From the IMG/VR virus record IMGVR_UViG_3300022682_000042, positions 18,542 through 82,541 of that record: a stretch of DNA of 64,000 nt; one strand, given 5' to 3'. The stretch comes from a virus. How positions within the stretch are numbered: position 1 is the stretch's first letter; each line of letters opens with the position of its first letter. The notes under the pieces are model-generated. The model saw only the letters and a program-made list of their open reading frames with translations. It searched no databases and had not been told where the DNA came from. A program made the position numbers and the translations under genes. This document shows, piece by piece, positions 1 through 64,000 of the stretch.

Positions 1-2
1 CC

Positions 3-110
3 GACAAGCAAACTCAGGAGGCCGATACAGACCGGGTGAAACCACGTTATGAACGGGATATGTTTAGATTTCCGGGGGTCCAGGACCCAACCGGAGGAAC
101 GGCCAGTTAG
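3..110 (+). CDS. 3' end of an upstream gene, possibly a head-tail adaptor (partial)
   Basis: Frame is open from the window start to TAG at 108-110 (..DTDRVKPRYERDMFRFPG..). It is followed directly by the RBS of the next gene. Confidence 0.45.
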   Translation, partial: DKQTQEADTDRVKPRYERDMFRFPGVQDPTGGTAS

Positions 111-119
111 GAGGTTATT

Positions 120-899
120 ATGACACAGTACAGAAGCTACAAAAAGCCAGAAGTGCCATTTGGTATTATGGTTTCCGGTGGGTCTATTCCAGGCTGGTCC
201 TATGTCCATAAATTCGGGCGAAATCCGGCTTGTGCTGCCGATACCAAAGAAATCATCTGGGACGGCTCCAGAGGAACCTATGAATGGCCTGACTCGGCCT
301 GTACCCTGTCTATTCAATCTACTTCTGCCTGTGATGTAGCCACTACCGGGGCCGGGGCGCAAACGGTTAAAATCTATGGCCATAATGCCAGCCGGTCAGA
401 AATATCTGAGACCGTATCTCTAAATGGGACAACGACCGTTAATTCGGCCTGCGCTTATAGTCGGGTATTTAGAATGGAGGTTACTCAGGCCGGGTCAGAT
501 ATGCACAATCACGGCATTATATCGGCTTGTGCAAATAGCTATGGATTGGCCTATATTTCGGCTTCATACAATCAGACCTTGATGGCCCTATATTCTATTC
601 CAGATGACCGGGAGGGATTTTTGGTTGATTGGTATGGGTCTGTCAATATTTCAAGTAAAATTGCCGCTGAACGAGAGGCTGACCTAACTCTATGGATTCG
701 TGGGGCCAGTTCAAATAATGCTTTTCAGATTAAGGACTTTATTGGCCTTAACTCTAATGGGGCCGGTCATGCTGAAATAGATTTTAACCCGAACCGTTAT
801 CTAGCTCCCGGTACAGACCTTTATATTTCAGCTTGCGCCCAGGATGCTGATACAGACATATCGGCCGGTTTTGACATTTACCTACATGATATAACGTAA
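120..899 (+). CDS. Phage hypothetical protein, probably virion-associated
   Basis: 259 aa with a GGAGG RBS and an HKFGRNP motif. Ser/Thr/Gly-rich. All six Cys lie in xAC motifs. Confidence 0.65.
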   Translation: MTQYRSYKKPEVPFGIMVSGGSIPGWSYVHKFGRNPACAADTKEIIWDGSRGTYEWPDSACTLSIQSTSACDVATTGAGAQTVKIYGHNASRSEISETVSLNGTTTVNSACAYSRVFRMEVTQAGSDMHNHGIISACANSYGLAYISASYNQTLMALYSIPDDREGFLVDWYGSVNISSKIAAEREADLTLWIRGASSNNAFQIKDFIGLNSNGAGHAEIDFNPNRYLAPGTDLYISACAQDADTDISAGFDIYLHDIT

Positions 900-1014
900 C
901 CCCTTGCAGTCTGCCTCAAAATGTTGTATAGTATTTTTACAGATTACAACAGTTTGATATGGGCCGGGGGTCCCTGGTCAGAAAAGGAAAACTACCTTGC
1001 AAAAGGAGAAGGAG

Positions 1015-2426
1015 GTGGGCCAGGGCAGTTCTATTCAAGCGTATAACGTTGTCTTCATTTATGCAGACAATCAGCATGAATGGAACTGCTCTAGTCCCAG
1101 TGGCGTAGTCTATCGCCATCAAGTGGTTTGAATCGGGCCGGCCAAGGCTGGTCTGGTAGACTCATTCACGTTTCCGGATTCACCGAGTTCCTCAACCCCG
1201 TCATTCAAGACATTCTGATGCCGGCCGATGTGATTATCGTCCAACGTAATGTCATCCATCCCAGGGTTTATGATGCTATGGCCTATTGGCAAGGGATGGG
1301 AAAACCGGTAGTGGTTGATCTGGATGACGCCTACCATTTTTTGCCCTGGTCCAATCCGGCCCGGCCTTTCTGGTTCCTGAAACCCCTGCCGGATGTAGAC
1401 GGGGTAGAACGGGAAGGGGCCGGTATTAGGTTGCTTGAGGAAGGTCTGGTTAGAGCTGACGGTCTGGTAGCCCCGAACAAGCTGTTGTTGGCCGATTGGG
1501 AGTATGCCAGCGGCAATAGTTATTTTATCCAGAATTATGCCGAGCCATCCTGGTGGGGAGTGCCACCCCCCGGCCCGTGGGTTCCATCCGGTCAACAACA
1601 TTGGACCTGTAAAGATGATGACCGGCTCTGGCCCGTTAAGTGGTGGCGAGACAGAAACAGAACGGTCAGGGGCCTACCCCCCCGGTCTATCCTCAAGAAA
1701 GGATTGGGGATAAAAGATAGAATAGTTATTGGGTGGGGTGGGTCGATGTCCCACTATGACAGTTTTTGGGGGAGTGGTCTAATGCAAGCCATCCCCAAAA
1801 TATCGGCCCGATACCCCGAAGTCCTGTGGATGATCTGTGGGGGCGAGAAACGGCTTTATGAACAGTTAGAGGTTCCGGCCCGACAAAAGTTCTGGCAACA
1901 CGGCGTTCCTCCCCAACAATGGCCCGAAATAGTCTGCCGGTTTGACGTGGGCCTGGCCCCCCTGTATGGGCCTTATGACCAGCGTCGGTCCTGGATAAAA
2001 GGAATTGAGTATGCTCTGGCCGGAACCCCGTGGGTTGCTACCAGGGGCGAGACTTACAAGGGCCTGATAGACTGGCCTGCCGGCCTACAAGGGCCGGAAA
2101 GCGCCGAATGGTGGGAAGATAGCTTAGAGGTTATTCTGTCTGACCTTGAGGGCTGGCAGGATAAGGCCGAGGCCCTGTTACCGGAGGCCCGAAAGCGGTT
2201 CATTATTGACAATAACCTGGACAAATACAGTCAGGCTATTAACCAGATGATAGCCGATAAACAACAGGCCGGGCAGGGTGAGGTGGTTCTGCCGAACGTG
2301 ATAAGGATACCAAAAAATGGCAAAAAGGAAAAGGAAGTCAGTCGGGACATCCCGACCGGAGAAATTATCAGTCTTGACGGCCCAGGCCCCAATGGGGTCA
2401 GAGAGGTTGAAATTAAAACCGGGTAA
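1015..2426 (+). CDS. GT-B glycosyltransferase; N-terminus (1015-~1097) is in a different frame from the body (1095-2426)
   Basis: Motifs ADVIIVQR, VVVDLDD, VIGWGGSMSHYD, FDVGLAPL and SWIKGIEYALAGTPWVAT. An RBS plus GTG at 1015 opens YADNQHEWNCS, which needs a -1 shift to join SQWR..LNRAG. Confidence 0.75.
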
Positions 2427-2624
2427 TGTGTTGATGTTGGCTGAGGAGGTTGGGGGTCAATTGCCGACTATTGCCGGGGTTGAGGTAGGACGGGCTTTGA
2501 CTTATGATTTGATACAATTTCTGAATAGGAATTGTTGACCGAAATAGGTTTGGTGATTATCCGAATCATAAATTTGTACCCTATACAGCCAATATTCTTC
2601 GTGTCAATCTCTGTTGCTTAAGCC

Positions 2625-2727
2625 ATATAACGCCCGCCAATAAGCCGCGCCAACGGGACTTGGTTTATAGTTGAGCCTTACAGCCAGAGGCACGTGTCTG
2701 GCGTCGGCTTTATTGGCTTTGTTAGGT
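2625..2727 (-). mobile_element. attC-type recombination site 4
   Basis: Minus strand ACCTAAC-AAAGC-CAATAAAGCCGACGCCA...TGGCGCGGCTTATTG-GCGGGC-GTTATAT. Imperfect inverted repeat with two extra bases on the R''-L'' arm. Confidence 0.8.
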
Positions 2728-2961
2728 TGCGTCTTGGCTATCTTGCATTGCCAGATACAGCCCTAGCACAACTTTGTCCATTACCATTTCAAGATCGGTT
2801 TGCGACCAGATTGCAAACCCTTTTTGCTTGTCAAAAATAGCCTGATTTATTTTGCGACGTTTTAATGGCTTACCTGTTCGCTTATTTAGACCGTAGTCAA
2901 AATCTTCCGTAAGGCACTTTAATATTTTTTTCTTTGCTAACCGTATATCTGATTTGTTCAT
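2722..2961 (-). CDS. Cassette 4 hypothetical protein
   Basis: 79 aa. ATG follows the core site GTTAGGTTGC; the stop lies inside the inverse core GCAACCTAAC. Confidence 0.75.
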   Translation of the reverse strand: MNKSDIRLAKKKILKCLTEDFDYGLNKRTGKPLKRRKINQAIFDKQKGFAIWSQTDLEMVMDKVVLGLYLAMQDSQDAT

Positions 2962-2965
2962 AGCA

Positions 2966-3051
2966 ACCTAACGCCCGCCAATGAGCGGCGGGCTACTGTG
3001 ATTGTTTGTGATGGCCAGAATCAACCGTCCGCTCCATTGGCATTGTTGGGC
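2966..3051 (-). mobile_element. attC-type recombination site 3
   Basis: Minus strand GCCCAAC-AATGC-CAATGGAGCGGACGG...CCGCCGCTCATTG-GCGGGC-GTTAGGT. Confidence 0.8.
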
Positions 3052-3199
3052 GGATGCATACCGGATAGCAATGCTTCTGGTATGATGCGCCCTGAGCGTT
3101 TGGTTGAAAAAAATACATTTTCTGGCCTGCCTCGATAACCGCACCGCATTTGTCACAGGTCGTTATGTAATCGTTGACAACTGGCTCAAAATTAAACAA
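2993..3199 (-). CDS. Cassette 3 small Cys/His-rich hypothetical protein
   Basis: 68 aa with a GAGGTGG RBS and TTG start. CDKC...HCYPVC. The frame reads into attC 3. Confidence 0.55.
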   Translation of the reverse strand: MFNFEPVVNDYITTCDKCGAVIEAGQKMYFFQPNAQGASYQKHCYPVCIRPTMPMERTVDSGHHKQSQ

Positions 3200-3219
3200 G
3201 TTCCACCTCTAAGCTATCC

Positions 3220-3345
3220 GCCTAACGATCTGAGTTGTGGCGATTGCGGGTTGGCTCCACAACTATGATTTACAGAATATTTGCAGCCCCAACCGACCAC
3301 AATTAAAAGCAAGATTAGCAATTCGCTACGAACGACTTGTTAGCT
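3220..3345 (-). mobile_element. attC-type recombination site 2
   Basis: Minus strand AGCTAAC-AAGTC-GTTCGTAGCGAATTGC...GCAATCGCCACAACT-CAGATC-GTTAGGC. Extra C and A on the R''-L'' arm give G and T on the bottom strand. Confidence 0.8.
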
Positions 3346-3573
3346 ACCGTGACGGCTGGCATAGACACGCAAACACCGCTTGCAGGCATTGGCTAACGGT
3401 ACATTTATGGTCATCCGGTAGCCATTAGAATATTTTCCGCTGGTATCAAAACCACGTCCGCAAATTGGCGCACTAATATGTCCGGCTTCAATTAAATTTT
3501 GGCGGCTTTTACCTTCGCCAGCCTCATAAACCAAATGTAACTTTTGACCACCTTTGATTTGCATATAACGCAT
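3340..3573 (-). CDS. Cassette 2 hypothetical protein
   Basis: 77 aa. GGAGG RBS follows the core GTTAGCTACC; the stop lies in the inverse core GGTAGCTAAC. CGR..CKRC. Confidence 0.75.
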   Translation of the reverse strand: MRYMQIKGGQKLHLVYEAGEGKSRQNLIEAGHISAPICGRGFDTSGKYSNGYRMTINVPLANACKRCLRVYASRHGS

Positions 3574-3593
3574 TTTGGCCTCCAAAAGAAGGT

Positions 3594-3718
3594 AGCTAAC
3601 TATTGAGTTGTGGCGATTGCGGGCCAGCACCGAACCGCAACATAATTGATAGATACGCTGGCAAGACTATTTCAAAAATCGCTGTGGTAGCAATTCGCCC
3701 ACCAACGATTTGTTATTA
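3594..3718 (-). mobile_element. attC-type recombination site 1
   Basis: Minus strand TAATAAC-AAATC-GTTGGTGGGCGAATTGC...GCAATCGCCACAACT-CAATA-GTTAGCT. The arms are nearly identical to those of attC 2. Confidence 0.75.
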
Positions 3719-4005
3719 CGGGGTTGGATTACAAAGCCGTATTTCTCTTGCCTCACCCGTTCTTTTTCAACCCAAAGGGCGCGGACATTAGCCACTTTCT
3801 GGTTATCAATTTCACCATCTGTAAATAATATCCCTTCGGGGTCATCGCGGTAATCCCACACCCCGCCAAGTTTAACTTCGCCTGTTTCTCTATCAAAAAC
3901 AACTTCAAGGGCCAACCCTAACGGATGAAAGAACTGCCGGTTCGCCTCTTGCAAAAAACCCTTCTCTTGAAATTCTTTTATGTTTATACGTTTGATTTCT
4001 GGCAT
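3667..4005 (-). CDS. Cassette 1 phage-type hypothetical protein
   Basis: 112 aa with a GGAGG RBS (MPEIKRINIKEFQEKGFLQEANRQFFHPLGLALEV). The frame reads into attC 1. Confidence 0.75.
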   Translation of the reverse strand: MPEIKRINIKEFQEKGFLQEANRQFFHPLGLALEVVFDRETGEVKLGGVWDYRDDPEGILFTDGEIDNQKVANVRALWVEKERVRQEKYGFVIQPRNNKSLVGELLPQRFLK

Positions 4006-4029
4006 CTTGCCTCCGATCTTAAAACAAGT

Positions 4030-4093
4030 ACATAACAATATTATAACATTACACCTTGCTTGATATTATACCCAACCTATGCTATAATGTCAA
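4030..4093. promoter_or_regulatory. attI-like core sites plus superimposed divergent sigma70 promoters
   Basis: Minus: TTGACA(4093-4088)-17-TATAAT(4070-4065), then GTTATAA and GTTATGT cores. Plus: TTGATA(4060-4065)-17-TATAAT(4083-4088), 7 nt before ATG 4096. Confidence 0.75.
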
Positions 4094-4095
4094 AT

Positions 4096-4758
4096 ATGAA
4101 ACCATCAAATGAATTACAACAAAAATTGGACAGTGCCTTTGCCGGCCTGTCCAAGAATACCGTCCGGCTTTACTCTCACTGGATTATTGAGTTGGCCAAA
4201 TTCCACGCGCCGCTCAAACTATCCGAGCTTGAACAATGGTATATTGACCAGTTTTTGGCCTGGATGGTCCGGCCCGGTGAATACTCCCGATCTACTACCA
4301 ATCAGGCCAAAAGGGCGATCCGTCTGTTTTATGAGTCGCTCGGCAGGCCGGTCAATGTACAAATGGTATCGACCCGGCACAAATCCCGACCAGTCGATAC
4401 CATCAGCCGGGAGCAGGTCAAGGAGGTTTTGTCCCGGTTGCCACTGCTGTACCAGATGCTGGCTGGCGACATTTACCACAACCTGACCCGACCCGGCGAG
4501 GTCGTCAAGCAGTCGAGGTCCAGGGGTGGATATACCGCCGTCTCTACCCTAACCAATCACATCAAACAAGCCGGTAAGGAGGCCGGGATTATCAAGCCGG
4601 TAACAGCGATAACACTATATCAGTCCGGCATTGTTCATCGGCTTGAGGATAACGGACCGGTGGCAGTAATGGAACTAACAGGGCTAAAACCAAGTACAAT
4701 TCAGAGGTACTTGAGACAGACTAAAAATAGTGATATAATAAATAAAAAGGGGTTTTAA
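4096..4758 (+). CDS. Shortened, catalytically degenerate integron-integrase-like tyrosine recombinase
   Basis: 220 aa. IntI-like N-terminal SAM domain (SKNTVRLYSHWI..FH..IDQFL..SRSTTNQAKRAIRLFY) and AGIIKPVT. HxxR is replaced by ITLYQS and LGH by TGL. The first Arg (RPGE) and the Tyr (QRY) are kept. Confidence 0.7.
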   Translation: MKPSNELQQKLDSAFAGLSKNTVRLYSHWIIELAKFHAPLKLSELEQWYIDQFLAWMVRPGEYSRSTTNQAKRAIRLFYESLGRPVNVQMVSTRHKSRPVDTISREQVKEVLSRLPLLYQMLAGDIYHNLTRPGEVVKQSRSRGGYTAVSTLTNHIKQAGKEAGIIKPVTAITLYQSGIVHRLEDNGPVAVMELTGLKPSTIQRYLRQTKNSDIINKKGF

Positions 4759-5927
4759 TGAAAACTATTGTAGTTAGCCATCAACCGACTTTTTTACCCA
4801 TTATCCGGCAATTGTCTCAATTAGGATGGACCATTATCACCCTGACCCAACCCTATGCCCAGGAATTGGGCAATCAGGGAATTGAGGCCAAACCTCTGGG
4901 GGCCTTTGGGGGCGAAGGACAAGACTCGGCCTTTGCCTGGGCCGGGGCCTGTATCTCGGCCCTGTCCGGCCTGGAACTGAACGGGGCCGGGCCGGGGCCG
5001 ATAGGTTGGCTCAGACAAAACTCAGTCCCCTTTTACTATCCCAGATTGGCCGACATGGGGATGATCGTTGTCTGTCTTGAAAATCTCAAGCCTGATTTGG
5101 TCTTGCTACATAATGATGTAGAACCGGCGACCAGGGCCGTAGCTCTGTGGGCCAAAACCAAGTCGGTTCCTTGTCTACACATCCCTCACGCTATTTACCA
5201 ACTGGTCAACCGGGGGCCTCTAGGGACCGATGTCCACGACTTGGTAACGGCCTCGAATATCGGGGTGGCCGGCCCTTTCCAGCGGGTCTGGTATGAGGCT
5301 TGTGGGGCTGAACCGGCTAATGTCAGGGAGACCGGCCTGCCTCAGTTCGATGGGTGGGCCACCCGGCAATCGGGGGACCAAAAGAAGGCCAAGAAATTGT
5401 TGGGCCTTGACCCAAACAGGCCGGTAGTAGCTTACGGGGGAACCTGGCCCCAGGGGACCAATGCCGGGGGCCTAAATGATGAATGGCAATTTGTCTACTT
5501 CTCTTTTCTTGAGGCAGCCAACCGGCTTGGCTTTCAGGCTGTAGTCAAATGTCATCCCAGGGGAGGAAAACAGAATTGGGACTGGCACGTGCAACAGGCA
5601 ACCGAGGCCGGCCTGGATGGAGTTGTAACCCCATCTCACCTGGAACAAGTGATAGATGCCTCTGACCTATTTCTGGCCCCCTACGGCTCTAATGTATTGC
5701 TTGAGGCGGCCCATAATCCGGCCTGTCGACTGGCTACGACCCACGGCTATAAGGGAGACAGGGCCGTGGAAAAAGTGCCGATAGACCCAGACGGGATGGC
5801 CGAGGCCCTGGGTAAATTATTGACCGAAGAACCCAGGCCAACCGGGACCTTGTTGGCCAAGTACCTGGGAGACCGGGATGGGTTAGCCTGGCAACGGGTA
5901 GTAGGGTATTGTGAGGAGTTGGCCTGA
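4758..5927 (+). CDS. GT-B fold transferase, capsule-polysaccharide/sialyltransferase-like
   Basis: 389 aa. PDLVLLHND, CLHIPHA, TGLPQFD, VVKCHPRG, SNVLLEAA. The KxHP motif is typical of CMP-/CDP-donor GT-B enzymes. Confidence 0.65.
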   Translation: MKTIVVSHQPTFLPIIRQLSQLGWTIITLTQPYAQELGNQGIEAKPLGAFGGEGQDSAFAWAGACISALSGLELNGAGPGPIGWLRQNSVPFYYPRLADMGMIVVCLENLKPDLVLLHNDVEPATRAVALWAKTKSVPCLHIPHAIYQLVNRGPLGTDVHDLVTASNIGVAGPFQRVWYEACGAEPANVRETGLPQFDGWATRQSGDQKKAKKLLGLDPNRPVVAYGGTWPQGTNAGGLNDEWQFVYFSFLEAANRLGFQAVVKCHPRGGKQNWDWHVQQATEAGLDGVVTPSHLEQVIDASDLFLAPYGSNVLLEAAHNPACRLATTHGYKGDRAVEKVPIDPDGMAEALGKLLTEEPRPTGTLLAKYLGDRDGLAWQRVVGYCEELA

Positions 5928-6403
5928 TGCCCCCAATACGTTTGAAAATTGAGACCCACCCATCTTTAGAGCAAGTCTCTTTACCTTACCGGAAATTTAG
6001 AGAAAAGGATTTGGCCGGGTTTATGGAGACATTAGCCGGGATATTGCATCAAAATATCCAGGATGTTGCCCCAGTTCGAACCGGTGTTGGCCGAAAAAGT
6101 ATTGTTGCTCGAAAAAGAAAAGATTTGGAATGGGCAATCTTAATTGATAGACGGTTTCGGGGTGGGAAATATATGACCTGGCAACATGAAGGGGTTTCAC
6201 CTTCAAAAATAAATCCGATAGTTCCTAGAAAAAAACAGGCCCTTTGGTGGAGTGGGCTTCCTCATCCGATAGCTATTGTCAGAAATCATCCAGGCATTAA
6301 ACGGCTTGGATTTTTCGAGACTGGAATTGAAATGAGTAGAGGAGACCTTGATTCTGCCAGAGATTTGATAGGGGCTGAAATACAAAGAAAGTTTGAGGAA
6401 TAA
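5927..6403 (+). CDS. HK97 gp10-like head-tail joining protein
   Basis: APVRTGVGRKSI and HPGIKRLGFF motifs; basic; lies before the tail genes. Confidence 0.65.
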   Translation: MPPIRLKIETHPSLEQVSLPYRKFREKDLAGFMETLAGILHQNIQDVAPVRTGVGRKSIVARKRKDLEWAILIDRRFRGGKYMTWQHEGVSPSKINPIVPRKKQALWWSGLPHPIAIVRNHPGIKRLGFFETGIEMSRGDLDSARDLIGAEIQRKFEE

Positions 6404-6748
6404 TTATTCTAAGGGAAAAGATAACTGAGACCAGTTTCTCGGTCTAGTAATAACAATAGATTTTTGTTGGTTATCTGGTAAGTTTGTCAATAAAAAGCTT
6501 GACAGTTTGTTGTCAAGATATTTATTTAATTGTTGCGCTAAAAACAAGCTAATATTATCAACAGTATATGAAATTCTTATCAAAATAAAATCATATTTTT
6601 TAGCAAAGTTGTTTTTGATTTGGTCATTTTCTTGAGTTTTTTGTAGGCCATCTTTTCCCCCAAATTCTGCAACTGGTTCAAAGTGTTGCCGCCCATCATA
6701 TTCAATTAAGAACTGTAATTTCCCAATTCTGTAATTACAAAGGGCCAC
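6404..6748 (-). pseudogene. C-terminal remnant of a Vsr/DUF559-like endonuclease
   Basis: LIEYDGRQHF..FGG..QENDQIKNNFAKK..LIRISY. AT-rich, no clear RBS, N-terminal part missing. Confidence 0.55.
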
Positions 6749-7023
6749 CCCTATGGTCTACCCGCAACAGTTTTTGTAAGAACTGACGGCATAGAGGCGG
6801 CCCTTTGTAAGCCAGTTGTCCAAATAAAAAACCGTTGCTTGCAGACAAGAATATTATACCACAATACTTGGACCGACACAAGTACCCCCTTGTCAACCTC
6901 CCCTAATTATGTTATACTATTCCTAGAAATCCCAACGGCCAGCTAGCCCCTGGCCCACAACCTAAAGACAGTAATCAGGCCGAGAGGACCGGCATCCTCT
7001 CGGCCTTTTTGTATTGGAGCAAA

Positions 7024-7452
7024 ATGTCAGCTTCAAATATTGCATCGGCCCTGGTCACTACTTTATCTAGTGCATCACGGTTTGGGCCAAAATGTGTTGG
7101 GCTTGATTTTGGGGTACTTGAGACAAGTTCGGCCTCTGGGATTGTAGTCTCCTGGGCCACAGTCGAGGCCATGCAGGGTCAGTTCGGGGACCGGCCCGAA
7201 AGTGACCGGGAATGGACTTTCCTGCTGGATACATTTAGTAAGGACACCGGTAACGTCAAATCGGTATTAGCCCGAACTTTGGCCTGTGTGGATGATGTGT
7301 TGGGGGCCATCGGGGATGACCCGACCTTGCAGGGAACGGTCGAAAGGGTATCGGCCATCCGAGGCCGGCGGAATGTTGACCTGGCTTATGAGGCCGGGGG
7401 CTTTACCTGGCTACGGATGCCGATAGAGGTAGATGTCGTTGAATGGCCTTAG
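7024..7452 (+). CDS. Putative tail terminator/tail completion protein
   Basis: 142 aa with a GGAG RBS. DPTLQGTV motif; lies before the tail tube gene. Confidence 0.55.
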   Translation: MSASNIASALVTTLSSASRFGPKCVGLDFGVLETSSASGIVVSWATVEAMQGQFGDRPESDREWTFLLDTFSKDTGNVKSVLARTLACVDDVLGAIGDDPTLQGTVERVSAIRGRRNVDLAYEAGGFTWLRMPIEVDVVEWP

Positions 7453-7702
7453 TCATATTCAACTAAATTTCAACTTGTTTATTGTAAAGTTGAATCTAGT
7501 AATCACAAAGTGATATTTAATGTTATCCCCTAGCTTGTAGCATCGCCTCATGATTGAGGAATTACTGGGTCAAGTACGCCATAAAATTGTAGGTCATTTG
7601 CCTCAGTAATTAGAGTTGGATGTATGACTGCATCCATTGATTAAAATTATAACACAAGTTTAAAATATATAGAAATGGCCTTACGGGTAGAAAGGGGGCC
7701 TT

Positions 7703-7927
7703 ATGTCCAAAAAGAAGAAACTGTATCGGATATTAGAGCCGGGGGGCCTAACCCTGGCCGGCAAACATTTTGTTGAGCATCAGGAATATGACCTGTTGGC
7801 TGAAGGGTGGGGGACCGGTGACATTGGCCCGGCCCTCCGGTCAAATATGATAGTTGAGGCCGGGGAGGTTGAGGAACCTGAACCGGCCAAAAAAGAACAG
7901 ATAACAAAGGAGAAAGACAATGACTAG
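7703..7927 (+). CDS. Small hypothetical protein
   Basis: 74 aa; overlaps the tail tube start. Confidence 0.55.
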   Translation: MSKKKKLYRILEPGGLTLAGKHFVEHQEYDLLAEGWGTGDIGPALRSNMIVEAGEVEEPEPAKKEQITKEKDND

Positions 7928-8342
7928 AAAGTCGGCGCGTGACGCCTATATCGTTATTCTGGATGGTAATTCGGCCAGTCAGAATATCAGTGGCCGGTCC
8001 AATAGTTATACATTCAGCTTTACCTCGGAAGAGGTGGACGTGACTACCTTTGGGGCCTTATACCGGGAACGGGTGGCCGATGGTTTGCGGGATTGGTCTC
8101 TGGAATTGGGTGGTTTTTGGGACGGGGCAGCCTCCCAGATTGACGATATTTTTTCCAGTGTGTTTGCAGCCTGTACGTCGGTTTGTCTGTACCCGGCCGG
8201 TTCATCGGTCTCGACCTACTATTCCGGCTGTGCAATTTTGCAGGACTACACGGTCGAGGGGGCCGTTGAAGGAGTTGTCTCCTGGTCGGCCACCTTGATG
8301 GCGGCCAGTATCCTCAATTGGACTGATGGTGATGGTATTTAA
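7920..8342 (+). CDS. Tail tube (major tail) protein
   Basis: EEVDVTTFG..RERVADGLRDWSLELGGFWD and YTVEGAVEGVVSWSATL, a TP901-1-like tube pattern. Confidence 0.8.
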   Translation: MTRKSARDAYIVILDGNSASQNISGRSNSYTFSFTSEEVDVTTFGALYRERVADGLRDWSLELGGFWDGAASQIDDIFSSVFAACTSVCLYPAGSSVSTYYSGCAILQDYTVEGAVEGVVSWSATLMAASILNWTDGDGI

Positions 8343-8770
8343 TGGCAACTAGGGAGGCCAATACAATGGCTAAAACTAAAATGGTGATGCCGGTCAGAAC
8401 CCGGCAAGTTGAACTTGATGGGGCCTGGGAGGGGTGGCAATTCGAGGGCCGGGTCAATCCCCCTATTGCTATTCTGGATAAGTTACAGTCTGACCGGTTC
8501 CACGATATTTGTGAGGCCCTGGGGTCTATTATCCTTGATTGGAATTTTGTAGATGAGGAAGGCCAACCCCTGGACTCTCCCCCCCAGGCCAAAGAGAAGG
8601 CCATCAAGCAATACCGGGCCAATTTGAACGGGGATAAACCTACCCTGACCGAGGAAAAGATCATAGGGATTGAGGCCGCTACTCAGGCGGCGGCAGCCCT
8701 GCCTTTTGACCTGGCTATTGCTGTTTCGGCGGCCCTGTCCCGGTCTATTGCTACACCGGACCCAAACTAA
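8342..8770 (+). CDS. Tail assembly chaperone G
   Basis: Lies between the tube and tape measure genes; IILDWNFVDEEGQPL. Confidence 0.75.
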   Translation: MATREANTMAKTKMVMPVRTRQVELDGAWEGWQFEGRVNPPIAILDKLQSDRFHDICEALGSIILDWNFVDEEGQPLDSPPQAKEKAIKQYRANLNGDKPTLTEEKIIGIEAATQAAAALPFDLAIAVSAALSRSIATPDPN

Positions 8771-8991
8771 CGCTCAGGGTGATGGACGCCGGCAAGACTG
8801 GCGCTCCTCCACCCTGGGCCTTAGTCAAAGCCTGGTTGTGTCAGTTCTACGGCTGTACCCCCGGCCAACTGGCTCAGGAAGAGGCTGATGAAATTTTGCT
8901 ACTTTATAATTTGAGTGGAACCTATGAAGAGTGGCGCAAGAAAAGGCCCGGTTTTGGTGGCAATAAACCCAAAATCAGGAGGCTCGAATAG
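8761..8991 (+). CDS. Tail chaperone G-T extension via -1 frameshift at C CCA AAC
   Basis: X XXY YYZ heptamer at 8761-8767 just before the stop. The -1 frame is open into ORF 8779-8991. Confidence 0.75.
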   Translation, partial: PKLTLRVMDAGKTGAPPPWALVKAWLCQFYGCTPGQLAQEEADEILLLYNLSGTYEEWRKKRPGFGGNKPKIRRLE

Positions 8992-11918
8992 TGGCCCGTA
9001 ATGTCACCATCAGGTTCATCGGTAAAGATGAACTATCCCCCGTTGCCCAAAAGATAGGTAACAATATGTCCGGCCTGGGCAAACAGCTTGGGTCGGCTTC
9101 TTCTGAGGCATCTTCATCGACCGGTATATTCTCTAAATTAGGGTCGGCCATTGGTGGTATGGCTACTGTGGCCGGGGGGATTATTGCGGCCAATATTTTT
9201 GGCAATCTCGTTACTGGCTTAAAGGATTTTGCGGCGGCCGGCCTTCAGGCTGTCGGTGAAACCCAGATGCTTGAGCAACGGCTTAACTCCCTCTTTGCAG
9301 CTAACCTAATGTACGAACAACAAACAGTCACCACTACTGAGGCCATAACTAAATCAGCCGAAGCTATTGCCAAAGAACGGGAGGAGATGGAACGGAATGT
9401 GGCCAAGCGCGATACTCTGGCTGCCAAGATACAGGAACAACGTCAACGGGTTATAGACTTGACGGCAGCCTGGGGGGAACAGGGGTTGGCTACCAAAACA
9501 GCCCAGGCCAAACTTGGGGAGATGGAAGTTCAGTTATCCCAACTAGATGCCGAAATAGCCAGGGGGGTATCATCAGTTGATGATTTTGTAACTATCACCC
9601 AAACTCAATGGGTTCCTACCGGTAAAGATTTGGCTCAGACCCAGGCCGAAGCCAGGGTTGAGGCTGAAAAACTCCTCAAGGGTATTGAGGCCCTGGTCAA
9701 AGTTTCTCCCTTCCCTACAACTGAAATTCAGACTATCGGGGCCTACGGGGTTCAGATGGGGATGACAGCCGATGAGGCCCTGGAATTTACTACCACGATG
9801 ACCAACTTGGGCCTGGCCCTGGGTCTACCAGCGCACGAAGTGGTCAGAATGTCTCAAAACCTGAAACAGATGCAGGGGATGAGTAAACTAACTACTATTG
9901 ATATGCGGGAGATGGAACGCCGGGGTTTTGATCTGGCCAAAGTCTTACAAATTGAAATGGGGATGTCGGTTGAGGAGTTTAATGCCGAACTTGCCCGGTC
10001 CCCGGAAAAGTTCAACGAGCTTATTTCAGCCATCAATACCTTTTCTCAAAACACATTCGGGGATGTTATTACCCAGATGAACCAAACCTTACCGGCCATG
10101 TATGGTCGGCTCAAGGATACGTTTGTTTTAGGGGCCAGAGACTTGTTACGGCCCATAGTCGAAGCTGTAACCCCGTTTGCCTCAGATTTTATAGATGAGT
10201 TCGATAGTCAAATGACTACCTTAATGCCTGCCATCGGGGAACAGATAGCCGGTTATCTGGTAACCGGCCTGCAACTAGGACAGACCGGTCAACTCGGACC
10301 AGCTATAGCTCAAATTCTATCTGACGGGTGGACTAACTATGTTTTGCCGGTCCTACAAACCTGGACAGAGACATTTTTTCAGTGGGTAGTGACAACGGTT
10401 CAGGAATTACCTACTCAATTATCAACTTTGGTATCCGGTATTACCGAATATTTTTCCGGGTCCGGGGCCGAACTGCAAACCTCGGTTCATACCTGGGTCC
10501 AGGCATTTTGGTCCTGGGTACAGGAGGCCGGAGCGCAGTTAGGTCAGGTCTTGGGGGCCTTGTTAGGTCAGATATTCAATTGGGCCTCAAGTGGGGAAAC
10601 CCAAACCCAACTTAACGAAATGGGCTTTGTTTTGGGACAACGGTTAGTAGATGGTTTGGCTCAATTAGTCGAGGACCAGGCGGCCCTAATTGATATTATG
10701 TCGAAATTGGTAGCCGGTTTGGGAATAGCAGTTGGGGCTATCGGTGGGGCCTTGATAATGGTTGGGGGCCAGATTGTGGCCGGTATCATCTCCGGTATTC
10801 TGGAAAAATTGGGGGTAGACCTCAAGCCGGCCTTAGTTAGTGACCTGGGAAATATTTTTTCCGGTATGGCCGAAAACATTAAAATCATTGCCAAAGTCAT
10901 CGGAACTAATATTGTCGAGGGCATCAAGACCGGGATAACCGATGCCAAAGACAAAGTAACTACGGCCATAACTGACATAGCTACCGGGGCCTTGGATACC
11001 ATCAAAGATGTTCTGGGTATTGGCAGTCCGGCCAAAGCCTTTATTGACATCGGCCTGAATATTATGGAGGGGCTGGCCGGGGGTATTACTGAGAATATAG
11101 GCAAGGTTCTGGGAGCGCTTGGGTCAGTCGGTAAGTCTCTTCTGGGGGGCCTATTCGGGGGGGATGATGAAGGGTCAAGCCTGGACCTGGGGGACCTGTT
11201 AATGAACTTGGTAACCGGTATCCCGGAGGCCATAGAGAACCTAAAGATCGGCTTTACCGAACTGTGGACGATATTGAATGAACAAGTAGTTGGCCTGGTA
11301 ATAGAACAGGCTCTTGTTCCCCTGGTAGCTTTATTAGTACAACTGTATACGGTCCATATTCCTACCCTACAAACAGTTTGGACGGCAGCCAACGAAGCCA
11401 TCACTTCATCGACGTTCCCGGTCCATGATGCCATCCGACTTATTATTACCTTATTGGGTCAAGCCTCACAAGCGGTCAAACAGTTGGCCCTGGATTTTAA
11501 GGCGGCTATGGATGACATTGCCGATTCGATGGAAGATGCCGCCGATGGTATTGGGGAATTAGTAGACCGGATAGATGAGGCCACTGAGGCATTTAGGAAA
11601 ATGGCCGAGGCAGCCAAGGAAGCGGCAGGGGCCTCGGAGGCTGCCGGGTCTACGGCCCCCGGTGGGGCCGGGTTCCAACACGGTACGGGCCTGTCAGGGT
11701 TCCGGGTTCCGGGGCCTGGGGGCCGGCCTTTCCCCTTGACGGTTCATGGCGGCGAGATGGTTGAGGTAATGCCGGCCGGGGCAGCCAGACAGGCCCGGCG
11801 GAGTGGGGATGGTGGGGGTAATACCTGGAATGTGACTATTAACGCTACGGAGTCGGTTGGGGGAGTTCAACATTCTTTGATGACGCTGATGGCGCTTGTT
11901 GGTTCCTCTTCTGGATGA
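8991..11918 (+). CDS. Tape measure protein
   Basis: 975 aa, helical and Ala/Gly-rich with Trp-spaced repeats. GIGSPAKAF and C-terminal VHGGEMVEVMP motifs. Confidence 0.9.
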   Translation: MARNVTIRFIGKDELSPVAQKIGNNMSGLGKQLGSASSEASSSTGIFSKLGSAIGGMATVAGGIIAANIFGNLVTGLKDFAAAGLQAVGETQMLEQRLNSLFAANLMYEQQTVTTTEAITKSAEAIAKEREEMERNVAKRDTLAAKIQEQRQRVIDLTAAWGEQGLATKTAQAKLGEMEVQLSQLDAEIARGVSSVDDFVTITQTQWVPTGKDLAQTQAEARVEAEKLLKGIEALVKVSPFPTTEIQTIGAYGVQMGMTADEALEFTTTMTNLGLALGLPAHEVVRMSQNLKQMQGMSKLTTIDMREMERRGFDLAKVLQIEMGMSVEEFNAELARSPEKFNELISAINTFSQNTFGDVITQMNQTLPAMYGRLKDTFVLGARDLLRPIVEAVTPFASDFIDEFDSQMTTLMPAIGEQIAGYLVTGLQLGQTGQLGPAIAQILSDGWTNYVLPVLQTWTETFFQWVVTTVQELPTQLSTLVSGITEYFSGSGAELQTSVHTWVQAFWSWVQEAGAQLGQVLGALLGQIFNWASSGETQTQLNEMGFVLGQRLVDGLAQLVEDQAALIDIMSKLVAGLGIAVGAIGGALIMVGGQIVAGIISGILEKLGVDLKPALVSDLGNIFSGMAENIKIIAKVIGTNIVEGIKTGITDAKDKVTTAITDIATGALDTIKDVLGIGSPAKAFIDIGLNIMEGLAGGITENIGKVLGALGSVGKSLLGGLFGGDDEGSSLDLGDLLMNLVTGIPEAIENLKIGFTELWTILNEQVVGLVIEQALVPLVALLVQLYTVHIPTLQTVWTAANEAITSSTFPVHDAIRLIITLLGQASQAVKQLALDFKAAMDDIADSMEDAADGIGELVDRIDEATEAFRKMAEAAKEAAGASEAAGSTAPGGAGFQHGTGLSGFRVPGPGGRPFPLTVHGGEMVEVMPAGAARQARRSGDGGGNTWNVTINATESVGGVQHSLMTLMALVGSSSG

Positions 11919-12004
11919 TTTGAATATCCCATAGGTAATCTTGCTTAGTATGGTAAAGTATGGTATAATTACCTTACTATACTATAACACTAAAGGAGAT
12001 TACC

Positions 12005-12529
12005 ATGAGTGATTATATTTTGTTAAGTGCTTTAGCCGATGAATTGGGGATGTGGAAAAGTAACTTAAGAAAATACATTTTATCAAACGGAATTTCATTT
12101 CAAAAAATAAGAACCCCAGAAACAAGAAATCAATTAGCCTTAGCCTTAACTGAGAATGATGCCAATTTAGTCCGGCAACTAAGAGAACAAGGTGGATTTG
12201 GCACGAAAAAACCTATTCCTTCTGATAAAAACGGGGATGGGTTTTTTTATATCATCCAAATTGTTCCAGACCTTGACCCATTACGGGTAAAGCTTGGCTT
12301 TTCATCTAACGTTGAGGGACGTTTACAGGCCCATCGAACTGCGGCCCCTACTGCCAAATTGGCTAAGTCTTGGCCCTGTCGTCGTAGTTGGGAAATAGCA
12401 GCTATGGCAAGTATAACTAAAGACGGCTGTGAGTTGATTGCCAATGAGGTTTATATATGTAAGGATGTTGACAAACTCACAAGTAACGGTGATAAGTTCT
12501 TTGAAATTATGCCAGAAGTTAATTTTTAA
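12005..12529 (+). CDS. T5orf172/GIY-YIG-like domain protein (inserted gene)
   Basis: GFFYIIQ..RVKLGFSSNVEGRLQAH. AT-rich, with its own promoter (~11941-11969) and downstream terminator. Confidence 0.6.
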   Translation: MSDYILLSALADELGMWKSNLRKYILSNGISFQKIRTPETRNQLALALTENDANLVRQLREQGGFGTKKPIPSDKNGDGFFYIIQIVPDLDPLRVKLGFSSNVEGRLQAHRTAAPTAKLAKSWPCRRSWEIAAMASITKDGCELIANEVYICKDVDKLTSNGDKFFEIMPEVNF

Positions 12530-12595
12530 GGCTATTGTACTGTTCTCTATTTTGTGATAAAATGAGGTTACAGGCAATCAAAAAATAATAATTTG

Positions 12596-12632
12596 AAAAA
12601 GCGGTGGGACCGCCCAGGCCCTACCGCTTTTT
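12596..12632 (+). terminator. Rho-independent terminator
   Basis: AAAAAGCGGTGGG..CCCTACCGCTTTTT. Confidence 0.6.
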
Positions 12633-12645
12633 TATTGGAGTAACT

Positions 12646-14571
12646 ATGGGTGATTGGAAAGTTATCCAAAATGGAAGTCAGCTTGATTTTGCTGACAATT
12701 TTGGCTTTAGAATATCGCAGGCCCCTGGAACCGGCTTTAGTCCGGTTGAAAATATTTATGTCGATTACGGCCTACTTGACGGGGGCCTCTTCCAGCGTAC
12801 CCGGACCGGGGTCAAGTCATTTAGCCTGGTAGGGACTATCTCCGGTTCAAGCGTGGCCGGCCTGTTGGGGAATCGGCGGGCCTTAATTGATGCCGTCAAG
12901 CCTGACCGGACCAGCCCTCAAGAGCCGGTGGTTATCCAATATACCGGGGGGGCCTCAACCTTGCAGGCCAGCGCCTATTATGATGGGGGCCTTGAATTAG
13001 GTAATGTGGAAAGTTTTCACGAGCCCAGGGTGGCTCTGAACTTTTTGCAATTTGATCCGTATTGGGAGGTGGCGGCTAGTGATGGGGCGGTAGTTAACAA
13101 TACAACTTCATTGGGCAACCAGGAAATAGTTACAGCTTCGTATTTTTTAGAAAGGCAAATAACGGGTCAATGGACAGTACCTGGCTCTATCGGTTGGTCT
13201 GGGGTTCCTGGTACTACGTCCAAGACATTATACGACCCTAGTGGGCGATTATATTTGGGCGCACCAGATGATGTTTTCGGTGGGTCAAATACTGGACCGA
13301 TTGTATATCTTGAAAATAACCAATGGACAGCAATCTCAGCGTGTACCGGAGGAATTTTCTCAGATATGGCTTTGGGGCCTAATAGACTTTATGCCTTGAA
13401 CATTAGAGACCATGCAGACCAGACTCAAAATGTCTGCTCCTGGATATTTGGGTCAGCCAGTATTTTTACGGTAGGAGCCAGTAGCGGACAAACATGGACA
13501 AATACGCCTAGGAATATACTTGTCGAAAAAAATAACAGCATTTTTATGACAGGTAATTTAACCGCTGTTGGTAGTAATACGGCTTGTGGTATTGCCTGGT
13601 TTGATGGAACCGAATGGTGGGGAGATACTGAATTTGATGGGGGAGCAAGTTTGGCGCAAACATATCCATTAGAGGATATAAAAAAAGGGGGGGATGGTAG
13701 ATATTATGTAATTTTACCAGAAAATATAGATGCTGTTGGGTCTGCCGTTGAAGTGTCTGCCTGTGGGTTAGCAGCCTGGGACCGGTCTGCCAGTCGTTGG
13801 TATGGGGTTTCATCCTCCCCGACCGAATGGATTGGGGGAGGACTGGAAAGTATTGCAGTTGGCCTGGATGGTACAATGTATTTTGCCGGGGCCTGTGGTT
13901 TTGTTGGGTTAGGAAGTGGCTGTACCGCTGTTGCTTATGACTATGAAAATGTTAGATTAGTCGGAGGTGGCCTGGGAGGTGGAAATAGCCAGGTTAATGC
14001 CCTGAAGGTCGATGCAAATAATAATCTACATGCTGTAGGTCAAGGGAATATTTTACCGGTAGGTTATTCGGCCTCAAACCAATATTGGGTCTGGAATGGG
14101 TATAGTTGGAATGTTGGGGGAGGGGCTATTCTTTTTAATGACAATCTTTATGATATTGACATATACAATGATAACAACGACAAAAGAACAGCTATCGTAG
14201 GTAACTTTACATCGGCTAGTTGTTGTTCTTATACAAAAATCACAAATAACGGTACGTCTAATGCTTACCCCGTCATTACTGCCAGTGGACCAGGAAAATG
14301 GTACTCAATTGAGAATCATACTACAAATCAAACTATCTTAATAGATTATACATTGGCAACTGGTGAGACTGCATCGTTAGACCTTAGACCAGGACAGAAA
14401 ACATTTATCAGTGATTTTAATGGTAATATATTGTCTAATATTCGGCCTGAATCAGATATATCTAATTTTTATTTGGCCCCCGGAGACAACAATATTACTA
14501 TTTTTATAAATGATGAATCCGCCAGTTCTAACATTGAGTGGGTAACTCGCTCCTGGTCAATAGATTTATAA
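12646..14571 (+). CDS. Distal tail protein (Dit) with an inserted beta-propeller-like domain
   Basis: N-terminal Dit segment to FDPYW and C-terminal NNGTSNAYPVITASGPG..LAPGDNNI flank a ~390 aa Gly/Trp-rich insert. Confidence 0.75.
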   Translation: MGDWKVIQNGSQLDFADNFGFRISQAPGTGFSPVENIYVDYGLLDGGLFQRTRTGVKSFSLVGTISGSSVAGLLGNRRALIDAVKPDRTSPQEPVVIQYTGGASTLQASAYYDGGLELGNVESFHEPRVALNFLQFDPYWEVAASDGAVVNNTTSLGNQEIVTASYFLERQITGQWTVPGSIGWSGVPGTTSKTLYDPSGRLYLGAPDDVFGGSNTGPIVYLENNQWTAISACTGGIFSDMALGPNRLYALNIRDHADQTQNVCSWIFGSASIFTVGASSGQTWTNTPRNILVEKNNSIFMTGNLTAVGSNTACGIAWFDGTEWWGDTEFDGGASLAQTYPLEDIKKGGDGRYYVILPENIDAVGSAVEVSACGLAAWDRSASRWYGVSSSPTEWIGGGLESIAVGLDGTMYFAGACGFVGLGSGCTAVAYDYENVRLVGGGLGGGNSQVNALKVDANNNLHAVGQGNILPVGYSASNQYWVWNGYSWNVGGGAILFNDNLYDIDIYNDNNDKRTAIVGNFTSASCCSYTKITNNGTSNAYPVITASGPGKWYSIENHTTNQTILIDYTLATGETASLDLRPGQKTFISDFNGNILSNIRPESDISNFYLAPGDNNITIFINDESASSNIEWVTRSWSIDL

Positions 14572-14572
14572 A

Positions 14573-15688
14573 ATGCCTGTCAATTATTCTGTCTCCTTAC
14601 TCAACCCAATAGGCGAACAGCTTGACCTATTAGATGACTGGCTTACCCTGTCTTATACCCGGTCTGTCAACGATGTTGGGGTGCTGGAGCTGGTCCTGGA
14701 TGGTAACTATTCCCCTTTTGCTAACCTCAAACTTGATGGCCGGTTAGTGGTTTGGCGTAATGCCGGAGGCCGGTCTTATGCCGACACTGATACAGTATTT
14801 CTTATCCGACAAATAGAACGGACCTTATCCAGTTCAGGCCAACGAACGATAACAGTAGTGGGCCTGTCGGCCGTTGAACTACTTAGGCGACGCATTGTAG
14901 CCTATGACGCCGGGTCCTCTCAGGCCAGTAAGTCAGATTTGGCCGATGACTTGCTGAAAGAGATTGTAGCCGAAAACCTGGGTAGCTCGGCCACAGATAG
15001 CAACCGGGATATCTCAACCTATCTGGATATTGAGGCCGATGTCAGTTTGGGGCCAACGGTCACGACTGACTTTGCTAGAGACAATGTTTTGTCTGTCTGT
15101 CAGGAAATAAGTCAGTCTACAATTCAGGCCGGTAGTCCGGTTTATTTTGATGTAGTGGCCCCTACTCAATCCACCCTTGAGTTCAGGACGTTCCGGGGCC
15201 AACGAGGGCTTGACCACACGTTTCCAAGCGGAACAAACCCGGTGGTATTATCCCCGGACCGGGGAAACCTGGTCAATGTTAGACGAACCTATGATTGGTC
15301 TGATGAGGTTACTTTTGCCTATGTTGGAGGGCAGGGGTTAGAGAGTGACCGGGATGTGCAGTCGGCCTCAAGCGGGGACCGGATAGCCAACAGTCCTTTA
15401 AACCGGCGGGAACGATTTGTGAGTTATTCTCAGGCTACCAGTGGGTCAGCGGCTTTGGTCAATCAGGCTGAGGCAGCTTTACGGGAAGGCCGACCCAAAC
15501 GGTCCTTTGTAGGAGAATTGGTCAACGTACCGGGGGCTACTGAATACGGGGTTCATTGGAAGTTCGGGGATTTGGTAACGGCCCAATTCGAGGGGGAAAG
15601 TGTTGACTGTATGGTTGAGGCTGTTCAGGTGAGCTTTGTCCGGGGCCGGGAAAGCATCAATGCCAAATTACGGGTAGTGGAGGACTGA
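14573..15688 (+). CDS. Siphovirus ReqiPepy6 Gp37-like tail/hub protein
   Basis: LSYTRSVNDVGVLEL, YVGGQGLESDR, RRERFV and YGVHWKFGDLVT motifs. Confidence 0.75.
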   Translation: MPVNYSVSLLNPIGEQLDLLDDWLTLSYTRSVNDVGVLELVLDGNYSPFANLKLDGRLVVWRNAGGRSYADTDTVFLIRQIERTLSSSGQRTITVVGLSAVELLRRRIVAYDAGSSQASKSDLADDLLKEIVAENLGSSATDSNRDISTYLDIEADVSLGPTVTTDFARDNVLSVCQEISQSTIQAGSPVYFDVVAPTQSTLEFRTFRGQRGLDHTFPSGTNPVVLSPDRGNLVNVRRTYDWSDEVTFAYVGGQGLESDRDVQSASSGDRIANSPLNRRERFVSYSQATSGSAALVNQAEAALREGRPKRSFVGELVNVPGATEYGVHWKFGDLVTAQFEGESVDCMVEAVQVSFVRGRESINAKLRVVED

Positions 15689-16302
15689 TGAGCTTTGAGC
15701 AGGAAGTAGCCGAGGTTTTGGTCAATCTAAGGCGACGGGTTGAACGGCTGGAAATTCAAGAAAGTAGTGGGTCTGGGGCAATACAACTCATTGCCGAAAC
15801 AGAACTAACAGCTGATACTGCTATTGTATCATTAACATCTATCCCTGATAGTTACCGTGGATTGATTGTGACTGGACAATTCAGAACTACTCGTTCTAAT
15901 GATAATGACACTATTGATTTCCGTTTCAATGGTTCGTCAGCTACTAATTATGATTATTTTTCCACAGCGTTTCGAGGTGATTCGGCCACAGTTTATAACT
16001 CAGGTTCTGGAGTCACAGAAATATCGACAGTATTTAACTGTGAAGGTGGAACGGCGTGTGATTCAAATTTTACTCCGGCTTTGGGATATATTTTAGGATA
16101 TGCAGAAACAAATAGGCAAAAACAAATTTTCTCTGTTTTTTCTGGTAGGTTTGGGGATACTACCAGCAATACAGATTTTTTGTATAGGCAAACAATGGGT
16201 CGATGGAGATCGTCAGATGCTATTACCCAAATTGATATGTTCTCAACCAATGGTTGCAATATTGCAGCCTCATCTATTGTTCAGCTATATGGGATACTTT
16301 GA
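15688..16302 (+). CDS. Tail tip/fibre protein
   Basis: N-terminal coiled coil (LRRRVERLE), then IPDSYRGL..FNG..AITQIDMF..VQLYGI beta domain. Confidence 0.6.
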   Translation: MSFEQEVAEVLVNLRRRVERLEIQESSGSGAIQLIAETELTADTAIVSLTSIPDSYRGLIVTGQFRTTRSNDNDTIDFRFNGSSATNYDYFSTAFRGDSATVYNSGSGVTEISTVFNCEGGTACDSNFTPALGYILGYAETNRQKQIFSVFSGRFGDTTSNTDFLYRQTMGRWRSSDAITQIDMFSTNGCNIAASSIVQLYGIL

Positions 16303-16619
16303 TGGCTGACAAAGTGATAATTGTTGGAAAAAACATAACAAGAGTTCCATTGTCTGCTGACGAAGAGCAAATCATTGCTGACCGCGCCATTAATGTACCA
16401 CAAGCCGAAGCTGACCGTCTTGCAATATTAAACGCCTGGAAAGTCTGGCTAGGTAATCACCCCGCAGTTCTAAATGTTTTACGAATGACCCCCGATGAAA
16501 TTGAGGCAGAACTGGCCACCTACGATATAACCCAACTCCGGGCTGTTATTACCGCCCAGGCCGTTATTTTGGCCGGTCTGACCAGGGCTGTATTGGCCGA
16601 TATCCAAGATAATTCTTGA
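16302..16619 (+). CDS. Hypothetical tail-module protein
   Basis: 105 aa; translationally coupled (TGATG). Confidence 0.55.
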   Translation: MADKVIIVGKNITRVPLSADEEQIIADRAINVPQAEADRLAILNAWKVWLGNHPAVLNVLRMTPDEIEAELATYDITQLRAVITAQAVILAGLTRAVLADIQDNS

Positions 16620-16644
16620 CAAGTATTTTAGGTTGTAGTATAAT
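16616..16644 (+). promoter_or_regulatory. Consensus sigma70 promoter for the replication operon
   Basis: TTGACA-17-TATAAT. Confidence 0.8.
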
Positions 16645-16694
16645 ATCCTTGTCTATGTTAATCGTTTTAATTAACAGTCAAGGAGAATAGAAAA

Positions 16695-17522
16695 ATGTCT
16701 GACAGTTTTTTCGATCAAGATTTTGGTTATGTGCCGGAGGACCAGGCCGAGGCCGTTCTACCTCCCCTTATTCAGTGGCGGCGGGGAGACCTGCAAAACG
16801 AGGATGAGCGACTCAAGGCCGGTTGTTTTCAATTGCCGGTCGAGCGGTATGGCCTCGATGATGTTGACCCGGTAGATGTTCTTCACGGGTCAAAGACCAT
16901 CCCCAGTTATCTTTTTAAGGGCCTTCACGTGGCTGTCATCGGTTGGCGTAAGGACTGGTTTACCGGCCGGGGTGAGGATATGCGCCGGGTAACGACCTAT
17001 GACCCCAACGTACGGGCCTGGAGCCGGACTCAAGCCTGGGTCCTGGTCAAGCAGTTGGGCAATGCTCAGTTTATGCTGACTTTCAGCCGGTCAAACTCAA
17101 TGGGTTTTGAAGACGCCCTGAACCAATTCCGGCAAACGGTTATCGGCCCGGCCAGCCAGAAGGCCCGACGAGCTTTCCCGGTCTATTCCTTCTGGATGCC
17201 GGTTGGGGTTGGTGATGTCCGGGAATTCAAAGAACAAGGGACCTATGCCACCCCGCCGAAACTCTACTTGACCCCGCCGGTCAAAGAAGAGACCCTCAAG
17301 GATTTGTACATCGGTCCTGATTTGGTAGGGGTTTGCAAAGAGCTTTATCCCCAAGTTAAGGTCTGGGCCGAACGGAAATATGGCAAAGATGAGGTTACCG
17401 GTGACGATGAGGCCGAGTTCGATGATAACGGCCACAACCAGGCCGGGCCACCCCCGCCCCCGGAACCGCCGGCCAATGATGTAGCCCCGGTTTATGCCGG
17501 AGATGGCGAAATCCCGTTCTAA
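16695..17522 (+). CDS. Putative ssDNA-binding/recombination protein
   Basis: Strong RBS; acidic, Pro-rich tail ending DGEIPF, like an SSB tip. Confidence 0.55.
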   Translation: MSDSFFDQDFGYVPEDQAEAVLPPLIQWRRGDLQNEDERLKAGCFQLPVERYGLDDVDPVDVLHGSKTIPSYLFKGLHVAVIGWRKDWFTGRGEDMRRVTTYDPNVRAWSRTQAWVLVKQLGNAQFMLTFSRSNSMGFEDALNQFRQTVIGPASQKARRAFPVYSFWMPVGVGDVREFKEQGTYATPPKLYLTPPVKEETLKDLYIGPDLVGVCKELYPQVKVWAERKYGKDEVTGDDEAEFDDNGHNQAGPPPPPEPPANDVAPVYAGDGEIPF

Positions 17523-17584
17523 ACTGAATAACCGGGGGGAGGGTTGAGGCCCTCCCCCATTTTTTATCTTAAGGAGTCCATACA

Positions 17585-18373
17585 ATGACTGTACTATTTT
17601 TTGACATCGAAACGATAATCAGGCCCGAAGTCGAGGATGATGCCTGGGACTGGGCAGCCCAACGAACCCAACGGTTCGATACGGCTGTGGCCCTCGGTAA
17701 CAAAGAAGAAGAGGAAGCCGTCAAGCAGTTGGCCGGAACTACCCCGGAGTGGATACAGGTAGTGGGCCTGTCTGTAGCCCGTGATGAAGAGATGCCCCGA
17801 TCAGCCTGGGTGGGAGAACTACTGGAAGATGGCCGGGAAGTGACTGAACAATTCTTACTAGAATCCTTTTGGCAATTGTCCAGGGGACACAATAGCCGGC
17901 CTCCAACGTTGGTCAGCTTTAACGGGTCAGCCTTTGATCTTGATGTTATCCGGCTCCGGTCTGCCCTACTTGGGGTCAAGCCGGGCCGGGACCTGTCAGA
18001 CATTAAACCCTGGGACCGTGAAAGTCATATAGATACATTTAGCTTGAGATGGCCCAAGGCGACACGGGCCAGGATGGGCCTCAAGGATTTGGGGAAACGG
18101 CTGAACCTACCTTTGCCGCAATTTTTGCCAATTGGGATATCACAATTAGAAGGCGATTCAGTAAATACATTATATCAGGAAGCTTTAGAGACTAGGGATT
18201 TTAGTCTTTGTAAGGATTACGGCTTTCTGGACATCTACCTGACCCGTGAGTTCTACCGGGTAGGCCAGGGCTTTTGGTGGCCTCAACAGTTGAGCCGGTG
18301 GAGTGAGGCCGGGTTCCCCTATGACTATGAGGCCGGTAAGTGGGTTGAGGAAGTGCCGCCGGGGTGGGAATGA
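17585..18373 (+). CDS. DEDD 3'-5' exonuclease (PolB/DnaQ-like)
   Basis: FFDIET, SFNGSAFDL, HIDT and YGFLDI motifs. Confidence 0.8.
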   Translation: MTVLFFDIETIIRPEVEDDAWDWAAQRTQRFDTAVALGNKEEEEAVKQLAGTTPEWIQVVGLSVARDEEMPRSAWVGELLEDGREVTEQFLLESFWQLSRGHNSRPPTLVSFNGSAFDLDVIRLRSALLGVKPGRDLSDIKPWDRESHIDTFSLRWPKATRARMGLKDLGKRLNLPLPQFLPIGISQLEGDSVNTLYQEALETRDFSLCKDYGFLDIYLTREFYRVGQGFWWPQQLSRWSEAGFPYDYEAGKWVEEVPPGWE

Positions 18374-18747
18374 TGCAGGCTGTTATTGAAATCCCCGGCC
18401 AAGCAATGAGCCTTAAAAACTCAAAACAAATTATCAAGGCCGGAAAGTCCTGGCGACTTGTCCCATCAAAACCATACCGGCAATGGGCCGAGGCTGTTTT
18501 GTGGCAACTCAAGGTCAACGAGAATGTGAGCCGACAGTGGCGGTATCCTCTTCGGGTTAGCTTCCATTTTTACCGAAGAACCAGGCACCGGTTTGACTAT
18601 ATCAATTTAGCCCAGGGTCCTCTTGATTTGTTGGTAGAAGCTGGTATTATAGAGGATGATGATATGAGACACATCGTCCCCGGTGATTTCTCATGGTCAT
18701 TAGATAAGAATAACCCCCGCACTATTATCAAATTGGAGGAATTATGA
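18370..18747 (+). CDS. rusA: RusA-like Holliday junction resolvase
   Basis: SLKNS, RFDYINLAQGPLDLLVEAGIIEDDD and NPRT motifs. Confidence 0.75.
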   Translation: MMQAVIEIPGQAMSLKNSKQIIKAGKSWRLVPSKPYRQWAEAVLWQLKVNENVSRQWRYPLRVSFHFYRRTRHRFDYINLAQGPLDLLVEAGIIEDDDMRHIVPGDFSWSLDKNNPRTIIKLEEL

Positions 18748-19580
18748 CCGAAACAAGAGAGACCTATACTATTGGCAATTTGACCCTGGTCGAGACGAAA
18801 AGTCGGGATATCCCAACCGATCAATTACTTGAAGAATGGTTCCGGCTAACAGAGACCGGCCTTATCCAACTTCGACAAGATACCCCACCCCAAGATATCC
18901 TGGAATTGCTTGGCTACCGGCTGGCCTCAGACCTGGACGAACTACGATGGCAGATAGGGGACTGGGCTGTATTGATGGCCTCTCATTATGGCCTGGAAGC
19001 TTACGAGAGGCTGGTGGTGGTTTGTGGCCTGAACCATAAGGCCACAGCCGTGGAGGATTGGGCCTATATCTGTCGGGGAGTGTCTCAACCGGTCCGTTGC
19101 CCTGACCTATCTATCTACTACCACCGGCTAGTTGTTCCCCTGAGAGACCCGGCCAAACAGGGGGAATGGCTAGGCCGGTGTGTCGAAGAGGGCTGGTCCA
19201 TCAGCCGGTTTGAGGCCGAACTGAGGAAGGCCGGGGAGAAAGAGCCGGAGGCCGAAAAACCGTATTACCCTTCTGACCGGGAATACGAATTGATGCTTGA
19301 GGCTGAGGCCGAACGTAAGGCCCGGTATGAGGCCCAGGACCGGTTGGCCGAAGTGGAGAATGAACTGTCTGAGGCCCGATCAAAACTTGACCAGTATGCC
19401 GATGGCTTACCGGCCCCGGAAGTGGCCAGGGGGCAGGTTAGGGAAGTTGTCCGGGTTCTACGGGAATTTGCCTCTACCCTGGAACTGGTTGAGATAGTCA
19501 AAGACCCGGCCAAGTGGGTCAGGACTGTTCGGGCCTTATTGGAGTCGGTGGCCACTGACTTGGAGGAACTTGAGGCTTGA
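18744..19580 (+). CDS. Putative DNA-binding protein (LmbU-like)
   Basis: WQIGDW..YG, LSIYYHRLV and WL..EEGWS pattern, plus a coiled-coil C-terminus. Confidence 0.5.
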   Translation: MTETRETYTIGNLTLVETKSRDIPTDQLLEEWFRLTETGLIQLRQDTPPQDILELLGYRLASDLDELRWQIGDWAVLMASHYGLEAYERLVVVCGLNHKATAVEDWAYICRGVSQPVRCPDLSIYYHRLVVPLRDPAKQGEWLGRCVEEGWSISRFEAELRKAGEKEPEAEKPYYPSDREYELMLEAEAERKARYEAQDRLAEVENELSEARSKLDQYADGLPAPEVARGQVREVVRVLREFASTLELVEIVKDPAKWVRTVRALLESVATDLEELEA

Positions 19581-19866
19581 CAAAAATACTTGACTGTAGT
19601 ATAATGCCTATGTAGAGTTTTTTGAGATTAACCCGGCGGGGTGGGATGGCAACTACCCCAGGAAGGGCCGGGAACTTAGAAAAATAAGGGACATCGGAGA
19701 AAACAGTGAAACGTACATTTCACAGTTTAATACACTTTACTATAGCTAAAAACGCTTTTATCTCTGGCCGGCCCCCGTCCCTATGGGGGCCAGCCAAGCC
19801 CCCGGCCAACGGCAGCGATGCCACTGTTTTCTCCGGGGCCGGTCAGAGGTAAAGGTGTTTTTTTAT
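19577..19866 (+). promoter_or_regulatory. Consensus promoter plus a structured leader with a terminator-like hairpin
   Basis: TTGACA(19577)-17-TATAAT. Stem 19748-19775/19835-19862 with a T-run. 19695-19708 is complementary to 19822-19835. Confidence 0.7.
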
Positions 19867-19942
19867 TTGGTGAGATTGGTTGAATGTGACGAAAGCCTGG
19901 TGATGGAACAAGCCGGGGCGCAAAGACTGCCGGGGTTCTAAA

Positions 19943-20968
19943 ATGATGGACCTAACCTCCCTCAAGCTATCTGTCAGCCTGGCAGAATTAGTAGAACGTC
20001 GGTTAGGCCCTCCCACCGGCAAAACAAACCCGATGTGGCCCTGTCCTTTCCACGACGATAGAGATCCATCTTTTGGGATCTTTGTAGACCAGGCCGGGGC
20101 CGAACGGTACAAATGTTTTGGCTGTGGGGCCACCGGGGATGTATTCGACTGGTTAGAGGCTACCGGCCAGGCCCACAACTTAACTGAGGCCATAGAACTG
20201 CTTAACGGCAAACCCGGCAAACCGATCAAACTATCCCCGGAAGCCCAGGCCAGAGTCGAACAAATAAGACAAGAGAGGCTGACCGAAAAGCAACGAAAGG
20301 CCCAGGAAGCCCTGTCTACCCTGGATAGGTTGTCCGACAAGGTGGAAGTCTATCATCGACAGGTGGGGGAGATATTAGGCCATTGGGAGACTGAGGGGAT
20401 ACAGGCTGAGGCCGTAGGCCGGTGGAAGTTGGGATATTGCCCTTCATTTCCTGTGGCCGGTCGGTCGGAACCAACGGCCGTTATCCCCTATTTCGAGGGG
20501 GGCCGGTTAGTCAATTTGAGACATCGGCTACTGTACCCCAATGGTCACGGCAAGTACCGGCCCGAATTTGCCGGTATCCCCAACCGGCCTTTCAACCTGG
20601 ATGTGTTGAGGCCCAACGATATCCCCTTTTGGCTGCTGGAACCGGGTGAATATGTACTGGTTGAGGGAGAGAAGAAGGCTATCGTCTTGACCGAGTGGGG
20701 CCTGCCGGCCATTGGCCTACCAGGGGTCTCTTCCTGGCAATCTGAGTGGGCCAAAGAGTTTACCGGGGCCGGAACTGTCTTTGTGGCCCTGGATGACCAG
20801 CAGCCCCAGACATTAGCCCAGGCAGGCCGGATAGGGACTGACCTGGTGGGGGCCAGGGTTAACGTAAGAGTGGCATCTATGCCCTGCAAGCCGGATGACT
20901 TCTTTGTCCGGTATGGGGGAAGGGCGGATGATTTTATAGGGATATTGAAGCAAGGGAGGAATCTATGA
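19943..20968 (+). CDS. DNA primase (CHC2 zinc finger plus Toprim)
   Basis: CPFHDDRDPS, YKCFGCGATGDVF, LVEGEKKA and VALDD motifs. Confidence 0.85.
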   Translation: MMDLTSLKLSVSLAELVERRLGPPTGKTNPMWPCPFHDDRDPSFGIFVDQAGAERYKCFGCGATGDVFDWLEATGQAHNLTEAIELLNGKPGKPIKLSPEAQARVEQIRQERLTEKQRKAQEALSTLDRLSDKVEVYHRQVGEILGHWETEGIQAEAVGRWKLGYCPSFPVAGRSEPTAVIPYFEGGRLVNLRHRLLYPNGHGKYRPEFAGIPNRPFNLDVLRPNDIPFWLLEPGEYVLVEGEKKAIVLTEWGLPAIGLPGVSSWQSEWAKEFTGAGTVFVALDDQQPQTLAQAGRIGTDLVGARVNVRVASMPCKPDDFFVRYGGRADDFIGILKQGRNL

Positions 20969-21297
20969 CAACAGAATATACCGGAACAATTTGGGCAAAA
21001 AGCAATGACAGGCAGGCTTTAGAAAATATAGGGATTATTCTTGGGAGTCATAATGGATATGAATTTACAAATTGTATAGTCTCTGAAGAAGCTATGGAAA
21101 AACTGGATAAACTTTGGGGCCGATATTATTGGAAATTAGAGGATAAAGAATGGGTCACAGTTGGATGTAGTAGTGGAAACTGTCGAGGCCGAAGAAACGG
21201 GAAAAGGGGCTTCCCGGTAACTATTAAAGCATCAAAATTAGAAGATTATAACTCTGGCAAATATAGACCAGTATGTAATGAGTGCTTTAGTAAATAG
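20965..21297 (+). CDS. Hypothetical protein with C-terminal Cys motifs
   Basis: 110 aa with a GGAGG RBS; AT-rich. Confidence 0.55.
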   Translation: MTTEYTGTIWAKSNDRQALENIGIILGSHNGYEFTNCIVSEEAMEKLDKLWGRYYWKLEDKEWVTVGCSSGNCRGRRNGKRGFPVTIKASKLEDYNSGKYRPVCNECFSK

Positions 21298-21306
21298 GAG
21301 AAAGCT

Positions 21307-21492
21307 ATGACCCAAGAATTTACACCCGACCAATTATTGGAATGGCTCGAAGAGGCCAAAGAACTCGAGGAATATTACCGGAAGAACCTTATCCAGTGGA
21401 AACGGGTCCGAGAGAACCTTGAGGCCCGGCTGAACCTGGTTATCGATCAGCAGTTGGCAGTTATGGAAGTCGAAAAATGGCTGGATCAATAG
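21307..21492 (+). CDS. Small coiled-coil hypothetical protein
   Basis: 61 aa with an AGGAG RBS. Confidence 0.55.
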   Translation: MTQEFTPDQLLEWLEEAKELEEYYRKNLIQWKRVRENLEARLNLVIDQQLAVMEVEKWLDQ

Positions 21493-21704
21493 ACTGTGAC
21501 TGTGGCAAGGTCAACGTATTTCCTACCCTGGAACTGGCCGAACAGGCCGTAAACCACTATAACCGGGATAGATGCACCCCTAACGGAGTGAGGCAGTACC
21601 CGGTTCGTTGTACTCGCTGTGGCCAATATTGCCTGACCAGCCATAAGTATGGCGAGTGGAGGCCGGGGGTGGCAGTGGAAGAGATGGTGGAGGCTGAGGT
21701 TTGA
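21477..21704 (+). CDS. Small zinc-finger-like protein
   Basis: CDCGK...CTRCGQYCLTS. Confidence 0.5.
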   Translation: MAGSIDCDCGKVNVFPTLELAEQAVNHYNRDRCTPNGVRQYPVRCTRCGQYCLTSHKYGEWRPGVAVEEMVEAEV

Positions 21705-21908
21705 CTACAAAATACTTTGGGGGTATAATATCTGTACAATTGAATGGTAGTTCATTCCCTTTGGCCGGGGAATGGCTGCCGGTAAGTAAGACAAGCCCAT
21801 AGTCACGGTGACTCCTGTTTTTTCGGGGCCGCTGGATAGCTATCTATCATTGACTATGGGGGTAGATGGCAGGCCAGCCAGCGGTGCCGAAAGGATGGGA
21901 GTTTTTTA
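21701..21908 (+). promoter_or_regulatory. Promoter plus a structured leader with a terminator-like hairpin
   Basis: TTGACT-17-TATAAT. Stem 21811-21835/21878-21902 with a T-run. 21796-21805 is complementary to 21851-21860. Confidence 0.65.
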
Positions 21909-21910
21909 TT

Positions 21911-22732
21911 ATGGCAAAACGGAAAAGTATAAGCAAGAAAACAAGATTTGAAGTATTTAAGCGTGATAGTTTTACTTGCCAGTATTGTGGTAGGTCTGCC
22001 CCTGATGTGCTTCTCCAAATAGATCATATTGAGCCATATTCAAAAACAGAAGATAATGACATTCTTAATCTAGTTACAAGCTGTTCGGACTGTAACTTGG
22101 GAAAAGGAGCCAAGTCTTTACAAGATGATACTGTAATCAAGAAAAAGAAACAACAATTAAATGAATTACAGGAAAGACGAGAGCAGCTTGAAATGATGAT
22201 GGCTTGGCATCGGTCTTTACTTGATTTGGAAGAACAGGCAGTTACCGAGTTATCTGACTTTTGGTCTGAATTGACAGAATATAACTTAAATGAATATGGA
22301 CTAAAAAACATTAAGCGATGGGTAAAACGATTTGGTCTTCAAGAAGTTATTGAAGTTATGAAAATATCAACATCTCAATATCTAAAATATGAATATACCG
22401 AGGAAAATCCTACTTCACCTACCCACGAATCTGTTGAAAAAAGTTTCAACTATATTCCAAAAATTTGTGCATCACGTCGAAAAACAAAAGATAAGCCCTA
22501 TTTGAAAGACCTGTATTATATCAGGGGTATTATTAGAAATCGTCTGTCTTATATCAACGAGTGGCAATCAATCCAAATTATGGAAGAGGCTTTTTTAGTA
22601 GGTGTATCTATTGACACCTTAAAAAATATCGCTCTGGCAGTAGACTCCTGGAAAGAGTTTAAGGTAACAGTTGATTACTGCAAGGATTATAAAGAAAGGG
22701 AAAGTGGCGAAAATGGGCAAGAAACTTTATGA
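21911..22732 (+). CDS. HNH endonuclease-domain protein
   Basis: RFEVFKRDSFTCQYCG..IDHIEP..NLVTSCSDCNLGK; AT-rich. Confidence 0.85.
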   Translation: MAKRKSISKKTRFEVFKRDSFTCQYCGRSAPDVLLQIDHIEPYSKTEDNDILNLVTSCSDCNLGKGAKSLQDDTVIKKKKQQLNELQERREQLEMMMAWHRSLLDLEEQAVTELSDFWSELTEYNLNEYGLKNIKRWVKRFGLQEVIEVMKISTSQYLKYEYTEENPTSPTHESVEKSFNYIPKICASRRKTKDKPYLKDLYYIRGIIRNRLSYINEWQSIQIMEEAFLVGVSIDTLKNIALAVDSWKEFKVTVDYCKDYKERESGENGQETL

Positions 22733-23741
22733 AAAATCTCAGTCTGGTAATTTTAGATTTAAGACCACCAGAAAAATAGGAGATGTCCGAATACCTAATT
22801 ATGTTTATGACTTATGGATGCCACTTGTCGGAGCCACAGCTATAGGCGTATATGGAACATACTGCCGACTGGAAAGAGAAGGTTCTGTCAAGGCTATTAC
22901 AATGGCAGACCTTGCAAAAGCCTGCCGAATAGGGACCGATAAGTTACGAACAATCAATGAAACATTAGAGGAGTGTGGTTTTGTTTCTATTACCAAACCA
23001 GAGGGGGCGGCCCGGCTCATGCATTTTACAACAGAAATCACTACTCATAATCCACCATTTGTTATTCCCAAAAAGTTAATTGAAAAACTGGCTATTACCA
23101 GTGGTTATGAGGTTTTAAGCAAGTGGTTAGTTGAAGAAAATGACCAAGAAGATGAAGACCAAACTCCATCTTCGGAAAACCTAGATGGGTTTTCCGAAGA
23201 GCCTAACCAGGCCCTTGACGAAGACCTATCTGGGTCTCCCAAGGTTGTAGCCCTTGGTTTGCAACCCTTGGAGGTTGCAGAAAGTGAACCTTCTTTTTCT
23301 GGAAAAAACGGCCAACCCTCTGACCCGACAGACTTCTTTTTTGCTGGAAAAGAAGTAAACGAGTTAACCGGTCCTAATCCAACCGACCAACACTTTCGAT
23401 ACGGACAGGAGGTAGAACGGGCCTTTGACGAATTAGCCGGCGGATGGGGTAAGACGGCCCAACAACGATTGGTTCAGCGAGACTTGCTCAGGGGTGGTGT
23501 AGTTGAACGTGAAAAGCGGGGCGAGAAATTTGATTTGGCTCAGTGGGAGCAGTCTATCCGGGAGAGTATAGGCCGGGGGGTTGGGGCTGGTAACATTGCC
23601 CGGTTCTGGGAGGTCTATGACTGCGGGGGAAGTTATGAAGAGTATCTCAGGCAGGCTTACCCGAAAGAGAACAAGTCTGCACAATCCCGTTATGGCATAC
23701 AGGAAAGGGAAGACGGTAAGACCGTCCTGGTGATAGATTGA
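22713..23741 (+). CDS. Putative replication initiator (winged HTH)
   Basis: IPNYVYDLWMPLVGATAIGVY..LAKACRIG..LEECGFV; lies directly before the helicase. Confidence 0.65.
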   Translation: MGKKLYEKSQSGNFRFKTTRKIGDVRIPNYVYDLWMPLVGATAIGVYGTYCRLEREGSVKAITMADLAKACRIGTDKLRTINETLEECGFVSITKPEGAARLMHFTTEITTHNPPFVIPKKLIEKLAITSGYEVLSKWLVEENDQEDEDQTPSSENLDGFSEEPNQALDEDLSGSPKVVALGLQPLEVAESEPSFSGKNGQPSDPTDFFFAGKEVNELTGPNPTDQHFRYGQEVERAFDELAGGWGKTAQQRLVQRDLLRGGVVEREKRGEKFDLAQWEQSIRESIGRGVGAGNIARFWEVYDCGGSYEEYLRQAYPKENKSAQSRYGIQEREDGKTVLVID

Positions 23742-24760
23742 TGACAAACAACGGCAGCCAGCCAGCAATGGACAGGGTTAAAGAGGCCGGCAAGATGTTT
23801 TTGTTCACGCCGGCCGAAAGCACGGCCAGCTACACGGCCTATGTCGAGGAACAGTTACAGGCCCCCCAGGTCAATTGGGGCTGCAAGACCCTGGATAACA
23901 GTATTACCCCGATGAAACCGGGTCAGGTAACGATGGTGGTGGCCAGGCCGGGCAATGGCAAGACTTCATTTATGGTCTATCTGGCCCGAAAGACAGCCTT
24001 GGATTTACGGGCTAGGGGAGAAGATAAGGACAAGTGTGTAGTCTATATCAGTTGGGAAGAGCCGGTTGAGTCGATTGAGATGTCTATTCAGTCCGGGGAA
24101 CGGTACAGTAGTGAGGATGTGGCCTGGAATCGGGTCAACCTGGACCAGGTAGTGGGGGCCAGCCTGTCCCGGCCCTCTCTTCCCATCTGGCTTATTGGCC
24201 GGTCATTGGTTAGAGACCGGGATAAGCGTAAGCCCCCTTTGACTGTGGATAAGGTCATTGATACGATCAAAGCGATGTTCTATGAGTTTGGTAAGAAACC
24301 GGTCCTGATATGTGGTGACTATCTACAAAAGGTTCCGGTCTCTGTCCGGGGTCGGTCAAGGATGGATGAAGTCACCGAGGCCATGTTTAGCCTGACTGAG
24401 CTTTCTATTGACACCAATTGTCCGGTCCTGTTTGGGGCGCAGGCTACCAGGGATGTCGATGACCAGGGCCTACCAATTCCTACCCTGTCCGGGGCGCAGT
24501 GGACATCAGCCATAGAACAAGAAGCTTTCAGGATGTTGGCCCTACTCAGGCCGACAACGGTATTCAAGAAAGGGGGTGGGGGAATGGAGTATATCGAGGT
24601 TGGGGGCCGGGAATACAAGGTGGATGAGAATTTGCTTTTAGTCCGGCTCTTGAAGCAGCGTCAATATTTTCCATCGAATAATACCTATGCAGTCCGGTTT
24701 GACCCAAGACGGTTTGAGATGCAAGATTTTTCTTATGTCGGGGTTGGTAATGAAATATAG
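23741..24760 (+). CDS. DnaB-like replicative helicase
   Basis: Walker A ARPGNGKT, ISWEE, GDYLQ, AIEQEA and LKQR motifs. Confidence 0.85.
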   Translation: MTNNGSQPAMDRVKEAGKMFLFTPAESTASYTAYVEEQLQAPQVNWGCKTLDNSITPMKPGQVTMVVARPGNGKTSFMVYLARKTALDLRARGEDKDKCVVYISWEEPVESIEMSIQSGERYSSEDVAWNRVNLDQVVGASLSRPSLPIWLIGRSLVRDRDKRKPPLTVDKVIDTIKAMFYEFGKKPVLICGDYLQKVPVSVRGRSRMDEVTEAMFSLTELSIDTNCPVLFGAQATRDVDDQGLPIPTLSGAQWTSAIEQEAFRMLALLRPTTVFKKGGGGMEYIEVGGREYKVDENLLLVRLLKQRQYFPSNNTYAVRFDPRRFEMQDFSYVGVGNEI

Positions 24761-24820
24761 TGACCTCCCCCGCCTGTACGTTTATCATTGCCTGTTGGCC
24801 CGGAATAGTTTTGGGCCTGA

Positions 24821-24979
24821 ACGGGCTATGTGGTGGCTAAAATACTCTGTACTAAATTGAATATTGATATGGGACAGGTGATGGCCGACAATATCGAGAA
24901 ATTGCTTGTCAGGTATCCTAATGGCTACTCTTCAGATGATAGTCAAAACAGAATTGACGTTAAAAAGGAGAAAGTGTAA
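24821..24979 (+). pseudogene. C-terminal remnant of a MazG-like nucleotide pyrophosphohydrolase
   Basis: Unlisted frame YVVAKILCTKLNIDMGQVMADNIEKLLVRYPNGYS, preceded by an in-frame TGA; catalytic EExE part absent. Confidence 0.5.
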
Positions 24980-25707
24980 TGGGGAAAAACAGTTCTATCG
25001 AGTGGACCGATTCAACTGTAAATTTTTGGCAAGGCTGCCAGAAGGTTAGCCCCGGCTGCAAAAACTGTTATATGTACCGGGACAAGAAACGGTATGGCCA
25101 AGACCCGGCCACAGTAGTCAGGTCTAGCCCGGCCACATTCAATAAACCGAAGAAGTGGAAAGACCCGGCCCTGGTCTTTACCTGTTCCTGGTCGGACTTT
25201 TTCATCGAACAGGCTGACCCCTGGCGGGATGAAGCCTGGGACATTATCAGGCAGACTCCTCATTTGACTTACCAGATTTTGACAAAGCGGCCCGAACTGG
25301 TCAAGGACCGGTTGCCCGATGATTGGGGCGAGGGGTGGCCCAATGTCTGGCTTGGGGTTAGTATTGAGACTGAGGATTATTACTGGCGGATTATGGCTAT
25401 CGAGGATATTCCGGCAATGGTTAAATTTGTCAGCGCTGAACCCCTGTTAGGGCCATTATCCAACCTGTACAGTTATTTCCCGGTTATTGATTGGGTAATT
25501 ACCGGGGGGGAAAGCGGGCCAAAGTACAGGCCGGCCAACCTGGATTGGTTCCGGGAAATTCGGGATGATTGCCAGAAGTGGGGAGTTCCGTTCTTCCATA
25601 AGCAACATGGAGGGAACCGGAAGGTCGATGGAGTCTGGGGAGGCCGGATGTTGGACGGGCGGGCCTGGGATGAGATGCCGGAAGTTAGAAGTCTTAAAAA
25701 TACTTGA
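24979..25707 (+). CDS. Phage Gp37/Gp68 (DUF5131) family protein
   Basis: SSIEWTDST.N..GCQKVSPGCKNCY, QILTKRP, FVSAEPLLG and WVITGGESG motifs. Confidence 0.9.
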   Translation: MGKNSSIEWTDSTVNFWQGCQKVSPGCKNCYMYRDKKRYGQDPATVVRSSPATFNKPKKWKDPALVFTCSWSDFFIEQADPWRDEAWDIIRQTPHLTYQILTKRPELVKDRLPDDWGEGWPNVWLGVSIETEDYYWRIMAIEDIPAMVKFVSAEPLLGPLSNLYSYFPVIDWVITGGESGPKYRPANLDWFREIRDDCQKWGVPFFHKQHGGNRKVDGVWGGRMLDGRAWDEMPEVRSLKNT

Positions 25708-25755
25708 CTTGTCGGGCCAACGGTGGTACAATGGATGGTAGGAGGATTACTGAGT

Positions 25756-26163
25756 ATGACAAATAGACTTACTATAGGCCGGGCCACAGAATTGTACCGG
25801 AAGGGCCTACTCAAAATAGCTCCCCCCCAGTATCGGGGCCGATCTGCCGTATTTATGCCAGTTGTCGATACAGAAACTGGCCAACCGGTCAACCTGAACC
25901 CCCAGTCTTTTCGGGTCAACGGCTCATTTATTCCGGCCCGACAATACCTGCTTGAGAAAGACGTTATTCTGTCCGATGCCCAGAGGTTTGGTCTGGCCCT
26001 GATAGCCTGGCTCAAGGGCTACGAAGGCCCTGACAAATGGGCTTTGGTCGAGGATATTGTTCAATTCCTGGGGGAACCGGACGATAACGGAAATATTACT
26101 TTAACAATCAATGTGGGGCCTCATCTTGCCGAACGAGAACAAGACCCCAACGGGACCGGGTAA
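25756..26163 (+). CDS. Hypothetical protein
   Basis: AGGAGG RBS after the promoter TTGACT-17-TACAAT. Confidence 0.55.
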   Translation: MTNRLTIGRATELYRKGLLKIAPPQYRGRSAVFMPVVDTETGQPVNLNPQSFRVNGSFIPARQYLLEKDVILSDAQRFGLALIAWLKGYEGPDKWALVEDIVQFLGEPDDNGNITLTINVGPHLAEREQDPNGTG

Positions 26164-26593
26164 CGGCCCGGATACCGAAAACCTGACCGGGGAACAGGTT
26201 GGCCTTCTCAGGATGTTGGGTCGGCTTGAGGCTAAACTTGACGGCCTGGCCCAGATAATCCGGGAAGGGCAGGAAGAACTGGCAGACTCAATAGACCACC
26301 TGGTTGAGTGTCAGAACCGGGTTAGAGATGCCCTGGCTTATCTACTAAGCCACCGAGAGGGGCCGGAAGCCCGGAAGTTCCAGGAAGCCATAGAAAAATA
26401 TCCGGGCCACCCAGAGGATAGGACCGAGTATGAAAGTTTGCTGGTACAGGTCCGAGAGAAACAAAGATACCTGAATCTGTTAAGGGAAGAGGGGGCCAGG
26501 GCGGGACATCCCGACCCGGCTCGACAAATTGAGATAGAAGATTTGCAGGACGAAATCAACGAGTTACATATTAAAATTAGGAGAATGTCATGA
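26111..26593 (+). CDS. Coiled-coil hypothetical protein (start uncertain)
   Basis: Heptad-rich frame coupled to the next gene. Confidence 0.5.
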   Translation: MWGLILPNENKTPTGPGNGPDTENLTGEQVGLLRMLGRLEAKLDGLAQIIREGQEELADSIDHLVECQNRVRDALAYLLSHREGPEARKFQEAIEKYPGHPEDRTEYESLLVQVREKQRYLNLLREEGARAGHPDPARQIEIEDLQDEINELHIKIRRMS

Positions 26594-27000
26594 AAACTTT
26601 GACCATTGTTATTTTAGCTTTACTGTTGTTTGTAGCCCTGGCAGTACCGGCCCTGGCTCAAGACAATACCGGCCAATTGCCTGATACGGCCGTTGGCTTC
26701 CTGACCCTGCTGACCGGCCTGGCTACGGCCTGGATAGGGGGTGGGGCTATCGGTTCGTTTCTAACCAACCTACTCAAGACCTTGACCTTTATCCCAGAAG
26801 AGGATAGATCAAGGATAACCGGAACAGGAGCCGAGTTTGTGGCGGCAGTTCTGACTACGGCTGTAGGGGTTCTGGTCCAATACTCTTTACCTTTATTCCA
26901 ATACCTTGATACAGCCGGAATATGGCCTATTATCCTGGCGATTGTAGCGGCAACACCGGCGGCCTTCTTTGGTAAGCTAACTTACAAACTGTCGAAATAA
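26590..27000 (+). CDS. Membrane protein, holin candidate
   Basis: Signal-peptide-like N-terminus plus three hydrophobic segments and a basic C-terminus. Confidence 0.5.
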   Translation: MKTLTIVILALLLFVALAVPALAQDNTGQLPDTAVGFLTLLTGLATAWIGGGAIGSFLTNLLKTLTFIPEEDRSRITGTGAEFVAAVLTTAVGVLVQYSLPLFQYLDTAGIWPIILAIVAATPAAFFGKLTYKLSK

Positions 27001-27024
27001 CAGGCAGGCGGGAGGGGACCCCGA

Positions 27025-27984
27025 ATGTTGCCACTTAAGCAGTACCGTATTTTAATTACCGGTGGAACCGGCTCCCTCGGTTCTACTCTGGCCCGACAGT
27101 GGGCCGGCGATGGTCACCAACTGACCATTATCAGCCGGAATGACCACCGGCAGGCCGAACTTATGGCCGACCTTCCCCAGGTAGCTTTCTATTCTCTGGA
27201 CCTGGGAGACCGGAAACATTTACCTCGGCTTGAACGAATATGCCGGGGACAAGACCTCTGTATCCACACAGCGGCCCAAAAAGTTGTATCAATGGGCCAG
27301 TATCAACCCTCCGCTTATATCTCTACCAACATTCAAGGAACCCAAAATATTTGTGATGCCTGGGCCGCGGCCCACGGCAATTGTCGGCGGTTGTTAGCCA
27401 TCTCGACTGATAAAGCACCACAAAGTTTGAATCTATACGGGGCTACCAAAAAGGTTGGAGAGGCCCTTGTCCGGGACTATGACGGGTCTTGCCTCCGGTA
27501 TGGCAATGTAGTTACCTCAAAAGGTTCCTTTATTCAGGTCTGGAAAGAGGCAGCCAAACAGGGCCACCCCCTGGTTTTACGGTCCGGGGCAACCCTGGAT
27601 GAAAAATTGACCTGGGAATTTCCGACCCGGTTTTATCTGTCAATGGCCCAGGCCGTGGGGTTGGTTGAGGAAGCCCTGGGCTTGGTTCTGATAGGCCAGC
27701 AAGGGATATTCGTCCCTAACCACGTTTGGGCCTTTGATATGAAAGATGTAGCTGAGGCCACCGGCCTTCCCTACGAAATCAGGCCCATCACCGGGTATGA
27801 GAAACTTCACGAAATCTTACTGGCCCCCGGTGAAGGGTGGCAAGGGATGGGCCGGTATTTGGGCCGGGTAGTTGTTCCTCATTGGCCTGATGAGGACCTG
27901 GGGTATTATGATACATTCAGGAGTGATAAGGCCCGAAGGCTGTCAGGCCTTCGGGTATTAGAGTTAGCGGGATGGTGGAAATGA
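27025..27984 (+). CDS. PseB/FlaA1-like UDP-GlcNAc 4,6-dehydratase
   Basis: ITGGTGSLG, IHTAAQK, ISTDKA, YGATK, RYGNV and EKLHE motifs. Confidence 0.85.
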   Translation: MLPLKQYRILITGGTGSLGSTLARQWAGDGHQLTIISRNDHRQAELMADLPQVAFYSLDLGDRKHLPRLERICRGQDLCIHTAAQKVVSMGQYQPSAYISTNIQGTQNICDAWAAAHGNCRRLLAISTDKAPQSLNLYGATKKVGEALVRDYDGSCLRYGNVVTSKGSFIQVWKEAAKQGHPLVLRSGATLDEKLTWEFPTRFYLSMAQAVGLVEEALGLVLIGQQGIFVPNHVWAFDMKDVAEATGLPYEIRPITGYEKLHEILLAPGEGWQGMGRYLGRVVVPHWPDEDLGYYDTFRSDKARRLSGLRVLELAGWWK

Positions 27985-28253
27985 CCGAAGAAGAAAAACG
28001 AGAAGAGTTTGAGAAAGCATTTTTTATTCGACAGGTAATTGAGGCCGTTATGAATCGTCATCAAGCCTGGTGGTACTCAGGTGGGGCCTGCCTGTCAGCC
28101 GGGGCCTGTCTGTTTCTGGCCCTACTGTTGATCGGTTGGTTGGCCGGCTGGTGGCCTGGGGGGTGGCAGTTAGGGGTAACGGTTATTGTTACCGGAATTC
28201 TGGCGATTAGCGGGGCGGGACAATATTCAAGGAGCAAGAAAGATGCCAGTTGA
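27981..28253 (+). CDS. Small membrane protein
   Basis: Two hydrophobic helices. Confidence 0.55.
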   Translation: MTEEEKREEFEKAFFIRQVIEAVMNRHQAWWYSGGACLSAGACLFLALLLIGWLAGWWPGGWQLGVTVIVTGILAISGAGQYSRSKKDAS

Positions 28254-29067
28254 ATTTATTGCCGAAGTCGGCTCTAATCACAATCATGACCTGGACCGGG
28301 CGGAAGCAATTATAGGACAGTCAGCCCAGGCCGGGTTTAATGCCGTTAAGTTCCAGTTCCAACAGATTGACAAAATGTTCCGGCCCGAAGTTTTTGCAAA
28401 GCGACCCGACCTCAGAGACCGGCGACAGTATGATTTTGACCCAGCTTGGTTATTGACGTTAAGAGAGATTTGCCAGGAATACCGGGTCAAGTTTTATATT
28501 ACTTGTTACCGGGCTGAACAGATAAAACAAACTGATTATGTGGACGGCCTCAAAATATCATCTTATGACCTATTGAATCGGCCCTTACTTGAGGCTATCA
28601 GCTATATCAACATCCCGGTACTGATGTCAACCGGAATGGCCTCAATAAATGAAATTGAGGCAGCTATTGAGGCCCTCGATGGCAATGTATCTACCCTATT
28701 ACATTGTGTAAGCCAATATCCGGCCCGAATCGAACAGGCCGATTTGTGGCGGATAGCAGATTTATCGGCCTTTGGTTTACCGGTGGGTTACTCTGACCAC
28801 ACGGCCAACTTTGGGGTGGTTCAGAGGGCAATTCACAAGTGGGGGGCCTCAGTGGTCGAGCTTCACGTTGACCTTGATGACCGGCAAGGGGTTGAAACTG
28901 CCGGGGGCCACTGTTGGACTATGACATCGGCAGCGATGTTGATAGGCAGTATCAGGGACGGGGAACAGGCTGACGGGAGCGAGGGCCTTACCAGGACTGA
29001 CTTATCAGAACGAGACTGGCGGGCCGATACGGACGGATTAAGGCCACTCAAGGGGGTACAGGTATGA
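28243..29067 (+). CDS. NeuB/PseI/SpsE-family nonulosonate synthase (no C-terminal SAF domain)
   Basis: FIAEVGSNHN, AVKFQ, LMSTGMA, LLHCVSQYP, GYSDHT and VELH motifs. Confidence 0.9.
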   Translation: MPVEFIAEVGSNHNHDLDRAEAIIGQSAQAGFNAVKFQFQQIDKMFRPEVFAKRPDLRDRRQYDFDPAWLLTLREICQEYRVKFYITCYRAEQIKQTDYVDGLKISSYDLLNRPLLEAISYINIPVLMSTGMASINEIEAAIEALDGNVSTLLHCVSQYPARIEQADLWRIADLSAFGLPVGYSDHTANFGVVQRAIHKWGASVVELHVDLDDRQGVETAGGHCWTMTSAAMLIGSIRDGEQADGSEGLTRTDLSERDWRADTDGLRPLKGVQV

Positions 29068-30305
29068 CCTTACCGGCAGCAGCTACATTTAGCAAAGACG
29101 GCCTGGCCTGGGGTTTGCCTCACTTAACCCCGGTCAAAAAGGTTGACGGCCCATCGGTTTTATGTGCTGATGACCGATGGAGAATAGACTGGACAAGTAG
29201 CCTGGGCCAGTGGTTATTCGGCCAAACTCAGGCTTTCAGAAATCATCTCCATTGGGCCTTAGATGAGTATGGGGGCCTATCGGCTACCCTGGCCCACGAA
29301 CTGGAATACCGGGTAGCTGACCGGCTATCCTCGATGTTGGGGGCCAATGTGCCGGGATGGGAAGGCCGGGATATCGGGGTCAGGTTCCTCAAGTCTGGTT
29401 CCGATGCGACTCTGGCTGCTATCAGACTGGCCAGGGCGGTCACAGGCCGGGACACTATAGTAACCCTCAAAGGCCACTACCACGGGTGGGGGGATCAATT
29501 TATAGCCCGGACCGACCCGGCCCTGGGTATCCCCGATGTGGTCAAATACAAGGTAGTTGAGGCCGAATGGGGCAATGAGCTATCGGTCAACCATCTTCCC
29601 AATTATTTGCCGGCCGCCGTGATATTTGAGCATCCCCCGGAACAACCCCCGGACGGTTGGCCCGAATGGTTACGGGCCTGGTGTGACCGGAATGGAGCTT
29701 TACTTATTGCTGATGAAGTTGTAACCGGCCTCAGATATGGCCTGGGTGGGGCCTGTGGCCTGTGGGGGTATCAACCGGACTTGGTTTGTATGGGTAAGGC
29801 CTTGGGTAATGGGGCGGCAGTATCGGCCCTGGTAGGGCCAATGGAGACCGGTCTGTACGGAGAGGTTAAGCCATTGATGGGCCGATTTGGTGACAATTGT
29901 CCCCCATTTGTCAGTACCACGACCGGGGGGAATATCTTGGATTTGGCTGCGGTCGATTGGGTATTAACCAACTGGAACCAGGATAAAGTAGATGAGTTAT
30001 GGCGAAATGGGGTCAGTATTCTTGAGGTAATAAAGTGGGCCGGCCTGGATGTTTACGGCCACGCTCCCCGGTCTGTTATCCGGTGGGAGTCTGAGATAGA
30101 ACGGGGCTATTTTATTAAGGCAATGGCCGACCGGGGTCATCTAATTAACCGGCCTCAGTTCCCTAACCTGGCTCAGACGGTCGAGGACCGGGAAAGTCTG
30201 GGTAATGCCTTACAGGAAGTTATGGCCGAAATGGAGGGGATGGACCAGGCCGAGATGTACCGGAAGGCCGGGCCATTGCCGAGAGTGTTGTTTAGTAATA
30301 GATAG
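29064..30305 (+). CDS. Class III PLP aminotransferase
   Basis: VRFLKSGSDA, YHGWGD, LIADEVVTGLR and PDLVCMGKALGNG motifs. Confidence 0.85.
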   Translation: MTLPAAATFSKDGLAWGLPHLTPVKKVDGPSVLCADDRWRIDWTSSLGQWLFGQTQAFRNHLHWALDEYGGLSATLAHELEYRVADRLSSMLGANVPGWEGRDIGVRFLKSGSDATLAAIRLARAVTGRDTIVTLKGHYHGWGDQFIARTDPALGIPDVVKYKVVEAEWGNELSVNHLPNYLPAAVIFEHPPEQPPDGWPEWLRAWCDRNGALLIADEVVTGLRYGLGGACGLWGYQPDLVCMGKALGNGAAVSALVGPMETGLYGEVKPLMGRFGDNCPPFVSTTTGGNILDLAAVDWVLTNWNQDKVDELWRNGVSILEVIKWAGLDVYGHAPRSVIRWESEIERGYFIKAMADRGHLINRPQFPNLAQTVEDRESLGNALQEVMAEMEGMDQAEMYRKAGPLPRVLFSNR

Positions 30306-30320
30306 AAAGGTTTTGGTTGT

Positions 30321-30470
30321 ATGAATAATAATAATTTTGATAAAGACTTCAATCGTATGCGAATAGCTATTTTTATTGTCTGGATTATTTCCATGGTGGT
30401 TGGCCTGAGTTTATTTGGATTCCTTGTTTGGGTTGTAATTATGTTGTTGCGCTTTTTCGGTGTGATATGA
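30321..30470 (+). CDS. Small membrane protein (49 aa, below the ORF-track cut-off)
   Basis: MNNNNFDKDFNRMRIAIFIVWIISMVVGLSLFGFLVWVVIMLLRFFGVI; ATGA overlap with the next gene. Confidence 0.5.
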   Translation: MNNNNFDKDFNRMRIAIFIVWIISMVVGLSLFGFLVWVVIMLLRFFGVI

Positions 30471-31303
30471 ATATTCTCATTGTCGGCTACGGCCGGGCCG
30501 GTAAACGCCACGCCAAGATTGTAGAAAAACTAGGACATTTTTGGTTAGCTGTTGACCCGTCTATACAGGCTACAAAGGTTTTTAATACTCTTGATAGCGC
30601 CTTAGCCTATAAGTTAATTGATGAAAAATATGGCTCGTTTGATCTGGCCGTGATATGCACCCCCCCCGGCCTTCACATTTCCCAGGCCCAAACCTGTCTT
30701 GACGCCGGCCTCCACGTTTTGATAGAAAAACCCTTGTGTGGGCGGGGCCAACTGGATAAGGCCGAAAAGTTGCTATATCACCCCCGGCAAGACCGGGTGA
30801 TGATGGCCCTAAATTACAGGTGGCATCCGGCCATCAAAGGATTGAGACAAACCAGGGGGATAGACTGGAATGAAGATTGGGCCGGACAATGGCAGGCCCA
30901 TAGCGAACAACACCGGCAGACTATACCGGAATGGGGAATATTGCTTGACCACGCAGCCCATACCATTGACATTATCCGGCATCTGTCCGGGTATGAACTA
31001 CAACCCTCTTTTACCAGTCAGGACAATGACCGGCGGTTCGGAATATCTGGCCGGTTGTCTCACCCATCGGCCACATTCCTGATGTCAGATTGGGCCGACA
31101 GACCGGGGCAGAAGGTGGCCTACATCAAGGGGCCGTTTGGCCGAGTCGATATCCCGACCTTACCCTGGGAACTTGACCAGATGTTCGGGGGGATGTGGGG
31201 GGATGTGTTGGCCTGGGTCCGGGGAGAGATAGATAACCCTTGTCCGTTGGCTGATGGGTATTTGGCTCAGGTGGTGCTGGAAAGGGCAAGGAAATTATTA
31301 TGA
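30467..31303 (+). CDS. Gfo/Idh/MocA oxidoreductase
   Basis: IVGYGRAGKRH, ICTPPGLH, VLIEKP and DHAAHTID motifs. Confidence 0.85.
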   Translation: MNILIVGYGRAGKRHAKIVEKLGHFWLAVDPSIQATKVFNTLDSALAYKLIDEKYGSFDLAVICTPPGLHISQAQTCLDAGLHVLIEKPLCGRGQLDKAEKLLYHPRQDRVMMALNYRWHPAIKGLRQTRGIDWNEDWAGQWQAHSEQHRQTIPEWGILLDHAAHTIDIIRHLSGYELQPSFTSQDNDRRFGISGRLSHPSATFLMSDWADRPGQKVAYIKGPFGRVDIPTLPWELDQMFGGMWGDVLAWVRGEIDNPCPLADGYLAQVVLERARKLL

Positions 31304-32130
31304 CCCACTACGGCCCTCCCATAGCCAAAAAAGGCAAGTTAATAGTCATCAACTGTCGAGAGTGCAAATATGCCCATCTTTACCCTTTACCGGACCCAAT
31401 AGCCACAGCCCGGCATTATGCCGAGTATGACGCCGAATATTCTACCCCGGATGGGGCGGCCTGGCTAGACAAAGAAAAGGCCGAACACGAGGACGGTCTG
31501 TGGAACTCGGCCTACAGGTGGCAGGCGTCTCTACTCAATGAGGGGGCCTTGCTTGACGTGGGGGCCGGGGCCGGTTGGTTTGTTAGATGGTGGGATAAGA
31601 ATGTTTGTCCGGCGGCCTACGGGGTAGAGCCTTCCAAAATTTGCCGGGATATTGGCCCTTCAATGCTGTCAACATTCGAGCAGGCTCAAAATGTTTTGGC
31701 CGATGTTCCTCTGGCTAATATACGCCTATCCCTGGTCCTGGAACACATTTTAGACCCGGAAACATTGCTCAGGCAGTATGTAGAGTTATTGAGGCCCGGA
31801 GGCCGGGTTATGGTCATAGTCCCCAATGAGTTCAACCCGTTACAAATGAGGGCAGCCCGGAAACGGGGAGACTGGTTTGTTAGCCGGAAACATATCAACT
31901 ATTTTACCGGCCCCACTCTGGCTAAACTGTTCAACCGAGTTGGCCTGAGAGTCCGTTATCTTGGGGCGACCTGTCCGACAGAGTTTTGGCCTGTCCGGAG
32001 GGGGTCTCAGTTTCATCGGGGGCGGTTACGGTTTGAGAAGTTGGTGGGGCCGGTGGCTTTCAGGTGGTATACAAGACTATACCACTCAAGGGGATGGGGC
32101 CGGGAAATTGTGATAGTCGGGGAAAAATGA
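31300..32130 (+). CDS. Class I SAM methyltransferase
   Basis: CREC, LLDVGAGAG, VLEHILDP, VPN and HINYFT motifs. Confidence 0.85.
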   Translation: MTHYGPPIAKKGKLIVINCRECKYAHLYPLPDPIATARHYAEYDAEYSTPDGAAWLDKEKAEHEDGLWNSAYRWQASLLNEGALLDVGAGAGWFVRWWDKNVCPAAYGVEPSKICRDIGPSMLSTFEQAQNVLADVPLANIRLSLVLEHILDPETLLRQYVELLRPGGRVMVIVPNEFNPLQMRAARKRGDWFVSRKHINYFTGPTLAKLFNRVGLRVRYLGATCPTEFWPVRRGSQFHRGRLRFEKLVGPVAFRWYTRLYHSRGWGREIVIVGEK

Positions 32131-32777
32131 TATCTACTTTTAAACAATATATTCAACGTGAATTTAATCTTGTGGCAAAGAATTCCCCTGAATTTATTCC
32201 TGTGTATATTGATTATCTTGAAAAGATGAAAGCGGGATTTTTCAAAAATCTTTCTGTTTTCGGGCAACATTTCCGGGGTTTTGACTTGGTAGATGCAATG
32301 ATTTTTTCTAGATTACATACAAGAATGTGTAATGGGGAAATTCTCTCGGCTGAAATAGAAGTAGGCCATGAACCTGTTGCAGATAGATATGAAAAGGAAA
32401 ATAACGAATTTTTGAAATCATTACCATATCCATTTTCGGCAAAGTTTTTGAATGGCCCTGGTGGTTATTGTGATGGATGGTTTTATTGGGAAAAACCTGT
32501 ATTTGTAGGTGTGAAAAAGCCCGATGATGACAAGATAATAGAAGAACAGTTGATGCCTAGATATTGTCAATTGGAGGTTGGTTACACACAATTAAGCCGA
32601 ACTTTTTTCCATCTTTTCGAGGAGGGTTGTTTAGCCAGATGGCCGTACCATAGCAATATTATTACTTTACTTTATCACAATACACAAACAGAAAAAAAAG
32701 AAAAATTGAGATATATGCCAGATGATAAATTTATGCAGTTAAGTTTTCGTCAACCTTTATTTTTCAATCTAGAATAA
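32127..32777 (+). CDS. AT-rich hypothetical protein (inserted)
   Basis: 216 aa; composition shift; QLEVGY motif. Confidence 0.55.
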   Translation: MISTFKQYIQREFNLVAKNSPEFIPVYIDYLEKMKAGFFKNLSVFGQHFRGFDLVDAMIFSRLHTRMCNGEILSAEIEVGHEPVADRYEKENNEFLKSLPYPFSAKFLNGPGGYCDGWFYWEKPVFVGVKKPDDDKIIEEQLMPRYCQLEVGYTQLSRTFFHLFEEGCLARWPYHSNIITLLYHNTQTEKKEKLRYMPDDKFMQLSFRQPLFFNLE

Positions 32778-32778
32778 T

Positions 32779-33201
32779 ATGAGATACTGGAAACTGACCG
32801 ACCCCGCCTACACCTGGCCTACCCGCCTATCCCTGGCTTTAGGCCAATGGGAAAGCCCGATGGAGGCCCTGTTCTGGCAGGAGGCCCGGAAGTGGGAGAT
32901 ATTCCCTGTCAGGCGGCGATTGCCCGGTTTAAGGCGGCAAGTTCTTTGTGGTGAGTACCGGCTTGACTTTGCTATAGTCCGGTGGCGATTTGGTAAACCG
33001 GCCATAAAGTTAGCTATCGAAATCGATGGCTGGCTCTATCATTCTACTCCTGAACAAAAGGCCAGAGACCGGCAACGACAGACTTATTGTGAGGCCAGAG
33101 GATGGCAGTTTATCAGATTTACCGGGTCAGAGGTTTATAGAGACACAACGGGGTGTATTAATGAAGTCCAGAATCAACTTCGTATTTTTGGCCTACGGTA
33201 A
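32779..33201 (+). CDS. DUF559/Vsr-like endonuclease-domain protein
   Basis: ESPME, YRLDF, IEIDGWLYH and RD.....GWQFIRFTGSEV motifs. Confidence 0.8.
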   Translation: MRYWKLTDPAYTWPTRLSLALGQWESPMEALFWQEARKWEIFPVRRRLPGLRRQVLCGEYRLDFAIVRWRFGKPAIKLAIEIDGWLYHSTPEQKARDRQRQTYCEARGWQFIRFTGSEVYRDTTGCINEVQNQLRIFGLR

Positions 33202-34042
33202 TGAACAGGTTGGCCTGGGCCATTACTACCGGACCATGGCCCTGGCTCAAGAGGCCAGTTGCCGGGGCCACCGGGTAACGTTTCTATCAGACAGGCCAAC
33301 CCATCAACCTGGGGTCAGGTGGGAACAGGTAGTCTATAATGATCCGGCCTCATTCCTGGGGTGGATAAGACCATTACGGCCCGATTGGGTAATCGTTGAT
33401 TTGCCGGAAAAGGCCCCGGATTGGGTCAGAGGCAATTGTAAATTGATGCTGCTTGACCCGGTCAATCCCTGGGAACAGGATTGTGATTTAGCTATCTCTC
33501 AGGGGTTCCGGGGCCACTATACAGCCCCGGAATATCTCATTTTGGCCCCGGAACTAAGGGCCATTCACCGGCCAACAGAACGGGACCGGTGTTGGTTTGT
33601 CTGGGGTGGGGCCTCTGATAATTTGGGCCTGTTGGAGCTATTTGCCCGGAATGTCCCTCAAACAGCCTTGCTTGCTTCGGCCAATGGGGTAACGCCAGAA
33701 GTCCAGTCCTGGAACCCTAAGCACTGGCAGGGGCGGGCCACAAACCGGTCAGAGTTTTTCCGGTGGATGGCTGAATGTGACCGGGCTGTTATCCAGATGG
33801 GTCATACAGCCTGGGAATGTCTCTATTTTGGTTTGCCTTTATGGTTGATTGCCCATTCTGATCGGGGCTATAAAACGGCCCTACAGATGGAAAAGCGAGG
33901 GTGGGCCAAAGTCTGGCCTCAAGTTGGCTCACCTCCGGGCCGGTCAATTAGACGATGGCTGGCTGAGAAATGGAGGCCGGAACCCTGCCCGATAGACGGT
34001 AAGGGGACTGAACGAATTATCAAGCTAATGGAGGCCGGGTGA
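33161..34042 (+). CDS. PseG/SpsG-like nucleotide-sugar hydrolase (GT-B fold)
   Basis: VGLGHYYRTMALA, WGGASD, GHTAWE and IDGKGTERI motifs. Confidence 0.8.
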   Translation: MKSRINFVFLAYGNEQVGLGHYYRTMALAQEASCRGHRVTFLSDRPTHQPGVRWEQVVYNDPASFLGWIRPLRPDWVIVDLPEKAPDWVRGNCKLMLLDPVNPWEQDCDLAISQGFRGHYTAPEYLILAPELRAIHRPTERDRCWFVWGGASDNLGLLELFARNVPQTALLASANGVTPEVQSWNPKHWQGRATNRSEFFRWMAECDRAVIQMGHTAWECLYFGLPLWLIAHSDRGYKTALQMEKRGWAKVWPQVGSPPGRSIRRWLAEKWRPEPCPIDGKGTERIIKLMEAG

Positions 34043-34317
34043 GACGGGATAACCGAGCTATCATATCGGCCAGTCGGACCGGGGTGGCCGGGGATGAACT
34101 ACCGGAAAAACGGGCCAGAATATACCTTTACAAACGGGGTGAACCGATACCGGGGCGGGACCCCTGGCAGCATTATTGTGAGGAATGTCCATTTGATGAC
34201 TGTATTAGAACAGAGGGAGATATGTCACCATTAGGAATGTGGGGGCGAGAATACCCTGGCTGTCCGATTTATGATGAGGCATTGAGGCAAAAAGGGGAAG
34301 AGGAGAGGGCGGCCTGA
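34039..34317 (+). CDS. Small Cys-containing hypothetical protein
   Basis: CEECPFDDCI; GGAGG RBS. Confidence 0.5.
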   Translation: MRRDNRAIISASRTGVAGDELPEKRARIYLYKRGEPIPGRDPWQHYCEECPFDDCIRTEGDMSPLGMWGREYPGCPIYDEALRQKGEEERAA

Positions 34318-34430
34318 TGCAATTGACAATAACTTGGCCTTTAGTTTTAGTGGTCTTCATTTGATAAGAATACCATATACATGCAAAGATATCGCAATGA
34401 CTTTAGTTAGTGAAATAAATAGGATATTGG

Positions 34431-35258
34431 GTGAAAAATACGAGAATTGCTTTTGTAGTTAGTTCTGGAAGATCAGGGACAGCCCTCCTCGGCCAAAAGT
34501 TGCTACCGGCCCTCAATACCGATGGCCTGCAAGTTGAGGCCACTCACGAGTATCATTGTACTCAAGTTCAGGAGTGGGCCGTCCGGTATCACTCCGGGGT
34601 AATGAGTCGGCAAGAGGTTCAACCCTTGTTATGGCGGCTATATGAGTCGGCCCGGTATCATTCTGAGGCTCCCTTATTCGTTGACGTGTCAAATAAGTTA
34701 TCCTGGCACATTACGGCCCTAACTGAACTATGGCCTGATGCTAAGTTCGTCCATATTATCCGGGGCGGGCCACAAACCTGTCTCAGTTTCTATCACAAGC
34801 TCAAGGCCGAGTGCTATACTGACCGGGGGGTCAAGGCCCTACATCACTGGCTGGCCCGGTCAAGTGGGGTTATCCCCCCTCAAGAAAAAGAGTGGTGGTG
34901 GCCGATGCCTCACCTTGACAGCCCGTTTCTTGGTGACTTCATTTGGTCCTGGGGCCGGTGGCAACGAATTTGTTGGTATTGGGCCGAAGTCAACCGGGTT
35001 ATCGGTAAAAGCCTGGAAAACTATGTGAGGCCCAAAAACAGGATGACAGTCAGGCTTGAGGATTTGGTGGGGGATAGTGGAGCCACCTGGCTTGAGTTGG
35101 TAACCTTCCTGGGCCTCAATTGGGTTGATGTTGATAGCCTGTTAGCCCGGCCTCATAATGTGGGGTGGTTGGCCGAATATGAGATGACCGATAGCCAAGA
35201 GGGACAGTTCTGGAAGTTGTGTGGGAAAGTACAGGAGAAGTATTATAGCGGGGTTTAG
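34431..35258 (+). CDS. Sulfotransferase
   Basis: SSGRSGT PAPS-binding loop, PDAKFVHIIR and RLEDL motifs. Confidence 0.8.
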   Translation: MKNTRIAFVVSSGRSGTALLGQKLLPALNTDGLQVEATHEYHCTQVQEWAVRYHSGVMSRQEVQPLLWRLYESARYHSEAPLFVDVSNKLSWHITALTELWPDAKFVHIIRGGPQTCLSFYHKLKAECYTDRGVKALHHWLARSSGVIPPQEKEWWWPMPHLDSPFLGDFIWSWGRWQRICWYWAEVNRVIGKSLENYVRPKNRMTVRLEDLVGDSGATWLELVTFLGLNWVDVDSLLARPHNVGWLAEYEMTDSQEGQFWKLCGKVQEKYYSGV

Positions 35259-35318
35259 CCGGCCTCGGCCATTCTATCAATCGTAATTAGTAGCGAAATG
35301 AAAGGAGGGAAGCCCCCA

Positions 35319-35486
35319 ATGGCCAGGAAATTTGGGGAAAAACCTAGTGGATATGTCAATGTGTCTGAGGCCGAGGCCGGCAGCCAAAAATTCGATTGGT
35401 GGCCCTGGGTGGCCGGGGCAATTATTATTCTATCCTGGTTATTGGCCGGCTATATGGCTGTCCAGTTGGTTAGGGGGGCGATATGA
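35319..35486 (+). CDS. Small membrane protein
   Basis: One transmembrane helix; AGGAGG RBS. Confidence 0.45.
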   Translation: MARKFGEKPSGYVNVSEAEAGSQKFDWWPWVAGAIIILSWLLAGYMAVQLVRGAI

Positions 35487-35971
35487 AAAAACATTTTAGA
35501 TATTTCTGGTATGTTCTGAGACATAAGTGGTTTGTTCTTCAGGAGGGATTAAAACTTGGTTTGCCGTTATGGGTGCTTATTATTCATGATTGGCAAAAGT
35601 TTACACCGACAGAATGGCGACCATACGTATTATCATTTTATGGTCCGTGGTCTTATAAAGAACGTCCAAAATGGCTAGTTGATAATTTCAACCAAGCTTG
35701 GTTACACCATATCCATTATGGTCCACATCATTGGCAGTATTGGCTATTGGTGTATGATGATGACAAAGAGGATGTTGAACGAATTGAAATGTCAGACAGG
35801 TATCGTCGGGAAATGCTGGCAGATTGGCGTGGCGCGGGCCGTGCAATTACGGGTAAAGATAATACGAGGGATTGGTATATACAACGGCATGACCGTTTCA
35901 AAAAAATGTTACATCCGAATACTAGACAATGGATTGAATTAAAATTAGGTATTATGGGTGATATTGAATGA
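35483..35971 (+). CDS. HD-like phage protein (DUF5662-like)
   Basis: RHKWFV, IHDWQKF, WLHH...HHWQYW and EMLADW motifs. Confidence 0.65.
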   Translation: MKKHFRYFWYVLRHKWFVLQEGLKLGLPLWVLIIHDWQKFTPTEWRPYVLSFYGPWSYKERPKWLVDNFNQAWLHHIHYGPHHWQYWLLVYDDDKEDVERIEMSDRYRREMLADWRGAGRAITGKDNTRDWYIQRHDRFKKMLHPNTRQWIELKLGIMGDIE

Positions 35972-37065
35972 GGTGTCTACTATGTAACGCTGACAAACCG
36001 GAACTGTCTCCGGCCTACAGGCCCGAAGGAACCCTACGAGATGTAACAGTCTGGCTTTGTAAACGGTGCGGGTTCCTGTTTAGCCAGGGCCAACCCCACG
36101 GTGATAGTCAACCCCGACCTACCCCCGATGCCTCATTCGGCAATTTGAGGCAGGGTAAGGCGGACCGGGTAGAACCCCATTTGGAATTTTTGTTAGATTA
36201 TCACCCGGCCTTTACCCCGGCCAATATTCTTGATGTCGGGGCCAACCGGGGCCATTTTGTAAGGGCGGCCCTGGACCAATGGCCTGGATGTACGATAGTC
36301 GGAATAGAGCCAGACGACAGTTTGGGCCGGGTGGTCGATGACCGGGTGGCCTGGTTGACAGGTAGACTTGAGGACTTTGAAGGGCCTAAACAAGCCTATG
36401 ACCTTATTTATCTATCTCATACCCTGGAACATTTAGCCAATCCAAGGCAAGCCCTAAAACGATTGGCCGATTGGACTTATCCAACCCTTGGCCTTCTGCT
36501 GGTTGAAGTTCCTAATATGGCCTTTATCCAACGGGAGGATGTTCTGGAAGAGTGGTTTATTGATAAGCATGTTTCCCATTTCTCAGACCGGACTTTGAAA
36601 GCAATACTTGAGTTTGCCGGTTGGCGGGTAATGACCCTAGAAAAGTCAGACCATTATTTAACCGCTGTAGCTTCCCGTAGTATTCCCCTGGCTATTAGGA
36701 CCTACAACGAACCGGCCATAGCCCTGGGTCGGCTCAAGTGGTATCAGGAGACCAGGGAGCGAAACCAGATGGCCTTAGTTGGTTACGTAGAAGCCTGGAA
36801 CAAGGTAGCCCAGAACAACCGGGTAGCTGTCTGGGGAGAAGGCCGGATATTTCAGGCAATGAGAAGAACTGGCCTTGATATGGGCCGGGTAGTGGTCGTT
36901 GACCGGAATGGCCCTAGCAGGCCGGCAGACTTGTTACCGGCTTACGGGCCTGATTATATCTTGGTCTGTAGCCGGGAATATTTTGAGGAAATTGAGACTG
37001 AGGCCGAACAGTTGGGGTTGATGGCTGATGTGAGACGGTGGGACAGGCCACCGGGGAGAGAATAA
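35968..37065 (+). CDS. Class I SAM methyltransferase with a C-terminal Rossmann-like domain (sugar C-methyltransferase-like)
   Basis: CLLC..CKRCG, ILDVGANRG, SHTLEH, EVPN, HVSHFS and VAVWGEG motifs. Confidence 0.8.
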   Translation: MRCLLCNADKPELSPAYRPEGTLRDVTVWLCKRCGFLFSQGQPHGDSQPRPTPDASFGNLRQGKADRVEPHLEFLLDYHPAFTPANILDVGANRGHFVRAALDQWPGCTIVGIEPDDSLGRVVDDRVAWLTGRLEDFEGPKQAYDLIYLSHTLEHLANPRQALKRLADWTYPTLGLLLVEVPNMAFIQREDVLEEWFIDKHVSHFSDRTLKAILEFAGWRVMTLEKSDHYLTAVASRSIPLAIRTYNEPAIALGRLKWYQETRERNQMALVGYVEAWNKVAQNNRVAVWGEGRIFQAMRRTGLDMGRVVVVDRNGPSRPADLLPAYGPDYILVCSREYFEEIETEAEQLGLMADVRRWDRPPGRE

Positions 37066-37066
37066 T

Positions 37067-37930
37067 TTGAGAACCAACGATGATTTGAAACGGCTGGCCC
37101 GTGAGGTTCGGAAACGGGCTATCCGGTATATTCACGCAAGTTCCGGTGCTCATCCGGGTGGGTCGCTATCAGTGGCCGATATCTTGACGGCCCTATATTT
37201 CAAGGTGGCCGAACCTCAACCCGTATATCAACCCGACCACCCAAACCGGGATATTATAATTCTCAGTAAAGGCCATTCATTTCCTGCATTAATGGCAACC
37301 TGGGAACTACTTATCGAGGAAAGCCATAACTACCTTGACTCAGACTTTATCAGCTTACCCCCCTGGTGGGACGGGGGACCTATCACTCTCAGGCAAATCA
37401 ACTCACCATTCCAGGGTCATCCATCCTTAACCCATACCCCCTGGTGTGAGACCAGTACCGGCTCGCTCGGCCAAGGCTTTGCTGTAGCCGTGGGAATGGC
37501 CTACGGCCTCAAGCAGAAGGGCCAGGATAGGCGAGTTTACGTTGTCTTGGGGGATGGGGAATTACAAGAGGGGATAGTAGCCGAGGTAGCCAGGGCTGCG
37601 GCCTGGTTGGGCCTTGATAACCTGACTGCTATTGTTGATTTTAACGGGTTGGCCTCAGACAGGTATAGTCGGACGATAGATGACCCCGTTAAGGAGTTTA
37701 GGGCCTGGGGGTGGCATAGTTTTGATTGTAACGGTCATCGTTTTGGGGCTTTATATGATAGCTTGGTAAATGGCCCAAAGCGAGGAAATGGCAAACCCAC
37801 TTGTATCATAGCTCATACAATTAAAGGTAAGGGAGTTCCAGCTTTCGAGAATGATCCAGACGGTTGTCACGGGGCGGTCACCTTGTCTGATGAGGATTTA
37901 CAGATGACATTGGAGGCTTTAGATGGTTAA
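37067..37930 (+). CDS. Transketolase, N-terminal (TPP-binding) subunit
   Basis: HPGGSLS, LSKGH, TGSLGQG, GDGELQEG and HTIKGKG motifs. Confidence 0.9.
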   Translation: MRTNDDLKRLAREVRKRAIRYIHASSGAHPGGSLSVADILTALYFKVAEPQPVYQPDHPNRDIIILSKGHSFPALMATWELLIEESHNYLDSDFISLPPWWDGGPITLRQINSPFQGHPSLTHTPWCETSTGSLGQGFAVAVGMAYGLKQKGQDRRVYVVLGDGELQEGIVAEVARAAAWLGLDNLTAIVDFNGLASDRYSRTIDDPVKEFRAWGWHSFDCNGHRFGALYDSLVNGPKRGNGKPTCIIAHTIKGKGVPAFENDPDGCHGAVTLSDEDLQMTLEALDG

Positions 37931-38117
37931 GACAGTATTTGTTAGTGTAAAATTTGAAGTTAACTGGTTTGATATTGATTTTGGGAATAATTGGCCTGAC
38001 AATGAGTCTCTTAAAAATTCCTCGGTTGATACTGTAATAGCAAATTATTTAACTAAAGATGGTACAAATCAGGCCCCAGAGATATTAGTTAAGTTAATGG
38101 AGGAACTGGATGACTGA
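37923..38117 (+). CDS. Small hypothetical protein
   Basis: 64 aa with a GGAGG RBS; AT-rich. Confidence 0.45.
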   Translation: MVKTVFVSVKFEVNWFDIDFGNNWPDNESLKNSSVDTVIANYLTKDGTNQAPEILVKLMEELDD

Positions 38118-38349
38118 ACTAATAATGGTCCCGGTCAACTCGACTAACCTGTTGGCCGTGGGATATGAGTCAGAGACCTTAACCCTTTACGTCCAGTTTA
38201 AGAATGGTCGGACTTACAAATACCACCGGGTTCCCGAACAGGTTTATCTTGACATATTGGCCTTCAATCAGTCACCAAACCTGAGTATAGGCCAGTATTT
38301 TGAGAAGGCTGTCAAGGGGGGTCAGTACAAATATACGGAGGTGACATAG
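38110..38349 (+). CDS. KTSC-domain protein
   Basis: VNSTNLLAVGY..LYVQFKNGRTYKY.RVP..SIGQYF. Confidence 0.8.
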   Translation: MTELIMVPVNSTNLLAVGYESETLTLYVQFKNGRTYKYHRVPEQVYLDILAFNQSPNLSIGQYFEKAVKGGQYKYTEVT

Positions 38350-38571
38350 ATGGCAATGGCTACAATGGCTAACCGGAGAAAAGATAGTAAGCCCAGAGTT
38401 TTATGGGTAGGAAAAGATGGGGAACAGGCTATACCAATAGCTACTCCATCTGGCAAATTCATTGAAATAAATTGGAGGATATTAAGACGGTGGCTTATTA
38501 TAACTCTGGTTGTCATTGGTATTTTTTCTTGTGGGTTTGTATCCGGGGCTACCTGGATGTGGGGAGGATAA
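38350..38571 (+). CDS. Small membrane protein
   Basis: C-terminal transmembrane helix; GGAGG RBS. Confidence 0.45.
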   Translation: MAMATMANRRKDSKPRVLWVGKDGEQAIPIATPSGKFIEINWRILRRWLIITLVVIGIFSCGFVSGATWMWGG

Positions 38572-38572
38572 G

Positions 38573-39517
38573 ATGGCCCAAAGTATTGTGAGTAATGATA
38601 GTCTCCGGGTGGCCTTTGGCAATGCCCTACTTGACCTGGCCCTCCTATCTGACTTTCAAATTTTTGACGCCGACATAGCTGGAGGTTGCGGCCTTTCTCA
38701 GTTTCGGGAAACCTACCCGGACCGACTGACAAATGTGGGGATAGCTGAGGCCGGAATGGTCGGGATAGCAGCCGGTTACAGTCGGGCTACCGGTAGGAAG
38801 GCCATTGCAAGCACGTTTGCAATGTTTGGCTGGAGGGCCGCCGAAATTTTCTCCCTATCTGTGGCCTATAACCGATTTGATGTGACCTTGGCCCTTTCAC
38901 ACGCCGGACTCGGAACGGGCCCGGATGGGGCCAGTTGTCAGCCTATGAATGTTATTTCAACTTGGGCCTCTATCCCTAATACGGTGGTATTATGGCCCTC
39001 TACCCCGACCTTGATGCGACAGGCCGTAACCTGGCTATTGGGAGAGTATGAGGGGCCGGCAGTCCTGATAACGGGCCGGTCCCCGGTCACCTTTGATTTG
39101 CCGGAGGCCCATCGGTTCCATTTTGGCAAGGTTCAACCGGCCTGGGGGACCGACATCCCGGAGGTAGTTATTTGCGGGGTTGGGCCTGGGGTGGGGGTGG
39201 CTGTTGAGGCAGCCCAAATATTATCAAGTCGGGATATCCCAACTGTGGCCCTGGACTGCCATACTTTGGCCCCATTCGATGAGGCCGGGGTTAGAGGCTT
39301 TTGTAGTCCGGCCAAAGTGGTGGTTACGGTTGAGGATGGGGGACCGAGTGGCCTGTATAGTTTGGTTTGTCGAGCATTGGCTCAGGCCGAACGAAGGCCC
39401 CCGGTGGCCCCGGTTTGTGTCTGGGGGTGGGGAGAAAGCGGGGAGGCCCCGGAACTCTACGAGAAACACGGTATAACGGCTGAGGGGGTAATTAAGGCTG
39501 TGGAGAGGTGGTTATGA
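38573..39517 (+). CDS. Transketolase, C-terminal subunit
   Basis: YPDRLTNVGIAEAGMVG, GPDGASCQ and VVTVED motifs. Confidence 0.88.
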   Translation: MAQSIVSNDSLRVAFGNALLDLALLSDFQIFDADIAGGCGLSQFRETYPDRLTNVGIAEAGMVGIAAGYSRATGRKAIASTFAMFGWRAAEIFSLSVAYNRFDVTLALSHAGLGTGPDGASCQPMNVISTWASIPNTVVLWPSTPTLMRQAVTWLLGEYEGPAVLITGRSPVTFDLPEAHRFHFGKVQPAWGTDIPEVVICGVGPGVGVAVEAAQILSSRDIPTVALDCHTLAPFDEAGVRGFCSPAKVVVTVEDGGPSGLYSLVCRALAQAERRPPVAPVCVWGWGESGEAPELYEKHGITAEGVIKAVERWL

Positions 39518-40266
39518 TAGATTTATCAGGCCGAAATTATCTTGTCATTGGCGGCTCCGGCCTTCTCGGTCGGGCCATTGCCCTGGCTATTGCTGAGGCC
39601 GGGGGCCGGGTAGCTATTACCTTTGATGAAAACTTGGACGGGGCCAAAGCCACGGTCAGGCTATTGGGAGGCAAGGCCCTACCAGGCCCATACCGGTTAG
39701 ATGTCGTTGACCAGGACAGCCTTGAGGCTTTTGTAGATGACCTGAAACGAGAGGGGGTTCGGTTCGATGGCCTGGTCTACGGGGCCGGGGTCAACTCACC
39801 CGGTAGTATAAATCAGGTTAAGCCAGAGGTAGCCCGGTGGGTTATTGAGACAAATGTTATAGGGGCCTGGAATGTAGCCCAACAGATAACCCCGTTCGTT
39901 GACCCGGAAGGGTCGGTGGTTTTTATCGGGTCATCTTGTGCTTATACTGGGGGCAGAAAGTCAGTTCACTATTCAATGTCAAAGTCGGCCTTGAGTGGCC
40001 TTGTCCTGGGCCTGGCCTGGCAATTGGGGGACTCGCATAAGTTCGATGGGTGGTCCATCCGGGTAAACGTCGTTCATCCCGGTTATGTTGAAAGTCCGAT
40101 GGCTGACAAGGCCGGTTCAACAACCAATGAGGCCGTGGAACGCTCGGTCCTGAAACGACTGGCCAGGGCGGAAGAGATAGCCGGCCCGGTTTTGTGGCTA
40201 TTGTCCGATTTGAGTAGTTATGTGACCGGGCAAGAAATACGGATAGATGGGGGGTTGTTGCCGTGA
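39514..40266 (+). CDS. Short-chain dehydrogenase/reductase
   Basis: GGSGLLG, YSMSK, IRVNVVHPG and YVTGQEIRIDGG motifs. Confidence 0.9.
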   Translation: MIDLSGRNYLVIGGSGLLGRAIALAIAEAGGRVAITFDENLDGAKATVRLLGGKALPGPYRLDVVDQDSLEAFVDDLKREGVRFDGLVYGAGVNSPGSINQVKPEVARWVIETNVIGAWNVAQQITPFVDPEGSVVFIGSSCAYTGGRKSVHYSMSKSALSGLVLGLAWQLGDSHKFDGWSIRVNVVHPGYVESPMADKAGSTTNEAVERSVLKRLARAEEIAGPVLWLLSDLSSYVTGQEIRIDGGLLP

Positions 40267-41402
40267 CCCAACTAACCGGTAAGAATATCCTCTTTGTTGG
40301 CGGTCCCACTGAGGCAATCCCCGGTTTTGCTCAGGCCAAAGCCCTGGGGGTCAACGTCTATGTATCCGATGGAAACCCTGACAGTTTGGGGTTAAGATGG
40401 GCCAAAAAATACGGGGCCGGATGGGGAGTGGCCTCAACTTATGATACCGAACAGACTATTGACATAGCCTGGCGGTTGGCCGGGGGAAACCTTGACGGGA
40501 TTGTGGCCCTGTCTTGCGATGTAGGGCCGGTAGTAGCTCGAACGGCCCAAGCCCTGGGTTTACCCCACATCGACCCGGAAACAGCCGATCTATCCTGGGA
40601 TAAGCAAGCCTTAAGGGTCAAACTACAACGGGCTATGGTTCCGGTGGCTGACGGCTGGTTACATCCGGTAGATCGGGAATTATGGATGATACCGTCTGAG
40701 ACCTGGGTTATCAAACCTATTGGAGGCCGGGGTGGGCGTGGGGTCAGGCTAGCCCGAACAGCCGGAGAAATGAGACAGGCTATCAAAGAGGCCGGGCAAG
40801 TGGCCCGGTTGGTAGTCATTGAGCAATTTGTACCGGGGCCTCAAGTCAGTACAGAGACGATAATCTGGGGAGGCCAACCCGTCTTTACCGGCATTACAGA
40901 TCGGGATTATCGTTTTGACCAGACATTTCCATTCGTCACAGAATTTGGGGGGTGGGGTAGATCAAAGTACGACTCCAAACCTGTCCGGTATGGGATACGG
41001 GAAACGGTGGGAAAAGTAGTTAAGGCCCTGGGTATTGAGGCCGGAACGATAAAATGTGACATCGTTTTGGATGAAAGGCGGGGCCTTTTACCGACTATCA
41101 TAGAAACGGCTGTGGGTCGGCTGAGTGGGGGGTACAGTGCTACCCACTACTGGCCTATATGCTACGGGGTAGACTTTATCGGAGCAGCCCTCTCGGTAGC
41201 CTGTGGCCTTGACCCGGCTCCATTCCTGATACCATCCGGCAGGCCGTTGTATTGCCGGGGGATATACCGGGATGCGGTCAAAGCCCATTGTGGACCTGAG
41301 AGGGGCCGGTTCTTTTTGGCCCTGGGTAAAAGCCGGGAAGAGGCTGAATTGAAGGCAGAAAGAAAGGTAGAACAGTGGAAAAAACACACCAACAACTATT
41401 AA
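40263..41402 (+). CDS. ATP-grasp ligase
   Basis: DKQALR, VIKPIGGRGGRGV, IEQFVPGPQVS and IIETAVGRLSGG motifs. Confidence 0.85.
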   Translation: MTQLTGKNILFVGGPTEAIPGFAQAKALGVNVYVSDGNPDSLGLRWAKKYGAGWGVASTYDTEQTIDIAWRLAGGNLDGIVALSCDVGPVVARTAQALGLPHIDPETADLSWDKQALRVKLQRAMVPVADGWLHPVDRELWMIPSETWVIKPIGGRGGRGVRLARTAGEMRQAIKEAGQVARLVVIEQFVPGPQVSTETIIWGGQPVFTGITDRDYRFDQTFPFVTEFGGWGRSKYDSKPVRYGIRETVGKVVKALGIEAGTIKCDIVLDERRGLLPTIIETAVGRLSGGYSATHYWPICYGVDFIGAALSVACGLDPAPFLIPSGRPLYCRGIYRDAVKAHCGPERGRFFLALGKSREEAELKAERKVEQWKKHTNNY

Positions 41403-41590
41403 AAGACTTCCTGATGGAAGTCAAAATATCAGGCCGGATTATTGTCGGTAAACAGGCAGCCCTGGAAGCCTTTGCCAGATGGCTAGATAACCGGCAGGCC
41501 AATAAGGTGAGAAGGCAACAAGAGAAATCGGATAGTTATACAGTGCCGGTTCAGGCAGCCAAAATTATAGCTTCACGGGATGAAAAATGA
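41375..41590 (+). CDS. Small hypothetical protein
   Basis: 71 aa; coupled to its neighbours. Confidence 0.45.
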   Translation: MEKTHQQLLKDFLMEVKISGRIIVGKQAALEAFARWLDNRQANKVRRQQEKSDSYTVPVQAAKIIASRDEK

Positions 41591-42402
41591 TACAAATGGT
41601 CGGGGACGAAAAACTGGATAAATTTTTGTCAGACCATAATATTATTGTAGATACCCTGGATAACGGGTTGACGTTATCCAGTAATCTTAATGATGACCAG
41701 GTTTTTCTGTCTCTTGAGCAATCCCCGGTAGTAGTCAGAGAACAACCCCGGCCTATTTGTGTGATGGTAGCTGGCGTCCCCCGGTCTGGTACATCCTGTT
41801 TGGCCGGGGTATTACACAGGTTAGGGGTCAGAATGGGGCCGTTTATCAATACAGATTCTGAGGCCAACCGAATGGGATATCATGAACATCTAGGGCTGGT
41901 TACATTTCATAGTAATTGGACCGGCCAAAATGTTCGGGAAGAATGGGACCCGGCCAACATTACAAGGTTGGTAAAAATGGATGAAGAAACCAGAGAAGCC
42001 TATCAGGATGTGATTAAAGAGAGTGAGGAATGGGTTGGGCCTGGGAGCTTATGGGGGTTTAAGGATTTACGGATTTATCATTTTATCAACGAGTTTGTTA
42101 AATTAACCAGGTCTGAACTGATGGTGGTTGATGTTATCAGAAACACGGAAGCTACAATAGCTTCTATTGCTAATTACCCCGGCTTTAAAGGAGACCCCAA
42201 AAAAACATTTGAAGCGTGGCACATGATGAAACAGATTGCGTTAAATGTTTTAACCAACTATGGTGCGCCCCGGTTAGTTATAGCTTATGAGGCCCTGCTA
42301 TCAAACCCGGGCCGGCAAGTTCAATATATTGCTAATTTTTTAGGGGTTAAGATGAATGAGGCGGCCATTGAATTTATTGATCCAACTTTGAATAGGCATT
42401 GA
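41587..42402 (+). CDS. Sulfotransferase-family protein
   Basis: GVPRSGTSCLAGVLHRLGV, WGFKDLR, YEALL and FIDPTLNRH motifs. Confidence 0.8.
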   Translation: MIQMVGDEKLDKFLSDHNIIVDTLDNGLTLSSNLNDDQVFLSLEQSPVVVREQPRPICVMVAGVPRSGTSCLAGVLHRLGVRMGPFINTDSEANRMGYHEHLGLVTFHSNWTGQNVREEWDPANITRLVKMDEETREAYQDVIKESEEWVGPGSLWGFKDLRIYHFINEFVKLTRSELMVVDVIRNTEATIASIANYPGFKGDPKKTFEAWHMMKQIALNVLTNYGAPRLVIAYEALLSNPGRQVQYIANFLGVKMNEAAIEFIDPTLNRH

Positions 42403-42403
42403 T

Positions 42404-43417
42404 ATGACTGACCTACTAACTGTTCTCTGCGCCCGGACCTCCTCAGAACGGCTCCCCGGCAAGGTCCTGGCCCCAATCTGTGGCTCTCCTTTGTTGGCCT
42501 GGATAATACGCCGGTTGTCTCACCCTACCACCGGGGTCGGGGGCAAGGTAGTAGTAGGGACAACCACCCTGCCGGAAGATGACGAGATAGAGCAGGTAGC
42601 TCGGCAGGAAGGAGTTGACTGTTACCGGCATCCAGACCCGGATGATGTAACCGGTCGGGTCTATGAATGTGCCAAACGATGGCCTTCCCGGTTTATCCTC
42701 AGAGCCTTATGTGACTGTCCCTGGTTGGCCACCGATTTGGTCCGCCGGTCAGTTCACGTTATGAGGCGGTCTGAGGGTGATCTGTTCCTGTGGTATGGTC
42801 AGAATACAAGTTTAGTCTACGGGGCCAGTGAGTTCCCTTGGTCCCATCGGGTTTGGGCCTATACCCAGGAAAATGGCAAAGGAGACGAACGGGAACACCC
42901 CTCCCTATATGTTCACCGGAACCGGGGCCTGTGGGCAACCTCAACCTGTTACCACGACCCTCCCCCGGCAGTTTATTACCGGCATCCCCACCGGCTACGA
43001 CTTGAGGTAGACTGGCCTGAAGATTTGGCCCTGGTCCGGGCTGTGTCTGAGAAAGGCCCTGGGATGTTGGCCCCCTTAGATGAGGTTGTCAGGTGGCTGG
43101 ATAAACACGATGAGATAGCAGCCCTAAACCGTCACAGGGTCGAACGGACCGGGAACATTGCCAGTTATCCCCCCGACCTTCATCGGGAATGGTATAAATT
43201 GATGAAGGATAGCCCGGTCTGGACGTGGGACAATAAGTTGGTTGAGTCTCCGGTTGGCCGAAAGGGGTCTCCGGTCTGTTGTGATAATTGCGGCTTGTTA
43301 TTGGGGTGGGGACTGGATGGCCGGTTCGTGGAACGTAAGACCGGGGGAATATGGGATGAGGGGCGACTTCCCTGTATTAACTGTGGGGAGGTTCGGGTTT
43401 GGGCGAGGAGTAAGTAA
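42404..43417 (+). CDS. SpsF/PseF-like cytidylyltransferase with a C-terminal zinc ribbon
   Basis: ARTSSERLPGKVL, DCP, REH and RLEVDWPEDL motifs; tail CDNCG..CINCG. Confidence 0.85.
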   Translation: MTDLLTVLCARTSSERLPGKVLAPICGSPLLAWIIRRLSHPTTGVGGKVVVGTTTLPEDDEIEQVARQEGVDCYRHPDPDDVTGRVYECAKRWPSRFILRALCDCPWLATDLVRRSVHVMRRSEGDLFLWYGQNTSLVYGASEFPWSHRVWAYTQENGKGDEREHPSLYVHRNRGLWATSTCYHDPPPAVYYRHPHRLRLEVDWPEDLALVRAVSEKGPGMLAPLDEVVRWLDKHDEIAALNRHRVERTGNIASYPPDLHREWYKLMKDSPVWTWDNKLVESPVGRKGSPVCCDNCGLLLGWGLDGRFVERKTGGIWDEGRLPCINCGEVRVWARSK

Positions 43418-43442
43418 AAGAAGCCCTAACCAGGGCTTTTTT

Positions 43443-43577
43443 TTGATTTAATTCAAGTATTGTGTTATAATATATTTTGAGATTGGTTGATTGTGACATT
43501 GTAAAAAGTGTTGTAATGTGTTAAACTGTAGCAAAGCAAGGCCGGGAGATGACCCCAGGGTTATCCCGGCCTTTTTC
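43443..43577 (+). promoter_or_regulatory. Promoter and terminator-like hairpin upstream of the portal gene
   Basis: TTGATT-17-TATAAT, then GGCCGGGA..TCCCGGCC followed by TTTT. Confidence 0.55.
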
Positions 43578-43591
43578 TTTGTGAGGACAAA

Positions 43592-46078
43592 ATGACAGAA
43601 TATTTGACGGCCAAAGAAGTCAAAGAGCGATACGGTTTTGATAGGTCCAGTCTACTCCGATGGGAGGATGCCGGCCAACTACAGGTTGACCGGACCCCAT
43701 CGGGGGGCCAAAGACGTTACCGGCCGGAGGCCATTGAAAAAGCGATGATTGGGGGTGGTCGGGATATCCCGACTGCCAAACAAGATGACAGGCCAACCAG
43801 ACAACGGCCCAGGGGGGCTATGTTTGCCGAACTGGGAGCACCGGGCCTGACTCGTTTTGGTGGCTCGGTTTTAGAGGAACGTTTATCTGAACTACAGGGT
43901 CATAAGGGGTGGCGGCGATACAGAGAAATGAGGAGCAACGATGCGGTTATTGCCGCCGTCTTCTTCGGCCTGGTCAACGCTCTCAAGCAGCCCTCAGTCA
44001 GGGTCAAACCGGCCTCAGACAAAGACCCTGACAAACGGGTGGCCGAGTTCGTGCAGTCCTGCCTGGATGATATGTCGTTTACCTGGAACGATACGATGGA
44101 CCTGATTCTCAACCCGGTCTTTGAACAAGGTTTTGCAGTGCCGGAAATAGTCTATAAACGCCGGTTGGGGCCGGACGATGAGACCCCATCCCGGTATAAT
44201 GATGGCCTGATAGGGTGGCGCAAGTGGGCGCCGAGGCCAGCCGAAAGTTTGGCCGACGGCAACGAATGGATATTCGATGCCAATGGGGGGGTCCGGGGCA
44301 TTAACCAACAATTCGATTATGACATCACCCCCTCGACCCCGATAGTCCCTAAAGAGGTTCCGGGCCTCAACCCCAATGAGACCCAACCAGCCCTGGCCTC
44401 TATTCCCATTGAAAAGTTACTTCACTTTCGGACTACCCTACATCCGGCCAATACACCGGAGGGGATGTCAATATTACGGCCAATGTGGCAAAGTTACTGG
44501 ATGTCTCAAAATATGATGGAGATTGAAGGTATCGGGGTCGAACGGGACTTGGGTGGTATCCCGGTCATCTATCTGGGGCAGGGGACAACGTTAGGCGATG
44601 ACCCGAATAGCGACTGGTCAATTTCCAAAGACATTGTGACCAATATCCGGGTAGACGAACAACACGGGGTAGTCATCCCCCACCCCAAATTGGGGACAGT
44701 TGGTAATACCGGCCAGGGAGTGTTATTGGAGCTATTGTCAACCGGCGGCCGGCGGCAGTGGGATGTAGGAAATATCATTGATCGGTATGATAAACGGAAA
44801 GCCCTGTCAGCTCTGGCCCAATTCATTATGTTGGGGATGCAACAGGTGGGGAGTTATGCCCTATCCAGCCACCAGGGAGATTTATTTGTACTGGCAGCCC
44901 AGGCCCATTTGCAAGCCGTGGCCGGGGTCATCAATCGGCACGGAGTCAGACGGTTAGTTGAGCTAAACCCCTTCCCCGGTATGACCGGCCTGCCCGAAGT
45001 GGCCTTTTCCCCGGTTGGGGTTCCCAAGTTGGAAGAATTGTCTGAATTCGTGAATAAGCTAGTTGAACGGGAAGTGTTGACCCCGGATCAAGAGTTGGAG
45101 CGACATCTCAGGCAGGTAGCCGGGTTGCCTCAGAAGCCTATCCAGGTTATGGATGATACAATAACCGAAACGGACCGGGTGGAACGGGACGCCGAACGAA
45201 CGGCCCTGTTACTCCGCCGGATAAGTCTGGCCGTGGACCCGTTAGAAGAGTTGGGGGCCATCAATCCGGGAGAGGGAGCAGAACTATTGAGGCCCCTGGT
45301 TGAGGAACTAAAAGATAGCCTGCGGGGTGACCCAACTTTACCCGGTATCGGGGAGGACCAGTACAGTGATATGGTGCAGGCGGCCAAACTCCGGCTCAAG
45401 TACGACCGGGCAGCCGGGGTCAAGTTAGAGAAAGCGGCCCGGCAGTACGTTGATCGGTTAAAAAAAAAGTCGGAGTTGGACCCGGTAGCCAAGCAAGGGG
45501 GGCCGGGGTTGGCTATCGTGGAGGCAGCTGAGAGACGGGCCTTGGAACTGTGGCAGGAACTCGAAGAGAGATTGGCCGGGGATGAAATACCGGCCCTGGC
45601 TGTTCAGGAATGGCGACAGGACCTTGAGGCCGAGTTAGCGGCAGCCATAGAAACGGCCTGGTATGCCGGCCGGCAGTCAATGGGAGAAGACCCGGACGAA
45701 CTGGATGAGGGGGGCTTGGTTGGGGGCCTGGTCCTGGATATGTCAGGATACTTGAGCCGAATGGCCGATGAGATGACCGGGGCTTTTAGCCTGATGCCAA
45801 CCAGGGATGAAATATTGGTGGGCCTGGGGGCTTACTATGGCCGGATGTTGATGTATCCTGGGGAGGCGTGGGCAGCTTACAATGAGGCCAGAGTTTATAA
45901 CCAACCACCGGATAGCCTATGGGAATGGTCAGGGCCGGACGATGACCGAACATGTGTTACTTGTTCCAGAGAGGTTAGGGCCGGACCGAGGCCATTGTCT
46001 GAAATAACGGTTTTGCCGGGTAGAGATACGGAATGTCGGACCAATTGCCGACATTTGATAGTTCCGGTCAGGAGATAA
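43592..46078 (+). CDS. Portal protein (DUF935/Mu gp29-like) fused to an N-terminal MerR-type HTH and a C-terminal MuF-like domain
   Basis: HTH (LTAKEV..SLLRWEDAG..RTPSGGQRRY); portal (YREMRSND, EIVYKRR, IEGIGVERDLGGIPV, GSYALS); MuF-like end (DDRTCVTC..CRTNCRH). Confidence 0.8.
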   Translation: MTEYLTAKEVKERYGFDRSSLLRWEDAGQLQVDRTPSGGQRRYRPEAIEKAMIGGGRDIPTAKQDDRPTRQRPRGAMFAELGAPGLTRFGGSVLEERLSELQGHKGWRRYREMRSNDAVIAAVFFGLVNALKQPSVRVKPASDKDPDKRVAEFVQSCLDDMSFTWNDTMDLILNPVFEQGFAVPEIVYKRRLGPDDETPSRYNDGLIGWRKWAPRPAESLADGNEWIFDANGGVRGINQQFDYDITPSTPIVPKEVPGLNPNETQPALASIPIEKLLHFRTTLHPANTPEGMSILRPMWQSYWMSQNMMEIEGIGVERDLGGIPVIYLGQGTTLGDDPNSDWSISKDIVTNIRVDEQHGVVIPHPKLGTVGNTGQGVLLELLSTGGRRQWDVGNIIDRYDKRKALSALAQFIMLGMQQVGSYALSSHQGDLFVLAAQAHLQAVAGVINRHGVRRLVELNPFPGMTGLPEVAFSPVGVPKLEELSEFVNKLVEREVLTPDQELERHLRQVAGLPQKPIQVMDDTITETDRVERDAERTALLLRRISLAVDPLEELGAINPGEGAELLRPLVEELKDSLRGDPTLPGIGEDQYSDMVQAAKLRLKYDRAAGVKLEKAARQYVDRLKKKSELDPVAKQGGPGLAIVEAAERRALELWQELEERLAGDEIPALAVQEWRQDLEAELAAAIETAWYAGRQSMGEDPDELDEGGLVGGLVLDMSGYLSRMADEMTGAFSLMPTRDEILVGLGAYYGRMLMYPGEAWAAYNEARVYNQPPDSLWEWSGPDDDRTCVTCSREVRAGPRPLSEITVLPGRDTECRTNCRHLIVPVRR

Positions 46079-46434
46079 TGAGTTTATCAGTGATAACGTT
46101 AGCCTGGCTGTTATCGACCAGTGTAACGGTTTTAGGCCCTGGCACGTTGGCCCCGGCTGACCCTGGGATACTGGAAGAGGTAGCCAACCGGCGGGCCATC
46201 TACGGCTGGACCGATACCGGGGATTGGCAAGAGTACGATGTCCTGGTAGCTCCGGCCAACTGTGATTATCTGGGCCGGGCCGGGTGGTTATATCTCAGGG
46301 GAAAACGGTACACGGCCCTGGTCGTGGACTGTGAGGCCCGACATCACCGGGGCCAAATGGAGCACCGGAATATTCTGGCCGATGTAAACCGGCCCGGCCT
46401 GGGCCACAAGAAAGGGTGGTTAGTTTTAAGATGA
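46078..46434 (+). CDS. Small secreted protein, possible RlpA/DPBB-like cell-wall protein
   Basis: Hydrophobic N-terminus; NCDYLG..ALVVDC..ADV pattern. Confidence 0.4.
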   Translation: MSLSVITLAWLLSTSVTVLGPGTLAPADPGILEEVANRRAIYGWTDTGDWQEYDVLVAPANCDYLGRAGWLYLRGKRYTALVVDCEARHHRGQMEHRNILADVNRPGLGHKKGWLVLR

Positions 46435-46599
46435 CCGATATTACCTTGACCGATACCGAGGCCCGGTTATCCTTCCTGGCCGACATTCTGGCCGAGCAGG
46501 GGGCCGGGGCTGCGGTTTCGTGGTATAATATTTGTAGGCGACACGATTTGACGCCGTTGGGGGTAGTATTGGATATTCAACAACAAGACAGGCAGGCCG

Positions 46600-47793
46600 A
46601 TGGACCAGATAAAAAATAGAGTTATCAAACGAGGTCGGGCAAAGGTTTCTGACTTCAAAGTCAATAGACACAACCCCAAGAAACATCCCCGCCAGCAGCT
46701 TCAACGGCTTGAGTCTGTCCTGGATAAATTTGGGCAGGTGGGGGAGTTGTATGTCTATCGGTCAGATAGAAATAACGGGGAATGGACTTTGTTTGATGGC
46801 CATGCCCGGCAACGACTTGACCCTAAACAAGAGTGGGATATTGCCTATACTGACCTGACTGACAAGGATGTGGACGAGCTTGTTTTGTACTATGACCCCC
46901 TGGCTATGTTGGCTGAAAATCTGGCCGATGAACAAATGAGTTTGATGGCTGACTTGTCCGATGTGGGAGGTATCCTGGGGGATTATCTGGATGAGTTGGC
47001 CGAGATAAGTGGGTTTAGTCGGAATGGGCATAACTCGGATGAGGGTAAGGATACAGAGCCACAAATTGATCGGGCCGAGGAATTAAGGGAAAAATGGCAG
47101 GTGGAGTTAGGACAGCTTTGGGCCTGCGGTGACCACCGAATTATCTGTGGTGATTGTACGGATAGGGCAGTAGTTGAACGGGTGATGGGGGGGGAAATAG
47201 CAAATATTCAGATTCAAGACCCTCCTTATGGTATAGAATTAGATGTGGATTTTACAAAAATGGCAAAGAAAGGTAACAAGTATGTTGCTGTTTTTGGTGA
47301 TGAAAAACCATATTTGTATGGAGAATTTCCAGTAAAGACAAAAGAAGAGTTTTGGTTTGGGGCTGATTACTATTGTCAGACTTTACCAATTGGTGGAAGT
47401 TGGTTTGTTTGGGATAAATTTCCAACAGATGAAGGTGAAGGAGAAAGATTTGGTAATTTGTTTGAAATGGTGTGGAGCAAAGCTAAACATAAAAAAAGGA
47501 TTTTTAGGATAAAGGCTATAAACGTTAGCTGGCAGACTGTAAAAGAAAAACAACCACATCCAACACAAAAACCGGTTAAGTTGATAGAAACTATACTTAG
47601 TGATTATTCAAAAAATGGCGATTTTTGTTTAGATGGATACTGTGGCTCCGGCACAACCTTAATTGCCTGCCAAAATCTATCCCGACAATGCCGGGGTATT
47701 GAAATAGAACCAAAGTATATCGCCGTAACACTTGAAAGATTTTATCAACATACCGGCATTGAACCGGTCTTACTTAGCTCTGGGGGGCCTTGA
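46600..47793 (+). CDS. ParB-like N-terminal domain plus N4C/N6A DNA methyltransferase
   Basis: NPKKH..DGHAR; HRIICGDC, DPPYG, HPTQKP and DGYCGSGTT motifs. Confidence 0.85.
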   Translation: MDQIKNRVIKRGRAKVSDFKVNRHNPKKHPRQQLQRLESVLDKFGQVGELYVYRSDRNNGEWTLFDGHARQRLDPKQEWDIAYTDLTDKDVDELVLYYDPLAMLAENLADEQMSLMADLSDVGGILGDYLDELAEISGFSRNGHNSDEGKDTEPQIDRAEELREKWQVELGQLWACGDHRIICGDCTDRAVVERVMGGEIANIQIQDPPYGIELDVDFTKMAKKGNKYVAVFGDEKPYLYGEFPVKTKEEFWFGADYYCQTLPIGGSWFVWDKFPTDEGEGERFGNLFEMVWSKAKHKKRIFRIKAINVSWQTVKEKQPHPTQKPVKLIETILSDYSKNGDFCLDGYCGSGTTLIACQNLSRQCRGIEIEPKYIAVTLERFYQHTGIEPVLLSSGGP

Positions 47794-47942
47794 ACAGATG
47801 TTCAACCTATGATATAATAAAGCCAAATAAGGGACGCCAAGATGACAGCACTCGCAAAATACTATATAATGTTATCAAACCCCTTCGGGCCGTGTTGTCA
47901 GATTGGCGTCTCCGACACGAACTAGCCTGACGGGGTTTTTTT
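47790..47942 (+). promoter_or_regulatory. Promoter plus a structured leader with a terminator-like hairpin
   Basis: TTGAAC-17-TATAAT. Stem 47877-47890/47925-47938 with a T-run. 47833-47851 pairs with 47892-47910. Confidence 0.6.
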
Positions 47943-47965
47943 ATCTGACAAAAGGAGACGCCAAA

Positions 47966-48349
47966 ATGAGAAGGTCATTGACTCCGGTCCAAAAAGAGAG
48001 AATTTTGGAAAGGGATGATTATGTTTGTGCTTATTGTTTAGGAAATGCTACTGAGGTTGAACACGTTGTTCCGTTTAGTTATAGTGGATGTGATGATGAA
48101 GATAACTTGGTGGCCTCTTGCAAAGAATGCAATCGGATAGCCAGTAATTTTGTGTTCGATAATTTTGATGAAAAGTGTGAGTTTATCAGAACTAGAAGAG
48201 CGGGCCGGAAGTGGACCAAAAGATTAAGACGGATGGGGCCTCCTATTTGTACCGATTGCAAGAGGACTTTTATTGAATGTAATGATGGGGCTACAATGTT
48301 TTTGTGTCCAGAATGTGCTAATTTGGAATATGCCCCTGAGAGGGCCTAG
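47966..48349 (+). CDS. HNH endonuclease
   Basis: ILERDDYVCAYC..EVEHVVP..NLVASCKECN. Confidence 0.85.
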   Translation: MRRSLTPVQKERILERDDYVCAYCLGNATEVEHVVPFSYSGCDDEDNLVASCKECNRIASNFVFDNFDEKCEFIRTRRAGRKWTKRLRRMGPPICTDCKRTFIECNDGATMFLCPECANLEYAPERA

Positions 48350-48428
48350 AGTGGCCTCTAAACGATTTTGTGTTTAGGTGTTTCCTCCACTACAGGGGTA
48401 AATAAAAACTGAAATTTGGTGTATTTTT

Positions 48429-48887
48429 GTGGCTTACAGTCGTATTACAGGTTTCAGTTTAGGAATGAGTTGTATCTTGAACCAAAAAAGGCCAGAAAAA
48501 CGGCTTAGAAACGGAATTTCAGAATTTGGCCCGGTCGAGACATCCCCACTAACCCGCCGTCAATTCCTGACCTTAACCCCCCTTGTCCCCCCTGCCCTTC
48601 TCTCCCAACTACAGGCCGATAACCCGGTTATCGTTACCGGATTTGTTTCAACCTTGACCGGCCCGGATGGATTCCCTACAGCTTACCAGTGGATAGAAAG
48701 TGACAGCCTGGCCGATGTAACCGAATTGGGGCAGCCCGGTTATGTGGCCATTTACCCGGAGGGGGTAAGCCGGGAATGGCTAGATCAATTTCGGGCCAGT
48801 TTACAAGATTTATTCCCGGAGGCGGAGAGGTATTATCTTCCGTTGATATTCAAGTCAACTACCACCGGTAGAACCGGTGGCTTGTAA
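48429..48887 (+). CDS. Putative Tat-exported small protein; C-terminus altered by the IS insertion (start uncertain)
   Basis: TRRQFL twin-arginine motif plus a hydrophobic stretch; YYLPLIFK at the IS junction. Confidence 0.5.
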   Translation: MAYSRITGFSLGMSCILNQKRPEKRLRNGISEFGPVETSPLTRRQFLTLTPLVPPALLSQLQADNPVIVTGFVSTLTGPDGFPTAYQWIESDSLADVTELGQPGYVAIYPEGVSREWLDQFRASLQDLFPEAERYYLPLIFKSTTTGRTGGL

Positions 48888-50071
48888 GTCAGGCCGCTAG
48901 AAGCGGCTCGCCTACGTTCGCCCGGTTGATAGCGGGCCTACTCGCAATTACGCGAGCAGCGTTTACGTCAGCATTTGCAGAATGTCCACAGCTTTTACAG
49001 AGGAATGTTTCTTGATTAGGTCGATTTCCTTTATCAATATAACCGCATATCGAACATTCCCGGCTGGTATTACGAGGGTCTATCAAGATTACCTGTACCC
49101 CCGCCAGAACAGCCTTGTACTTGATTTTCTGTATAAGATCATAAAATGCCCAACTATGGTGTATCCTACGTTGGCCTTTTCTAACTGTTATCCGGCTACG
49201 AATGCCGCTCAAATCCTCAAGGGCAATTCCGCGTCCGGTGTCTTTGGCCTTGCTGACAAGATGCTTACTGATTACGTGATTAGTATTATTGGCAAAGTTT
49301 GCCTCCTTTTTGCTACGTTTTTTGAGCAAACGTCTAGCAGAGTCGGTTTGTTTGCTTTGCAATTTGCTTCTAAGGTTGGAATATCTGGCCCTGATGTTAT
49401 TCAAATGGCTACCAGAATATATTTCCCCATCCGAGTCAACAGCAATGTTTTTGATACCCAAGTCTATACCGAGAAATTCAGATACTTCTTCGAGCGGTGG
49501 TTCATCAACATCACAAGTGGCAAACAAATAAAACTCGTTACCAATAAGACACAAGTCGCTTTCGCCCCGTCTCGTTTTGAGAAGTTCAAACTGGCGATTA
49601 CCTGTTATAAACGGTATTTTCAACCGACCTTCAATGGTCCAAATACTGACAATTTGCTTGTCGAGTTTCCAAGACAAAATGCGGTCATCATAAGAAATTG
49701 CGCCTTTCAAACTAAATGTTCGCTTGGTCTTTTTGTCGAGCTTGTAAGCATCAGCGACTTTGGCAATCTGCCTCACGGTCATCTGGGCCGACAAGGAAAA
49801 TATGGTGCGAATATCCTTGTAAACCAACCGGTGAATGTCAAATTGCTTAAACGTCTTGGCTTCCCAGGCTCTATTACTAATTTCATTGCAGACTTGGTTG
49901 GCAATGTTGAGGGTTTGACCAAGAGCACATCTCTGTTGATTATCGGGAGTAAGTTTAACTTTGGCTATCAATTTCATAATATGAGTATTATAACACAAAC
50001 ATTCTAAATATGCAAAAGGAGGTAAGGCCCTCCTCCCCCACCGGAGGTGGGGGTTTCCGGGCCGAATACGA
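48854..50071 (-). mobile_element. IS200/IS605-family tnpB-only (IS1341-type) element
   Basis: Left-end hairpin CCCCCACC-TCC-GGTGGGGG. Right-end hairpin CCACCGG-TTCTA-CCGGTGG followed by TAGTTGAC. Preceded by TTCAT; no target-site duplication and no tnpA. Confidence 0.8.
48889..49977 (-). CDS. tnpB: RNA-guided endonuclease TnpB
   Basis: 362 aa. RuvC motifs GIDLG, IALEDL and NADVNAA are intact; CSICG/CKSCG zinc finger. Confidence 0.92.
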   Translation of the reverse strand: MKLIAKVKLTPDNQQRCALGQTLNIANQVCNEISNRAWEAKTFKQFDIHRLVYKDIRTIFSLSAQMTVRQIAKVADAYKLDKKTKRTFSLKGAISYDDRILSWKLDKQIVSIWTIEGRLKIPFITGNRQFELLKTRRGESDLCLIGNEFYLFATCDVDEPPLEEVSEFLGIDLGIKNIAVDSDGEIYSGSHLNNIRARYSNLRSKLQSKQTDSARRLLKKRSKKEANFANNTNHVISKHLVSKAKDTGRGIALEDLSGIRSRITVRKGQRRIHHSWAFYDLIQKIKYKAVLAGVQVILIDPRNTSRECSICGYIDKGNRPNQETFLCKSCGHSANADVNAARVIASRPAINRANVGEPLLAA

Positions 50072-50201
50072 ATGAAAAAGGCCCCGGACGTAGAGTGTCC
50101 TGCTATCAGGGGTAGGCCGGCCGTTTGTCGGGCCTGTGTCTGGCAGGAGGGCGGGCCGGGGCCACATTGTATTGACATAGCAAGAAAGGCGAGGAAGAAC
50201 A

Positions 50202-51014
50202 ATGGCAACCGAAAACCCGGAGGTATGGGACTTTCGAGACCCGGAGGTAGACCAGTCGATATCGATTATCAAATATCAACCGACCTGGGAAGAGTTGACG
50301 GCCTTGGTAGGGATTGAGGTTTGGCGGGACAAGGGATGGGATGCAGCCCCGGTCGGGGCAAAGGTATTAAAACTTAAGGCCGTCTATATTCGGGAAGGGG
50401 CCAGGAATTATTTTATGCGGGTCTATAAAGAGAATGGGGACCCGTGGCCTGGGGTTAGAATGGCCCGGACCTGGCCCAATGCTCCGACTGCGGCCGGTGG
50501 GGAAAAGTTCATCCCGGACTATGCTCTGGTAGCCCGGCAAAAAGGTTATCCCGATTATGACTCTCATACCGGGGTGGGGGCCTGGACGAAATTGGTTACC
50601 GGTCAGGCTGAAGAATTTGCTGAAGCTGATTGGGTCTGGTCTGGCGATTCAGTCTGTACTGTTACCGGTGGTTTTGGGGTAGATATTTTCTGGCCTTTAA
50701 TTCCATCTGACCCGAATGTGTCCCCTCAATATGTCGATGCCCTGGCCGGCTGTTGTTGGGTTGGGGGAACTAACCACTTGACTGTAGCCAATGGGGTTTG
50801 GCAGATGGTAACCAAGACGGATAATAATGGCGGAACAATTCCTCCCCCAACCCCGACCGGCAAAGGTTCCCTGGTTATCAAGCTGGCCGATGGGACAAAG
50901 CTATTTCATGTCCCACTCGTTGACGGCCCACCCGGTAATTATGACGCCGTTGTTTTCGAGGTTGACGGCCAGGAAATAGCTCACGTGAGAGGAATACCGG
51001 GAGGCCCTGCATGA
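50202..51014 (+). CDS. Hypothetical protein
   Basis: 270 aa with a GAGG RBS; Trp/Pro-rich, with a PPPTPT linker before a small C-terminal domain. Confidence 0.6.
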   Translation: MATENPEVWDFRDPEVDQSISIIKYQPTWEELTALVGIEVWRDKGWDAAPVGAKVLKLKAVYIREGARNYFMRVYKENGDPWPGVRMARTWPNAPTAAGGEKFIPDYALVARQKGYPDYDSHTGVGAWTKLVTGQAEEFAEADWVWSGDSVCTVTGGFGVDIFWPLIPSDPNVSPQYVDALAGCCWVGGTNHLTVANGVWQMVTKTDNNGGTIPPPTPTGKGSLVIKLADGTKLFHVPLVDGPPGNYDAVVFEVDGQEIAHVRGIPGGPA

Positions 51015-51703
51015 CCGATGAAGTTGTAACCGTTTTACCTGAGACCAATGGCCTGGAATACAATGACCCTCCTCGGCTGGTCTGGGTTCCGGTCAGGGAG
51101 GCAGTTGGATTATTGTGGGCCGGGAATCCTAAACTCCACTCGATTGGAGATTTAGTTCAGTCCATTGAACGATATGGCCTGCAAGAATTACCTAAATTTG
51201 ACGCCAACCTGGAAAACAGGGGTGGGGGCCGGGGAGCGATTGTAGCTGGCAATGGCCGGGTCGAGGCTTTAGCCTGGATGGAACAGGATGGCCGGGATTT
51301 ACCCAGGGGAATAGCCAAAGGACCGGATGGGGCCTGGGCCTTGCCGGTCCTGGCCGGGGTAGATCAACCTTCGGAGGAGATGGCGGCGGCCTACGCGGTG
51401 GACTCCAATAACCTGACTTTGGCCGGGGGTGGTTTTGATGCTTTCGACATGGCCCGACTGTGGGATGAAGAGGCTTATGTGGCCCTGGTAGAGTCGTTGG
51501 GGGATATGAGGCCGGTCACGGTAGACGGGGAGGCTTTGGATGCCTTGATAGGAATGAATGGAAATCAAAACAAAAAAACAGAACCGATAGATATACTACC
51601 AGAATACGCTATTTTGATTGAGTGTGACAGTGAACAGGCACAGGTTGTTGCATTGGAAGAATTAGTGGGGTTGGGCTATCAATGCCGAGCTTTAATATCA
51701 TAA
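51011..51703 (+). CDS. ParB/sulfiredoxin-like protein
   Basis: NPKLH..SIERYG..IVAGNGRVEAL..AYAVDSNNL. Confidence 0.7.
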   Translation: MTDEVVTVLPETNGLEYNDPPRLVWVPVREAVGLLWAGNPKLHSIGDLVQSIERYGLQELPKFDANLENRGGGRGAIVAGNGRVEALAWMEQDGRDLPRGIAKGPDGAWALPVLAGVDQPSEEMAAAYAVDSNNLTLAGGGFDAFDMARLWDEEAYVALVESLGDMRPVTVDGEALDALIGMNGNQNKKTEPIDILPEYAILIECDSEQAQVVALEELVGLGYQCRALIS

Positions 51704-52836
51704 GACAAGTTGACATAGAGCGGACGCCGCGAGTAATGCAACTGGAAGGCATCTTTGACGTTGCGCCGTCACAACGAAGTGAAGAGCGATGGCAAGGCGA
51801 GATTGACTTGCCAGACGATTGGAATATTGGCGTTATCGTTGGTCCGTCTGGCTCCGGCAAAACGACATTGGCACATGAGCTATTCCCTGATTTCATTGTC
51901 AATTGCTACGATTGGCCGGATAGCAAGAGTATTGTTGACGCCTTCCCAGATGGCTTGAGTATCAAAGATATTACCGGCTATCTGTCATCTGTCGGGTTTT
52001 CTTCCCCGCCGTCGTGGTTGCGTCCGTTTCGGGTATTGTCGAATGGTGAGCAATTCCGGGCGACGCTGGCCAGGGCTTTGGCCGATGAGCGAGAGTTGAT
52101 TGTCATAGATGAATTTACCAGTGTCGTTGATAGGACTGTGGCTCAGATTGGTAGTGCGGCATTATCCAAAGCAATCAGGCGTAAGGGCAAAAAGTTTATT
52201 GCCGTTTCTGTGCATTATGACATTCTGGATTGGCTTGAGCCGGATTGGGTGTATCAGCCTCACACAGGCGAATATTACACCGGGAGGTATCTTCACCGGA
52301 GACCGGAGATTAAGCTCAAAGTTAAACGGGTTCATCACTCCGCTTGGCGAATATTCCGGCAGTATCATTATTTAGACACCGGCCTGAATACGGCAGCGGT
52401 TTGCTTTTGCGCTTTTTACGATGGGAGGCCGGTGGCGTTTACGGCAGCGTTGCACTTCCCGCACCCAAAGGCAAAGAATATCAAACGGGAACATCGGACG
52501 GTTTGCTTGCCGGACTTTCAAGGTGTGGGAATTGGGAACGCTCTGAGTGATTATGTTGGAGCGATGTTTAAGACGGTTGGGTATCGGTGGCAGTCTCAAA
52601 CGAGCAATCCAGCAATGATACACGCTAGAAATAGGTCGAAAAATTGGGCGATGATTGCGAGGCCAAATAGAAAATCTAAAACTATGCCTAAGCAATCATT
52701 TTCTGGAAAAAGAAAGGGTACGTCTGGCCCAGGGGCCGGACGTACCGGAGGATTAACAAAACGATTGCGAGCCACATTTGAATATGTTGGTTCGGCACTT
52801 GATAAACAAGAGGCAATAAAAATTATGAGTGATTAA
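51682..52836 (+). CDS. ABC-type ATPase fused to a GNAT acetyltransferase
   Basis: GPSGSGKT, LSNGEQFR and IDEFTSVVDR; then YHYL, RTVCLPDFQGVGIG. Confidence 0.85.
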   Translation: MPSFNIIRQVDIERTPRVMQLEGIFDVAPSQRSEERWQGEIDLPDDWNIGVIVGPSGSGKTTLAHELFPDFIVNCYDWPDSKSIVDAFPDGLSIKDITGYLSSVGFSSPPSWLRPFRVLSNGEQFRATLARALADERELIVIDEFTSVVDRTVAQIGSAALSKAIRRKGKKFIAVSVHYDILDWLEPDWVYQPHTGEYYTGRYLHRRPEIKLKVKRVHHSAWRIFRQYHYLDTGLNTAAVCFCAFYDGRPVAFTAALHFPHPKAKNIKREHRTVCLPDFQGVGIGNALSDYVGAMFKTVGYRWQSQTSNPAMIHARNRSKNWAMIARPNRKSKTMPKQSFSGKRKGTSGPGAGRTGGLTKRLRATFEYVGSALDKQEAIKIMSD

Positions 52837-53039
52837 CTTTTAATCACCTCCCCCACCGCCCTAACCTGCCCCTCATCCCACTCAGAGACCCACCTAAACA
52901 GTTCGGACAGGTTCCCCCGTCCCCCATAGGTAAACCCCAGGGCCATCGCCACTTTTTCCCCGTTCTCCCGCTGTTCCGGTGACAATTTAACCGGGGTCAC
53001 GGGCCAGTTGCTTTTCTTTGATCTATTGTTGTTAGTCAT
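52833..53039 (-). CDS. Small putative DNA-binding (RHH-like) protein
   Basis: PVKLSPEQR..NLSELFR; AGGAGG RBS. Confidence 0.45.
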   Translation of the reverse strand: MTNNNRSKKSNWPVTPVKLSPEQRENGEKVAMALGFTYGGRGNLSELFRWVSEWDEGQVRAVGEVIKS

Positions 53040-53715
53040 TAGGTTCCTCCTTGATTTCTACCAGGTCATAACCCGGTAGGGTATCGAACATGATAGGGCC
53101 AAAGGGAACCGACCTGGCCCCACATTGGGGACATTGGCCTGGATATTTGCCCTTGATAAGGGCCGGTAGTTCATCCATTTCGGCCTCATTTCCTTCCCAC
53201 CCACAGTTCTTACACTTACGTCGATCAACCCGTTTCCAACGGGGAGAGATTCCGGTTAATGTCTCTGGAATTTCTCCCTTTTTATCTTTCAGGATTTCTT
53301 TAAGGGTTGGTAGAATTTCCTTGAAACAGTCAGAGCAACAACCCACCGAGACAGACCCGGTGATACGAATAAACCGGTGGGCCAACTCAATGGCCGGAAA
53401 AGACAAAGGTTTGTTGTAGTTCTTTTCTCCCTTTTGATGATACTGGCTGGTTCGTTTATAGGTAGCATATCCGGCCCGTTTGTCACAGACATCACAGTGA
53501 CGAATTCTTTCGTAACGATGAACCAAGCGGCCTTCATTTTCCAGTTCGGTCAAGACACGGGCCACAAAGTCTTTGAACTTTTCCGGGACTTCCGGCAAGA
53601 CATTTTCAAGCCGTTTTTTAGCTTTGTCTACGTCTACCTGAATTTTATTCCGGCATTGGCCGTCGAGTAAGACCAGTTCATTGTCTGTTAGATGAACCAT
53701 AGTTGTAAAAGTCAT
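53032..53715 (-). CDS. Zinc-ribbon hypothetical protein
   Basis: CDVC, CSDC, CKNC and CPQC pairs. Confidence 0.65.
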   Translation of the reverse strand: MTFTTMVHLTDNELVLLDGQCRNKIQVDVDKAKKRLENVLPEVPEKFKDFVARVLTELENEGRLVHRYERIRHCDVCDKRAGYATYKRTSQYHQKGEKNYNKPLSFPAIELAHRFIRITGSVSVGCCSDCFKEILPTLKEILKDKKGEIPETLTGISPRWKRVDRRKCKNCGWEGNEAEMDELPALIKGKYPGQCPQCGARSVPFGPIMFDTLPGYDLVEIKEEPND

Positions 53716-53747
53716 TTGTCTTTCCTTTCCGGTCGGGATGTCCCAAC

Positions 53748-53966
53748 CTAATTACTAATTACAACAATCCAGGCCCAATTATGCTGAAAAGTCATTTCGG
53801 TAACAGTACCTTTGAGGGGGCTAACCGGTTTGACTCTGGTCAAGTTACCCTGATGTTCGATAACTTCATACACTGCCAGATTCCCGGTCTTTTCAGGGCC
53901 AGGGTTTTCTTCCTCTACTACAAACTGTTGGCCCGGTTGAACCTTTGATAACGTGATGTGTTGCAT
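53748..53966 (-). CDS. Small hypothetical protein
   Basis: 72 aa with an AAGGA RBS. Confidence 0.55.
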   Translation of the reverse strand: MQHITLSKVQPGQQFVVEEENPGPEKTGNLAVYEVIEHQGNLTRVKPVSPLKGTVTEMTFQHNWAWIVVISN

Positions 53967-53978
53967 TTTTAGTCCTTT

Positions 53979-54614
53979 CTAATATTTATCTTCGTCTAAT
54001 ATTGGGTAAGTCATAGCCCCCACAGTCAGATAATCGTGAAGGCCATACCATTGAGGGATGTCCAGTTCAAACCAGTTGGCCTTAGACCGAAAAGGCTGAA
54101 ACATTCGATAGAACCGGTCATTGGCATTACAACCCCCTTCCGGTTCCCCGATATAGATGACCGGTCGGCCATAATTCCAGGCCCACAGGGTTTTGGCGGC
54201 CACATCTTCGTTATAGGGAGGCCAGGACATTAACAGAATGTCCCGATCAATAGTTCCGGCGGCCTCGATGGCATCCATCTTTTTGACCGGGTAGACCGGC
54301 TCCCCTCCTCCGTTTTTCCAGGAGAAATCATCGGTCGCCAGGATGTCAACCCCGGCCTCGGCCAGAGCTTTGGCCAGCCAACCCCGGCCGGCCATTACTT
54401 CCAAAACTTGCCGGTTCCCAATCCATTCGGCCAATTGGTCGGTCCAGGACCGGCAAACGACGGCCCACATTCCGTGTTTGATAGCAATGTCTCTGGCCCT
54501 CATTGCATCCCCGGCCTTTTCAAACCAGGGGTCATAGGTTGGGGCCAGAATGTCAGGGGAAGTTGGGGGGATTTCTCCCCGGTTCAGGTAATCAAAGAAT
54601 TCTTCAGTTTTCAT
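53979..54614 (-). CDS. SAM-dependent methyltransferase-like protein
   Basis: VLEVMAGRGWLA, ATDD, MSWPPY and IYIGE motifs. Confidence 0.7.
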   Translation of the reverse strand: MKTEEFFDYLNRGEIPPTSPDILAPTYDPWFEKAGDAMRARDIAIKHGMWAVVCRSWTDQLAEWIGNRQVLEVMAGRGWLAKALAEAGVDILATDDFSWKNGGGEPVYPVKKMDAIEAAGTIDRDILLMSWPPYNEDVAAKTLWAWNYGRPVIYIGEPEGGCNANDRFYRMFQPFRSKANWFELDIPQWYGLHDYLTVGAMTYPILDEDKY

Positions 54615-54946
54615 ATTGCGTTCCTCCGGCTCAAAACTTCCTCAGTATAATTTCTGGTTTTTTTGTTATAGGCCCCCAACTCTTTGGCCGTTTTACCTTT
54701 GGCCCTCTTAGGCTTCCTGGTCCGGGGACAAGGCATCTGGGGCTGTTGTTCCGGCTTACCCTGGGCCAGTTCTTTTCTGGCCTCATCCAGTACCGACCAG
54801 TAAAGGTCAGTCAGTCGCCGGTATTCGTCTAAGCCCTGTTCGGCCTGGACCTGGGCCATTATTTGGCTCAAACGTTGTTGGGCATTGATGTCACCGGCGG
54901 CCTCAGCTTTGGTCAAGTGGGTCACAATTTCTGTTAGTTTGTTCAT
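54611..54946 (-). CDS. Hypothetical protein
   Basis: 111 aa; coupled to the next gene. Confidence 0.55.
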   Translation of the reverse strand: MNKLTEIVTHLTKAEAAGDINAQQRLSQIMAQVQAEQGLDEYRRLTDLYWSVLDEARKELAQGKPEQQPQMPCPRTRKPKRAKGKTAKELGAYNKKTRNYTEEVLSRRNAI

Positions 54947-54997
54947 TTTAGGGCCTTTCTGCCGGTTACGAGGCCACCGGCGGGGCGCTTGGGGTTG

Positions 54998-55249
54998 TTA
55001 GTTATTATTTAACCAGTTTTTCTTTTGTCGTTTCTGACTTTCAAAGTTTCCTTCAAAGGTTGGTATCAGGTCTGAGGCAAAAACCCAGTGGGCATCGGTT
55101 TGTTGGCAGTGGGGACAGGTACAAAAATCGTGTATACGGGCGGCCTGTTGGCCGTGGAACCCGTCCCGGTCCATTTCTTTCGGGGCCTCAAAAGCCTCAT
55201 TACATCGATTGCAGTGGATGGTATCTTGGGAGTTTACTTTCTGGCTCAT
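54998..55249 (-). CDS. Small zinc-ribbon protein
   Basis: CNRC..CPHC; GGAG RBS. Confidence 0.55.
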   Translation of the reverse strand: MSQKVNSQDTIHCNRCNEAFEAPKEMDRDGFHGQQAARIHDFCTCPHCQQTDAHWVFASDLIPTFEGNFESQKRQKKNWLNNN

Positions 55250-55254
55250 TTTAT

Positions 55255-55360
55255 TCTCCAAAACTCACTTAATTTAATTACTTAACTATGAATATTATAC
55301 TATATTATATACTTCTTGTCAAGTATTTTATAGGTCAATTTCAGACATTTAACCTTAAAA
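55255..55360 (-). promoter_or_regulatory. Repeated leftward promoter module, copy 1
   Basis: TTGACA(55322-55317)-17-TATAAT(55299-55294) with conserved flanks. Confidence 0.85.
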
Positions 55361-55408
55361 AAATAAGGCCCGGTTGGGATGTCCCGACCGGGTCAAAGAT
55401 GGTTACAA

Positions 55409-55630
55409 CTATAACACTTTTTCGGCGTCCTGTTGGGCTTGAGGATGACAACTATAACTCTTGATAGCCTGGGCCAGTTCCGGGCCGGTCATAATTGAAT
55501 TAGGCTTGACCAAAAACCCCCAGGTTTGGGTCAGGTGGGTAACTTCTTCTTTACTCAATTTAGTCGAGTCAAATGTTACAAAAAAGTGGTCTCCGACAGT
55601 TCTTCTAATAACCATTTTATACCTCCCCAC
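55409..55630 (-). CDS. Small hypothetical protein
   Basis: Open frame of ~70 aa; probable ATG follows GGAGGT. Confidence 0.45.
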   Translation of the reverse strand: MGRYKMVIRRTVGDHFFVTFDSTKLSKEEVTHLTQTWGFLVKPNSIMTGPELAQAIKSYSCHPQAQQDAEKVL

Positions 55631-56402
55631 CGGCTAGCCCGGTGATTTTATCCAGGACCAACCCCACAGTCTTGGTAGCTTCCATAATAGCCTTTAACGG
55701 GTCATCGGCCATCCGGCTGATATAGTTCCAGCAGTTGCCGGTCCGGTCACCCAGGCCGTAGAGGTCCATCAGGACGGTGGCGCTAACTTCGGCTACAGCC
55801 TCTTGATACTCGGTCTGCTTGCCGACTAACTCCTCAAACGTGGCGTGGGTAGCGTGGGCCAATTCGTGAAACCAGGTTTTGGCGTCATCGGTTCCGACTC
55901 TGACCTTCTTACCATCTTTGGAGCACCATCCCAGGCAACCGTCATACGTTGGCCCAAAGGCCCAGTCGATTCCCAGGGCATCGGCCACATCGGTCAGAGG
56001 AGGCAATTCGGCCGGCTCGTAGTTGACAACCTGGGGGCTGTCCGGGTCTATAGGTTCGGTCTGGTTATAACCGAACACAGCAGCAGTTCCAAAGCCGATA
56101 AGTTGGTAATACTCTGACCCGTCATCTTTTTCTTTCTTGATGGTCCGGGGGGTGAAGATGAACCCGGCTGACTGGCCTTTCTTAACTTGCCGGCCTGCTT
56201 CTTTCCACTGGTTGTAAGTCCGGTTATCCAGGTCGCCGGTCTGGGCATAGGCCAGGACTTTGTTTGAGAAAGACCACCGGTAAGCCGGGGCATCATCGGC
56301 CACTTTGGTCTTGACCACGGCCACCAGGGGGGAGAGGTCCCCGGTTTGGAACCGGTCAATCATTTCATTCATTCGGGCTTGGGCTTTAGCTGATAGTTTC
56401 AT
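55617..56402 (-). CDS. ardC: ArdC-like ssDNA-binding antirestriction protein
   Basis: RWSFSNKVL, TYNQWKEAGRQVKKG and VFGYNQT motifs; metallopeptidase-like WFHELAH..EAVAE. Confidence 0.75.
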   Translation of the reverse strand: MKLSAKAQARMNEMIDRFQTGDLSPLVAVVKTKVADDAPAYRWSFSNKVLAYAQTGDLDNRTYNQWKEAGRQVKKGQSAGFIFTPRTIKKEKDDGSEYYQLIGFGTAAVFGYNQTEPIDPDSPQVVNYEPAELPPLTDVADALGIDWAFGPTYDGCLGWCSKDGKKVRVGTDDAKTWFHELAHATHATFEELVGKQTEYQEAVAEVSATVLMDLYGLGDRTGNCWNYISRMADDPLKAIMEATKTVGLVLDKITGLAGGEV

Positions 56403-56619
56403 TTTTTAGCTCCTTTTTTACAAGAAATTTTTCTGGCCCAATTTGTCCGTTAAAGAAATTTTGTCGAGCCGTTTGTTTATCATCAGAATAAAGATAATGC
56501 CATCTTTTTGGATTCCCATTTGAACCGTACCAGCCACCGTTTTTGTGTTTCATCCATTTTATCGGTGGGAAACAGAAGTCATTTTCAATTGATACTATAT
56601 CATCTTCAAAAATATACAT
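56386..56619 (-). CDS. Small hypothetical protein
   Basis: 77 aa with a GGAG RBS from the promoter module. Confidence 0.55.
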   Translation of the reverse strand: MYIFEDDIVSIENDFCFPPIKWMKHKNGGWYGSNGNPKRWHYLYSDDKQTARQNFFNGQIGPEKFLVKKELKNETIS

Positions 56620-56625
56620 TGGTTA

Positions 56626-56772
56626 CTCCAAAACTCACTTAATTTAATTACTTAACTCTATAACCTATTATATTATATAACATACTTCCTGTCAAGTATT
56701 TTATAGACCAATTTCAGCCTATTTACCTTAAAATTCCAGTCTGTTGAACCTACCCCAAAACTATGGTAAAAT
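56626..56772. promoter_or_regulatory. Repeated leftward promoter module, copy 2, plus a divergent leaderless promoter
   Basis: Minus: TTGACA(56695-56690)-17-TATAAT. Plus: TTGAAC(56744)-17-TAAAAT, 6 nt before ATG 56779. Confidence 0.8.
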
Positions 56773-56778
56773 ACTCTT

Positions 56779-57942
56779 ATGTCTCCTAAAATCACCGAAT
56801 TACAATATCACAAACGAATTCACCGGAAACCGGAGGTATACGAGAAACTGCCGGAGACTGAGACAGTCCAGGTTATCGAGACTGAGGACGGCCGAAAAAT
56901 TTATCTGGACGGGGCCAAACGGCTCCACCCCGACTTTCCCAACGGCCCCCCAACCGGCTGGCCCGGTGTCCCGGTTCCCCCCAAGTACCGGAAGGATGGG
57001 GACCTGAAACGGACACAATGCGGCTGGTGGGGAGGTTTGACAAAAGCCTGTTCCCTGGCCAGGGGGGGATGTGGGTACAGGTTCCCGGAGGGCCGGCCTG
57101 ACATTGAGTATTGTCCCTGGTGTGGTCTTGACCGGTGGTGTCGGGCCAATGTGATGAAAGGCCAGAAAAAATGCCGGTCACACGGAGGAGATAAAAAACT
57201 GGGTCAGAAACCAGGTCAAAATAAGGGGAGGTTTAAGTTGACCATAGACAGGAAGTTTAACAGCGATCCGGCCGATGCGTATTTATACGCCAAGCTGGAC
57301 CCGGAAATGTTGAAACTTGAGAAACATATTGCCGTGTTAGATTCCCGGTTGGAGCAGTTATTTGACCGGCTTAAGACCCCGGACAGTTTAGACCTATGGG
57401 AAGCCCTATCCAGTCTGGCCCGGTCAGCCCAGGCTCACCGGCAGAAGGTCGAGGATGTCTATCAGGCTTTCATTCAGGCATTGGCCCAGAAGGACCAGGA
57501 GATGATGAAAAAAAGGCTGGATGAATTGGGGCAGTTGGTCCGGGACCATTATCTGGATGACCTTATTGGGGTTATTCACGATGGCCGGTCTGACTGGTCC
57601 AACTGGACCGATATTCACCGGACTATCGAGGCTCGCCGTAAAGTCACAGTTAGCCAGACAGACCAACTAACCAAAATGCACCAAATGATGCGGGTTGAGG
57701 ACGTTTTAAGTCAGGTCGAAAAGGTTTATATGACCGTCGAGGATGTCCTGAAGGACTCCAGGATTAACACCCCGGAAAAACAGTTAGCGGCCATCGGCTA
57801 TCGGCTTAAGCGACAGTTTAGCGATATGTCACCGGTAGTCCATACCGGGTCCGGTAGTTATTGGCGGTCTGATGTGTTAGAAGGTCGGGCCGGGCCGGTA
57901 GAAAATGAATTGGACGAATTGGGGGCCGGGGATGAGGAATAA
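56779..57942 (+). CDS. Putative terminase small subunit
   Basis: CPWC zinc finger, KCRSHGG (HGGxSTG-like) and a helical C-terminus. Same promoter type as TerL. Confidence 0.55.
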   Translation: MSPKITELQYHKRIHRKPEVYEKLPETETVQVIETEDGRKIYLDGAKRLHPDFPNGPPTGWPGVPVPPKYRKDGDLKRTQCGWWGGLTKACSLARGGCGYRFPEGRPDIEYCPWCGLDRWCRANVMKGQKKCRSHGGDKKLGQKPGQNKGRFKLTIDRKFNSDPADAYLYAKLDPEMLKLEKHIAVLDSRLEQLFDRLKTPDSLDLWEALSSLARSAQAHRQKVEDVYQAFIQALAQKDQEMMKKRLDELGQLVRDHYLDDLIGVIHDGRSDWSNWTDIHRTIEARRKVTVSQTDQLTKMHQMMRVEDVLSQVEKVYMTVEDVLKDSRINTPEKQLAAIGYRLKRQFSDMSPVVHTGSGSYWRSDVLEGRAGPVENELDELGAGDEE

Positions 57943-57965
57943 TTTTTCGACGGACTCAGGATGAA

Positions 57966-57997
57966 AAAAAGCGGTCGGAACGTTCCGACCGCTTTTT
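57966..57997. terminator. Bidirectional terminator (perfect palindrome)
   Basis: AAAAAGCGGTCGGAACGTTCCGACCGCTTTTT between convergent genes. Confidence 0.75.
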
Positions 57998-58006
57998 GTA
58001 GGTGTT

Positions 58007-58711
58007 TTATCTGATTACCTTATGTTTCAGGCCCTCGGACAGGCTGGTAATTTGAGTGCCTCTCAGGTAAAGAGACCCTTCGACCGACAGGCCCTCGGGC
58101 AGGCTGGTAATTTGAGTGCCTCTCAGGTCAAGAGACCCTTCGACCAACAGGCCCTCGGGCAGGCTGGTAATTTGAGTGCCTCTCAGGTCAAGAGACCCCC
58201 CGACCGACAGGCCCTCGGGCAGGCTGGTAATTTGAGTGCCTCTCAGGTAAAGAGACCCCCCGACCGACAGGCCCTCGGGCAGGCTGGTAATTTGAGTGCC
58301 TCTCAGGTCAAGAGACCCTCCGACCGACAGGCCCTCGGGTAGGCTGGTAATTTGAGTGCCTTCCAGGTCAAGAGACCCTCCGACCGACAGGCCCTCGGGT
58401 AGGCTATTCCGTAATAAGACCATTGCTTTCTCAACCTTGATTTTATTACCATTAATATCAACTATATTGTTTCCAATTAGGCAAAAATCAAGGTCTTTAC
58501 CAACAGTCCAATAGCCGGATGATTCTGGCCCGTTTCCGTGAAGGCCACCTCCGCAAGTCGGAGAAGGGTTCCAATCCGGGGCTTCAGTCCATTCTCCGAT
58601 AGGTGACCATAGAAAGTCGTTGTAAGATTTGCCGTTATTTGACCGGCGTAACATCCATTTACCGGTCTTAACAGCTTCTTTTACCAATTGGTCAATTTGT
58701 TCTTTTTCCAT
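58007..58711 (-). CDS. Leucine-rich repeat protein
   Basis: AAGGAG RBS; N-domain APDW..CGGGLHG; six GGSLDLRGTQITSLPEGLSV-type repeats. Confidence 0.85.
   Translation of the reverse strand: MEKEQIDQLVKEAVKTGKWMLRRSNNGKSYNDFLWSPIGEWTEAPDWNPSPTCGGGLHGNGPESSGYWTVGKDLDFCLIGNNIVDINGNKIKVEKAMVLLRNSLPEGLSVGGSLDLEGTQITSLPEGLSVGGSLDLRGTQITSLPEGLSVGGSLYLRGTQITSLPEGLSVGGSLDLRGTQITSLPEGLLVEGSLDLRGTQITSLPEGLSVEGSLYLRGTQITSLSEGLKHKVIR
58027..58405. repeat. 60-bp tandem repeat, about 6.3 copies (coding)
   Basis: Successive 60-nt lines are near-identical. Confidence 0.95.
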
Positions 58712-58725
58712 GTTATTCTCCTTTT

Positions 58726-58944
58726 TTAGTGAGGCCAGGCCGACAGGTATTTTTCCCGTTCTTCCGGGCTGGCATGTTTGAAACAATGGTCAATATGATC
58801 TTCTCCCCCTAGCCACTCTACTTTTTTCCGGCAGCCAGGGTGAGCGCAGGTGGGTAACTTTCTTCGATCAATATCTTTCGGGCCAGTTTGGGCGGCCCAG
58901 GTCAGACGACTTAAGTTTTTCATTCCCTCTCCCATTTCTCCCAT
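58726..58944 (-). CDS. Small Cys/His hypothetical protein
   Basis: CAHPGC..HCFKH. Confidence 0.5.
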   Translation of the reverse strand: MGEMGEGMKNLSRLTWAAQTGPKDIDRRKLPTCAHPGCRKKVEWLGGEDHIDHCFKHASPEEREKYLSAWPH

Positions 58945-59009
58945 TTTTTCAGGTCCACCCCAAACTCCCGGTCAAGACAGGAGGCTAACTTGTTGACCGA
59001 CTTCCCCAG

Positions 59010-59243
59010 TCAGGTATCATACTTGACCTGGGTCCAAACAGTCTCACTTGGTTGGTACAGGGTAGACTGGATAGTATTCCCCCTAACTTCCCGGCTGGCC
59101 TCAGCGTGTAGGCCGAAGGAATTCCAGGTCAGGTCTATTTCAGTATAGTGCATATCCCGATAACCACAGGCAATCAGGGTCATCTGTTTGGCCTCAATCA
59201 GTTCCAGGGCCAGGTCTACCAGGGCTTGGTCAGTCCGTTTCAT
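59010..59243 (-). CDS. Small hypothetical protein
   Basis: 77 aa with a GGAGG RBS. Confidence 0.55.
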   Translation of the reverse strand: MKRTDQALVDLALELIEAKQMTLIACGYRDMHYTEIDLTWNSFGLHAEASREVRGNTIQSTLYQPSETVWTQVKYDT

Positions 59244-59502
59244 TTTTATCCTCCAGGATAGCTACCAGGTAAGGCCCGATAGTGCCTCCAGTTACGGCCC
59301 GGCCATCGATGGTATTGGCCTCAAAGTCAACCAGGCCGGTCTGACAGGAAAACTTGGTATCGGTCAGGATACCCTCCACGAAGGCAAAGCCCCATCCAAT
59401 TTCGTGGGCTTCCTCCGGGGTATCGGCCAGCAGGTCAGGTTGTAGGAAAGCTACCTGGTGGCCTTCTTTCTCGAAAATAGGGGTATATTTATTTTTGGTC
59501 AT
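59230..59502 (-). CDS. Small hypothetical protein
   Basis: 90 aa with a GGAGG RBS. Confidence 0.55.
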   Translation of the reverse strand: MTKNKYTPIFEKEGHQVAFLQPDLLADTPEEAHEIGWGFAFVEGILTDTKFSCQTGLVDFEANTIDGRAVTGGTIGPYLVAILEDKNETD

Positions 59503-59724
59503 TTATTCCTCCAATATTTTCATAATTTCATCAATGGTTTTCAGTTCCCGGTCCGATGGTTCATAACCACCCATCCGGGCCAACCAGAGGTCCCGGCAGG
59601 TGGGACAGGAGGCCGGCATCCATTTCCCATCGTGGGTATGCTCAAACGGTTGGTGACATAGCTCACAGGTCAGGGTTTCGACCGTTCCGGCTGGTTTGAC
59701 TTGGTGGCAGGTTAGGGCTGGCAT
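59503..59724 (-). CDS. Small zinc-ribbon protein
   Basis: CELC..CPTC; GGAGG RBS. Confidence 0.55.
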   Translation of the reverse strand: MPALTCHQVKPAGTVETLTCELCHQPFEHTHDGKWMPASCPTCRDLWLARMGGYEPSDRELKTIDEIMKILEE

Positions 59725-60353
59725 TAGTTAGCCTCCATCAGTTCTGAGTAAGTGTTCAATAGTTCCCGAACCCGGTCTCCGTTTTTGTTGGCCCACCGGG
59801 TGATAGCTCCGTTGGGGCTGGCCCACTTACCATCGGCCTCAACGGTCTTGGTAATCTTACTGAGCCATTGCCAATCCTTGACTTGAGGTTGGGCTGATGT
59901 TAGTACCCATCTCCACTCATACCGGCCATAACCTATATAGGTCCGGCGGGTATATTTCTTCCAGATAGCTTTCTTGAGAGTTACGGCCTGCCGGAGCAGG
60001 TCGCGGTTCATTTCCCAAACCTGTTCTTTGGCCAGGGCCTTGCCCGACTTCTCTTCAAAGTGGGTCACGCACTCGGACCCGACCAGCATGGTCCATTTCT
60101 TACTGTCATTCTGGATATAATAGGCAAACTTAATCGGGTGGGCGCATAGCTCACAGCACATCTCACCGGCCCCATTGTTCCGGTAGAGGGAAGGGGCCGG
60201 GTTGTAACCTTTGGGGAGGTCAAATTCAGGCATTGAAACGGTTTGGTCACCGGCTTTAACCTGGGTCATTCCCTTGACCGGGACGGCCTGCCACTGGTGG
60301 GCCGGGGTTCCTAAATGTTCCAGGTTAGCTTTGACTATTTGATCGTAGGCCAT
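59724..60353 (-). CDS. Hypothetical protein with a CxxC..GSEC motif
   Basis: CELCAHPIK..VGSECVTHF. Confidence 0.6.
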   Translation of the reverse strand: MAYDQIVKANLEHLGTPAHQWQAVPVKGMTQVKAGDQTVSMPEFDLPKGYNPAPSLYRNNGAGEMCCELCAHPIKFAYYIQNDSKKWTMLVGSECVTHFEEKSGKALAKEQVWEMNRDLLRQAVTLKKAIWKKYTRRTYIGYGRYEWRWVLTSAQPQVKDWQWLSKITKTVEADGKWASPNGAITRWANKNGDRVRELLNTYSELMEAN

Positions 60354-60354
60354 T

Positions 60355-60732
60355 TTACATCCATCTTTCCCCGGCATTCCACCGGCTTACTAATTCCCTA
60401 ACTTGCTCTTGAATTTCAACCGGGGTCTCCAGCCAGAAGTTGGTATCTTCAACGGTCTCAAGATATCCCTGGCTACCGGTCTCTTTGCTGTAACCGGTCT
60501 TAATAAACCGGGTGTAAGCCCCGACCCCACATTTGGGCCAGATAGCTTGCCGGTCTGACAATTCCCATTTGTAAGGAGCAATTTCTTGCTTACGGGGTTT
60601 ATTCTGTCCGGCAGTTTTGGCCCGGCTATTCTGGCCTTTTTCGGTAGTTTCGCTGGAAGGAAGGAACTGGCCCCCTTCGTACCACTCACCGTTTTTCCCT
60701 ACTTGGCCGCCTGCTTTTGCTCTGGGTTCCAT
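60355..60732 (-). CDS. Phage hypothetical protein
   Basis: RAKAGGQVGKNGEWYEGGQFLP; first gene after promoter copy 3. Confidence 0.65.
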   Translation of the reverse strand: MEPRAKAGGQVGKNGEWYEGGQFLPSSETTEKGQNSRAKTAGQNKPRKQEIAPYKWELSDRQAIWPKCGVGAYTRFIKTGYSKETGSQGYLETVEDTNFWLETPVEIQEQVRELVSRWNAGERWM

Positions 60733-60740
60733 TTCATTTT

Positions 60741-60873
60741 CCTTAACTTAATTACTTAACTATGAATATTATACTATATAACATACTTTGTGTCAAGTAT
60801 TTTATAGGCCGATTTATGATATCCAACCTTAAAATTCATACCTATTGAACCAACCCTTTACTTGTGGTAAAAT
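60741..60873. promoter_or_regulatory. Repeated leftward promoter module, copy 3, plus a divergent leaderless promoter
   Basis: Minus: TTGACA(60796-60791)-17-TATAAT. Plus: TTGAAC(60845)-17-TAAAAT, 6 nt before ATG 60880. Confidence 0.8.
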
Positions 60874-60879
60874 GTCTTT

Positions 60880-63528
60880 ATGCCCAATGAAGCCTTATTT
60901 CTAACAGAGATAGCGGACCGGTTTGAGCGGGGGGCCAAACCTCCGTTGCCATTGCACGACCCACCGGCCCTCCTCCGGGCTTTGGGCCTGACCCCCTGGT
61001 CAGATGTCGAAGATTTCAGGGGTGAGGATAAAGTCTCAACCATTGCCAACCTGGTCTTGTCCCCCACTCCCCCCAACCGGTTCACGGTAGTTGAGTCCGG
61101 TAACGGGGTAGGTAAGTCGGTCACAGCGGCGGCCATTGCTTCAGCCTGGATGGCTCAGGGAGACCCGGCGGCCATTGTCACCATAGCGCCCTGTTATGAT
61201 GACCAAACCGAAGTTTTAACAAATGTAGGTTGGAAAAAGTTTATTGATCTTGATGATCAAGACCAGGTAGCTTGCCTGGATAAGTCAGGCCGAGTCCATT
61301 ATGAGGTTCCTCAAGAAAGATTTGTATTTCAATATCAGGGTGAGATGATTGGATACCAGAACCAACTGGTTGATTTCTTGGTTACTCCCAATCATCGGGT
61401 TTTTATGGACACGTTTATTAACCGTAAACCAGAAGATTTCAAGGGTAAGGTTATTCCGGCCAGTGAAGCCTTTGACCGAAATGGTCGGTTCCGAAAAATA
61501 GCTGATTGGGATGAAGGGGAAGAGTCAATATCCCCTGATTGGGCAGAGTTTTTAGGGTTTTGGTTTGCCGAAGGGTGGGCTGAGTTTAATCCAAAAGCCA
61601 GAAAATACCGAATAACTCTGACTAACTCAGATGACAAATATGTAGAGTGCCTTTTAAGGCGAGTTGGGTTATGGGATATAACGAAAGTTTATCCTAAACA
61701 CAAAAAGCCACACGTTAAAGATTATACAATTCATCGCAAAGAATTGGCTGCTATATTTGTCAAGTATGGTAAGGCTCATACTAAACGAATACCTGATTCA
61801 ATCAGAAATGGGTCAAAGAAAATTATTAGAGCTTTTCTCAAAGGGTTCTGGGTAGGTGATGGAACAACAGATAATAATGGTAGTACCAGTTTGGCTACAG
61901 CCGGTTATGGTTTAGCCGGAGACTTGCAGGAGCTATATCTCAGGGTAGGAGTTATCGCTTCTGTTCTGACGTGTATCAGTCAAGTCGGCAATGAGTATTA
62001 CACAGTTAATGTTTGGAAAAGTCGGGGTAAATTTCCTCATGTTCACAAGCGGGAATATCAGAAAAAACATTTTCGGTCTGATGACTATAACGGTTGGTAT
62101 AAAAAATACTATGATGGACCAGTTTATTCGGTACAGGTATCAGATTATAACAAAGGGGATGGTAAGGGGGGAATAATTCTGGTCCGGCGTAATGGCAAGT
62201 ATGTTTGGAGTGGAAATACCCACAGTCAGGTCAATAATGTTCTATGGCGATATATCCGGTCGATGAAAAATGAGGTATCGGCCATTCCCGGCACAGTTTT
62301 TGAGACCCCCCGGTGGGACTGTTCCCCCACCCATTACGGCGTGGGCCTCTCTCCCAAACGGGCCAGTGCCGAGGACCTGCAAGCCCTTTACGGTTACCAT
62401 AATCCCCGTCTCCTGGTTATCCTTGATGAGGCCCCCGGCCTGCCCCGGTTACTCTGGGAAGCCGTTCAACGGCTGGTCACCGCCCCCGGCAACCGTATAT
62501 TGGCCCTGGGTAATCCACTCCAACAGGCCGGGCCTTTCTGGGAAGCCTGTAACCGGCCTGACTTGTGGAACTACGTTCACATCAGTTGTCTTGACCATCC
62601 CAACGTAGCCCTAAAAAGAGAGGCCATTCCCGGCGCTACCGGAGTCGAATGGGTCCGGGAACGAATAAAGGACCACTGCACCAGGGCCGCCCCCGATGAC
62701 CCCAACTCCTTCGAGTTCGAGGGCCAACACTACCAACCCGATGCCGTTTTTCAAAGTATGGTCCTGGGCAAAGCCCCGACCGAGGCCACCGACCAGCTTA
62801 TCAGTCTGGCCTGGGTCGATGGGGCAATGAGTTGGACAGCTGACCCTGACCCATCTGAACCGGTGGTATTATCCCTTGACCCGTCCAGGGTAGCCCACGG
62901 AGACCCGGCGGCCCTTATTTGCCGGCAAGGGGGCCTGGTCCGGTGGGTTCGCCGCCGCCGCCCCTCCACCCCAAACCCGACCGATGAACTGGCCGGCTGG
63001 CTCTACTCAGAACATCACTCCTCCGGCTCTTCCCGGGTGTTTATTGAGGAGACCGGTATCGGGGCCGGCGTGGTCGATAGGGCCAGGTCCCTCGGCCTCC
63101 CCGTTATTCCCGTCTCCCCTTCCTCCGGGGCCTCTAAACGCAATCTGGCCAACAAACGAGCCGAATGTTGGTGGAACCTCAGAAATGCCCTACAAACCGG
63201 CTCTATCTCCCTTCCCCAGGATGACTTGCTAATGGCCGACCTTATCACCCCCAAATATTATTTCGACGGTCAGGCCAGAGTTATCATTGAGCCTAAAAAC
63301 AAAATAAGGGACCGGTTGGGCCGGTCCCCCGATTCTGGCGATGCTCTGGCTATCTCCTTCGCTCTCCCTACCCGTATTCCTCCCCCTGACCAATCAAACG
63401 TTGGCCTGGCTGCCCCTTCCCGCTGGGCCTCAGTCGCCAGCCCCACCCAGGAAACAGGTCAGAAAATGTCAGGGCCTTCTCGGTGGCACGCCGGGGGAGT
63501 TCGGAATAAGGGCCGATTCAGGAGATAA
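60880..63528 (+). CDS. terL: Terminase large subunit containing an intein
   Basis: Walker A SGNGVGKS, Walker B VILDEA, ALGNP, nuclease SLDPS, and GRSPDSGDAL. Confidence 0.9.
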   Translation: MPNEALFLTEIADRFERGAKPPLPLHDPPALLRALGLTPWSDVEDFRGEDKVSTIANLVLSPTPPNRFTVVESGNGVGKSVTAAAIASAWMAQGDPAAIVTIAPCYDDQTEVLTNVGWKKFIDLDDQDQVACLDKSGRVHYEVPQERFVFQYQGEMIGYQNQLVDFLVTPNHRVFMDTFINRKPEDFKGKVIPASEAFDRNGRFRKIADWDEGEESISPDWAEFLGFWFAEGWAEFNPKARKYRITLTNSDDKYVECLLRRVGLWDITKVYPKHKKPHVKDYTIHRKELAAIFVKYGKAHTKRIPDSIRNGSKKIIRAFLKGFWVGDGTTDNNGSTSLATAGYGLAGDLQELYLRVGVIASVLTCISQVGNEYYTVNVWKSRGKFPHVHKREYQKKHFRSDDYNGWYKKYYDGPVYSVQVSDYNKGDGKGGIILVRRNGKYVWSGNTHSQVNNVLWRYIRSMKNEVSAIPGTVFETPRWDCSPTHYGVGLSPKRASAEDLQALYGYHNPRLLVILDEAPGLPRLLWEAVQRLVTAPGNRILALGNPLQQAGPFWEACNRPDLWNYVHISCLDHPNVALKREAIPGATGVEWVRERIKDHCTRAAPDDPNSFEFEGQHYQPDAVFQSMVLGKAPTEATDQLISLAWVDGAMSWTADPDPSEPVVLSLDPSRVAHGDPAALICRQGGLVRWVRRRRPSTPNPTDELAGWLYSEHHSSGSSRVFIEETGIGAGVVDRARSLGLPVIPVSPSSGASKRNLANKRAECWWNLRNALQTGSISLPQDDLLMADLITPKYYFDGQARVIIEPKNKIRDRLGRSPDSGDALAISFALPTRIPPPDQSNVGLAAPSRWASVASPTQETGQKMSGPSRWHAGGVRNKGRFRR
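61192..62217 (+). mobile_element. Intein with a LAGLIDADG homing endonuclease (342 aa)
   Basis: Starts CYDDQTEVLT; block B VTPNH; LGFWFAEG and LKGFWVGDG; ends WSGN|T. Exteins rejoin as TIAP-THSQ. Confidence 0.9.
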
Positions 63529-63576
63529 AAAAGCCCCCGCCGGGGGCCGGGTGAGCTACGTGCCCGAATTGGTTTA

Positions 63577-63792
63577 TCAGTTGTTTATAACCACCCTCGT
63601 CTTTCCCCCGTGACCATGCACAGCCTGTACCTTTGCTAAGCCCCCAGGCCCCCCATACACATTCAGGCCGTTAGGCTCCACTAACCATCTCATTACTACC
63701 GTTCCATCCCCAAACTCTACCCCCTCGGCTACTTTCCCTACCCCACTGACCCCGCTTTCATCCTCATCCCGTTGTAAGTAAAATGTCCTCAT
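63577..63792 (-). CDS. Phage hypothetical protein
   Basis: FYLQRDEDESGVSGVGKVAEGVEF.DG..HGHGGKT. Confidence 0.7.
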   Translation of the reverse strand: MRTFYLQRDEDESGVSGVGKVAEGVEFGDGTVVMRWLVEPNGLNVYGGPGGLAKVQAVHGHGGKTRVVINN

Positions 63793-64000
63793 TATCTTTT
63801 TGTCCTTTCTACACTATCTGACTTAGTGTAACTTTTACATAATTTGAAAGGTCTAAAGTACAAAATGAGCTATAGGTCACTCCTTTTACTTGTCATAATC
63901 ATAATGTTTTTAGACTGTCTAAGGCCGTAAAATGCAGAAAAGGGCTATCTAAGGCCGGTTAGAACCGTAAGGAAGACCGCTTAAGGCCGGGGTGGGCCGG

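Follow-up and report, generated by a model that had tools for sequence, protein, structure and literature searches.

The window analysed here, a 64,000-nucleotide stretch of DNA from an 82-kb phage, holds a structural module in which genes for virion proteins, among them ORF 120-899, share a strand with genes for two putative glycosyltransferases, GT_A and GT_B (Table 1). The true start of GT_A is probably at residue 31, and farther along than this gene lies a nonulosonic-acid island with PseB-like, NeuB, PseG-like and cytidylyltransferase genes. A Pfam scan of 40 ORFs of the window returned glycosyltransferase matches of the GT1/GT4 type only, with no GT2 among them, and no sequence relative of solved structure was found for the two GT-B-type enzymes.

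Table 1. Features of the structural module, with positions in the window
Feature	Position	Strand	Details
Jelly-roll virion protein (ORF 120-899), phrog_8198 family, 259 aa, 6 Cys	120..899	+	6 S-[GA]-[SC] vs 0.77 expected
P-A-C (Cys38)	225..233	+	family column Val/Ile, 99% hydrophobic
S-A-C (Cys61)	294..302	+	starts strand 61-67; couplings place it opposite Cys111, antiparallel i+j=172
S-A-C (Cys71)	324..332	+	loop after strand 61-67
S-A-C (Cys111)	444..452	+	within strand 107-113
S-A-C (Cys137)	522..530	+	within strand 134-138
S-A-C (Cys239)	828..836	+	strand 233-240, polar face of hairpin pairing with conserved D-I-S-A-G-F-D strand
GT_A, GT-B fold group-1 glycosyltransferase	1128..2426	+	directly downstream of ORF 120-899
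GT_B, second putative glycosyltransferase	4758..5927	+	weak GT4 and Glyphos_transf matches only
147-aa head-tail protein	7009..7452	+	three S-A-S in first 45 residues
Tail tube protein	7920..8342	+	S-A-S 18-20; A-A-C 83-85 (nt 8166-8174); S-V-C 87-89; S-G-C 102-104 (nt 8223-8231)
Distal tail protein (Dit)	12604..14571	+	8 Cys; 9 S-[GA]-[SC] vs 1.2 expected
Dit beta-propeller insertion, aa 170-545, DUF5122/Rax2/Reg_prop type	13111..14238	+	SAC247, NVC278, TAC328, SAC387, GAC431, SGC440
Sipho_Gp37-like minor tail protein	14573..15688	+	S-V-C, S-A-S, S-G-S
204-aa tail-region protein	15688..16302	+	T-A-C 122-124 (nt 16051-16059); two S-G-S

Exactly as the initial annotation had reported, every Cys of ORF 120-899 (residues 38, 61, 71, 111, 137 and 239) directly follows Ala, once as P-A-C and then five times as S-A-C, an arrangement that has a probability of 2e-6 at 11.2% Ala and that none of 200,000 shuffles reproduced. 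The five S-A-C are written in five different 9-mers (tcggcctgt, tctgcctgt, tcggcctgc, tcggcttgt and tcagcttgc), and 9-mers of this class occur 16 times in frame, as against 1 and 3 times when the forward strand is read out of frame and 5, 5 and 2 times on the reverse strand; this concentration in the reading frame excludes a DNA repeat, as had been argued from the varied codons.

Expected counts were tested by within-protein shuffles (1000 to 2000 trials) across 25 virion-region proteins. Ser stands two residues before 20 of their 53 Cys, compared with 4.2 expected (4.8-fold, p 1.3e-9), and the excess is specific to that position. It persists when ORF 120-899 and Dit are set aside (11 of 39 Cys vs 3.0 expected, p 1e-4), whereas the excess of x-A-C is confined to these two proteins (5 vs 3.9 expected elsewhere, a count reached by 711 of 2000 shuffles). 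The claim of a recurrent x-A-C motif thus stands for ORF 120-899 and Dit, and the more general signal is the Ser at -2 of Cys. Taken together, S-[GA]-[SC] tripeptides number 43 against 9.5 expected, which none of 1000 shuffles reached; the phage's 100 other ORFs hold 9 against 10.7 expected, and in controls (1326 ORFs from 81 unrelated phage loci) the observed-to-expected ratio is 1.21. Ser precedes 204 of 2951 Cys of unrelated phage ORFs at -2, compared with 203.9 expected, so that a general 'disulfide context' rule is not evident; in unrelated phage structural regions such tripeptides are only 1.1- to 1.6-fold enriched, with SAC at 0.28.

The composition of the tripeptide is similarly restricted. 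The residue following S-[GA] in virion-region proteins is enriched 12.2-fold for Cys and 3.2-fold for Ser, with Thr at 1.0, Ala at 0.7 and Gly at 0.8, and S-x-C is enriched 4.1-fold as against 1.4-fold for S-x-S. Residue order also matters: SAC occurs 7 times, compared with once summed over its five other orders, SGC does so 6 times versus 1, and SAS, rightly described as frequent, occurs 18 times where 4.3 are expected, a count that none of 2000 shuffles attained, with its anagrams ASS and SSA at 8 and 5. TAT (11 vs 4.1 expected; ATT 2, TTA 2) and TAS (12 vs 3.7) are order-enriched as well, and SGS shows no order preference (12 vs GSS 10 and SSG 12). When all tripeptides are ranked by z-score, SAC and SGC come third and fourth, behind only HVL and HIL, which derive from a repeat-bearing fibre protein. 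Sites are scattered, at most nine per protein and with no C-terminal concentration, and those of S/T-A/G-C form are internal (residues 18-440 of their proteins); the portal (828 aa) and a scaffold-like protein have none, the tape measure (975 aa) has two, and the capsid protein has a single S-G-S and no other site. The placement of S-[AG]-C is therefore a real protein-level pattern in the particle proteins of this phage, specific to frame, position and virion proteins, and the enrichment over the proteome background for which the annotation had called is present.

The AF2 model of ORF 120-899 (pLDDT 93.9) has 16 strands, with five of the six Cys in DSSP strands, and its top fold matches are jelly rolls (Z 9.4-8.0). 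The profile of phrog_8198, a virion protein family of unknown function, matches at E 1.5e-29, with 41-260 of its 262 positions aligned to residues 16-256, and no Pfam family matches at E<=0.01, including DUF3992, the family of the Ena subunits of Bacillus endospore appendages. We collected 304 homologues, and the family as a whole is very large, with 14,348 representatives of clusters matching at E<=1e-3; the homologue of cyanophage S-SCSM1 is annotated 'virion protein' and adjoins tail-fibre genes. Comparison of family columns, which took in 120 to 328 members, shows that the positions preceding Cys are Ala-rich or hydrophobic (column 60 has Ala in 276 of 323; column 136 has Ala, Val, Ile or Leu in 98%; column 238 is 82% hydrophobic), and the Ala of x-A-C looks buried and is a family inheritance rather than a new signal. 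Columns at -2 and at the Cys itself vary among polar and charged residues, and most members have none to two Cys. Five sites show lineage-specific changes to Ser as well as to Cys in polar, exposed-type columns, and this substitution pattern, which flanks a small hydrophobic column, suggests that the S-A-C sites are exposed rather than buried. Cys38 occupies a buried-type position, as the hydrophobicity of its column indicates, and falls outside the S-A-C set. The Cys set is found only in six family members, P0001-P0006 (Cys61 and Cys137 in 6/6, Cys111 and Cys239 in 5/6). Ser at -2 is not required, since the closest relative, P0002, has S, T, A and A there. All three Thr-majority -2 columns carry Ser in ORF 120-899, compared with 2 of 18 other Thr-majority columns; P0001 is itself Ser-rich in a Thr-rich family (S 11.2%, T 6.6%; family medians 7.1% and 10.6%).

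Spatial pairing of the Cys was inferred from residue couplings and co-occurrence, and on this basis the six residues sort into the likely neighbour pairs 61-111, 71-137 and 38-239. A mean-field coupling analysis of the family (Meff 299, 32,385 pairs) ranked couplings 236-249 and 240-245, which fit the 233-240/245-257 hairpin, 5th and 49th, which we take as an internal check. By these couplings, strand 61-67 would run antiparallel to 107-113 at i+j=172 (64-108 3.1, 63-109 2.0 and 66-106 1.6), a register that would place Cys61 opposite Cys111; the tip of the 137-143 hairpin would lie near 61-64 (64-139 4.4, 61-138 2.9), and residues 37-39 near 238-244 (39-244 ranks 71st). Direct couplings between Cys columns were weak in the same analysis (61-111 -0.3, 71-137 -0.2). 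A separate clade (P0008, P0009, P0010, P0015 and P0028) has exactly two Cys, in columns 71 and 137, a co-occurrence that may reflect one evolutionary event. Other clades have Cys pairs of their own, jointly at 119-248 in six sequences and at 167-227 in five, with six Cys per column in each case.

Inspection of the tail proteins confirmed the Cys contexts initially listed for Dit (SAC twice, TAC, GAC and SGC), the tube and the 204-aa protein, with an additional S-V-C in the tube. Tube residues A84, C85, S102, G103 and C104 are invariant in all 24 family members at 51-76% identity, which is typical of structural Cys. In Dit, two propeller blades can be aligned (E 0.002), which brings TAC328 into register with SAC387, and by eye SAS491 seems to fall into the same register; at least TAC328 and SAC387 are copies of one blade repeat and hence not independent. 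Sites 1 and 3 of the 147-aa head-tail protein are kept as S-[AG]-S in all seven covering relatives, with A-A-S or A-T-S at site 2, and this retention extends to relatives that have no glycosyltransferase at the syntenic place. In two relatives, L082 and L092, an S-A-C lies some ten residues upstream of where the Gp37-like protein has its S-V-C. Among the fragments of related phages that were compared, L091 encodes a 49% identical GT_B homologue ahead of its tail genes and has 8 sites against 3.4 expected; in L087, with no glycosyltransferase within 7.6 kb upstream of the tube gene, S-x-C stands at 3 against 3.3.

Several explanations could account for these observations. Chance, composition or a DNA-level motif is a very improbable one, largely refuted by the enrichment tests: Ser, Ala and Gly abound in the virion proteins, SGS lacks an order preference, x-A-C is at expectation beyond two proteins and the tests were picked after the data had been seen, but no shuffle reaches the observed count, the anagram test controls local composition, the 9-mers keep to one frame, SAC and SGC rank near the top of all tripeptides, and the p value for Ser at -2 holds under any reasonable correction. 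It is also rather doubtful that no covalent chemistry is involved, with [ST]-[AG]-[STC] being simply the strand pattern that this clade prefers, a small inward residue between two outward polar ones, in thin, tight beta structures where Cys is tolerated as a Ser look-alike. The order enrichment of TAT and TAS, the Ser-rich composition of P0001, the ancestral core Ala at -1 and the recurrence of Dit sites with propeller blades are in line with such a pattern; Cys, however, is much more context-bound than Ser and is the residue most favoured after S-[GA], unrelated structural regions show little enrichment, and invariance in 24 of 24 tubes is unlike that of a merely tolerated residue. A modification sequon, S-[AG]-[S/C], deserves more serious attention, even though we consider it unlikely. 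Most plausibly, the two GT-B enzymes of the module would O- or S-glycosylate it with sugars from the nonulosonic-acid island, either modifying the first Ser and reading the hydroxyl or thiol at +2, or using the position-3 Ser or Cys itself as acceptor. The excess in virion-region proteins over other ORFs, its spread over many of them with none in the portal and few in the tape measure, the preference for nucleophilic Ser and Cys alone at position 3, the dependence on residue order, the lineage-specific Ser and Cys on exposed-type columns, the adjacency of GT_A to ORF 120-899 with nonulosonic-acid-type genes beyond, and the contrast between L091 and L087 all speak for a sequon. Against it, Cys is conserved far beyond the usual sequon level (tube; Cys61 and Cys137), P0002 lacks Ser at three of four -2 positions, sites sit within beta-strands of folded domains, the S-[AG]-S of the head-tail protein is kept in relatives without a syntenic glycosyltransferase (which could be elsewhere in those genomes), and GT_A and GT_B may act on host envelope or DNA instead.

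We know of no protein glycosylation system with a Cys-containing sequon of S-[AG]-C form. Known S-glycosyltransferases are GT2 enzymes acting on small peptides, of helix-loop-helix type in the glycocins, whereas only GT-B-type matches occur here. A literature search for a Cys-containing sequon yielded, among the papers listed, glycocin-type S-glycosylation only (SunS/ThuS), in which the sugar is placed on Cys, by some enzymes also on Ser, of small secreted peptides (PMC6405829, PMC12457901); this choice of acceptor would match position 3, although the S-[AG]-C consensus did not appear in the portions of text examined. We rejected such a system, as the 40 scanned ORFs include no GT2, although one may be encoded among the other ORFs, and the candidate substrates, of 135-655 aa, are folded proteins. 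GtfA, an enzyme of the serine-rich repeat (SRR) adhesins, is a GT4 enzyme of GT-B fold, and GT_B has a weak GT4 match. For GtfA/GtfB, alternating Ser separated mostly by Ala, Val or Thr is a real O-glycosylation substrate (PMC6973325), and S-A-S is the Ser form of the motif here. SRR substrates lack Cys and form long tandem arrays within disordered parts of exported proteins, while sites here are isolated in folded domains. With no long alternating-Ser array and no aSec system seen in this phage, an SRR-type system was likewise rejected. Mycobacteriophage virions are reported, in a secondary account, to be O-glycosylated by phage-encoded glycosyltransferases, with the glycans on the C-termini of the capsid and tube proteins (Freeman et al. 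2023, via PMC12619734). The glycosyltransferase genes here also lie within the structural module, but the motif is internal, in strands, spread over 18 proteins and includes Cys. In eukaryotes, acceptor motifs set relative to Cys include N-x-C and, in EGF repeats, the sites of O-fucose and O-glucose; folded domains are what the enzymes recognise, and some of these are of GT-B type. EGF/TSR-type sequons need a disulfide-bonded EGF or TSR fold, and their spacing is unlike S-[AG]-C. The bacterial lipobox, [LVI][ASTVI][GAS]C, with which an N-terminal signal peptide ends, fits S/T-A/G-C at positions -2 to +1, but was discarded because the sites are internal, five of them in ORF 120-899 strands, with I/V at -3 in only 6 of 16.

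We favour, tentatively and at slightly less than even probability, the reading that S-A-C and S-G-C mark surface cross-linking Cys, probably in disulfides. Of the two possibilities raised initially, modification and cross-linking, the latter fits better because the Cys are strongly conserved and sort into likely pairs. Cross-linking does not explain the preference for Ser at -2, for which a sequon accounts better, nor does it predict that Cys and Ser alone are enriched after S-[GA]; the absence of a bias toward even Cys numbers (8 even and 9 odd among 17 Cys-bearing virion proteins) and the weak direct couplings between Cys columns count against disulfides. A comparable architecture is that of Ena, in which jellyroll subunits are cross-linked via one Cys each in strand B and strand I (bioRxiv 10.1101/2020.08.21.260141). 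The fold matches of ORF 120-899 include Ena chains (7a02_A at Z 8.7, rmsd 6.6 over 110 aligned residues; 9i0y at 8.5, 8pdz at 7.9, 9t3p at 7.2), in a Z range that denotes a common arrangement, and both are extracellular jellyroll fibre or particle proteins with single Cys in beta-strands, disulfides being a proposal here. ORF 120-899 differs in being twice as long, with its 16 strands, and in lacking the N-terminal Cys-Cys connector (no Cys in residues 1-37).

In the cross-linking reading, this phage clade would place Cys on solvent-facing beta-strand positions, directly after a small, inward-facing Ala or Gly. In ORF 120-899, the Ala is an old, conserved jelly-roll core residue, next to which one small clade has exchanged Thr, Asn, Asp or Arg for Cys at probable surface columns. 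The Cys would serve as covalent cross-link points, forming disulfides within or between subunits after the particle exits the reducing cytoplasm, and the cross-links may harden fibre, tube and baseplate proteins. The pattern is broader than first noted, with S-[GA]-[SC] present in 18 of the 25 virion-region proteins.

Every cysteine of ORF 120-899, a jelly-roll virion protein, follows an alanine. The 259-residue product carries six, at positions 38, 61, 71, 111, 137 and 239, in the contexts PAC, SAC, SAC, SAC, SAC and SAC, respectively; the initial annotation had pointed to these six xAC sites and to the variation in their codons, and the five SAC sites are indeed encoded by five different 9-mers. 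With alanine making up 11.2% of residues, six of six has a p of 2e-6, and a full set of six A-C never arose when the protein was shuffled 200,000 times. The further contexts listed in that annotation are also present: SAC twice, TAC, GAC and SGC in the distal tail protein (Dit) at 12604-14571, AAC and SGC in the tail tube protein at 7920-8342, and TAC in ORF 15688-16302. In the mechanical ORF set SAC occurs seven times in the window, five times in ORF 120-899 and twice in Dit.

ORF 120-899 has no Pfam family and matches phrog_8198 (function unknown; E 1.5e-29). Its remote homologues in T4-like cyanophages (26-34% identity) carry the annotation 'tail fiber protein' or 'virion protein', and in phage S-SCSM1 the homologous gene comes after that of the long-tail-fibre distal subunit. 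A word search gave 304 matches, and the family has 14,348 cluster representatives at E<=1e-3; the domain is often C-terminal, in proteins up to 1047 residues long. An AF2 model built with 120 sequences (pLDDT 93.9) is all-beta, with 16 strands, and its best structure alignments against 48,161 chains are jelly rolls, namely 4ind_A (Z 9.4, rmsd 3.0, 109 aligned) and satellite tobacco necrosis virus (Z 9.3), followed at Z 7-9 by TNF/C1q-like trimers, phage fibre and cement proteins, and Ena pilins. Foldseek against the PDB was uninformative (only TM 0.11-0.24), the good matches in BFVD (TM 0.78-0.87) were all uncharacterised phage proteins, and no solved structure was found as a sequence relative of the family.

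Family alignments (29, 120 and 328 members) indicate how the x-A-C sites arose. The position before each S-A-C cysteine is old, conserved, small and hydrophobic: alanine occupies column 60 (before Cys61) in 276 of 323 sequences and column 70 (before Cys71) in 124 of 249, column 136 (before Cys137) is A/V/I/L in 98%, column 238 (before Cys239) is hydrophobic in 82%, and column 110 (before Cys111) is mixed. The cysteine and -2 columns of these sites are variable, polar or charged, with Arg/Leu/Glu/Gln at 61, Asn/Thr at 111, Thr/His at 137 and Thr/Asp/Ser/Asn at 239, which is, as far as alignment columns can tell, the signature of outward-facing strand positions. Cys38, unlike the others, appears to be buried, since its column is Val/Ile and 99% hydrophobic. 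Most family members have no more than two cysteines (0-2), and the full set is found only in a small clade (P0001-P0006, 44-60% identity, P0001 being ORF 120-899 itself), in which C61 and C137 are present in six of six sequences, C111 and C239 in five and C38 in four, with contexts of the form [S/T/A/G]-A-C. Thus, the alanines are inherited, and the cysteines, together with the serines in this phage, are recent. Apart from ORF 120-899, the clade is known from contigs of 1.5-2.6 kb; P0005 and P0006 (45% and 44% identity to ORF 120-899) are both assigned to a 2609-bp contig of the same source and may be tandem paralogues. Among 80 IMG/VR homologues, each with 0-5 cysteines, there are only 4 A-C altogether, and no relative of the glycosyltransferases GT_A and GT_B, PseB, NeuB, Dit or the tube was found at these loci (E<=1e-4). 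Because these loci belong to unrelated phages, they show only that the motif is not a trait of the ORF 120-899 family.

The cysteines also co-occur in pairs. A second clade (P0008, P0009, P0010, P0015 and P0028) has exactly two, in columns 71 and 137, and in other clades columns 119 and 248 are occupied jointly in 6 sequences (6 cysteines per column) and 167 and 227 in 5 (6 per column). A mean-field coupling analysis of 318 family sequences (Meff 299), itself a weak substitute for coordinates, ranked pairs 236-249 and 240-245 5th and 49th of 32,385; both fit the hairpin 233-240/245-257, which we take as an internal check on the method. The couplings pair strand 61-67 antiparallel with 107-113 in register i+j=172 (64-108, 3.1; 63-109, 2.0; 66-106, 1.6), a register that sets residue 61 opposite 111, and they place the tip of hairpin 137-143 next to 61-64 (64-139, 4.4; 61-138, 2.9) and residues 37-39 next to 238-244. 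For 61-111 and 71-137, the direct couplings come out close to zero. From co-occurrence and couplings, and not from coordinates, we infer that the six cysteines could pair as 61-111, 71-137 and 38-239.

The genome was analysed in full (82.5 kb), with a virion set made up of every plus-strand ORF of 70 aa or more, starting at the scaffold/capsid region and ending at window position 16302, apart from the two glycosyltransferases and an IntI-like gene (25 ORFs altogether), and with the other 100 ORFs as background. The x-A-C context is not general, occurring 5 times against 3.9 expected in the virion set without ORF 120-899 and Dit. What is general is serine at -2, found at 20 of 53 virion-set cysteines against 4.2 expected (p 1.3e-9, the set and the motif both having been fixed after the data were seen), at 15 of 47 without ORF 120-899, and at 11 of 39 (3.0 expected, p 1e-4) when Dit is removed as well; the background has 12 of 305 against 15.5 expected. 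Alanine or glycine stands at -1 of 24 of the 53 (10.1 expected). The serine effect is specific to its position, with at most 2 of 53 at -1, where serine is outside the eight commonest residues, and 3 of 53 at +1. Sixteen [ST]-[AG]-C sites are spread over nine virion-region proteins, against two sites in the background.

The wider motif S-[GA]-[SC] occurs 43 times in the virion set against 9.5 expected, a count reached in none of 1000 shuffles, and 9 times against 10.7 expected in the background. Enrichment of the residue after S-[GA] is 12.2-fold for Cys, 3.2 for Ser, 1.0 for Thr, 0.7 for Ala and 0.8 for Gly. Anagram counts, which control for local composition, gave SAC 7 against 1 and SGC 6 against 1 (the five other orders pooled) and SAS 18 against 8 and 5; SGS had no order preference (12 against 10 and 12). 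Ranked by z-score, SAC and SGC stand third and fourth among all tripeptides; the two above them, HVL and HIL, owe their counts to a fibre protein with repeats. Sites are found in 18 of the 25 proteins; the tape measure has few, and the portal and the scaffold-like protein have none. Other sequon-like motifs, none with Cys, were not enriched: S-[GA]-x-T occurred 12 times against 7.5 expected (reached by 68 of 1000 shuffles), and counts were 18 against 15.6 for [ST]-[GA]-x-T, 9 against 8.8 for G-x-T-[GA], and 7 against 7.5 for S-T-[AG].

Two further proteins of the virion region are encoded in the genome upstream of the window. The C-terminal half of a 538-aa protein consists of many repeats of about 11 residues (T-H-[VI]-L-T-[AS]-x-L-x-x-T-Q-T). 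These repeats put HVL, HIL and QTQ at the top of the over-represented tripeptides in the virion set; the protein, which probably forms a fibre shaft, has no S-[GA]-[SC] site. A 135-aa protein, rich in Ser, Ala and Gly, has 7 cysteines, the highest density of the virion region, with two S-G-C, one A-C-C and two S-A-S.

Explanations at other levels were rejected. A DNA repeat or DNA motif is ruled out by the differences among the five SAC 9-mers and by reading frame, the 9-mer class having 16 occurrences in the coding frame against 1 and 3 in the two other forward frames (5, 5 and 2 on the reverse strand); a lipobox is ruled out because the sites are internal to proteins.

Unrelated phages served as controls, in the form of 1326 ORFs from 81 loci around ORF 120-899 homologues, hence mostly structural regions. 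Serine was at -2 of 204 of 2951 cysteines (203.9 expected), S-[AG]-C occurred 20 times against 34.1 expected, and the ratio for S-[GA]-[SC] was 1.21, indicating that the pattern is no general property of phage particle proteins. Ordinary phage ORFs contain less SAC than expected: among the 1071 that reach 100 aa, from 80 of the loci, there are 4 where 14.2 would be expected, and T-A-C shows no such depletion (17 against 13.3). Fourteen fragments of related phages share the gene order 5927-7009-tube-8342-8779-tape measure, and pooled they hold 68 S-[GA]-[SC] against 26.1 expected and 20 S-[GA]-C against 3.1, the latter excess not being counted as independent because much of it is the orthologous tube S-G-C. 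By fragment, L092 has 14 S-[GA]-[SC] against 4.4, L082 9 against 3.9, and L091 8 against 3.4, and all three have S-A-C at further places, for example in gp37-like minor tail proteins; in L087 nothing of the kind lies outside the tube (S-x-C, 3 against 3.3). L091 carries a GT_B homologue (49% identical) directly before its homologue of 7009, a 147-aa head-tail protein, and ahead of the tail genes, and no glycosyltransferase was found at that syntenic place in L087, L089 or L094. These fragments hint that motif density and glycosyltransferase presence correlate, a single fragment having the enzyme. The 7009 protein has three S-A-S sites, two of which are retained as S-[AG]-S by seven of seven relatives that cover them, including those with no glycosyltransferase there. 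At L091:1-2749, two tube paralogues (41.6% and 51.1% identity to the window tube) stand in tandem after the 7009 homologue.

The tube has 23 relatives at 51-76% identity, and A84, C85, S102, G103 and C104 are invariant in all 24 sequences. No tube relative was found in genome contigs, the only match found in isolated phages is 29.5% identical, and for the gp37-like protein IMG/VR yielded no relative. Dit contains a large insertion for which a sequence search returned no homologue and no phage match, the insert itself alone standing out among 8000 scored candidates; against Pfam at E<=10 it gave only a chance-level match to DUF6386. In the ESM Atlas it falls among beta-propellers, many of which belong to Dit-like proteins of phages (TM 0.67-0.80, query-normalised; best feature score 0.90, borderline for a lead), and it probably serves to bind a receptor or glycan. 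Two blades align clearly (E 0.002), with TAC328 and SAC387 in register and, by eye, SAS491 in the same blade register; part of the Dit x-A-C count is thus one repeated structural position. Homology between Dit and ORF 120-899 as a common source of the motif was ruled out (best BLASTP E 0.60).

Positions of features discussed in the text (window coordinates unless stated otherwise)
Feature	Position	Description	Basis
GT_A	1128-2426	glycosyltransferase gene	
GT_B	4758-5927	glycosyltransferase gene	
Dit insertion	residues 170-545, window 13111-14238, ~375 residues	beta-propeller, DUF5122/Rax2/Reg_prop type	structural search
Mu-type portal protein	43592-46078	828 aa	
538-aa repeat protein	-2376 to -760 (G000:C1:16165-17781)	likely fibre shaft	
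135-aa protein	-6037 to -5630 (G000:C1:12504-12911)	rich in Ser, Ala, Gly	

Of the two glycosyltransferases in the structural module, GT_A is a GT-B group-1 enzyme of a type that phages often encode, and GT_B has weak matches only, to GT4 and Glyphos_transf; against PDB sequences neither gave an informative relative. The database record of GT_A has residue 31 of the TTG-initiated ORF as its first, which makes a real start near nucleotide 1218 probable. Further along the genome lie PseB-like, NeuB, aminotransferase, PseG-like and cytidylyltransferase genes, accompanied by two sulfotransferases and two methyltransferases. These sugar genes make a sugar donor for protein modification plausible. 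The Mu-type portal protein, which has an N-terminal MerR-type HTH match (E 1.6e-4), places the start of the structural module at its own gene, from which the module wraps round the contig end.

We tentatively prefer, at just under an even chance, the reading in which the cysteines of S-[AG]-C form cross-links. Cross-links account for the strong conservation of the cysteines, for their pairing in ORF 120-899, for the restriction to extracellular particle proteins, and for the clade-wise gain of cysteines in a Cys-poor family; they have a precedent in jellyroll Ena pili, in which single strand cysteines are disulfide cross-link points (bioRxiv 10.1101/2020.08.21.260141). They leave unexplained the serine at -2 and the selectivity for Ser or Cys at the third position. 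A reading that we consider somewhat unlikely, in which S-[AG]-[S/C] is a sequon for modification of virion proteins, accounts for the whole tripeptide, for its occurrence across unrelated folds, and for the neighbourhood of glycosyltransferase genes. We know of no system with a Cys-containing sequon of this kind, which counts against it, as do the closest relative of ORF 120-899, P0002, with S, T, A and A at -2, and the tube, whose invariance is unlike usual sequon behaviour. In serine-rich repeat adhesins, S-A-S alternation is a true O-glycosylation substrate (PMC6973325).

In its specific form, which we regard as unlikely, the sequon reading would have the GT-B enzymes of the head-tail module add a phage-made, nonulosonic-acid-type sugar to exposed strand positions in at least a dozen particle proteins, with S-[Ala/Gly]-[Ser/Cys] as acceptor and the cysteine as S-linked acceptor or preferred +2 recognition residue. 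Cross-linking and the sequon fit different halves of the data and could both be true, S-A-S serving as acceptor and the cysteines as staples. A purely structural strand habit we judge quite improbable, and chance very improbable indeed; the rest of the probability we leave to explanations that have not occurred to us.

Extracellular jellyroll fibres stapled by disulfides have a known example in Ena, and mycobacteriophage virions are glycosylated by phage glycosyltransferases, the glycans reportedly lying at the C-termini of capsid and tube subunits (cited in PMC12619734). Neither of these is known to show a virion-wide, position-specific Ser-small-Cys context. Nor was such a context found in literature on phage virion glycosylation, S-glycosylation sequons, serine-rich repeats and Ena, searches that did not target it directly.

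If the cysteines are cross-links, in this clade the proteins of fibre, tube and baseplate are stapled covalently where their strands face the surface, a cheap way to a very robust particle and a testable design rule. If the sequon is true, the motif would be a readable address for virion glycosylation in an uncultured phage, would give two glycosyltransferases and a large sugar island defined substrates, and would bring a motif with Cys into protein glycosylation, the first such sequon on a virus particle of bacteria. Under either reading, the motif supplies about 43 precise sites in about 18 proteins.

Follow-up and report, generated by a model that had tools for sequence, protein, structure and literature searches.

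Integrons are generally viewed as bacterial gene-capture devices, and the locus at positions 2625-4758 of the 64-kb stretch of DNA analysed here (the window) raises the question of whether a phage can carry such a device and, if so, which enzyme moves its cassettes. The window belongs to a phage genome of ~82 kb that CheckV rates as 100% complete, and genes for tape measure, Dit, major tail, portal, and terminase proteins identify the contig as phage. We found that 2625-4758 is a genuine integron-type module inside this tailed phage, composed of an attI site, a Pc promoter, four co-oriented cassettes bounded by attC sites, and a divergent IntI-related gene, in agreement with the integron layout that an earlier note on this DNA had recognized. 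In the following list, the scores of the attC sites come from a covariance model (R1) that was trained only on 12 sites of two other phages (alignment A5), cassette borders were placed by the position of AA|C on the plus strand, and the fractions give how many of the seven bases outside AAC/GTT match between the 5' end of a cassette and its own R''.

2625-2727, plus strand (the bottom, recombined strand): attC of cassette 4, the last in the array; 103 nt; R1 35.0 bits, E 7e-7; bulged hairpin, z = -3.4
2631-2971, minus strand: cassette 4, 341 bp; ORF 2722-2961, 79 aa, no family found; own R'' 7/7
2966-3051, plus strand: attC of cassette 3; 86 nt; R1 45.2 bits, E 1.8e-9; fold z = -2.8
2972-3225, minus strand: cassette 3, 254 bp; ORF 2993-3199, 68 aa, Cys-rich, no family found; own R'' 6/7
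3220-3345, plus strand: attC of cassette 2; 126 nt; R1 60.7 bits, E 2e-13; aligns with bacterial attC sites, of a type common to Chloroflexota integrons
3226-3599, minus strand: cassette 2, 374 bp; ORF 3340-3573, 77 aa, with a GGAGG ribosome-binding site upstream; own R'' 7/7
3594-3718, plus strand: attC of cassette 1; 125 nt; R1 26.5 bits, E 1e-4; repeat family D3
3600-4035, minus strand: cassette 1, 436 bp; ORF 3667-4005, 112 aa, phrog_3954 at E 6e-12; own R'' 2/7
4033-4060, minus strand: attI; homology among three phages (alignment A7) starts exactly at the cassette/attI junction
4060-4088, plus strand: superimposed divergent promoter TTGATA-17-TATAAT with TG, for the short IntI-like gene; 11/12 consensus
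4065-4093 (read 4093 to 4065), minus strand: Pc-like promoter TTGACA-17-TATAAT, into the array; 12/12, a consensus match only
4096-4758, plus strand: gene of a short IntI derivative ("mini-IntI"), 220 aa from ATG 4096 or 223 aa from 4087

Applied to both strands of the whole window, R1 gave exactly four matches with E <= 1e-4, all on the plus strand, and the next match had an E value of 2. The four matches have the same coordinates as the attC-type sites of 86-126 bp described in the earlier note. Beyond the training sites, the model found nothing in the rest of the window's genome (G000), in all of the second complete genome (G001), or in L046, one of the two related loci considered below (L002 and L046). 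A search of Rfam over 2000-5500 returned no matching family, the best result being an unrelated frameshift element at E 0.038. Stem scoring by local alignment also recovered the sites, but it returned chance pairs elsewhere too, and the covariance model was used in its place.

The consensus structure of A5 is 82.4% paired, as compared with 36-45% when the partners were slid, and its covariation score of 0.467 (0.160 in shuffles) was attained by none of 500 shuffles; in the L-helix, 10 of the 11 pairs are altered on both sides. Of the 16 aligned sites, one of which was misaligned, 15 have two to four extra bases on the 3' arm of the plus strand (the R''-L'' arm in the bottom strand) and 11 have none on the 5' arm, in line with the unpaired bases that had been noted on the R''-L'' arm. 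Folding of the individual bottom strands, which had been proposed as a check, gave a divided result: minimum free energy structures formed the full hairpin for sites A and B only (z = -3.4 and -2.8), whereas sites C and D folded no better than shuffles (z = -0.35 and -0.85, with 67/200 and 45/200 shuffles equal). With their AAC...GTT cores, covariation and pairing, cross-phage R1 matches, and extra bases on one arm, the sites qualify as attC sites as judged by a model built from sister phages rather than by published score thresholds.

The cassette ends carry a trace of how the array was built. The complementarity of core and inverse core that had been described for cassettes 2-4 was reproduced (7/7, 6/7, and 7/7), and cassette 1 reached 2/7 without gaps or, by eye, 8/8 when a one-base insertion is allowed. 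The corresponding first cassettes of L002 and L046 matched their own attC at 6/7 and 7/7. Over 16 cassettes from the three phages, the 5' end of the cassette is complementary to its own R'' at 102 of 112 outer bases, as opposed to 55/112 within the site and 65.5 +/- 5.0 with permuted partners; none of 100,000 permutations attained 102. This pattern shows that the cassettes entered as circles via site-specific recombination at G|TT.

Each window cassette is promoterless and comprises one gene with an attC hairpin site at its end. Our ORF analysis confirmed that one small minus-strand gene precedes each of the four sites, and the stop codon of the cassette 4 ORF falls within the inverse core. 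The attC at 3594-3718 is of the same type as that at 3220-3345, and the two have a 20-nt exact repeat in common. None of the window's four cassette proteins had a credible Pfam or NCBIfam match, PADLOC returned nothing for the 10 cassette proteins tested, tblastn against the bacterial integron loci examined gave no match, and searches of the Atlas yielded hypothetical proteins only. For cassette 2, these look-alikes are proteins of viruses and bacteria, and the cassette 1 protein has relatives in at least 1264 clusters of ~100-aa hypothetical proteins. The first cassette of one relative phage is a Mom-like DNA-modification gene.

The array is compositionally foreign to the phage. GGCC occurs 3.5 times per kb in the array, 15.9 times in the whole window, and 21.6-29.9 times in the flanking genes, and for CCGG the respective values are 2.8, 13.6, and 15.4-16.2, which bears out the reported absence of the flanking bias from this block. 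The short IntI-like gene, unlike the array, resembles the phage in composition, and its stop and the start of the following phage gene overlap. The earlier placement of the block between two glycosyltransferases depends on Pfam matches of the flanking genes that remain below threshold (22.1 bits as compared with a cut-off of 27; E 0.006-0.007). For the right-hand flanking gene, no close relative was found in viral contigs.

The cassette/attI junction reads TAAC|AATAT on the plus strand, corresponding to G|TTA on the cassette strand, and from this point onward the three phages can be aligned through attI, both promoters, and the short gene. The attI region is 86% identical to that of L002 over 64 nt by blastn. 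The perfect TTGACA-17-TATAAT promoter that the earlier note had seen pointing into the array was found again and is conserved in L002 and L046. The promoter superimposed on it in the opposite direction would give a near-leaderless message starting at the ATG at 4096.

The short gene and the conserved attI thus occur in three otherwise dissimilar phages with different cassettes, and in the two others the module stands on phage records from other metagenomes, both with direct terminal repeats and rated 100% complete. The arrays comprise 4, 4, and ~10-11 cassettes, the first cassettes differ in all three phages, and the window has no cassette in common with L002 or L046. One cassette is common to L002 and L046 (86.5% over 437 nt), and it occupies position 2 of ~11 in one array and position 4 of 4 in the other. 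The phages are mosaic, with few high-identity modules common to G000 and G001, and array differences could also stem from homologous exchange of whole modules between phages. The earlier note had stated that its claim would fall if attC models gave no matches, if all relatives had identical gene content, or if the block were a chimeric assembly with host DNA. R1 found the four sites, cassette content differs among the relatives, and the same module stands on the records from other metagenomes, so that these tests do not refute the claim.

The divergent gene was the part of the earlier description that needed revision. Its product is indeed derived from IntI, but it is truncated, with most catalytic residues gone. 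It contains an N-terminal SAM-like core-binding domain (PF13495, E 4.5e-14) followed by a trimmed remnant of the catalytic domain, has no PF00589 match, and reaches only 50.7 bits on its best NCBIfam match, TIGR02249, the cut-off of which is 265. VchIntIA (PDB 2a3v) is both its best solved sequence match and the best fold match of the AlphaFold2 model (pLDDT 90.6; E 1.8e-8), and the alignment is restricted to 2a3v residues 19-123 and 245-287, so that ~100 internal residues are absent in comparison to IntI. With VchIntIA, the short protein has in common the N-terminal domain as well as the helices that surround the HxxR box and the tyrosine, and according to the model both DNA-clamping lobes are kept; in contrast to VchIntIA, it lacks the lysine, both histidines, at least one catalytic arginine, and the PF00589 match. 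Within the R-K-H-R-H/W-Y set that an active tyrosine recombinase carries, K is deleted in the window protein, H-II and H-III are replaced, R-II is a Y, and R-I is present, leaving the set incomplete. An alignment of 12 sequences (A6) shows the loss of the lysine hairpin and of the IntI-specific segment, as well as of H-II and H-III. Most members have P, A, or D in place of R-I, which survives only in the proteins of the window and L002; the R-II position is occupied by Y, H, R, or Q, and the two arginines never occur together in an aligned protein. Of the catalytic set, only the tyrosine that aligns with the nucleophile is conserved, without exception, and one histidine is nearly invariant; owing to this tyrosine, some room for a catalytic role is left.

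The dN/dS of the short gene is 0.12 (0.13 and 0.10 for its halves), and both halves are therefore under purifying selection. All 15 clusters of relatives at E < 1e-10 have 183-236 aa and near end-to-end coverage, and full-length recombinases match only at E >= 1e-8, via the N-terminal part. By its sequence features, the short protein is most likely a functional but non-catalytic IntI derivative and not an integrase. PF00589 was found in neither of the complete genomes G000 and G001 (0/1 each, both 100% complete), and no tyrosine recombinase other than the short gene was found in the window's complete genome. None of the 401 sampled Chloroflexota genomes gave an end-to-end match to the short protein, and two scans of metagenome contigs did not detect the family. 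Genomic context covers 3 of the 18 family members aligned in A2. One further family member is encoded on a 63-kb contig.

The attC sites point to the likely host. A 19-mer of the phage attC was present in 27 bacterial contigs, 12 of which are labelled as Chloroflexota lineages; a full R1 match with E <= 0.01 was obtained in 12 of the 27, and 11 of these 12 carry a Chloroflexota label. Lineages with the phage attC type in their chromosomal integrons are Caldilineaceae, Anaerolineales, and Promineifilaceae. A Caldilineaceae MAG carries this attC type at a distance of 3.6 kb from a true IntI (459 bits), with the two oriented to each other as in the phage, and the attC R'' 11-mer recurs ~390 bp upstream of intI. 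The sedentary chromosomal integrons of Chloroflexota thus resemble the phage module in attC sequence type (alignment A9), in the relative orientation of intI and attC, and in the R'/R'' signature, and their IntIs are the closest full-length relatives of the short protein: TIGR02249 was the top family for all 10 tested among its best Chloroflexota matches, and 8 of the 10 are full-length. These integrons encode an IntI of 320-330 aa that scores 445-486 bits on TIGR02249, whereas the phage platform has no such IntI. A GAAC-N4-GTTT motif, possibly a LexA-type box, is present in two of three bacterial intI-upstream regions and absent from the phage platform, and the phage attI showed no convincing similarity to these three regions. 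Judged by attC similarity, the host is likely a member of the Chloroflexota.

The earlier note had been aware of no described case, but integron parts in phages have already been published by Qi, Rajabal, Ghaly, Tetu, and Gillings (2023, Front Microbiol; PMC9892861), whose report gives 3 complete integrons, 1 In0, and 17 CALINs among 10,705 NCBI phage genomes and recombination of phage attC with attI1 by IntI1, with 5 of 6 sites usable. As described there, phage CALINs are, like the array here, attC-bounded co-oriented cassettes in phage genomes, those of virulent phages included; their attC sites can be used in trans by bacterial IntI, as is proposed here, and their cargo includes DNA methyltransferases, which, like the Mom-like cassette of the relative, are of a counter-defence type. 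The cases presented in that report are sporadic and are read as captured host fragments or clusters of two or three sites, whereas the arrays described here are variable but are headed, in each of three dissimilar uncultured phages, by a conserved attI, Pc, and IntI-derived gene. By the definitions that Cury et al. (2016; PMC4889954) give for a complete integron, attC, attI, Pc, and cassette variation are all in place and the integrase, defined by a PF00589 match plus the IntI-specific segment, is not. A CALIN requires at least two attC sites close together on a replicon that lacks IntI; with its four sites within 1.1 kb, the module would probably be classed as a CALIN by a standard tool. A CALIN beside an intI pseudogene, as given by Cury et al. 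(2016), likewise has at least two attC sites, no protein with PF00589 and the IntI-specific segment, and an adjoining intI remnant; unlike such a pseudogene, the remnant here is intact, selected, family-forming, and without frameshift, and has its own consensus promoter. We found no description of a conserved phage platform headed by a dead IntI in the integron and phage literature outside the supplementary CALIN tables (S1-S2) of Qi et al. (2023).

As the integrase relative at the head of the array appears catalytically dead, gene capture probably depends on a host enzyme. The idea that the phage has its own platform for capturing and shuffling genes is therefore not supported in this form, as it implies an enzyme of the phage's own, with no PF00589 protein genome-wide and most catalytic residues lost. 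In our best reading, to which we assign a probability of about 0.6, the phage carries the module as a docking platform on which host IntI acts in trans. Cassette capture at the phage attI and cassette excision would both be catalysed by the IntI of the infected cell, the short protein would bind the attI/promoter region and act there as a partner or switch without catalysis, and the cargo would serve the phage, as may be the case for the Mom-like cassette. More tentatively, the short protein could be a phage-made non-cleaving subunit that forms a hybrid synapse with host IntI on the phage attI. The host capture enzyme would then be redirected, a recombinase-less phage would draw cassettes from the host pool during infection, and the platform would move as a module between unrelated Chloroflexota phages. 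It is in principle also conceivable, if rather doubtful, that the short protein is mainly a regulator or blocker that switches the superimposed promoters or shields attI and attC from host IntI, and that arrays differ mostly by homologous module exchange between co-infecting phages. Two face-to-face consensus promoters overlapping the start of the short gene and attI would suit such a role, as would the two DNA-binding lobes of the confident model, and the mosaicism of G000 and G001 would suit such exchange. However, homologous exchange does not explain the precise G|TT junctions at attI and the first cassettes of L002 and L046 that match their own attC, and a regulatory role is compatible with the docking platform, as regulation and partnering may coexist.

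The missing catalytic domain would also agree with an inert fossil, a host integron fragment that was acquired once, lost its integrase by decay, and has not moved since. Captures of host integron fragments by temperate phages are documented in the report of Qi et al. (2023), and intI pseudogenes lie near 15 of 279 CALINs according to Cury et al. (2016). We nevertheless consider such a fossil unlikely: purifying selection acts on both halves of the short gene, which belongs to an old, all-short family with no end-to-end match in the sampled Chloroflexota genomes, different first cassettes meet an identical attI junction in three phages, the cassette common to L002 and L046 sits at differing positions, and the cassettes, in contrast to the phage-like short gene, are compositionally unameliorated. 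Still less probable is a minimal recombinase with an unconventional active site. The invariant tyrosine and the nearly invariant histidine, the tyrosine-recombinase fold retained in the model, and the lack of another recombinase in G000 and G001 would fit it, but there is no family-wide arginine, with both never present together, and the lysine hairpin and IntI-specific segments are deleted. That the array differs in composition from its flanks could in theory reflect an assembly chimera of phage and host DNA; as the same module occurs in two phage records from other samples with direct terminal repeats, and the phage-like short gene adjoins the array and overlaps the next phage gene, this explanation can practically be dismissed.

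The module departs from the sporadic phage fragments in that a docking site, a promoter, and an apparently inactive integrase-derived protein are conserved across dissimilar phages while the cargo turns over, and in that its recombination sites are of the kind found in the likely host phylum. Should the platform be served by host IntI, phages could draw on a very large pool of environmental cassettes, as a source of counter-defence genes for instance, and could ferry cassettes between bacteria. The short protein would represent a natural, selected, non-catalytic integrase variant and thus a handle on separating attI recognition and synapse assembly from catalysis.

Read on the + strand, the four elements of the cassette array each begin with ...TAAC and finish with GTTA..., and no Rfam family matched the attC-type sites. 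Twelve attC sites from the arrays of two further phages (L002, in the 70,303-base genome G001, record IMGVR_UViG_3300035130_000101, and L046, in the 83,420-base genome G409) were aligned, with the window sites left out so that the test was independent of the window, and the structure was set by hand as 17 base pairs, made up of the R and L boxes, plus a single unpaired base in the 3' arm. In this alignment (A5), 82.4% of the cells pair, compared with 36-45% when partners are offset by 1-3 columns; the score for covariation is 0.467 versus 0.160 in shuffles (reached by 0 of 500); and both sides of the L helix change in 10 of 11 pairs. Structure and not sequence is therefore kept at these sites. 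The resulting covariance model (R1), run on both strands of the 64-kb window, gave exactly four matches with E-values from 2e-13 to 1e-4, in agreement with the four sites proposed in the earlier note, and the next match had E = 2:

2625-2727, + strand, attC-type site, R1 match within this E range
2966-3051, + strand, attC-type site, R1 match within this E range
3220-3345, + strand, attC-type site, R1 match within this E range
3594-3718, + strand, attC-type site, R1 match within this E range

The model found no new match in the other 18.6 kb of G000, the full genome of the window's phage, in all of G001, or in L046. The unpaired bases lie on the 3' arm of the + strand, which is therefore the bottom strand, and this agrees with the minus-strand placement of all four genes. 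Folding of the bottom strands, which had been suggested as a check, was only partly successful: MFE folding recovered the long bulged hairpin for the two shorter sites, but the two 125-nt sites folded no better than shuffles. A second attC cluster of two sites (57.9 and 27.7 bits with R1) was seen in the 83-kb relative IMGVR_UViG_3300042731_008413 at about 66.9-67.5 kb (L070:2968-3091 and 3424-3518), ~54 kb from the main array and distant from the short IntI gene; it could represent a secondary insertion site.

In integrons, each attC core of an array takes its outer bases from the next cassette, so that the 5' end of a cassette should show complementarity to its own attC's inverse core and not to that of the abutted site. 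Across the three phages, 16 cassettes were scored, the first of each array being read from the attI junction; complementarity to the cassette's own inverse core held at 102 of 112 outer positions, as opposed to 55 of 112 within single sites. For permuted partners the mean was 65.5 +/- 5.0, and in 100,000 permutations 102 was never reached. In window cassettes 2-4, counted from attI, 7/7, 6/7, and 7/7 outer bases are complementary, confirming the complementarity originally read from these three cassettes. Cassette 1 fits at 2/7, and by eye if a one-base insertion is allowed.

Three promoter sequences were located, two of them at the head of the array, among these the perfect minus-strand promoter that had been noticed before:

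4093->4065, - strand, promoter TTGACA-17-TATAAT, 12/12 consensus
4060->4088, + strand, superimposed promoter TTGATA-17-TATAAT with TG, consensus match
4711-4739, directed into the gene that follows at 4758, third promoter close to consensus, TTGAGA-17-TATAAT with TG, 11/12

The third of these falls within the 3'-terminal part of the short IntI gene. In an alignment of the three phages, the cassette side is unrelated and conservation begins exactly from TAAC|AATAT onward, extending through both superimposed promoters into the short gene; this break is the attI crossover. Upstream of true intI genes of two Chloroflexota genomes, we observed a GAAC-N4-GTTT motif (L059 at about 16,300 and L060 at about 16,520), which we would guess to be a LexA-type box; the phage platforms are without this motif.

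The gene divergent from the array (4096-4758, + strand) had been described as IntI-like. Its derivation from IntI held, as the best NCBIfam match of the short protein is the integron-integrase model, but it is not an integrase: this match reached 50.7 bits against a cut-off of 265, the only domain found was the N-terminal SAM-like domain PF13495, and PF00589 was not matched. The protein aligns to VchIntIA (2a3v) at residues 19-123 and 245-287 only. An alignment with IntIs that includes four true Chloroflexota IntIs as comparison (A6) showed that the lysine hairpin and the IntI-specific segment are deleted and that both catalytic histidines are substituted. The second arginine is Y in the window protein and Y, H, R, or Q across the family, the first arginine is kept in the window and L002 proteins and is P, A, or D in other members, and the tyrosine is the sole conserved catalytic residue. 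Neither G000 nor G001 encodes any PF00589 domain. The short protein is a non-catalytic IntI derivative under selection, with a dN/dS of 0.12 versus the L002 copy (0.13 and 0.10 for the halves) at a dS of about 1.2, which is near saturation.

The AF2 model of the short protein had a pLDDT of 90.6, and among fold matches the structure of an integron integrase ranked first (E 1.8e-8, query-normalised TM 0.59). When 1.84 billion representatives were searched exhaustively by profile, 15 clusters came out at E < 1e-10, all of 183-236 aa and with near end-to-end coverage, and full-length recombinases started at E about 1e-8 through the N-terminal part only. Among 401 sampled Chloroflexota genomes, 29 had matches to the family profile, none of them end-to-end and all extending only up to profile position ~128, in ORFs of 105 to 420 aa (mostly about 290-420 aa). 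TIGR02249 was the top family for all of the best ten of these matches, eight of which were full-length at 445-486 bits. Because of the purifying dN/dS, the confident fold, the uniformly short clusters, and the N-terminal-only bacterial matches, the short protein represents an old, IntI-derived, and apparently phage-borne family. Genomic context was seen for three members, and the module, comprising attI, divergent promoters, attC-bounded cassettes, and short gene, was present in all three. As a side aspect, two Chloroflexia genomes (G005 and G006; L038, L039, and L041) contain several ORFs of 306-308 aa that match the integron-integrase model over positions 3-181 only, at about 108-116 bits and thus under the cut-off, with four copies in one genome; these may be another IntI-related family.

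The source record has 82,541 bases, of which the window covers 18542-82541; it is rated 100% complete by CheckV and classed linear, and PHROG matches (tape measure, Dit, minor and major tail proteins, portal, large terminase) identify a tailed phage, with the module immediately upstream of its tail genes. The L002 and L046 records, which were reached via the protein adjoining the array, each carry direct terminal repeats and also received a 100% completeness rating. No significant similarity connects the flanking 8-10 kb of the three loci once the module is left aside, and between the whole genomes G000 and G001 similarity is limited to the module, two genes of high identity (proteins about 77% and 80-94% identical), and a weak resemblance among tail genes. 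The position of the module relative to the tail genes also differs between these two genomes. By these comparisons, the three carriers are not close kin, and the module therefore either moves between phages or persists through heavy mosaicism. The two G001-like genes lie at window positions 24944-25679 (~77%) and 51682-52836 (~80-94%); one belongs to phrog_11143, which has no function assigned in PHROG, and both look like mosaic modules swapped between phages, probably with common hosts. Elsewhere, an AT-rich block at 6404-6900 (GC 0.40 in 6001-7000) looks like a separate inserted gene without an attC; its lone minus-strand ORF of 114 aa at 6404-6748, among head-tail genes, has only a weak RAP-domain match (E 0.02).

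The proposed comparison of cassette content among relatives showed turnover, as the window array has no cassette in common with L002 or L046. These two have one cassette in common (86.5% over 437 nt), which takes second place among about eleven cassettes in one array and the last of four places in the other. The lack of the flanking GGCC/CCGG bias in the array was also verified, the array being poor in both tetranucleotides and the short gene phage-like. Cassette functions were mostly without assignment in family searches; cassette 1 matched phrog_3954 and a family with at least 1264 clusters, whose hypothetical proteins are ~100 aa long. None of ten cassette proteins tested matched a defence-system model. 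The first cassette of L046 encodes a Mom-family DNA-modification protein (45 bits, cut-off 27.1), in line with the methyltransferase cassettes in phages described by Qi et al. (2023; PMC9892861). In L002, a 398-aa ORF beside the far end of the array (2652-3848) has, as read from its translation, repeated helix-turn-helix-like units and a LAGLIDADG-like tail, and a 99-aa Gly-Tyr-Gly-Asp/Ser repeat ORF lies beyond the short IntI gene (9146-9445).

A 19-mer of the larger attC type was present in 27 contigs of bacterial origin, and 12 of these carry Chloroflexota lineage labels. Full-length R1 matches at E <= 0.01 were found in 12 of the 27 contigs, 11 of them Chloroflexota-labelled; the twelfth is from a Pseudomonadales-labelled bin that has its co-assembly in common with a Caldilineaceae bin. 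Three of five such genomes tested encode an IntI above the family cut-off. In a Caldilineaceae MAG, the distance between the attC and intI is 3.6 kb, their relative orientation is that seen in the phage, and an 11-mer complementary to the outer end of this attC is found again about 390 bp upstream of intI (0 matches expected by chance). In type, the phage attC sites are identical to those of Chloroflexota integrons. Among other viral records, IMGVR_UViG_3300031653_000003 (54 kb, 76% complete) has the 19-mer and one attC-type match of 25.4 bits (L067:1288-1407) and no short IntI family member, and IMGVR_UViG_3300002231_000649 has the 19-mer and no model match.

The module thus combines integron-type sites, insertion at a conserved attI, and a selected non-catalytic IntI derivative, with no recombinase in cis. 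Every family member is short, so the loss of length would be older than the divergence of the three modules, and since the three first cassettes differ, the inserting enzyme would have come from elsewhere; most simply, it would be the IntI of the infected cell. A precedent for such action in trans is that IntI1 recombined five of six attCs from virulent phages, as reported by Qi et al. (2023; PMC9892861). The earlier view that the phage has its own capture platform is consequently only partly supported: attI, cassettes, and differing cargo agree with it, but the recombinase is missing in cis, and by the criteria of Cury et al. (2016; PMC4889954) the array is a CALIN and not a complete integron. 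For the short protein, we would rank a role as an attI-bound non-cleaving partner of host IntI highest, followed by a promoter switch or blocker and lastly an unconventional recombinase.

The earlier note knew of no described phage integron, which does not stand, as integron parts in phages are already in print (Qi et al. 2023; PMC9892861). The literature searches turned up no account of such a platform, conserved among dissimilar phages and carrying a dead IntI derivative.

Follow-up and report, generated by a model that had tools for sequence, protein, structure and literature searches.

The window analysed here, a 64,000-nucleotide stretch of a complete phage genome of 82.5 kb, was found to carry a short gene derived from the integron integrase IntI at the head of an array of attC cassettes. 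Judged from the sequence, the gene product P0001 is an IntI descendant kept under purifying selection, the short family to which it belongs has lost the catalytic residue set, and its closest full-length relatives are the integron integrases of Chloroflexota. The architecture and the cassette signature likewise identify the locus as an integron platform headed by the short gene. We consider, with a probability of roughly 50%, that P0001 acts as a non-catalytic protein binding the att site and the promoters, and that strand exchange would be carried out by an IntI of the host.

The short gene and its control region

The features at the head of the platform are listed below, together with their state in two other complete phages, L002 and L008.

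4096-4758, plus strand: short IntI-derived gene (ATG 4096 to stop 4758) encoding P0001, 220 aa; from the ORF, Pfam and alignments
4060-4088, plus strand: promoter-like site of the short gene, TTGATA-17-TATAAT with extended TG, 11/12; kept in L002 and L008
4065-4093, minus strand: Pc-like promoter into the cassette array, TTGACA-17-TATAAT, 12/12; also 12/12 in L002 and L008
4030-4050, minus strand: attI-like region, two GTTAT repeats 11 nt apart, with the conserved ATATTG|TTA at 4041-4033

The original prediction of an intact 220 aa frame with an IntI-type N-domain was borne out by the ORF at 4096-4758 and by Pfam, in which residues 14-82 of P0001 matched PF13495 (N-terminal SAM-like domain, E 3.6e-14); PF02899 also matched, with 26.2 bits. 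PF00589 was not among the Pfam matches of P0001 at E <= 1, and the N-terminal SAM-like domain alone was detected. The product comprised the core-binding domain, one helix and the last catalytic-domain helices, with the catalytic core deleted. A weak match to a MerR-type HTH at residues 191-208 (E 0.0084) was below the cut-off. The element had been predicted to span 4030-4758; the gene part held at 4096-4758, and the start at 4030 also included the upstream control region.

The plus- and minus-strand promoters were superimposed hexamer on hexamer at 4060-4093, in agreement with the predicted overlap of a leaderless promoter with the cassette promoter. As the end of the plus-strand -10 lay only 7 nt before the ATG at 4096, with no Shine-Dalgarno sequence in between, a leaderless mRNA of the short gene fits the arrangement. 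The region contained nine promoter-like sites, compared with a mean of 5.9 in shuffles. The pair scored 12/12 and 11/12 in one of the other phages, and 12/12 and 10/12 in the other.

In the attI-like region, the R box was GTTATGT at 4036-4030 on the minus strand, and the conserved crossover G|TT was located at 4036/4035, inside ATATTGTTA. Another core, GTTATAA at 4047-4041, was rejected in favour of 4036-4030, where the conserved crossover falls. The homology of the platforms of the three phages stopped at this crossover, just after GTTA. Within the window, ATATTGTTA had two matches, a number equalled in 9/100 shuffles and hence no significant excess, and the -10/-35 block had one; no repeated operator was found in the window beyond the att site and promoter region.

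Loss of the catalytic core

Tyrosine recombinases require the R-K-H-R-H/W-Y residues. Residues 19-120 of P0001 were aligned to residues 19-123 of IntI4 (2a3v), and residues 150-192 to 245-287; in the same alignment VTAITLYQSGIVHRLE of IntI4 was faced by VTCHTLRHSFATHLLE of P0001. The family profile covered IntI4 at 17-130 and 238-302, the latter corresponding to its C-terminal 64 positions, and these match spans indicated that approximately 107 residues of IntI4 (131-237) were replaced by 16 profile positions. Aligned with five full-length integron integrases, the short protein had neither the Arg of box I nor the Lys region of the beta-hairpin nor the insert specific to IntI; LGH was changed to TGL, and the Tyr was kept. 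Among 20 family members, the R-I Arg was present in two, the H-II His in none and the R-II Arg in six, while the H/W-III column contained neither His nor Trp in any member; Tyr occupied the Tyr column in 18, and Phe in two. With the Lys-bearing segment deleted, the Tyr column alone of the catalytic set was kept, and the extra segment of the catalytic domain specific to IntI also lay inside the deleted stretch. The column counts and the alignments together upheld the predicted change of LGH to TGL, alteration of HxxR and shortening of the centre.

The short family was also devoid of the C-terminal tail, when compared with the full-length Chloroflexota IntIs, which end in ...SPLD. PF13495 was detected in all 20 members and PF00589 weakly in two of them (best E 6e-4). 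A stored model of the homologue P0010 superposed 211-218 residues on full-length recombinases with TM values of 0.72-0.77. The family was assigned to the tyrosine recombinase superfamily by homology, not activity, as it showed the core-binding domain and recognisable catalytic-domain helices.

Ancestry and selection

The proposed homology to IntI was supported by comparison of the IntI and Xer profiles. The best NCBIfam model for P0001 was TIGR02249 (51 bits), followed by XerA (44), XerD (21) and XerC (13), and the family profile scored IntI4 (65 bits) above XerA (56 bits). The match to TIGR02249 spanned profile positions 12-127 only, and its 51 bits stayed below the whole-protein cut-off of 265 bits, in comparison with 445-502 bits for the Chloroflexota IntIs. 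The L040 frame (247 aa, encoded on the strand opposite to that of the match) was excluded from both this scoring and the tree, and L036, which scored the same as L035, was excluded from the tree. The nearest full-length relatives passed TIGR02249 in 6/10 cases in one set and in 10/10 in another. Kinship with Xer rather than IntI was ruled out by the lead scores of TIGR02249 and IntI4 along with the relatives passing TIGR02249.

The homologue search gave 15 representative clusters at E <= 1e-10 with lengths of 183-236 aa, and the earliest full-length integrases in the ranking (273 and 325 aa) appeared at about E 1e-8. The tree was built with 13 lower-ranked full-length matches, six hand-picked IntI matches and 11 Chloroflexota IntIs, leaving out roughly 40 remaining matches of the search. 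P0001 and its approximately 20 diverged, equally short homologues formed one clade, and the branch separating the 21 short proteins from the rest had an SH-aLRT of 100. All 21 had an intact frame and the same internal deletion in common. As the tree left the attachment point of the short clade among full-length recombinases unresolved, descent specifically from Chloroflexota IntIs is not claimed here.

The comparison of the short gene with its L002 copy gave an overall dN/dS of 0.12-0.16; the N part alone had 0.13 and the C part 0.06, with dS saturated there. Because of this ratio and the single clade of short proteins, neutral decay, for which the original prediction had proposed a dN/dS check across homologues, was ruled out. 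No match to P0001 was obtained by tblastn against 50,697 phage records, and no relative was confirmed in metagenome scans with the queries A3 and P0010 or in a genome scan with A3. All occurrences of the short family were in phage or metagenome sequence; none was detected in the 301 Chloroflexota-class genomes searched.

The cassette array and the three phage contexts

Four cassettes were delimited in the window.

3600-4035, minus strand: cassette 1; ORF 4005-3667 (phrog_3954, function unknown); attC1 3718-3594, 125 nt, type A
3226-3599, minus strand: cassette 2; ORF 3576-3340; attC2 3345-3220, 126 nt, type A
2972-3225, minus strand: cassette 3; ORF 3199-2993; attC3 3051-2966, 86 nt, overlapping the 3' end of the ORF
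2631-2971, minus strand: cassette 4, end of the array; ORF 2961-2722; attC4 2727-2625, 103 nt

The array showed the R''-L''...L'-R' boxes, the G|TT crossover and the R'' complementing the left boundary that mark an integron, and the minus-strand promoter, as predicted for a cassette promoter, read into this genuine attC array. Cassettes 2 and 4 matched the boundary at 7/7 positions, with the stop codon within R'' (AGCTAAC and ACCTAAC, respectively), and cassette 3 at 6/7, while the R'' of cassette 1 matched its left (attI) boundary at 5/7 only. The first cassettes of the three phages gave 5/7, 6/7 and 7/7, and were imperfect in two of the three. Over 18 cassettes, the match of the own R'' to the left boundary was 7/7 in 12, 6/7 in three and 5/7 in three; a perfect match to the right-hand R' occurred in 0/18, and none of 20,000 permutations reached 12. 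The bottom strands of attC1 and attC2 folded no better than shuffles (z -0.85 and -0.35), and those of attC3 and attC4 formed hairpins with z of -2.78 and -3.42, 0/200 shuffles folding as well as attC4. Of the four sites, attC3 and attC4, but not attC1 or attC2, were picked up when the entire phage was scanned for hairpins under constraints, along with three further sites that are likely false; an unconstrained MFE scan was too noisy. attC2 was similar to an attC of L002 (80% identity) and to one from a Caldilineaceae MAG (81%).

The contexts compared were those of three complete phages, namely the window, L002 and L008, the other 16 family members being on short contigs. In all three, the short gene occupied the position of intI, divergent from the attI-like site, the cassette promoter and the attC array, with the same promoters and ATATTGTTA, at 34-75% identity of the short protein. 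Constraints on the promoters and attI would suffice to account for the DNA conserved between these phages. One cassette, the second in L002 and the fourth in L008, was common to both with 86% identity over 423/423 nt. The search of IMG/VR with the platform DNA pattern returned only the two known other phages. The type-A attC motif was also found in two incomplete phage records (G003 and G004), in which neither a short-family gene nor PF00589 was present. The short gene is thus not required for phage cassettes, as these and other phages (Qi et al. 2023) carry attC clusters without such a gene. Neither PF00589 nor PF00239 was found in the three complete phages, and no functional integrase encoded by the element was recognised by these domains.

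Link to host integrases

The type-A attC was detected in 11 bacterial loci, nine of which were from Chloroflexota MAGs, and one locus had as neighbours a full-length IntI and a cassette whose boundary matched at 7/7 positions. TIGR02249 was above the cut-off in three of five such genomes with type-A attC, in contrast to 0/14 controls. The attC types common to the phages and host arrays had 70-81% identity over about 115 nt, and it was through this attC similarity only that the host was assigned to Chloroflexota. The 11 bacterial loci contained none of the phage cassette ORFs. The part of the original prediction that cassette movement relies on a host integrase in trans thus received indirect support, from the type-A attC beside a Chloroflexota IntI and from the three phages having no recombinase catalytic domain.

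Proposed role and alternative explanations

As the catalytic core was lost yet the gene was kept by selection, the short protein is probably DNA-binding, with the host enzyme moving the cassettes. A single old internal deletion removed approximately 100 residues, among them the Arg of box I, the Lys of the beta-hairpin and the insert specific to IntI; the C-terminal docking tail is missing as well, which leaves the DNA-binding core-binding domain and the last catalytic-domain helices. This remainder forms the conserved head of a phage-borne platform composed of the leaderless promoter, the overlapping cassette promoter, the attI-like site and the cassettes. Most likely, the protein would recognise DNA site-specifically, binding at its own attI and the promoters, and when bound may set the balance of the two mutually exclusive promoters, control the access of integrase to attI, or both. 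The Chloroflexota host's full-length IntI, acting in trans, would then cut and join the cassettes.

The short protein might also serve as a target selector or adaptor that marks the phage attI and recruits cassette-loaded host IntI, allowing the phage to harvest cassettes during infection. The end of platform homology exactly at the attI G|TT is as expected if cassettes enter there, the attC types are common with host arrays, and TnsF would provide, by analogy, a precedent for an inactivated recombinase as target selector (PMC10293859). We nevertheless hold this explanation to be doubtful, since a protein without the tail and the IntI insert is not expected to take a normal place in the tetramer, the phage cassette ORFs were absent from the bacterial loci, and the first-cassette boundary was imperfect in two of the three phages. 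The idea of a helper-dependent integron, by which virulent phages would harvest and reshuffle the cassettes of host chromosomal integrons without encoding a recombinase, is equally tentative. Dominant-negative inhibition appears unlikely. An inhibitor taking the place of a subunit on att sites, or pairing with host IntI, can neither donate a C-terminal tail nor catalyse, so the synaptic tetramer would break. The IntI synapse is described as stabilised by the C-terminal tail and its pocket, and blocking of this interaction as lowering recombination (bioRxiv 10.64898/2026.03.10.710562), which would suit a tail-less family that kept the last catalytic-domain helices and a P0010 model resembling full-length recombinases. 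However, the arrays differ among phages and share a shuffled cassette, indicating that, on an evolutionary time scale, recombination was not prevented. That the phage genome and array would be shielded in this way from host IntI-driven excision or host integration also seems rather unlikely, as a phage without attC sites would simply avoid the risk.

It is scarcely credible that P0001 has kept recombinase activity, in which the remaining Tyr would work within an unconventional active site or together with residues from a partner. The Tyr of 18/20 members and the dynamic arrays in phages having no other recombinase would agree with such activity, but four of the five non-Tyr catalytic positions were unconserved, the fifth, Lys, was on the deleted segment, and two members had Phe for Tyr. 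The two Arg residues are needed by all known tyrosine recombinases. A decaying intI remnant, or a role unrelated to integrons such as that of a general phage regulator, is improbable. Truncated intI beside bacterial arrays is common, and a deleted intIA and a truncated intI1 are mentioned by Qi et al. (2023, PMC9892861), but the low dN/dS and the intact frame in 21/21 members of one clade with the same deletion argue against a remnant. The weak MerR-type match would accord with a general regulator, for which the candidate motifs had no significant extra copies elsewhere in the window; both roles are countered by the position and promoters kept in 3/3 contexts in spite of the divergence of the protein.

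Relation to known systems

Integrons are defined by their integrase, and arrays without one are usually seen as debris or as passive passengers for a host enzyme. IntI (TIGR02249; VchIntIA/IntI4, 2a3v) was the best match for the N-domain and last helices of P0001, and its gene likewise diverges from attI, the promoter of the cassettes and the attC array. In contrast to the 325-373 aa of IntI, P0001 has 220 aa and lacks approximately 100 catalytic-core residues, the IntI insert and the SPLD tail, with R, K, H, R and H/W lost. Under the definitions of IntegronFinder/HattCI, a CALIN has at least two attC sites and no intI nearby; since the short gene fails integrase models, these programs would probably class the array as a CALIN.

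Phages, virulent ones included, are reported to carry attC cassette arrays, and a bacterial IntI1 provided in trans to recombine such attCs (Qi et al. 2023, Front Microbiol, PMC9892861). The phage integrons and CALINs described there, the latter in 17 phages, resemble the present platform in their attC arrays, but have either a full-length intI, in temperate phages, or no integrase. In the passages covered, no mention was found of a conserved short gene of IntI origin that heads the array together with attI and promoters of its own. Truncated intI pseudogenes (PMC9892861) are likewise inactive integrase-derived open frames adjoining cassettes; they are sporadic and recent, whereas the short family is diverged, with one common deletion and purifying selection. 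In Tn6022-like transposons, DNA targets are selected by TnsF, whose tyrosine-recombinase domain is inactivated (Faure et al. 2023, Mol Cell, PMC10293859). By its description, TnsF is alike in that the inactivated scaffold binds DNA sequence-specifically and another enzyme does the chemistry, and unlike in belonging to an XerH-like lineage with zinc fingers, whose partner is the Tn7 machinery. The ALOG domain regulators, as described by Iyer and Aravind (2012, PMC3537659), differ in being eukaryotic, consisting of the N-domain alone and having no link to att sites. No description of a short IntI family was found in the literature searched or in the passages of PMC9892861 covered.

If the proposed role is true, the platform would represent a third integron state, in which the site-recognition half of the enzyme is kept and the chemistry is outsourced. 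It would offer a natural means of studying how the N-domain and last helices of IntI act on attI, and the short protein would be a natural candidate for inhibiting integron recombination or serving it as an adaptor. Such a platform would also provide a direct route of cassette exchange between phages and bacterial chromosomal integrons in Chloroflexota-rich habitats, and would mark a blind spot of integrase-based integron finders, by which such platforms would be called integrase-less.

A further promoter-like site in the short gene

An additional promoter-like site was present at the downstream end of the short gene.

4711-4739, plus strand: third promoter-like site, within the 3' end of the short gene; TTGAGA-17-TATAAT plus TG, 11/12

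A glycosyltransferase-like gene at 4758 was located downstream of this site, and L002 had a counterpart, TTGACA-17-TACAAT, at the same relative place.

Domain organization and relatives of the short protein

The source virus record (82.5 kb, complete by CheckV), of which the window is the final 64 kb, carries tail, portal and terminase genes in the window. The features around the cassette array were as follows.

4096-4758, plus strand, short gene (ATG 4096 to stop 4758), 220 aa
4060..4088, plus strand, promoter TTGATA-17-TATAAT with extended TG, 11/12 (promoter scan)
4093..4065, minus strand, promoter TTGACA-17-TATAAT, 12/12 (promoter scan)
inside the 3' end of the short gene, third promoter-like site (promoter scan)
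3667-4005, 3340-3576, 2993-3199 and 2722-2961, minus strand, four cassette ORFs encoding proteins of 68-112 aa

The sole Pfam match of the 220-aa protein was PF13495, the N-terminal SAM-like core-binding domain of tyrosine recombinases (residues 14-82, E 3.6e-14), and no catalytic domain was listed. The top NCBIfam model was TIGR02249 (integron integrase), matched at profile positions 12-127 of 315 with 51 bits, far under the model cut-off of 265 bits, followed by archaeal XerA (44 bits), XerD (21) and XerC (13). PF13495 and the first rank of TIGR02249 agreed with the IntI-type N-domain of the original prediction. The best solved-structure match was Vibrio cholerae IntI4 (2a3v), aligned in two pieces (residues 19-120 to 19-123, and 150-192 to 245-287), with ITLYQ of the short protein opposite HTLRH of IntI4.

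A profile of 20 family members matched IntI4 at 17-130 and 238-302, where residue 302 is the catalytic Tyr of IntI4, and about 107 IntI4 residues corresponded to 16 profile positions. In the alignment with five full-length integron integrases, the deletion extended from just past the box-I LLYGSGLR motif through the catalytic-Lys beta-hairpin to the IntI-specific insert, and the C-terminal tail ending in SPLD was also absent. The same internal gap was common to all 20 aligned members. Arg occupied the R-I column in two members and the R-II column in six, while the H-II column contained no His and the third-position column neither His nor Trp in any of the 20; the nucleophile column held Tyr in 18 members and Phe in the other two. 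As tyrosine recombinases require these catalytic residues, the short protein, judged by its family columns, cannot be a conventional recombinase. The alignments and column counts also showed that the three sequence changes first noticed from the sequence alone, namely HxxR to ITLYQS, LGH to TGL and a much shorter catalytic region, were all read correctly.

A word-indexed search retrieved four further proteins of 207-222 aa with 37-76% identity, and an exhaustive search gave 83 proteins at E <= 0.001, of which the top 15 (E <= 1e-10) were all 183-236 aa. The earliest full-length integrases in the ranking, of 273 and 325 aa, came in only near E 1e-8, and both aligned as two separate segments. 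Among the ten top full-length matches, six passed the TIGR02249 cut-off and four fell just under it (177-261 bits). In a tree with 30 full-length recombinases, 21 short proteins lay on one side of a branch of length 1.55 (SH-aLRT 100), the attachment point of this clade among the full-length proteins not being resolved by the tree. The dN/dS between the window copy and that of a second phage was 0.12-0.16 by three methods (0.13 in the N part; 0.06 in the C part, where dS was saturated). Members were rare: each of the ten clusters looked up contained one or two sequences, and most of these came from contigs about 1-5 kb long. The low dN/dS, shared gap and single clade indicate a family under selection rather than a wreck, contrary to neutral decay.

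The family profile also matched (E <= 1e-8) in 85 of 301 genomes of the class containing the Caldilineaceae genome described below. All matches covered profile positions 2-128 only, nearly all in frames of about 270-430 aa; by this coverage they are N-domains of full-length proteins, and no short-family member was found in the 301 genomes. Nine of the ten best-scoring frames, together with the Caldilineaceae IntI, all passed TIGR02249 (10/10, 445-502 bits). Since most of the nearest full-length relatives pass this model, the closest relatives are integron integrases and not non-integron Xer proteins. In three Chloroflexota genomes (G005, G006 and G007), frames of 90-125 aa matched only the first 65-87 TIGR02249 positions, two with an internal stop; these matches mark them as free-standing or broken N-domains that do not belong to the short family.

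Overlapping promoters and the platform shared by three phages

The overlap between the promoters of the short gene and of the cassettes, noted in the original prediction, was confirmed, as the -10 of each falls on the -35 of the other, with an 11-nt inverted repeat there. Only 7 nt, with no ribosome-binding sequence, separate the plus-strand -10 from the ATG, and the natural reading of this spacing is that the short gene would have a leaderless mRNA.

The same platform (short gene, promoter pair and attI-like site) was found in two other phages, both with terminal repeats and rated complete. In the second (L002, 70.3 kb), the promoters are the same, the short gene is 75% identical to that of the window and there are about ten cassettes. 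In the third (L008, 83.4 kb), the promoters are again the same, the short gene is only 34% identical to that of the window, and each of the four cassettes scores 7/7 in the core comparison below. Alignment of the three platforms along the cassette strand gave four common blocks, in the order TTTCAT, TTGACATTATAGCA, TATAAT and ATATTGTTA. All similarity ends just past GTTA, which places the putative attI crossover at window 4036/4035.

Elsewhere, the window phage is distant from L002 (structural proteins 23-33% identical), with only three genes in common at 75-81% amino-acid identity, and the shared DNA block at 4033-4716 is the platform without its neighbours. A 423-nt cassette, second in L002 (9230-9652) and fourth in L008 (5004-5426), was 86% identical between them; its ORF encodes 124 aa beginning MWYKKYPKLNS. 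Besides the short gene, only the genes at 24979-25707 (phrog_2045) and 51682-52836 (phrog_11143), neither of known function, were common to the otherwise distant phage genome G001 at 76-81% amino-acid identity, with DNA identity up to 92% at 51946-52655, and look like exchanged modules.

Cassette array

IntI1 binds four sites in attI1. On the minus strand of the window, the 12/12 promoter is followed by two GTTAT repeats 11 nt apart and then by the four small co-oriented ORFs. After each ORF comes an imperfect palindrome (125, 126, 86 and 103 nt) with an inverse core nnnnAAC at one end and a core GTTnnnn at the other, and two stop codons fall within the inverse core. Searches of three of the four ORFs (all except 2993-3199) against Pfam, PHROGs or both gave a match, phrog_3954, for the first only.

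It is a hallmark of integron cassettes that, after crossover at G|TT, the left boundary of each one carries that cassette's own core. Among 18 cassettes of the three phages, the inverse core agreed with the left boundary at 7/7 positions in 12, 6/7 in three and 5/7 in three; compared directly with the right-hand core, it agreed at 7/7 in none. When inverse cores were shuffled within arrays, perfect matches averaged 3.9 and never exceeded 10, so that none of 20,000 shuffles reached 12. The four window cassettes scored 5/7, 7/7, 6/7 and 7/7. The double-prime arm carries the extrahelical bases. For attC3 and attC4, the bottom strands folded into end-to-end hairpins (z -2.8 and -3.4), while those of the two type-A sites (attC1 and attC2, the 125-126-nt kind) folded no better than shuffles (z -0.85 and -0.35). 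This counts against the type-A sites as strong hairpins, although their boxes are present and they recur in bacterial integrons.

After the final core in the array of the window (2621-2631) comes GTTATATGGCT, the bases opening cassette 9 of L002 (about 7066-7076), and then the two diverge; the array's end may be a truncated cassette. In the third phage, a further type-A match about 50 kb from the platform (L013, G002 63971-70582) could mark another attC site or cluster.

Source of the recombination activity

Six-frame searches of the three complete phages found neither PF00589 (controls, 14/14 known genomes positive) nor the serine-recombinase domain PF00239 (controls, 12/14 positive). The type-A attC pattern matched 11 bacterial loci, nine in Chloroflexota MAGs (Caldilineaceae, Anaerolineales, Promineifilaceae, Chloroflexia and Anaerolineae) and the others in a Calditrichota MAG and a MAG labelled Pseudomonadales. 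Identity between phage and bacterial type-A attCs was 70-81% across about 115 nt; none of these few loci was found to share a cassette ORF with the phages. On the Caldilineaceae contig, a type-A attC closes a cassette with its inverse core 7/7 at the left boundary, divergent from a full-length IntI (459 bits). The TIGR02249 cut-off was passed in three of five type-A-attC genomes, compared with 0/14 controls. In the Caldilineaceae MAG (L022, 1-3340), the cassette by IntI has an unusual length of about 3.2 kb and contains long open frames, and the attI-side sequence is partly masked as N.

As bacterial IntI1 supplied in trans recombines attCs of virulent phages (Qi et al. 2023, PMC9892861), it is reasonable to infer that the phage cassettes are recombined by a host IntI. 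Chloroflexota is the putative host, an assignment made through attC similarity alone.

Possible role of the short protein

Phage integrons, integrase-less attC clusters and truncated intI remnants have been published (PMC9892861), as has TnsF, an inactivated recombinase scaffold serving as a DNA selector (PMC10293859). In the literature searched and the sections of PMC9892861 covered, no description was found of a conserved IntI family that lacks the catalytic core and stands at the head of phage cassette arrays.

The short protein retains the DNA-binding half of IntI and a few helices, and its gene keeps its place and control region in three genomic contexts down to 34% protein identity. In the simplest mechanism, it would bind its own attI and promoter region. 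The overlapping promoters would accommodate one polymerase at a time, so the bound protein could determine how cassette expression is balanced with its own synthesis; otherwise, it could govern integrase access to attI. Motif searches found no significant further sites for the candidate motifs elsewhere in the window, and any regulation would therefore be local. We give this reading, a local attI/promoter-binding regulator of the promoters or of attI access, a probability of about 0.5.

An adaptor acting with host IntI is a possible but distinctly weaker candidate. Somewhat less probable still is a protein that spoils the IntI synapse by poisoning the tetramer, which the loss of the SPLD tail would fit (bioRxiv 10.64898/2026.03.10.710562), whereas the evident turnover of the arrays speaks against a full block. 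Decay, or a role unrelated to the integron, is improbable, decay being opposed by the selection and common ancestry of the family. The loss of required residues across 20 members makes residual catalysis the most improbable of these.

Other features of the window

In the terminase large subunit frame (60880-63528, 882 aa), the terminase match is confined to residues 506-858, and the N half has thymidylate-synthase-like (103-256) and endonuclease-like (218-334) PHROG matches. The frame could be a fusion or contain an inserted element.
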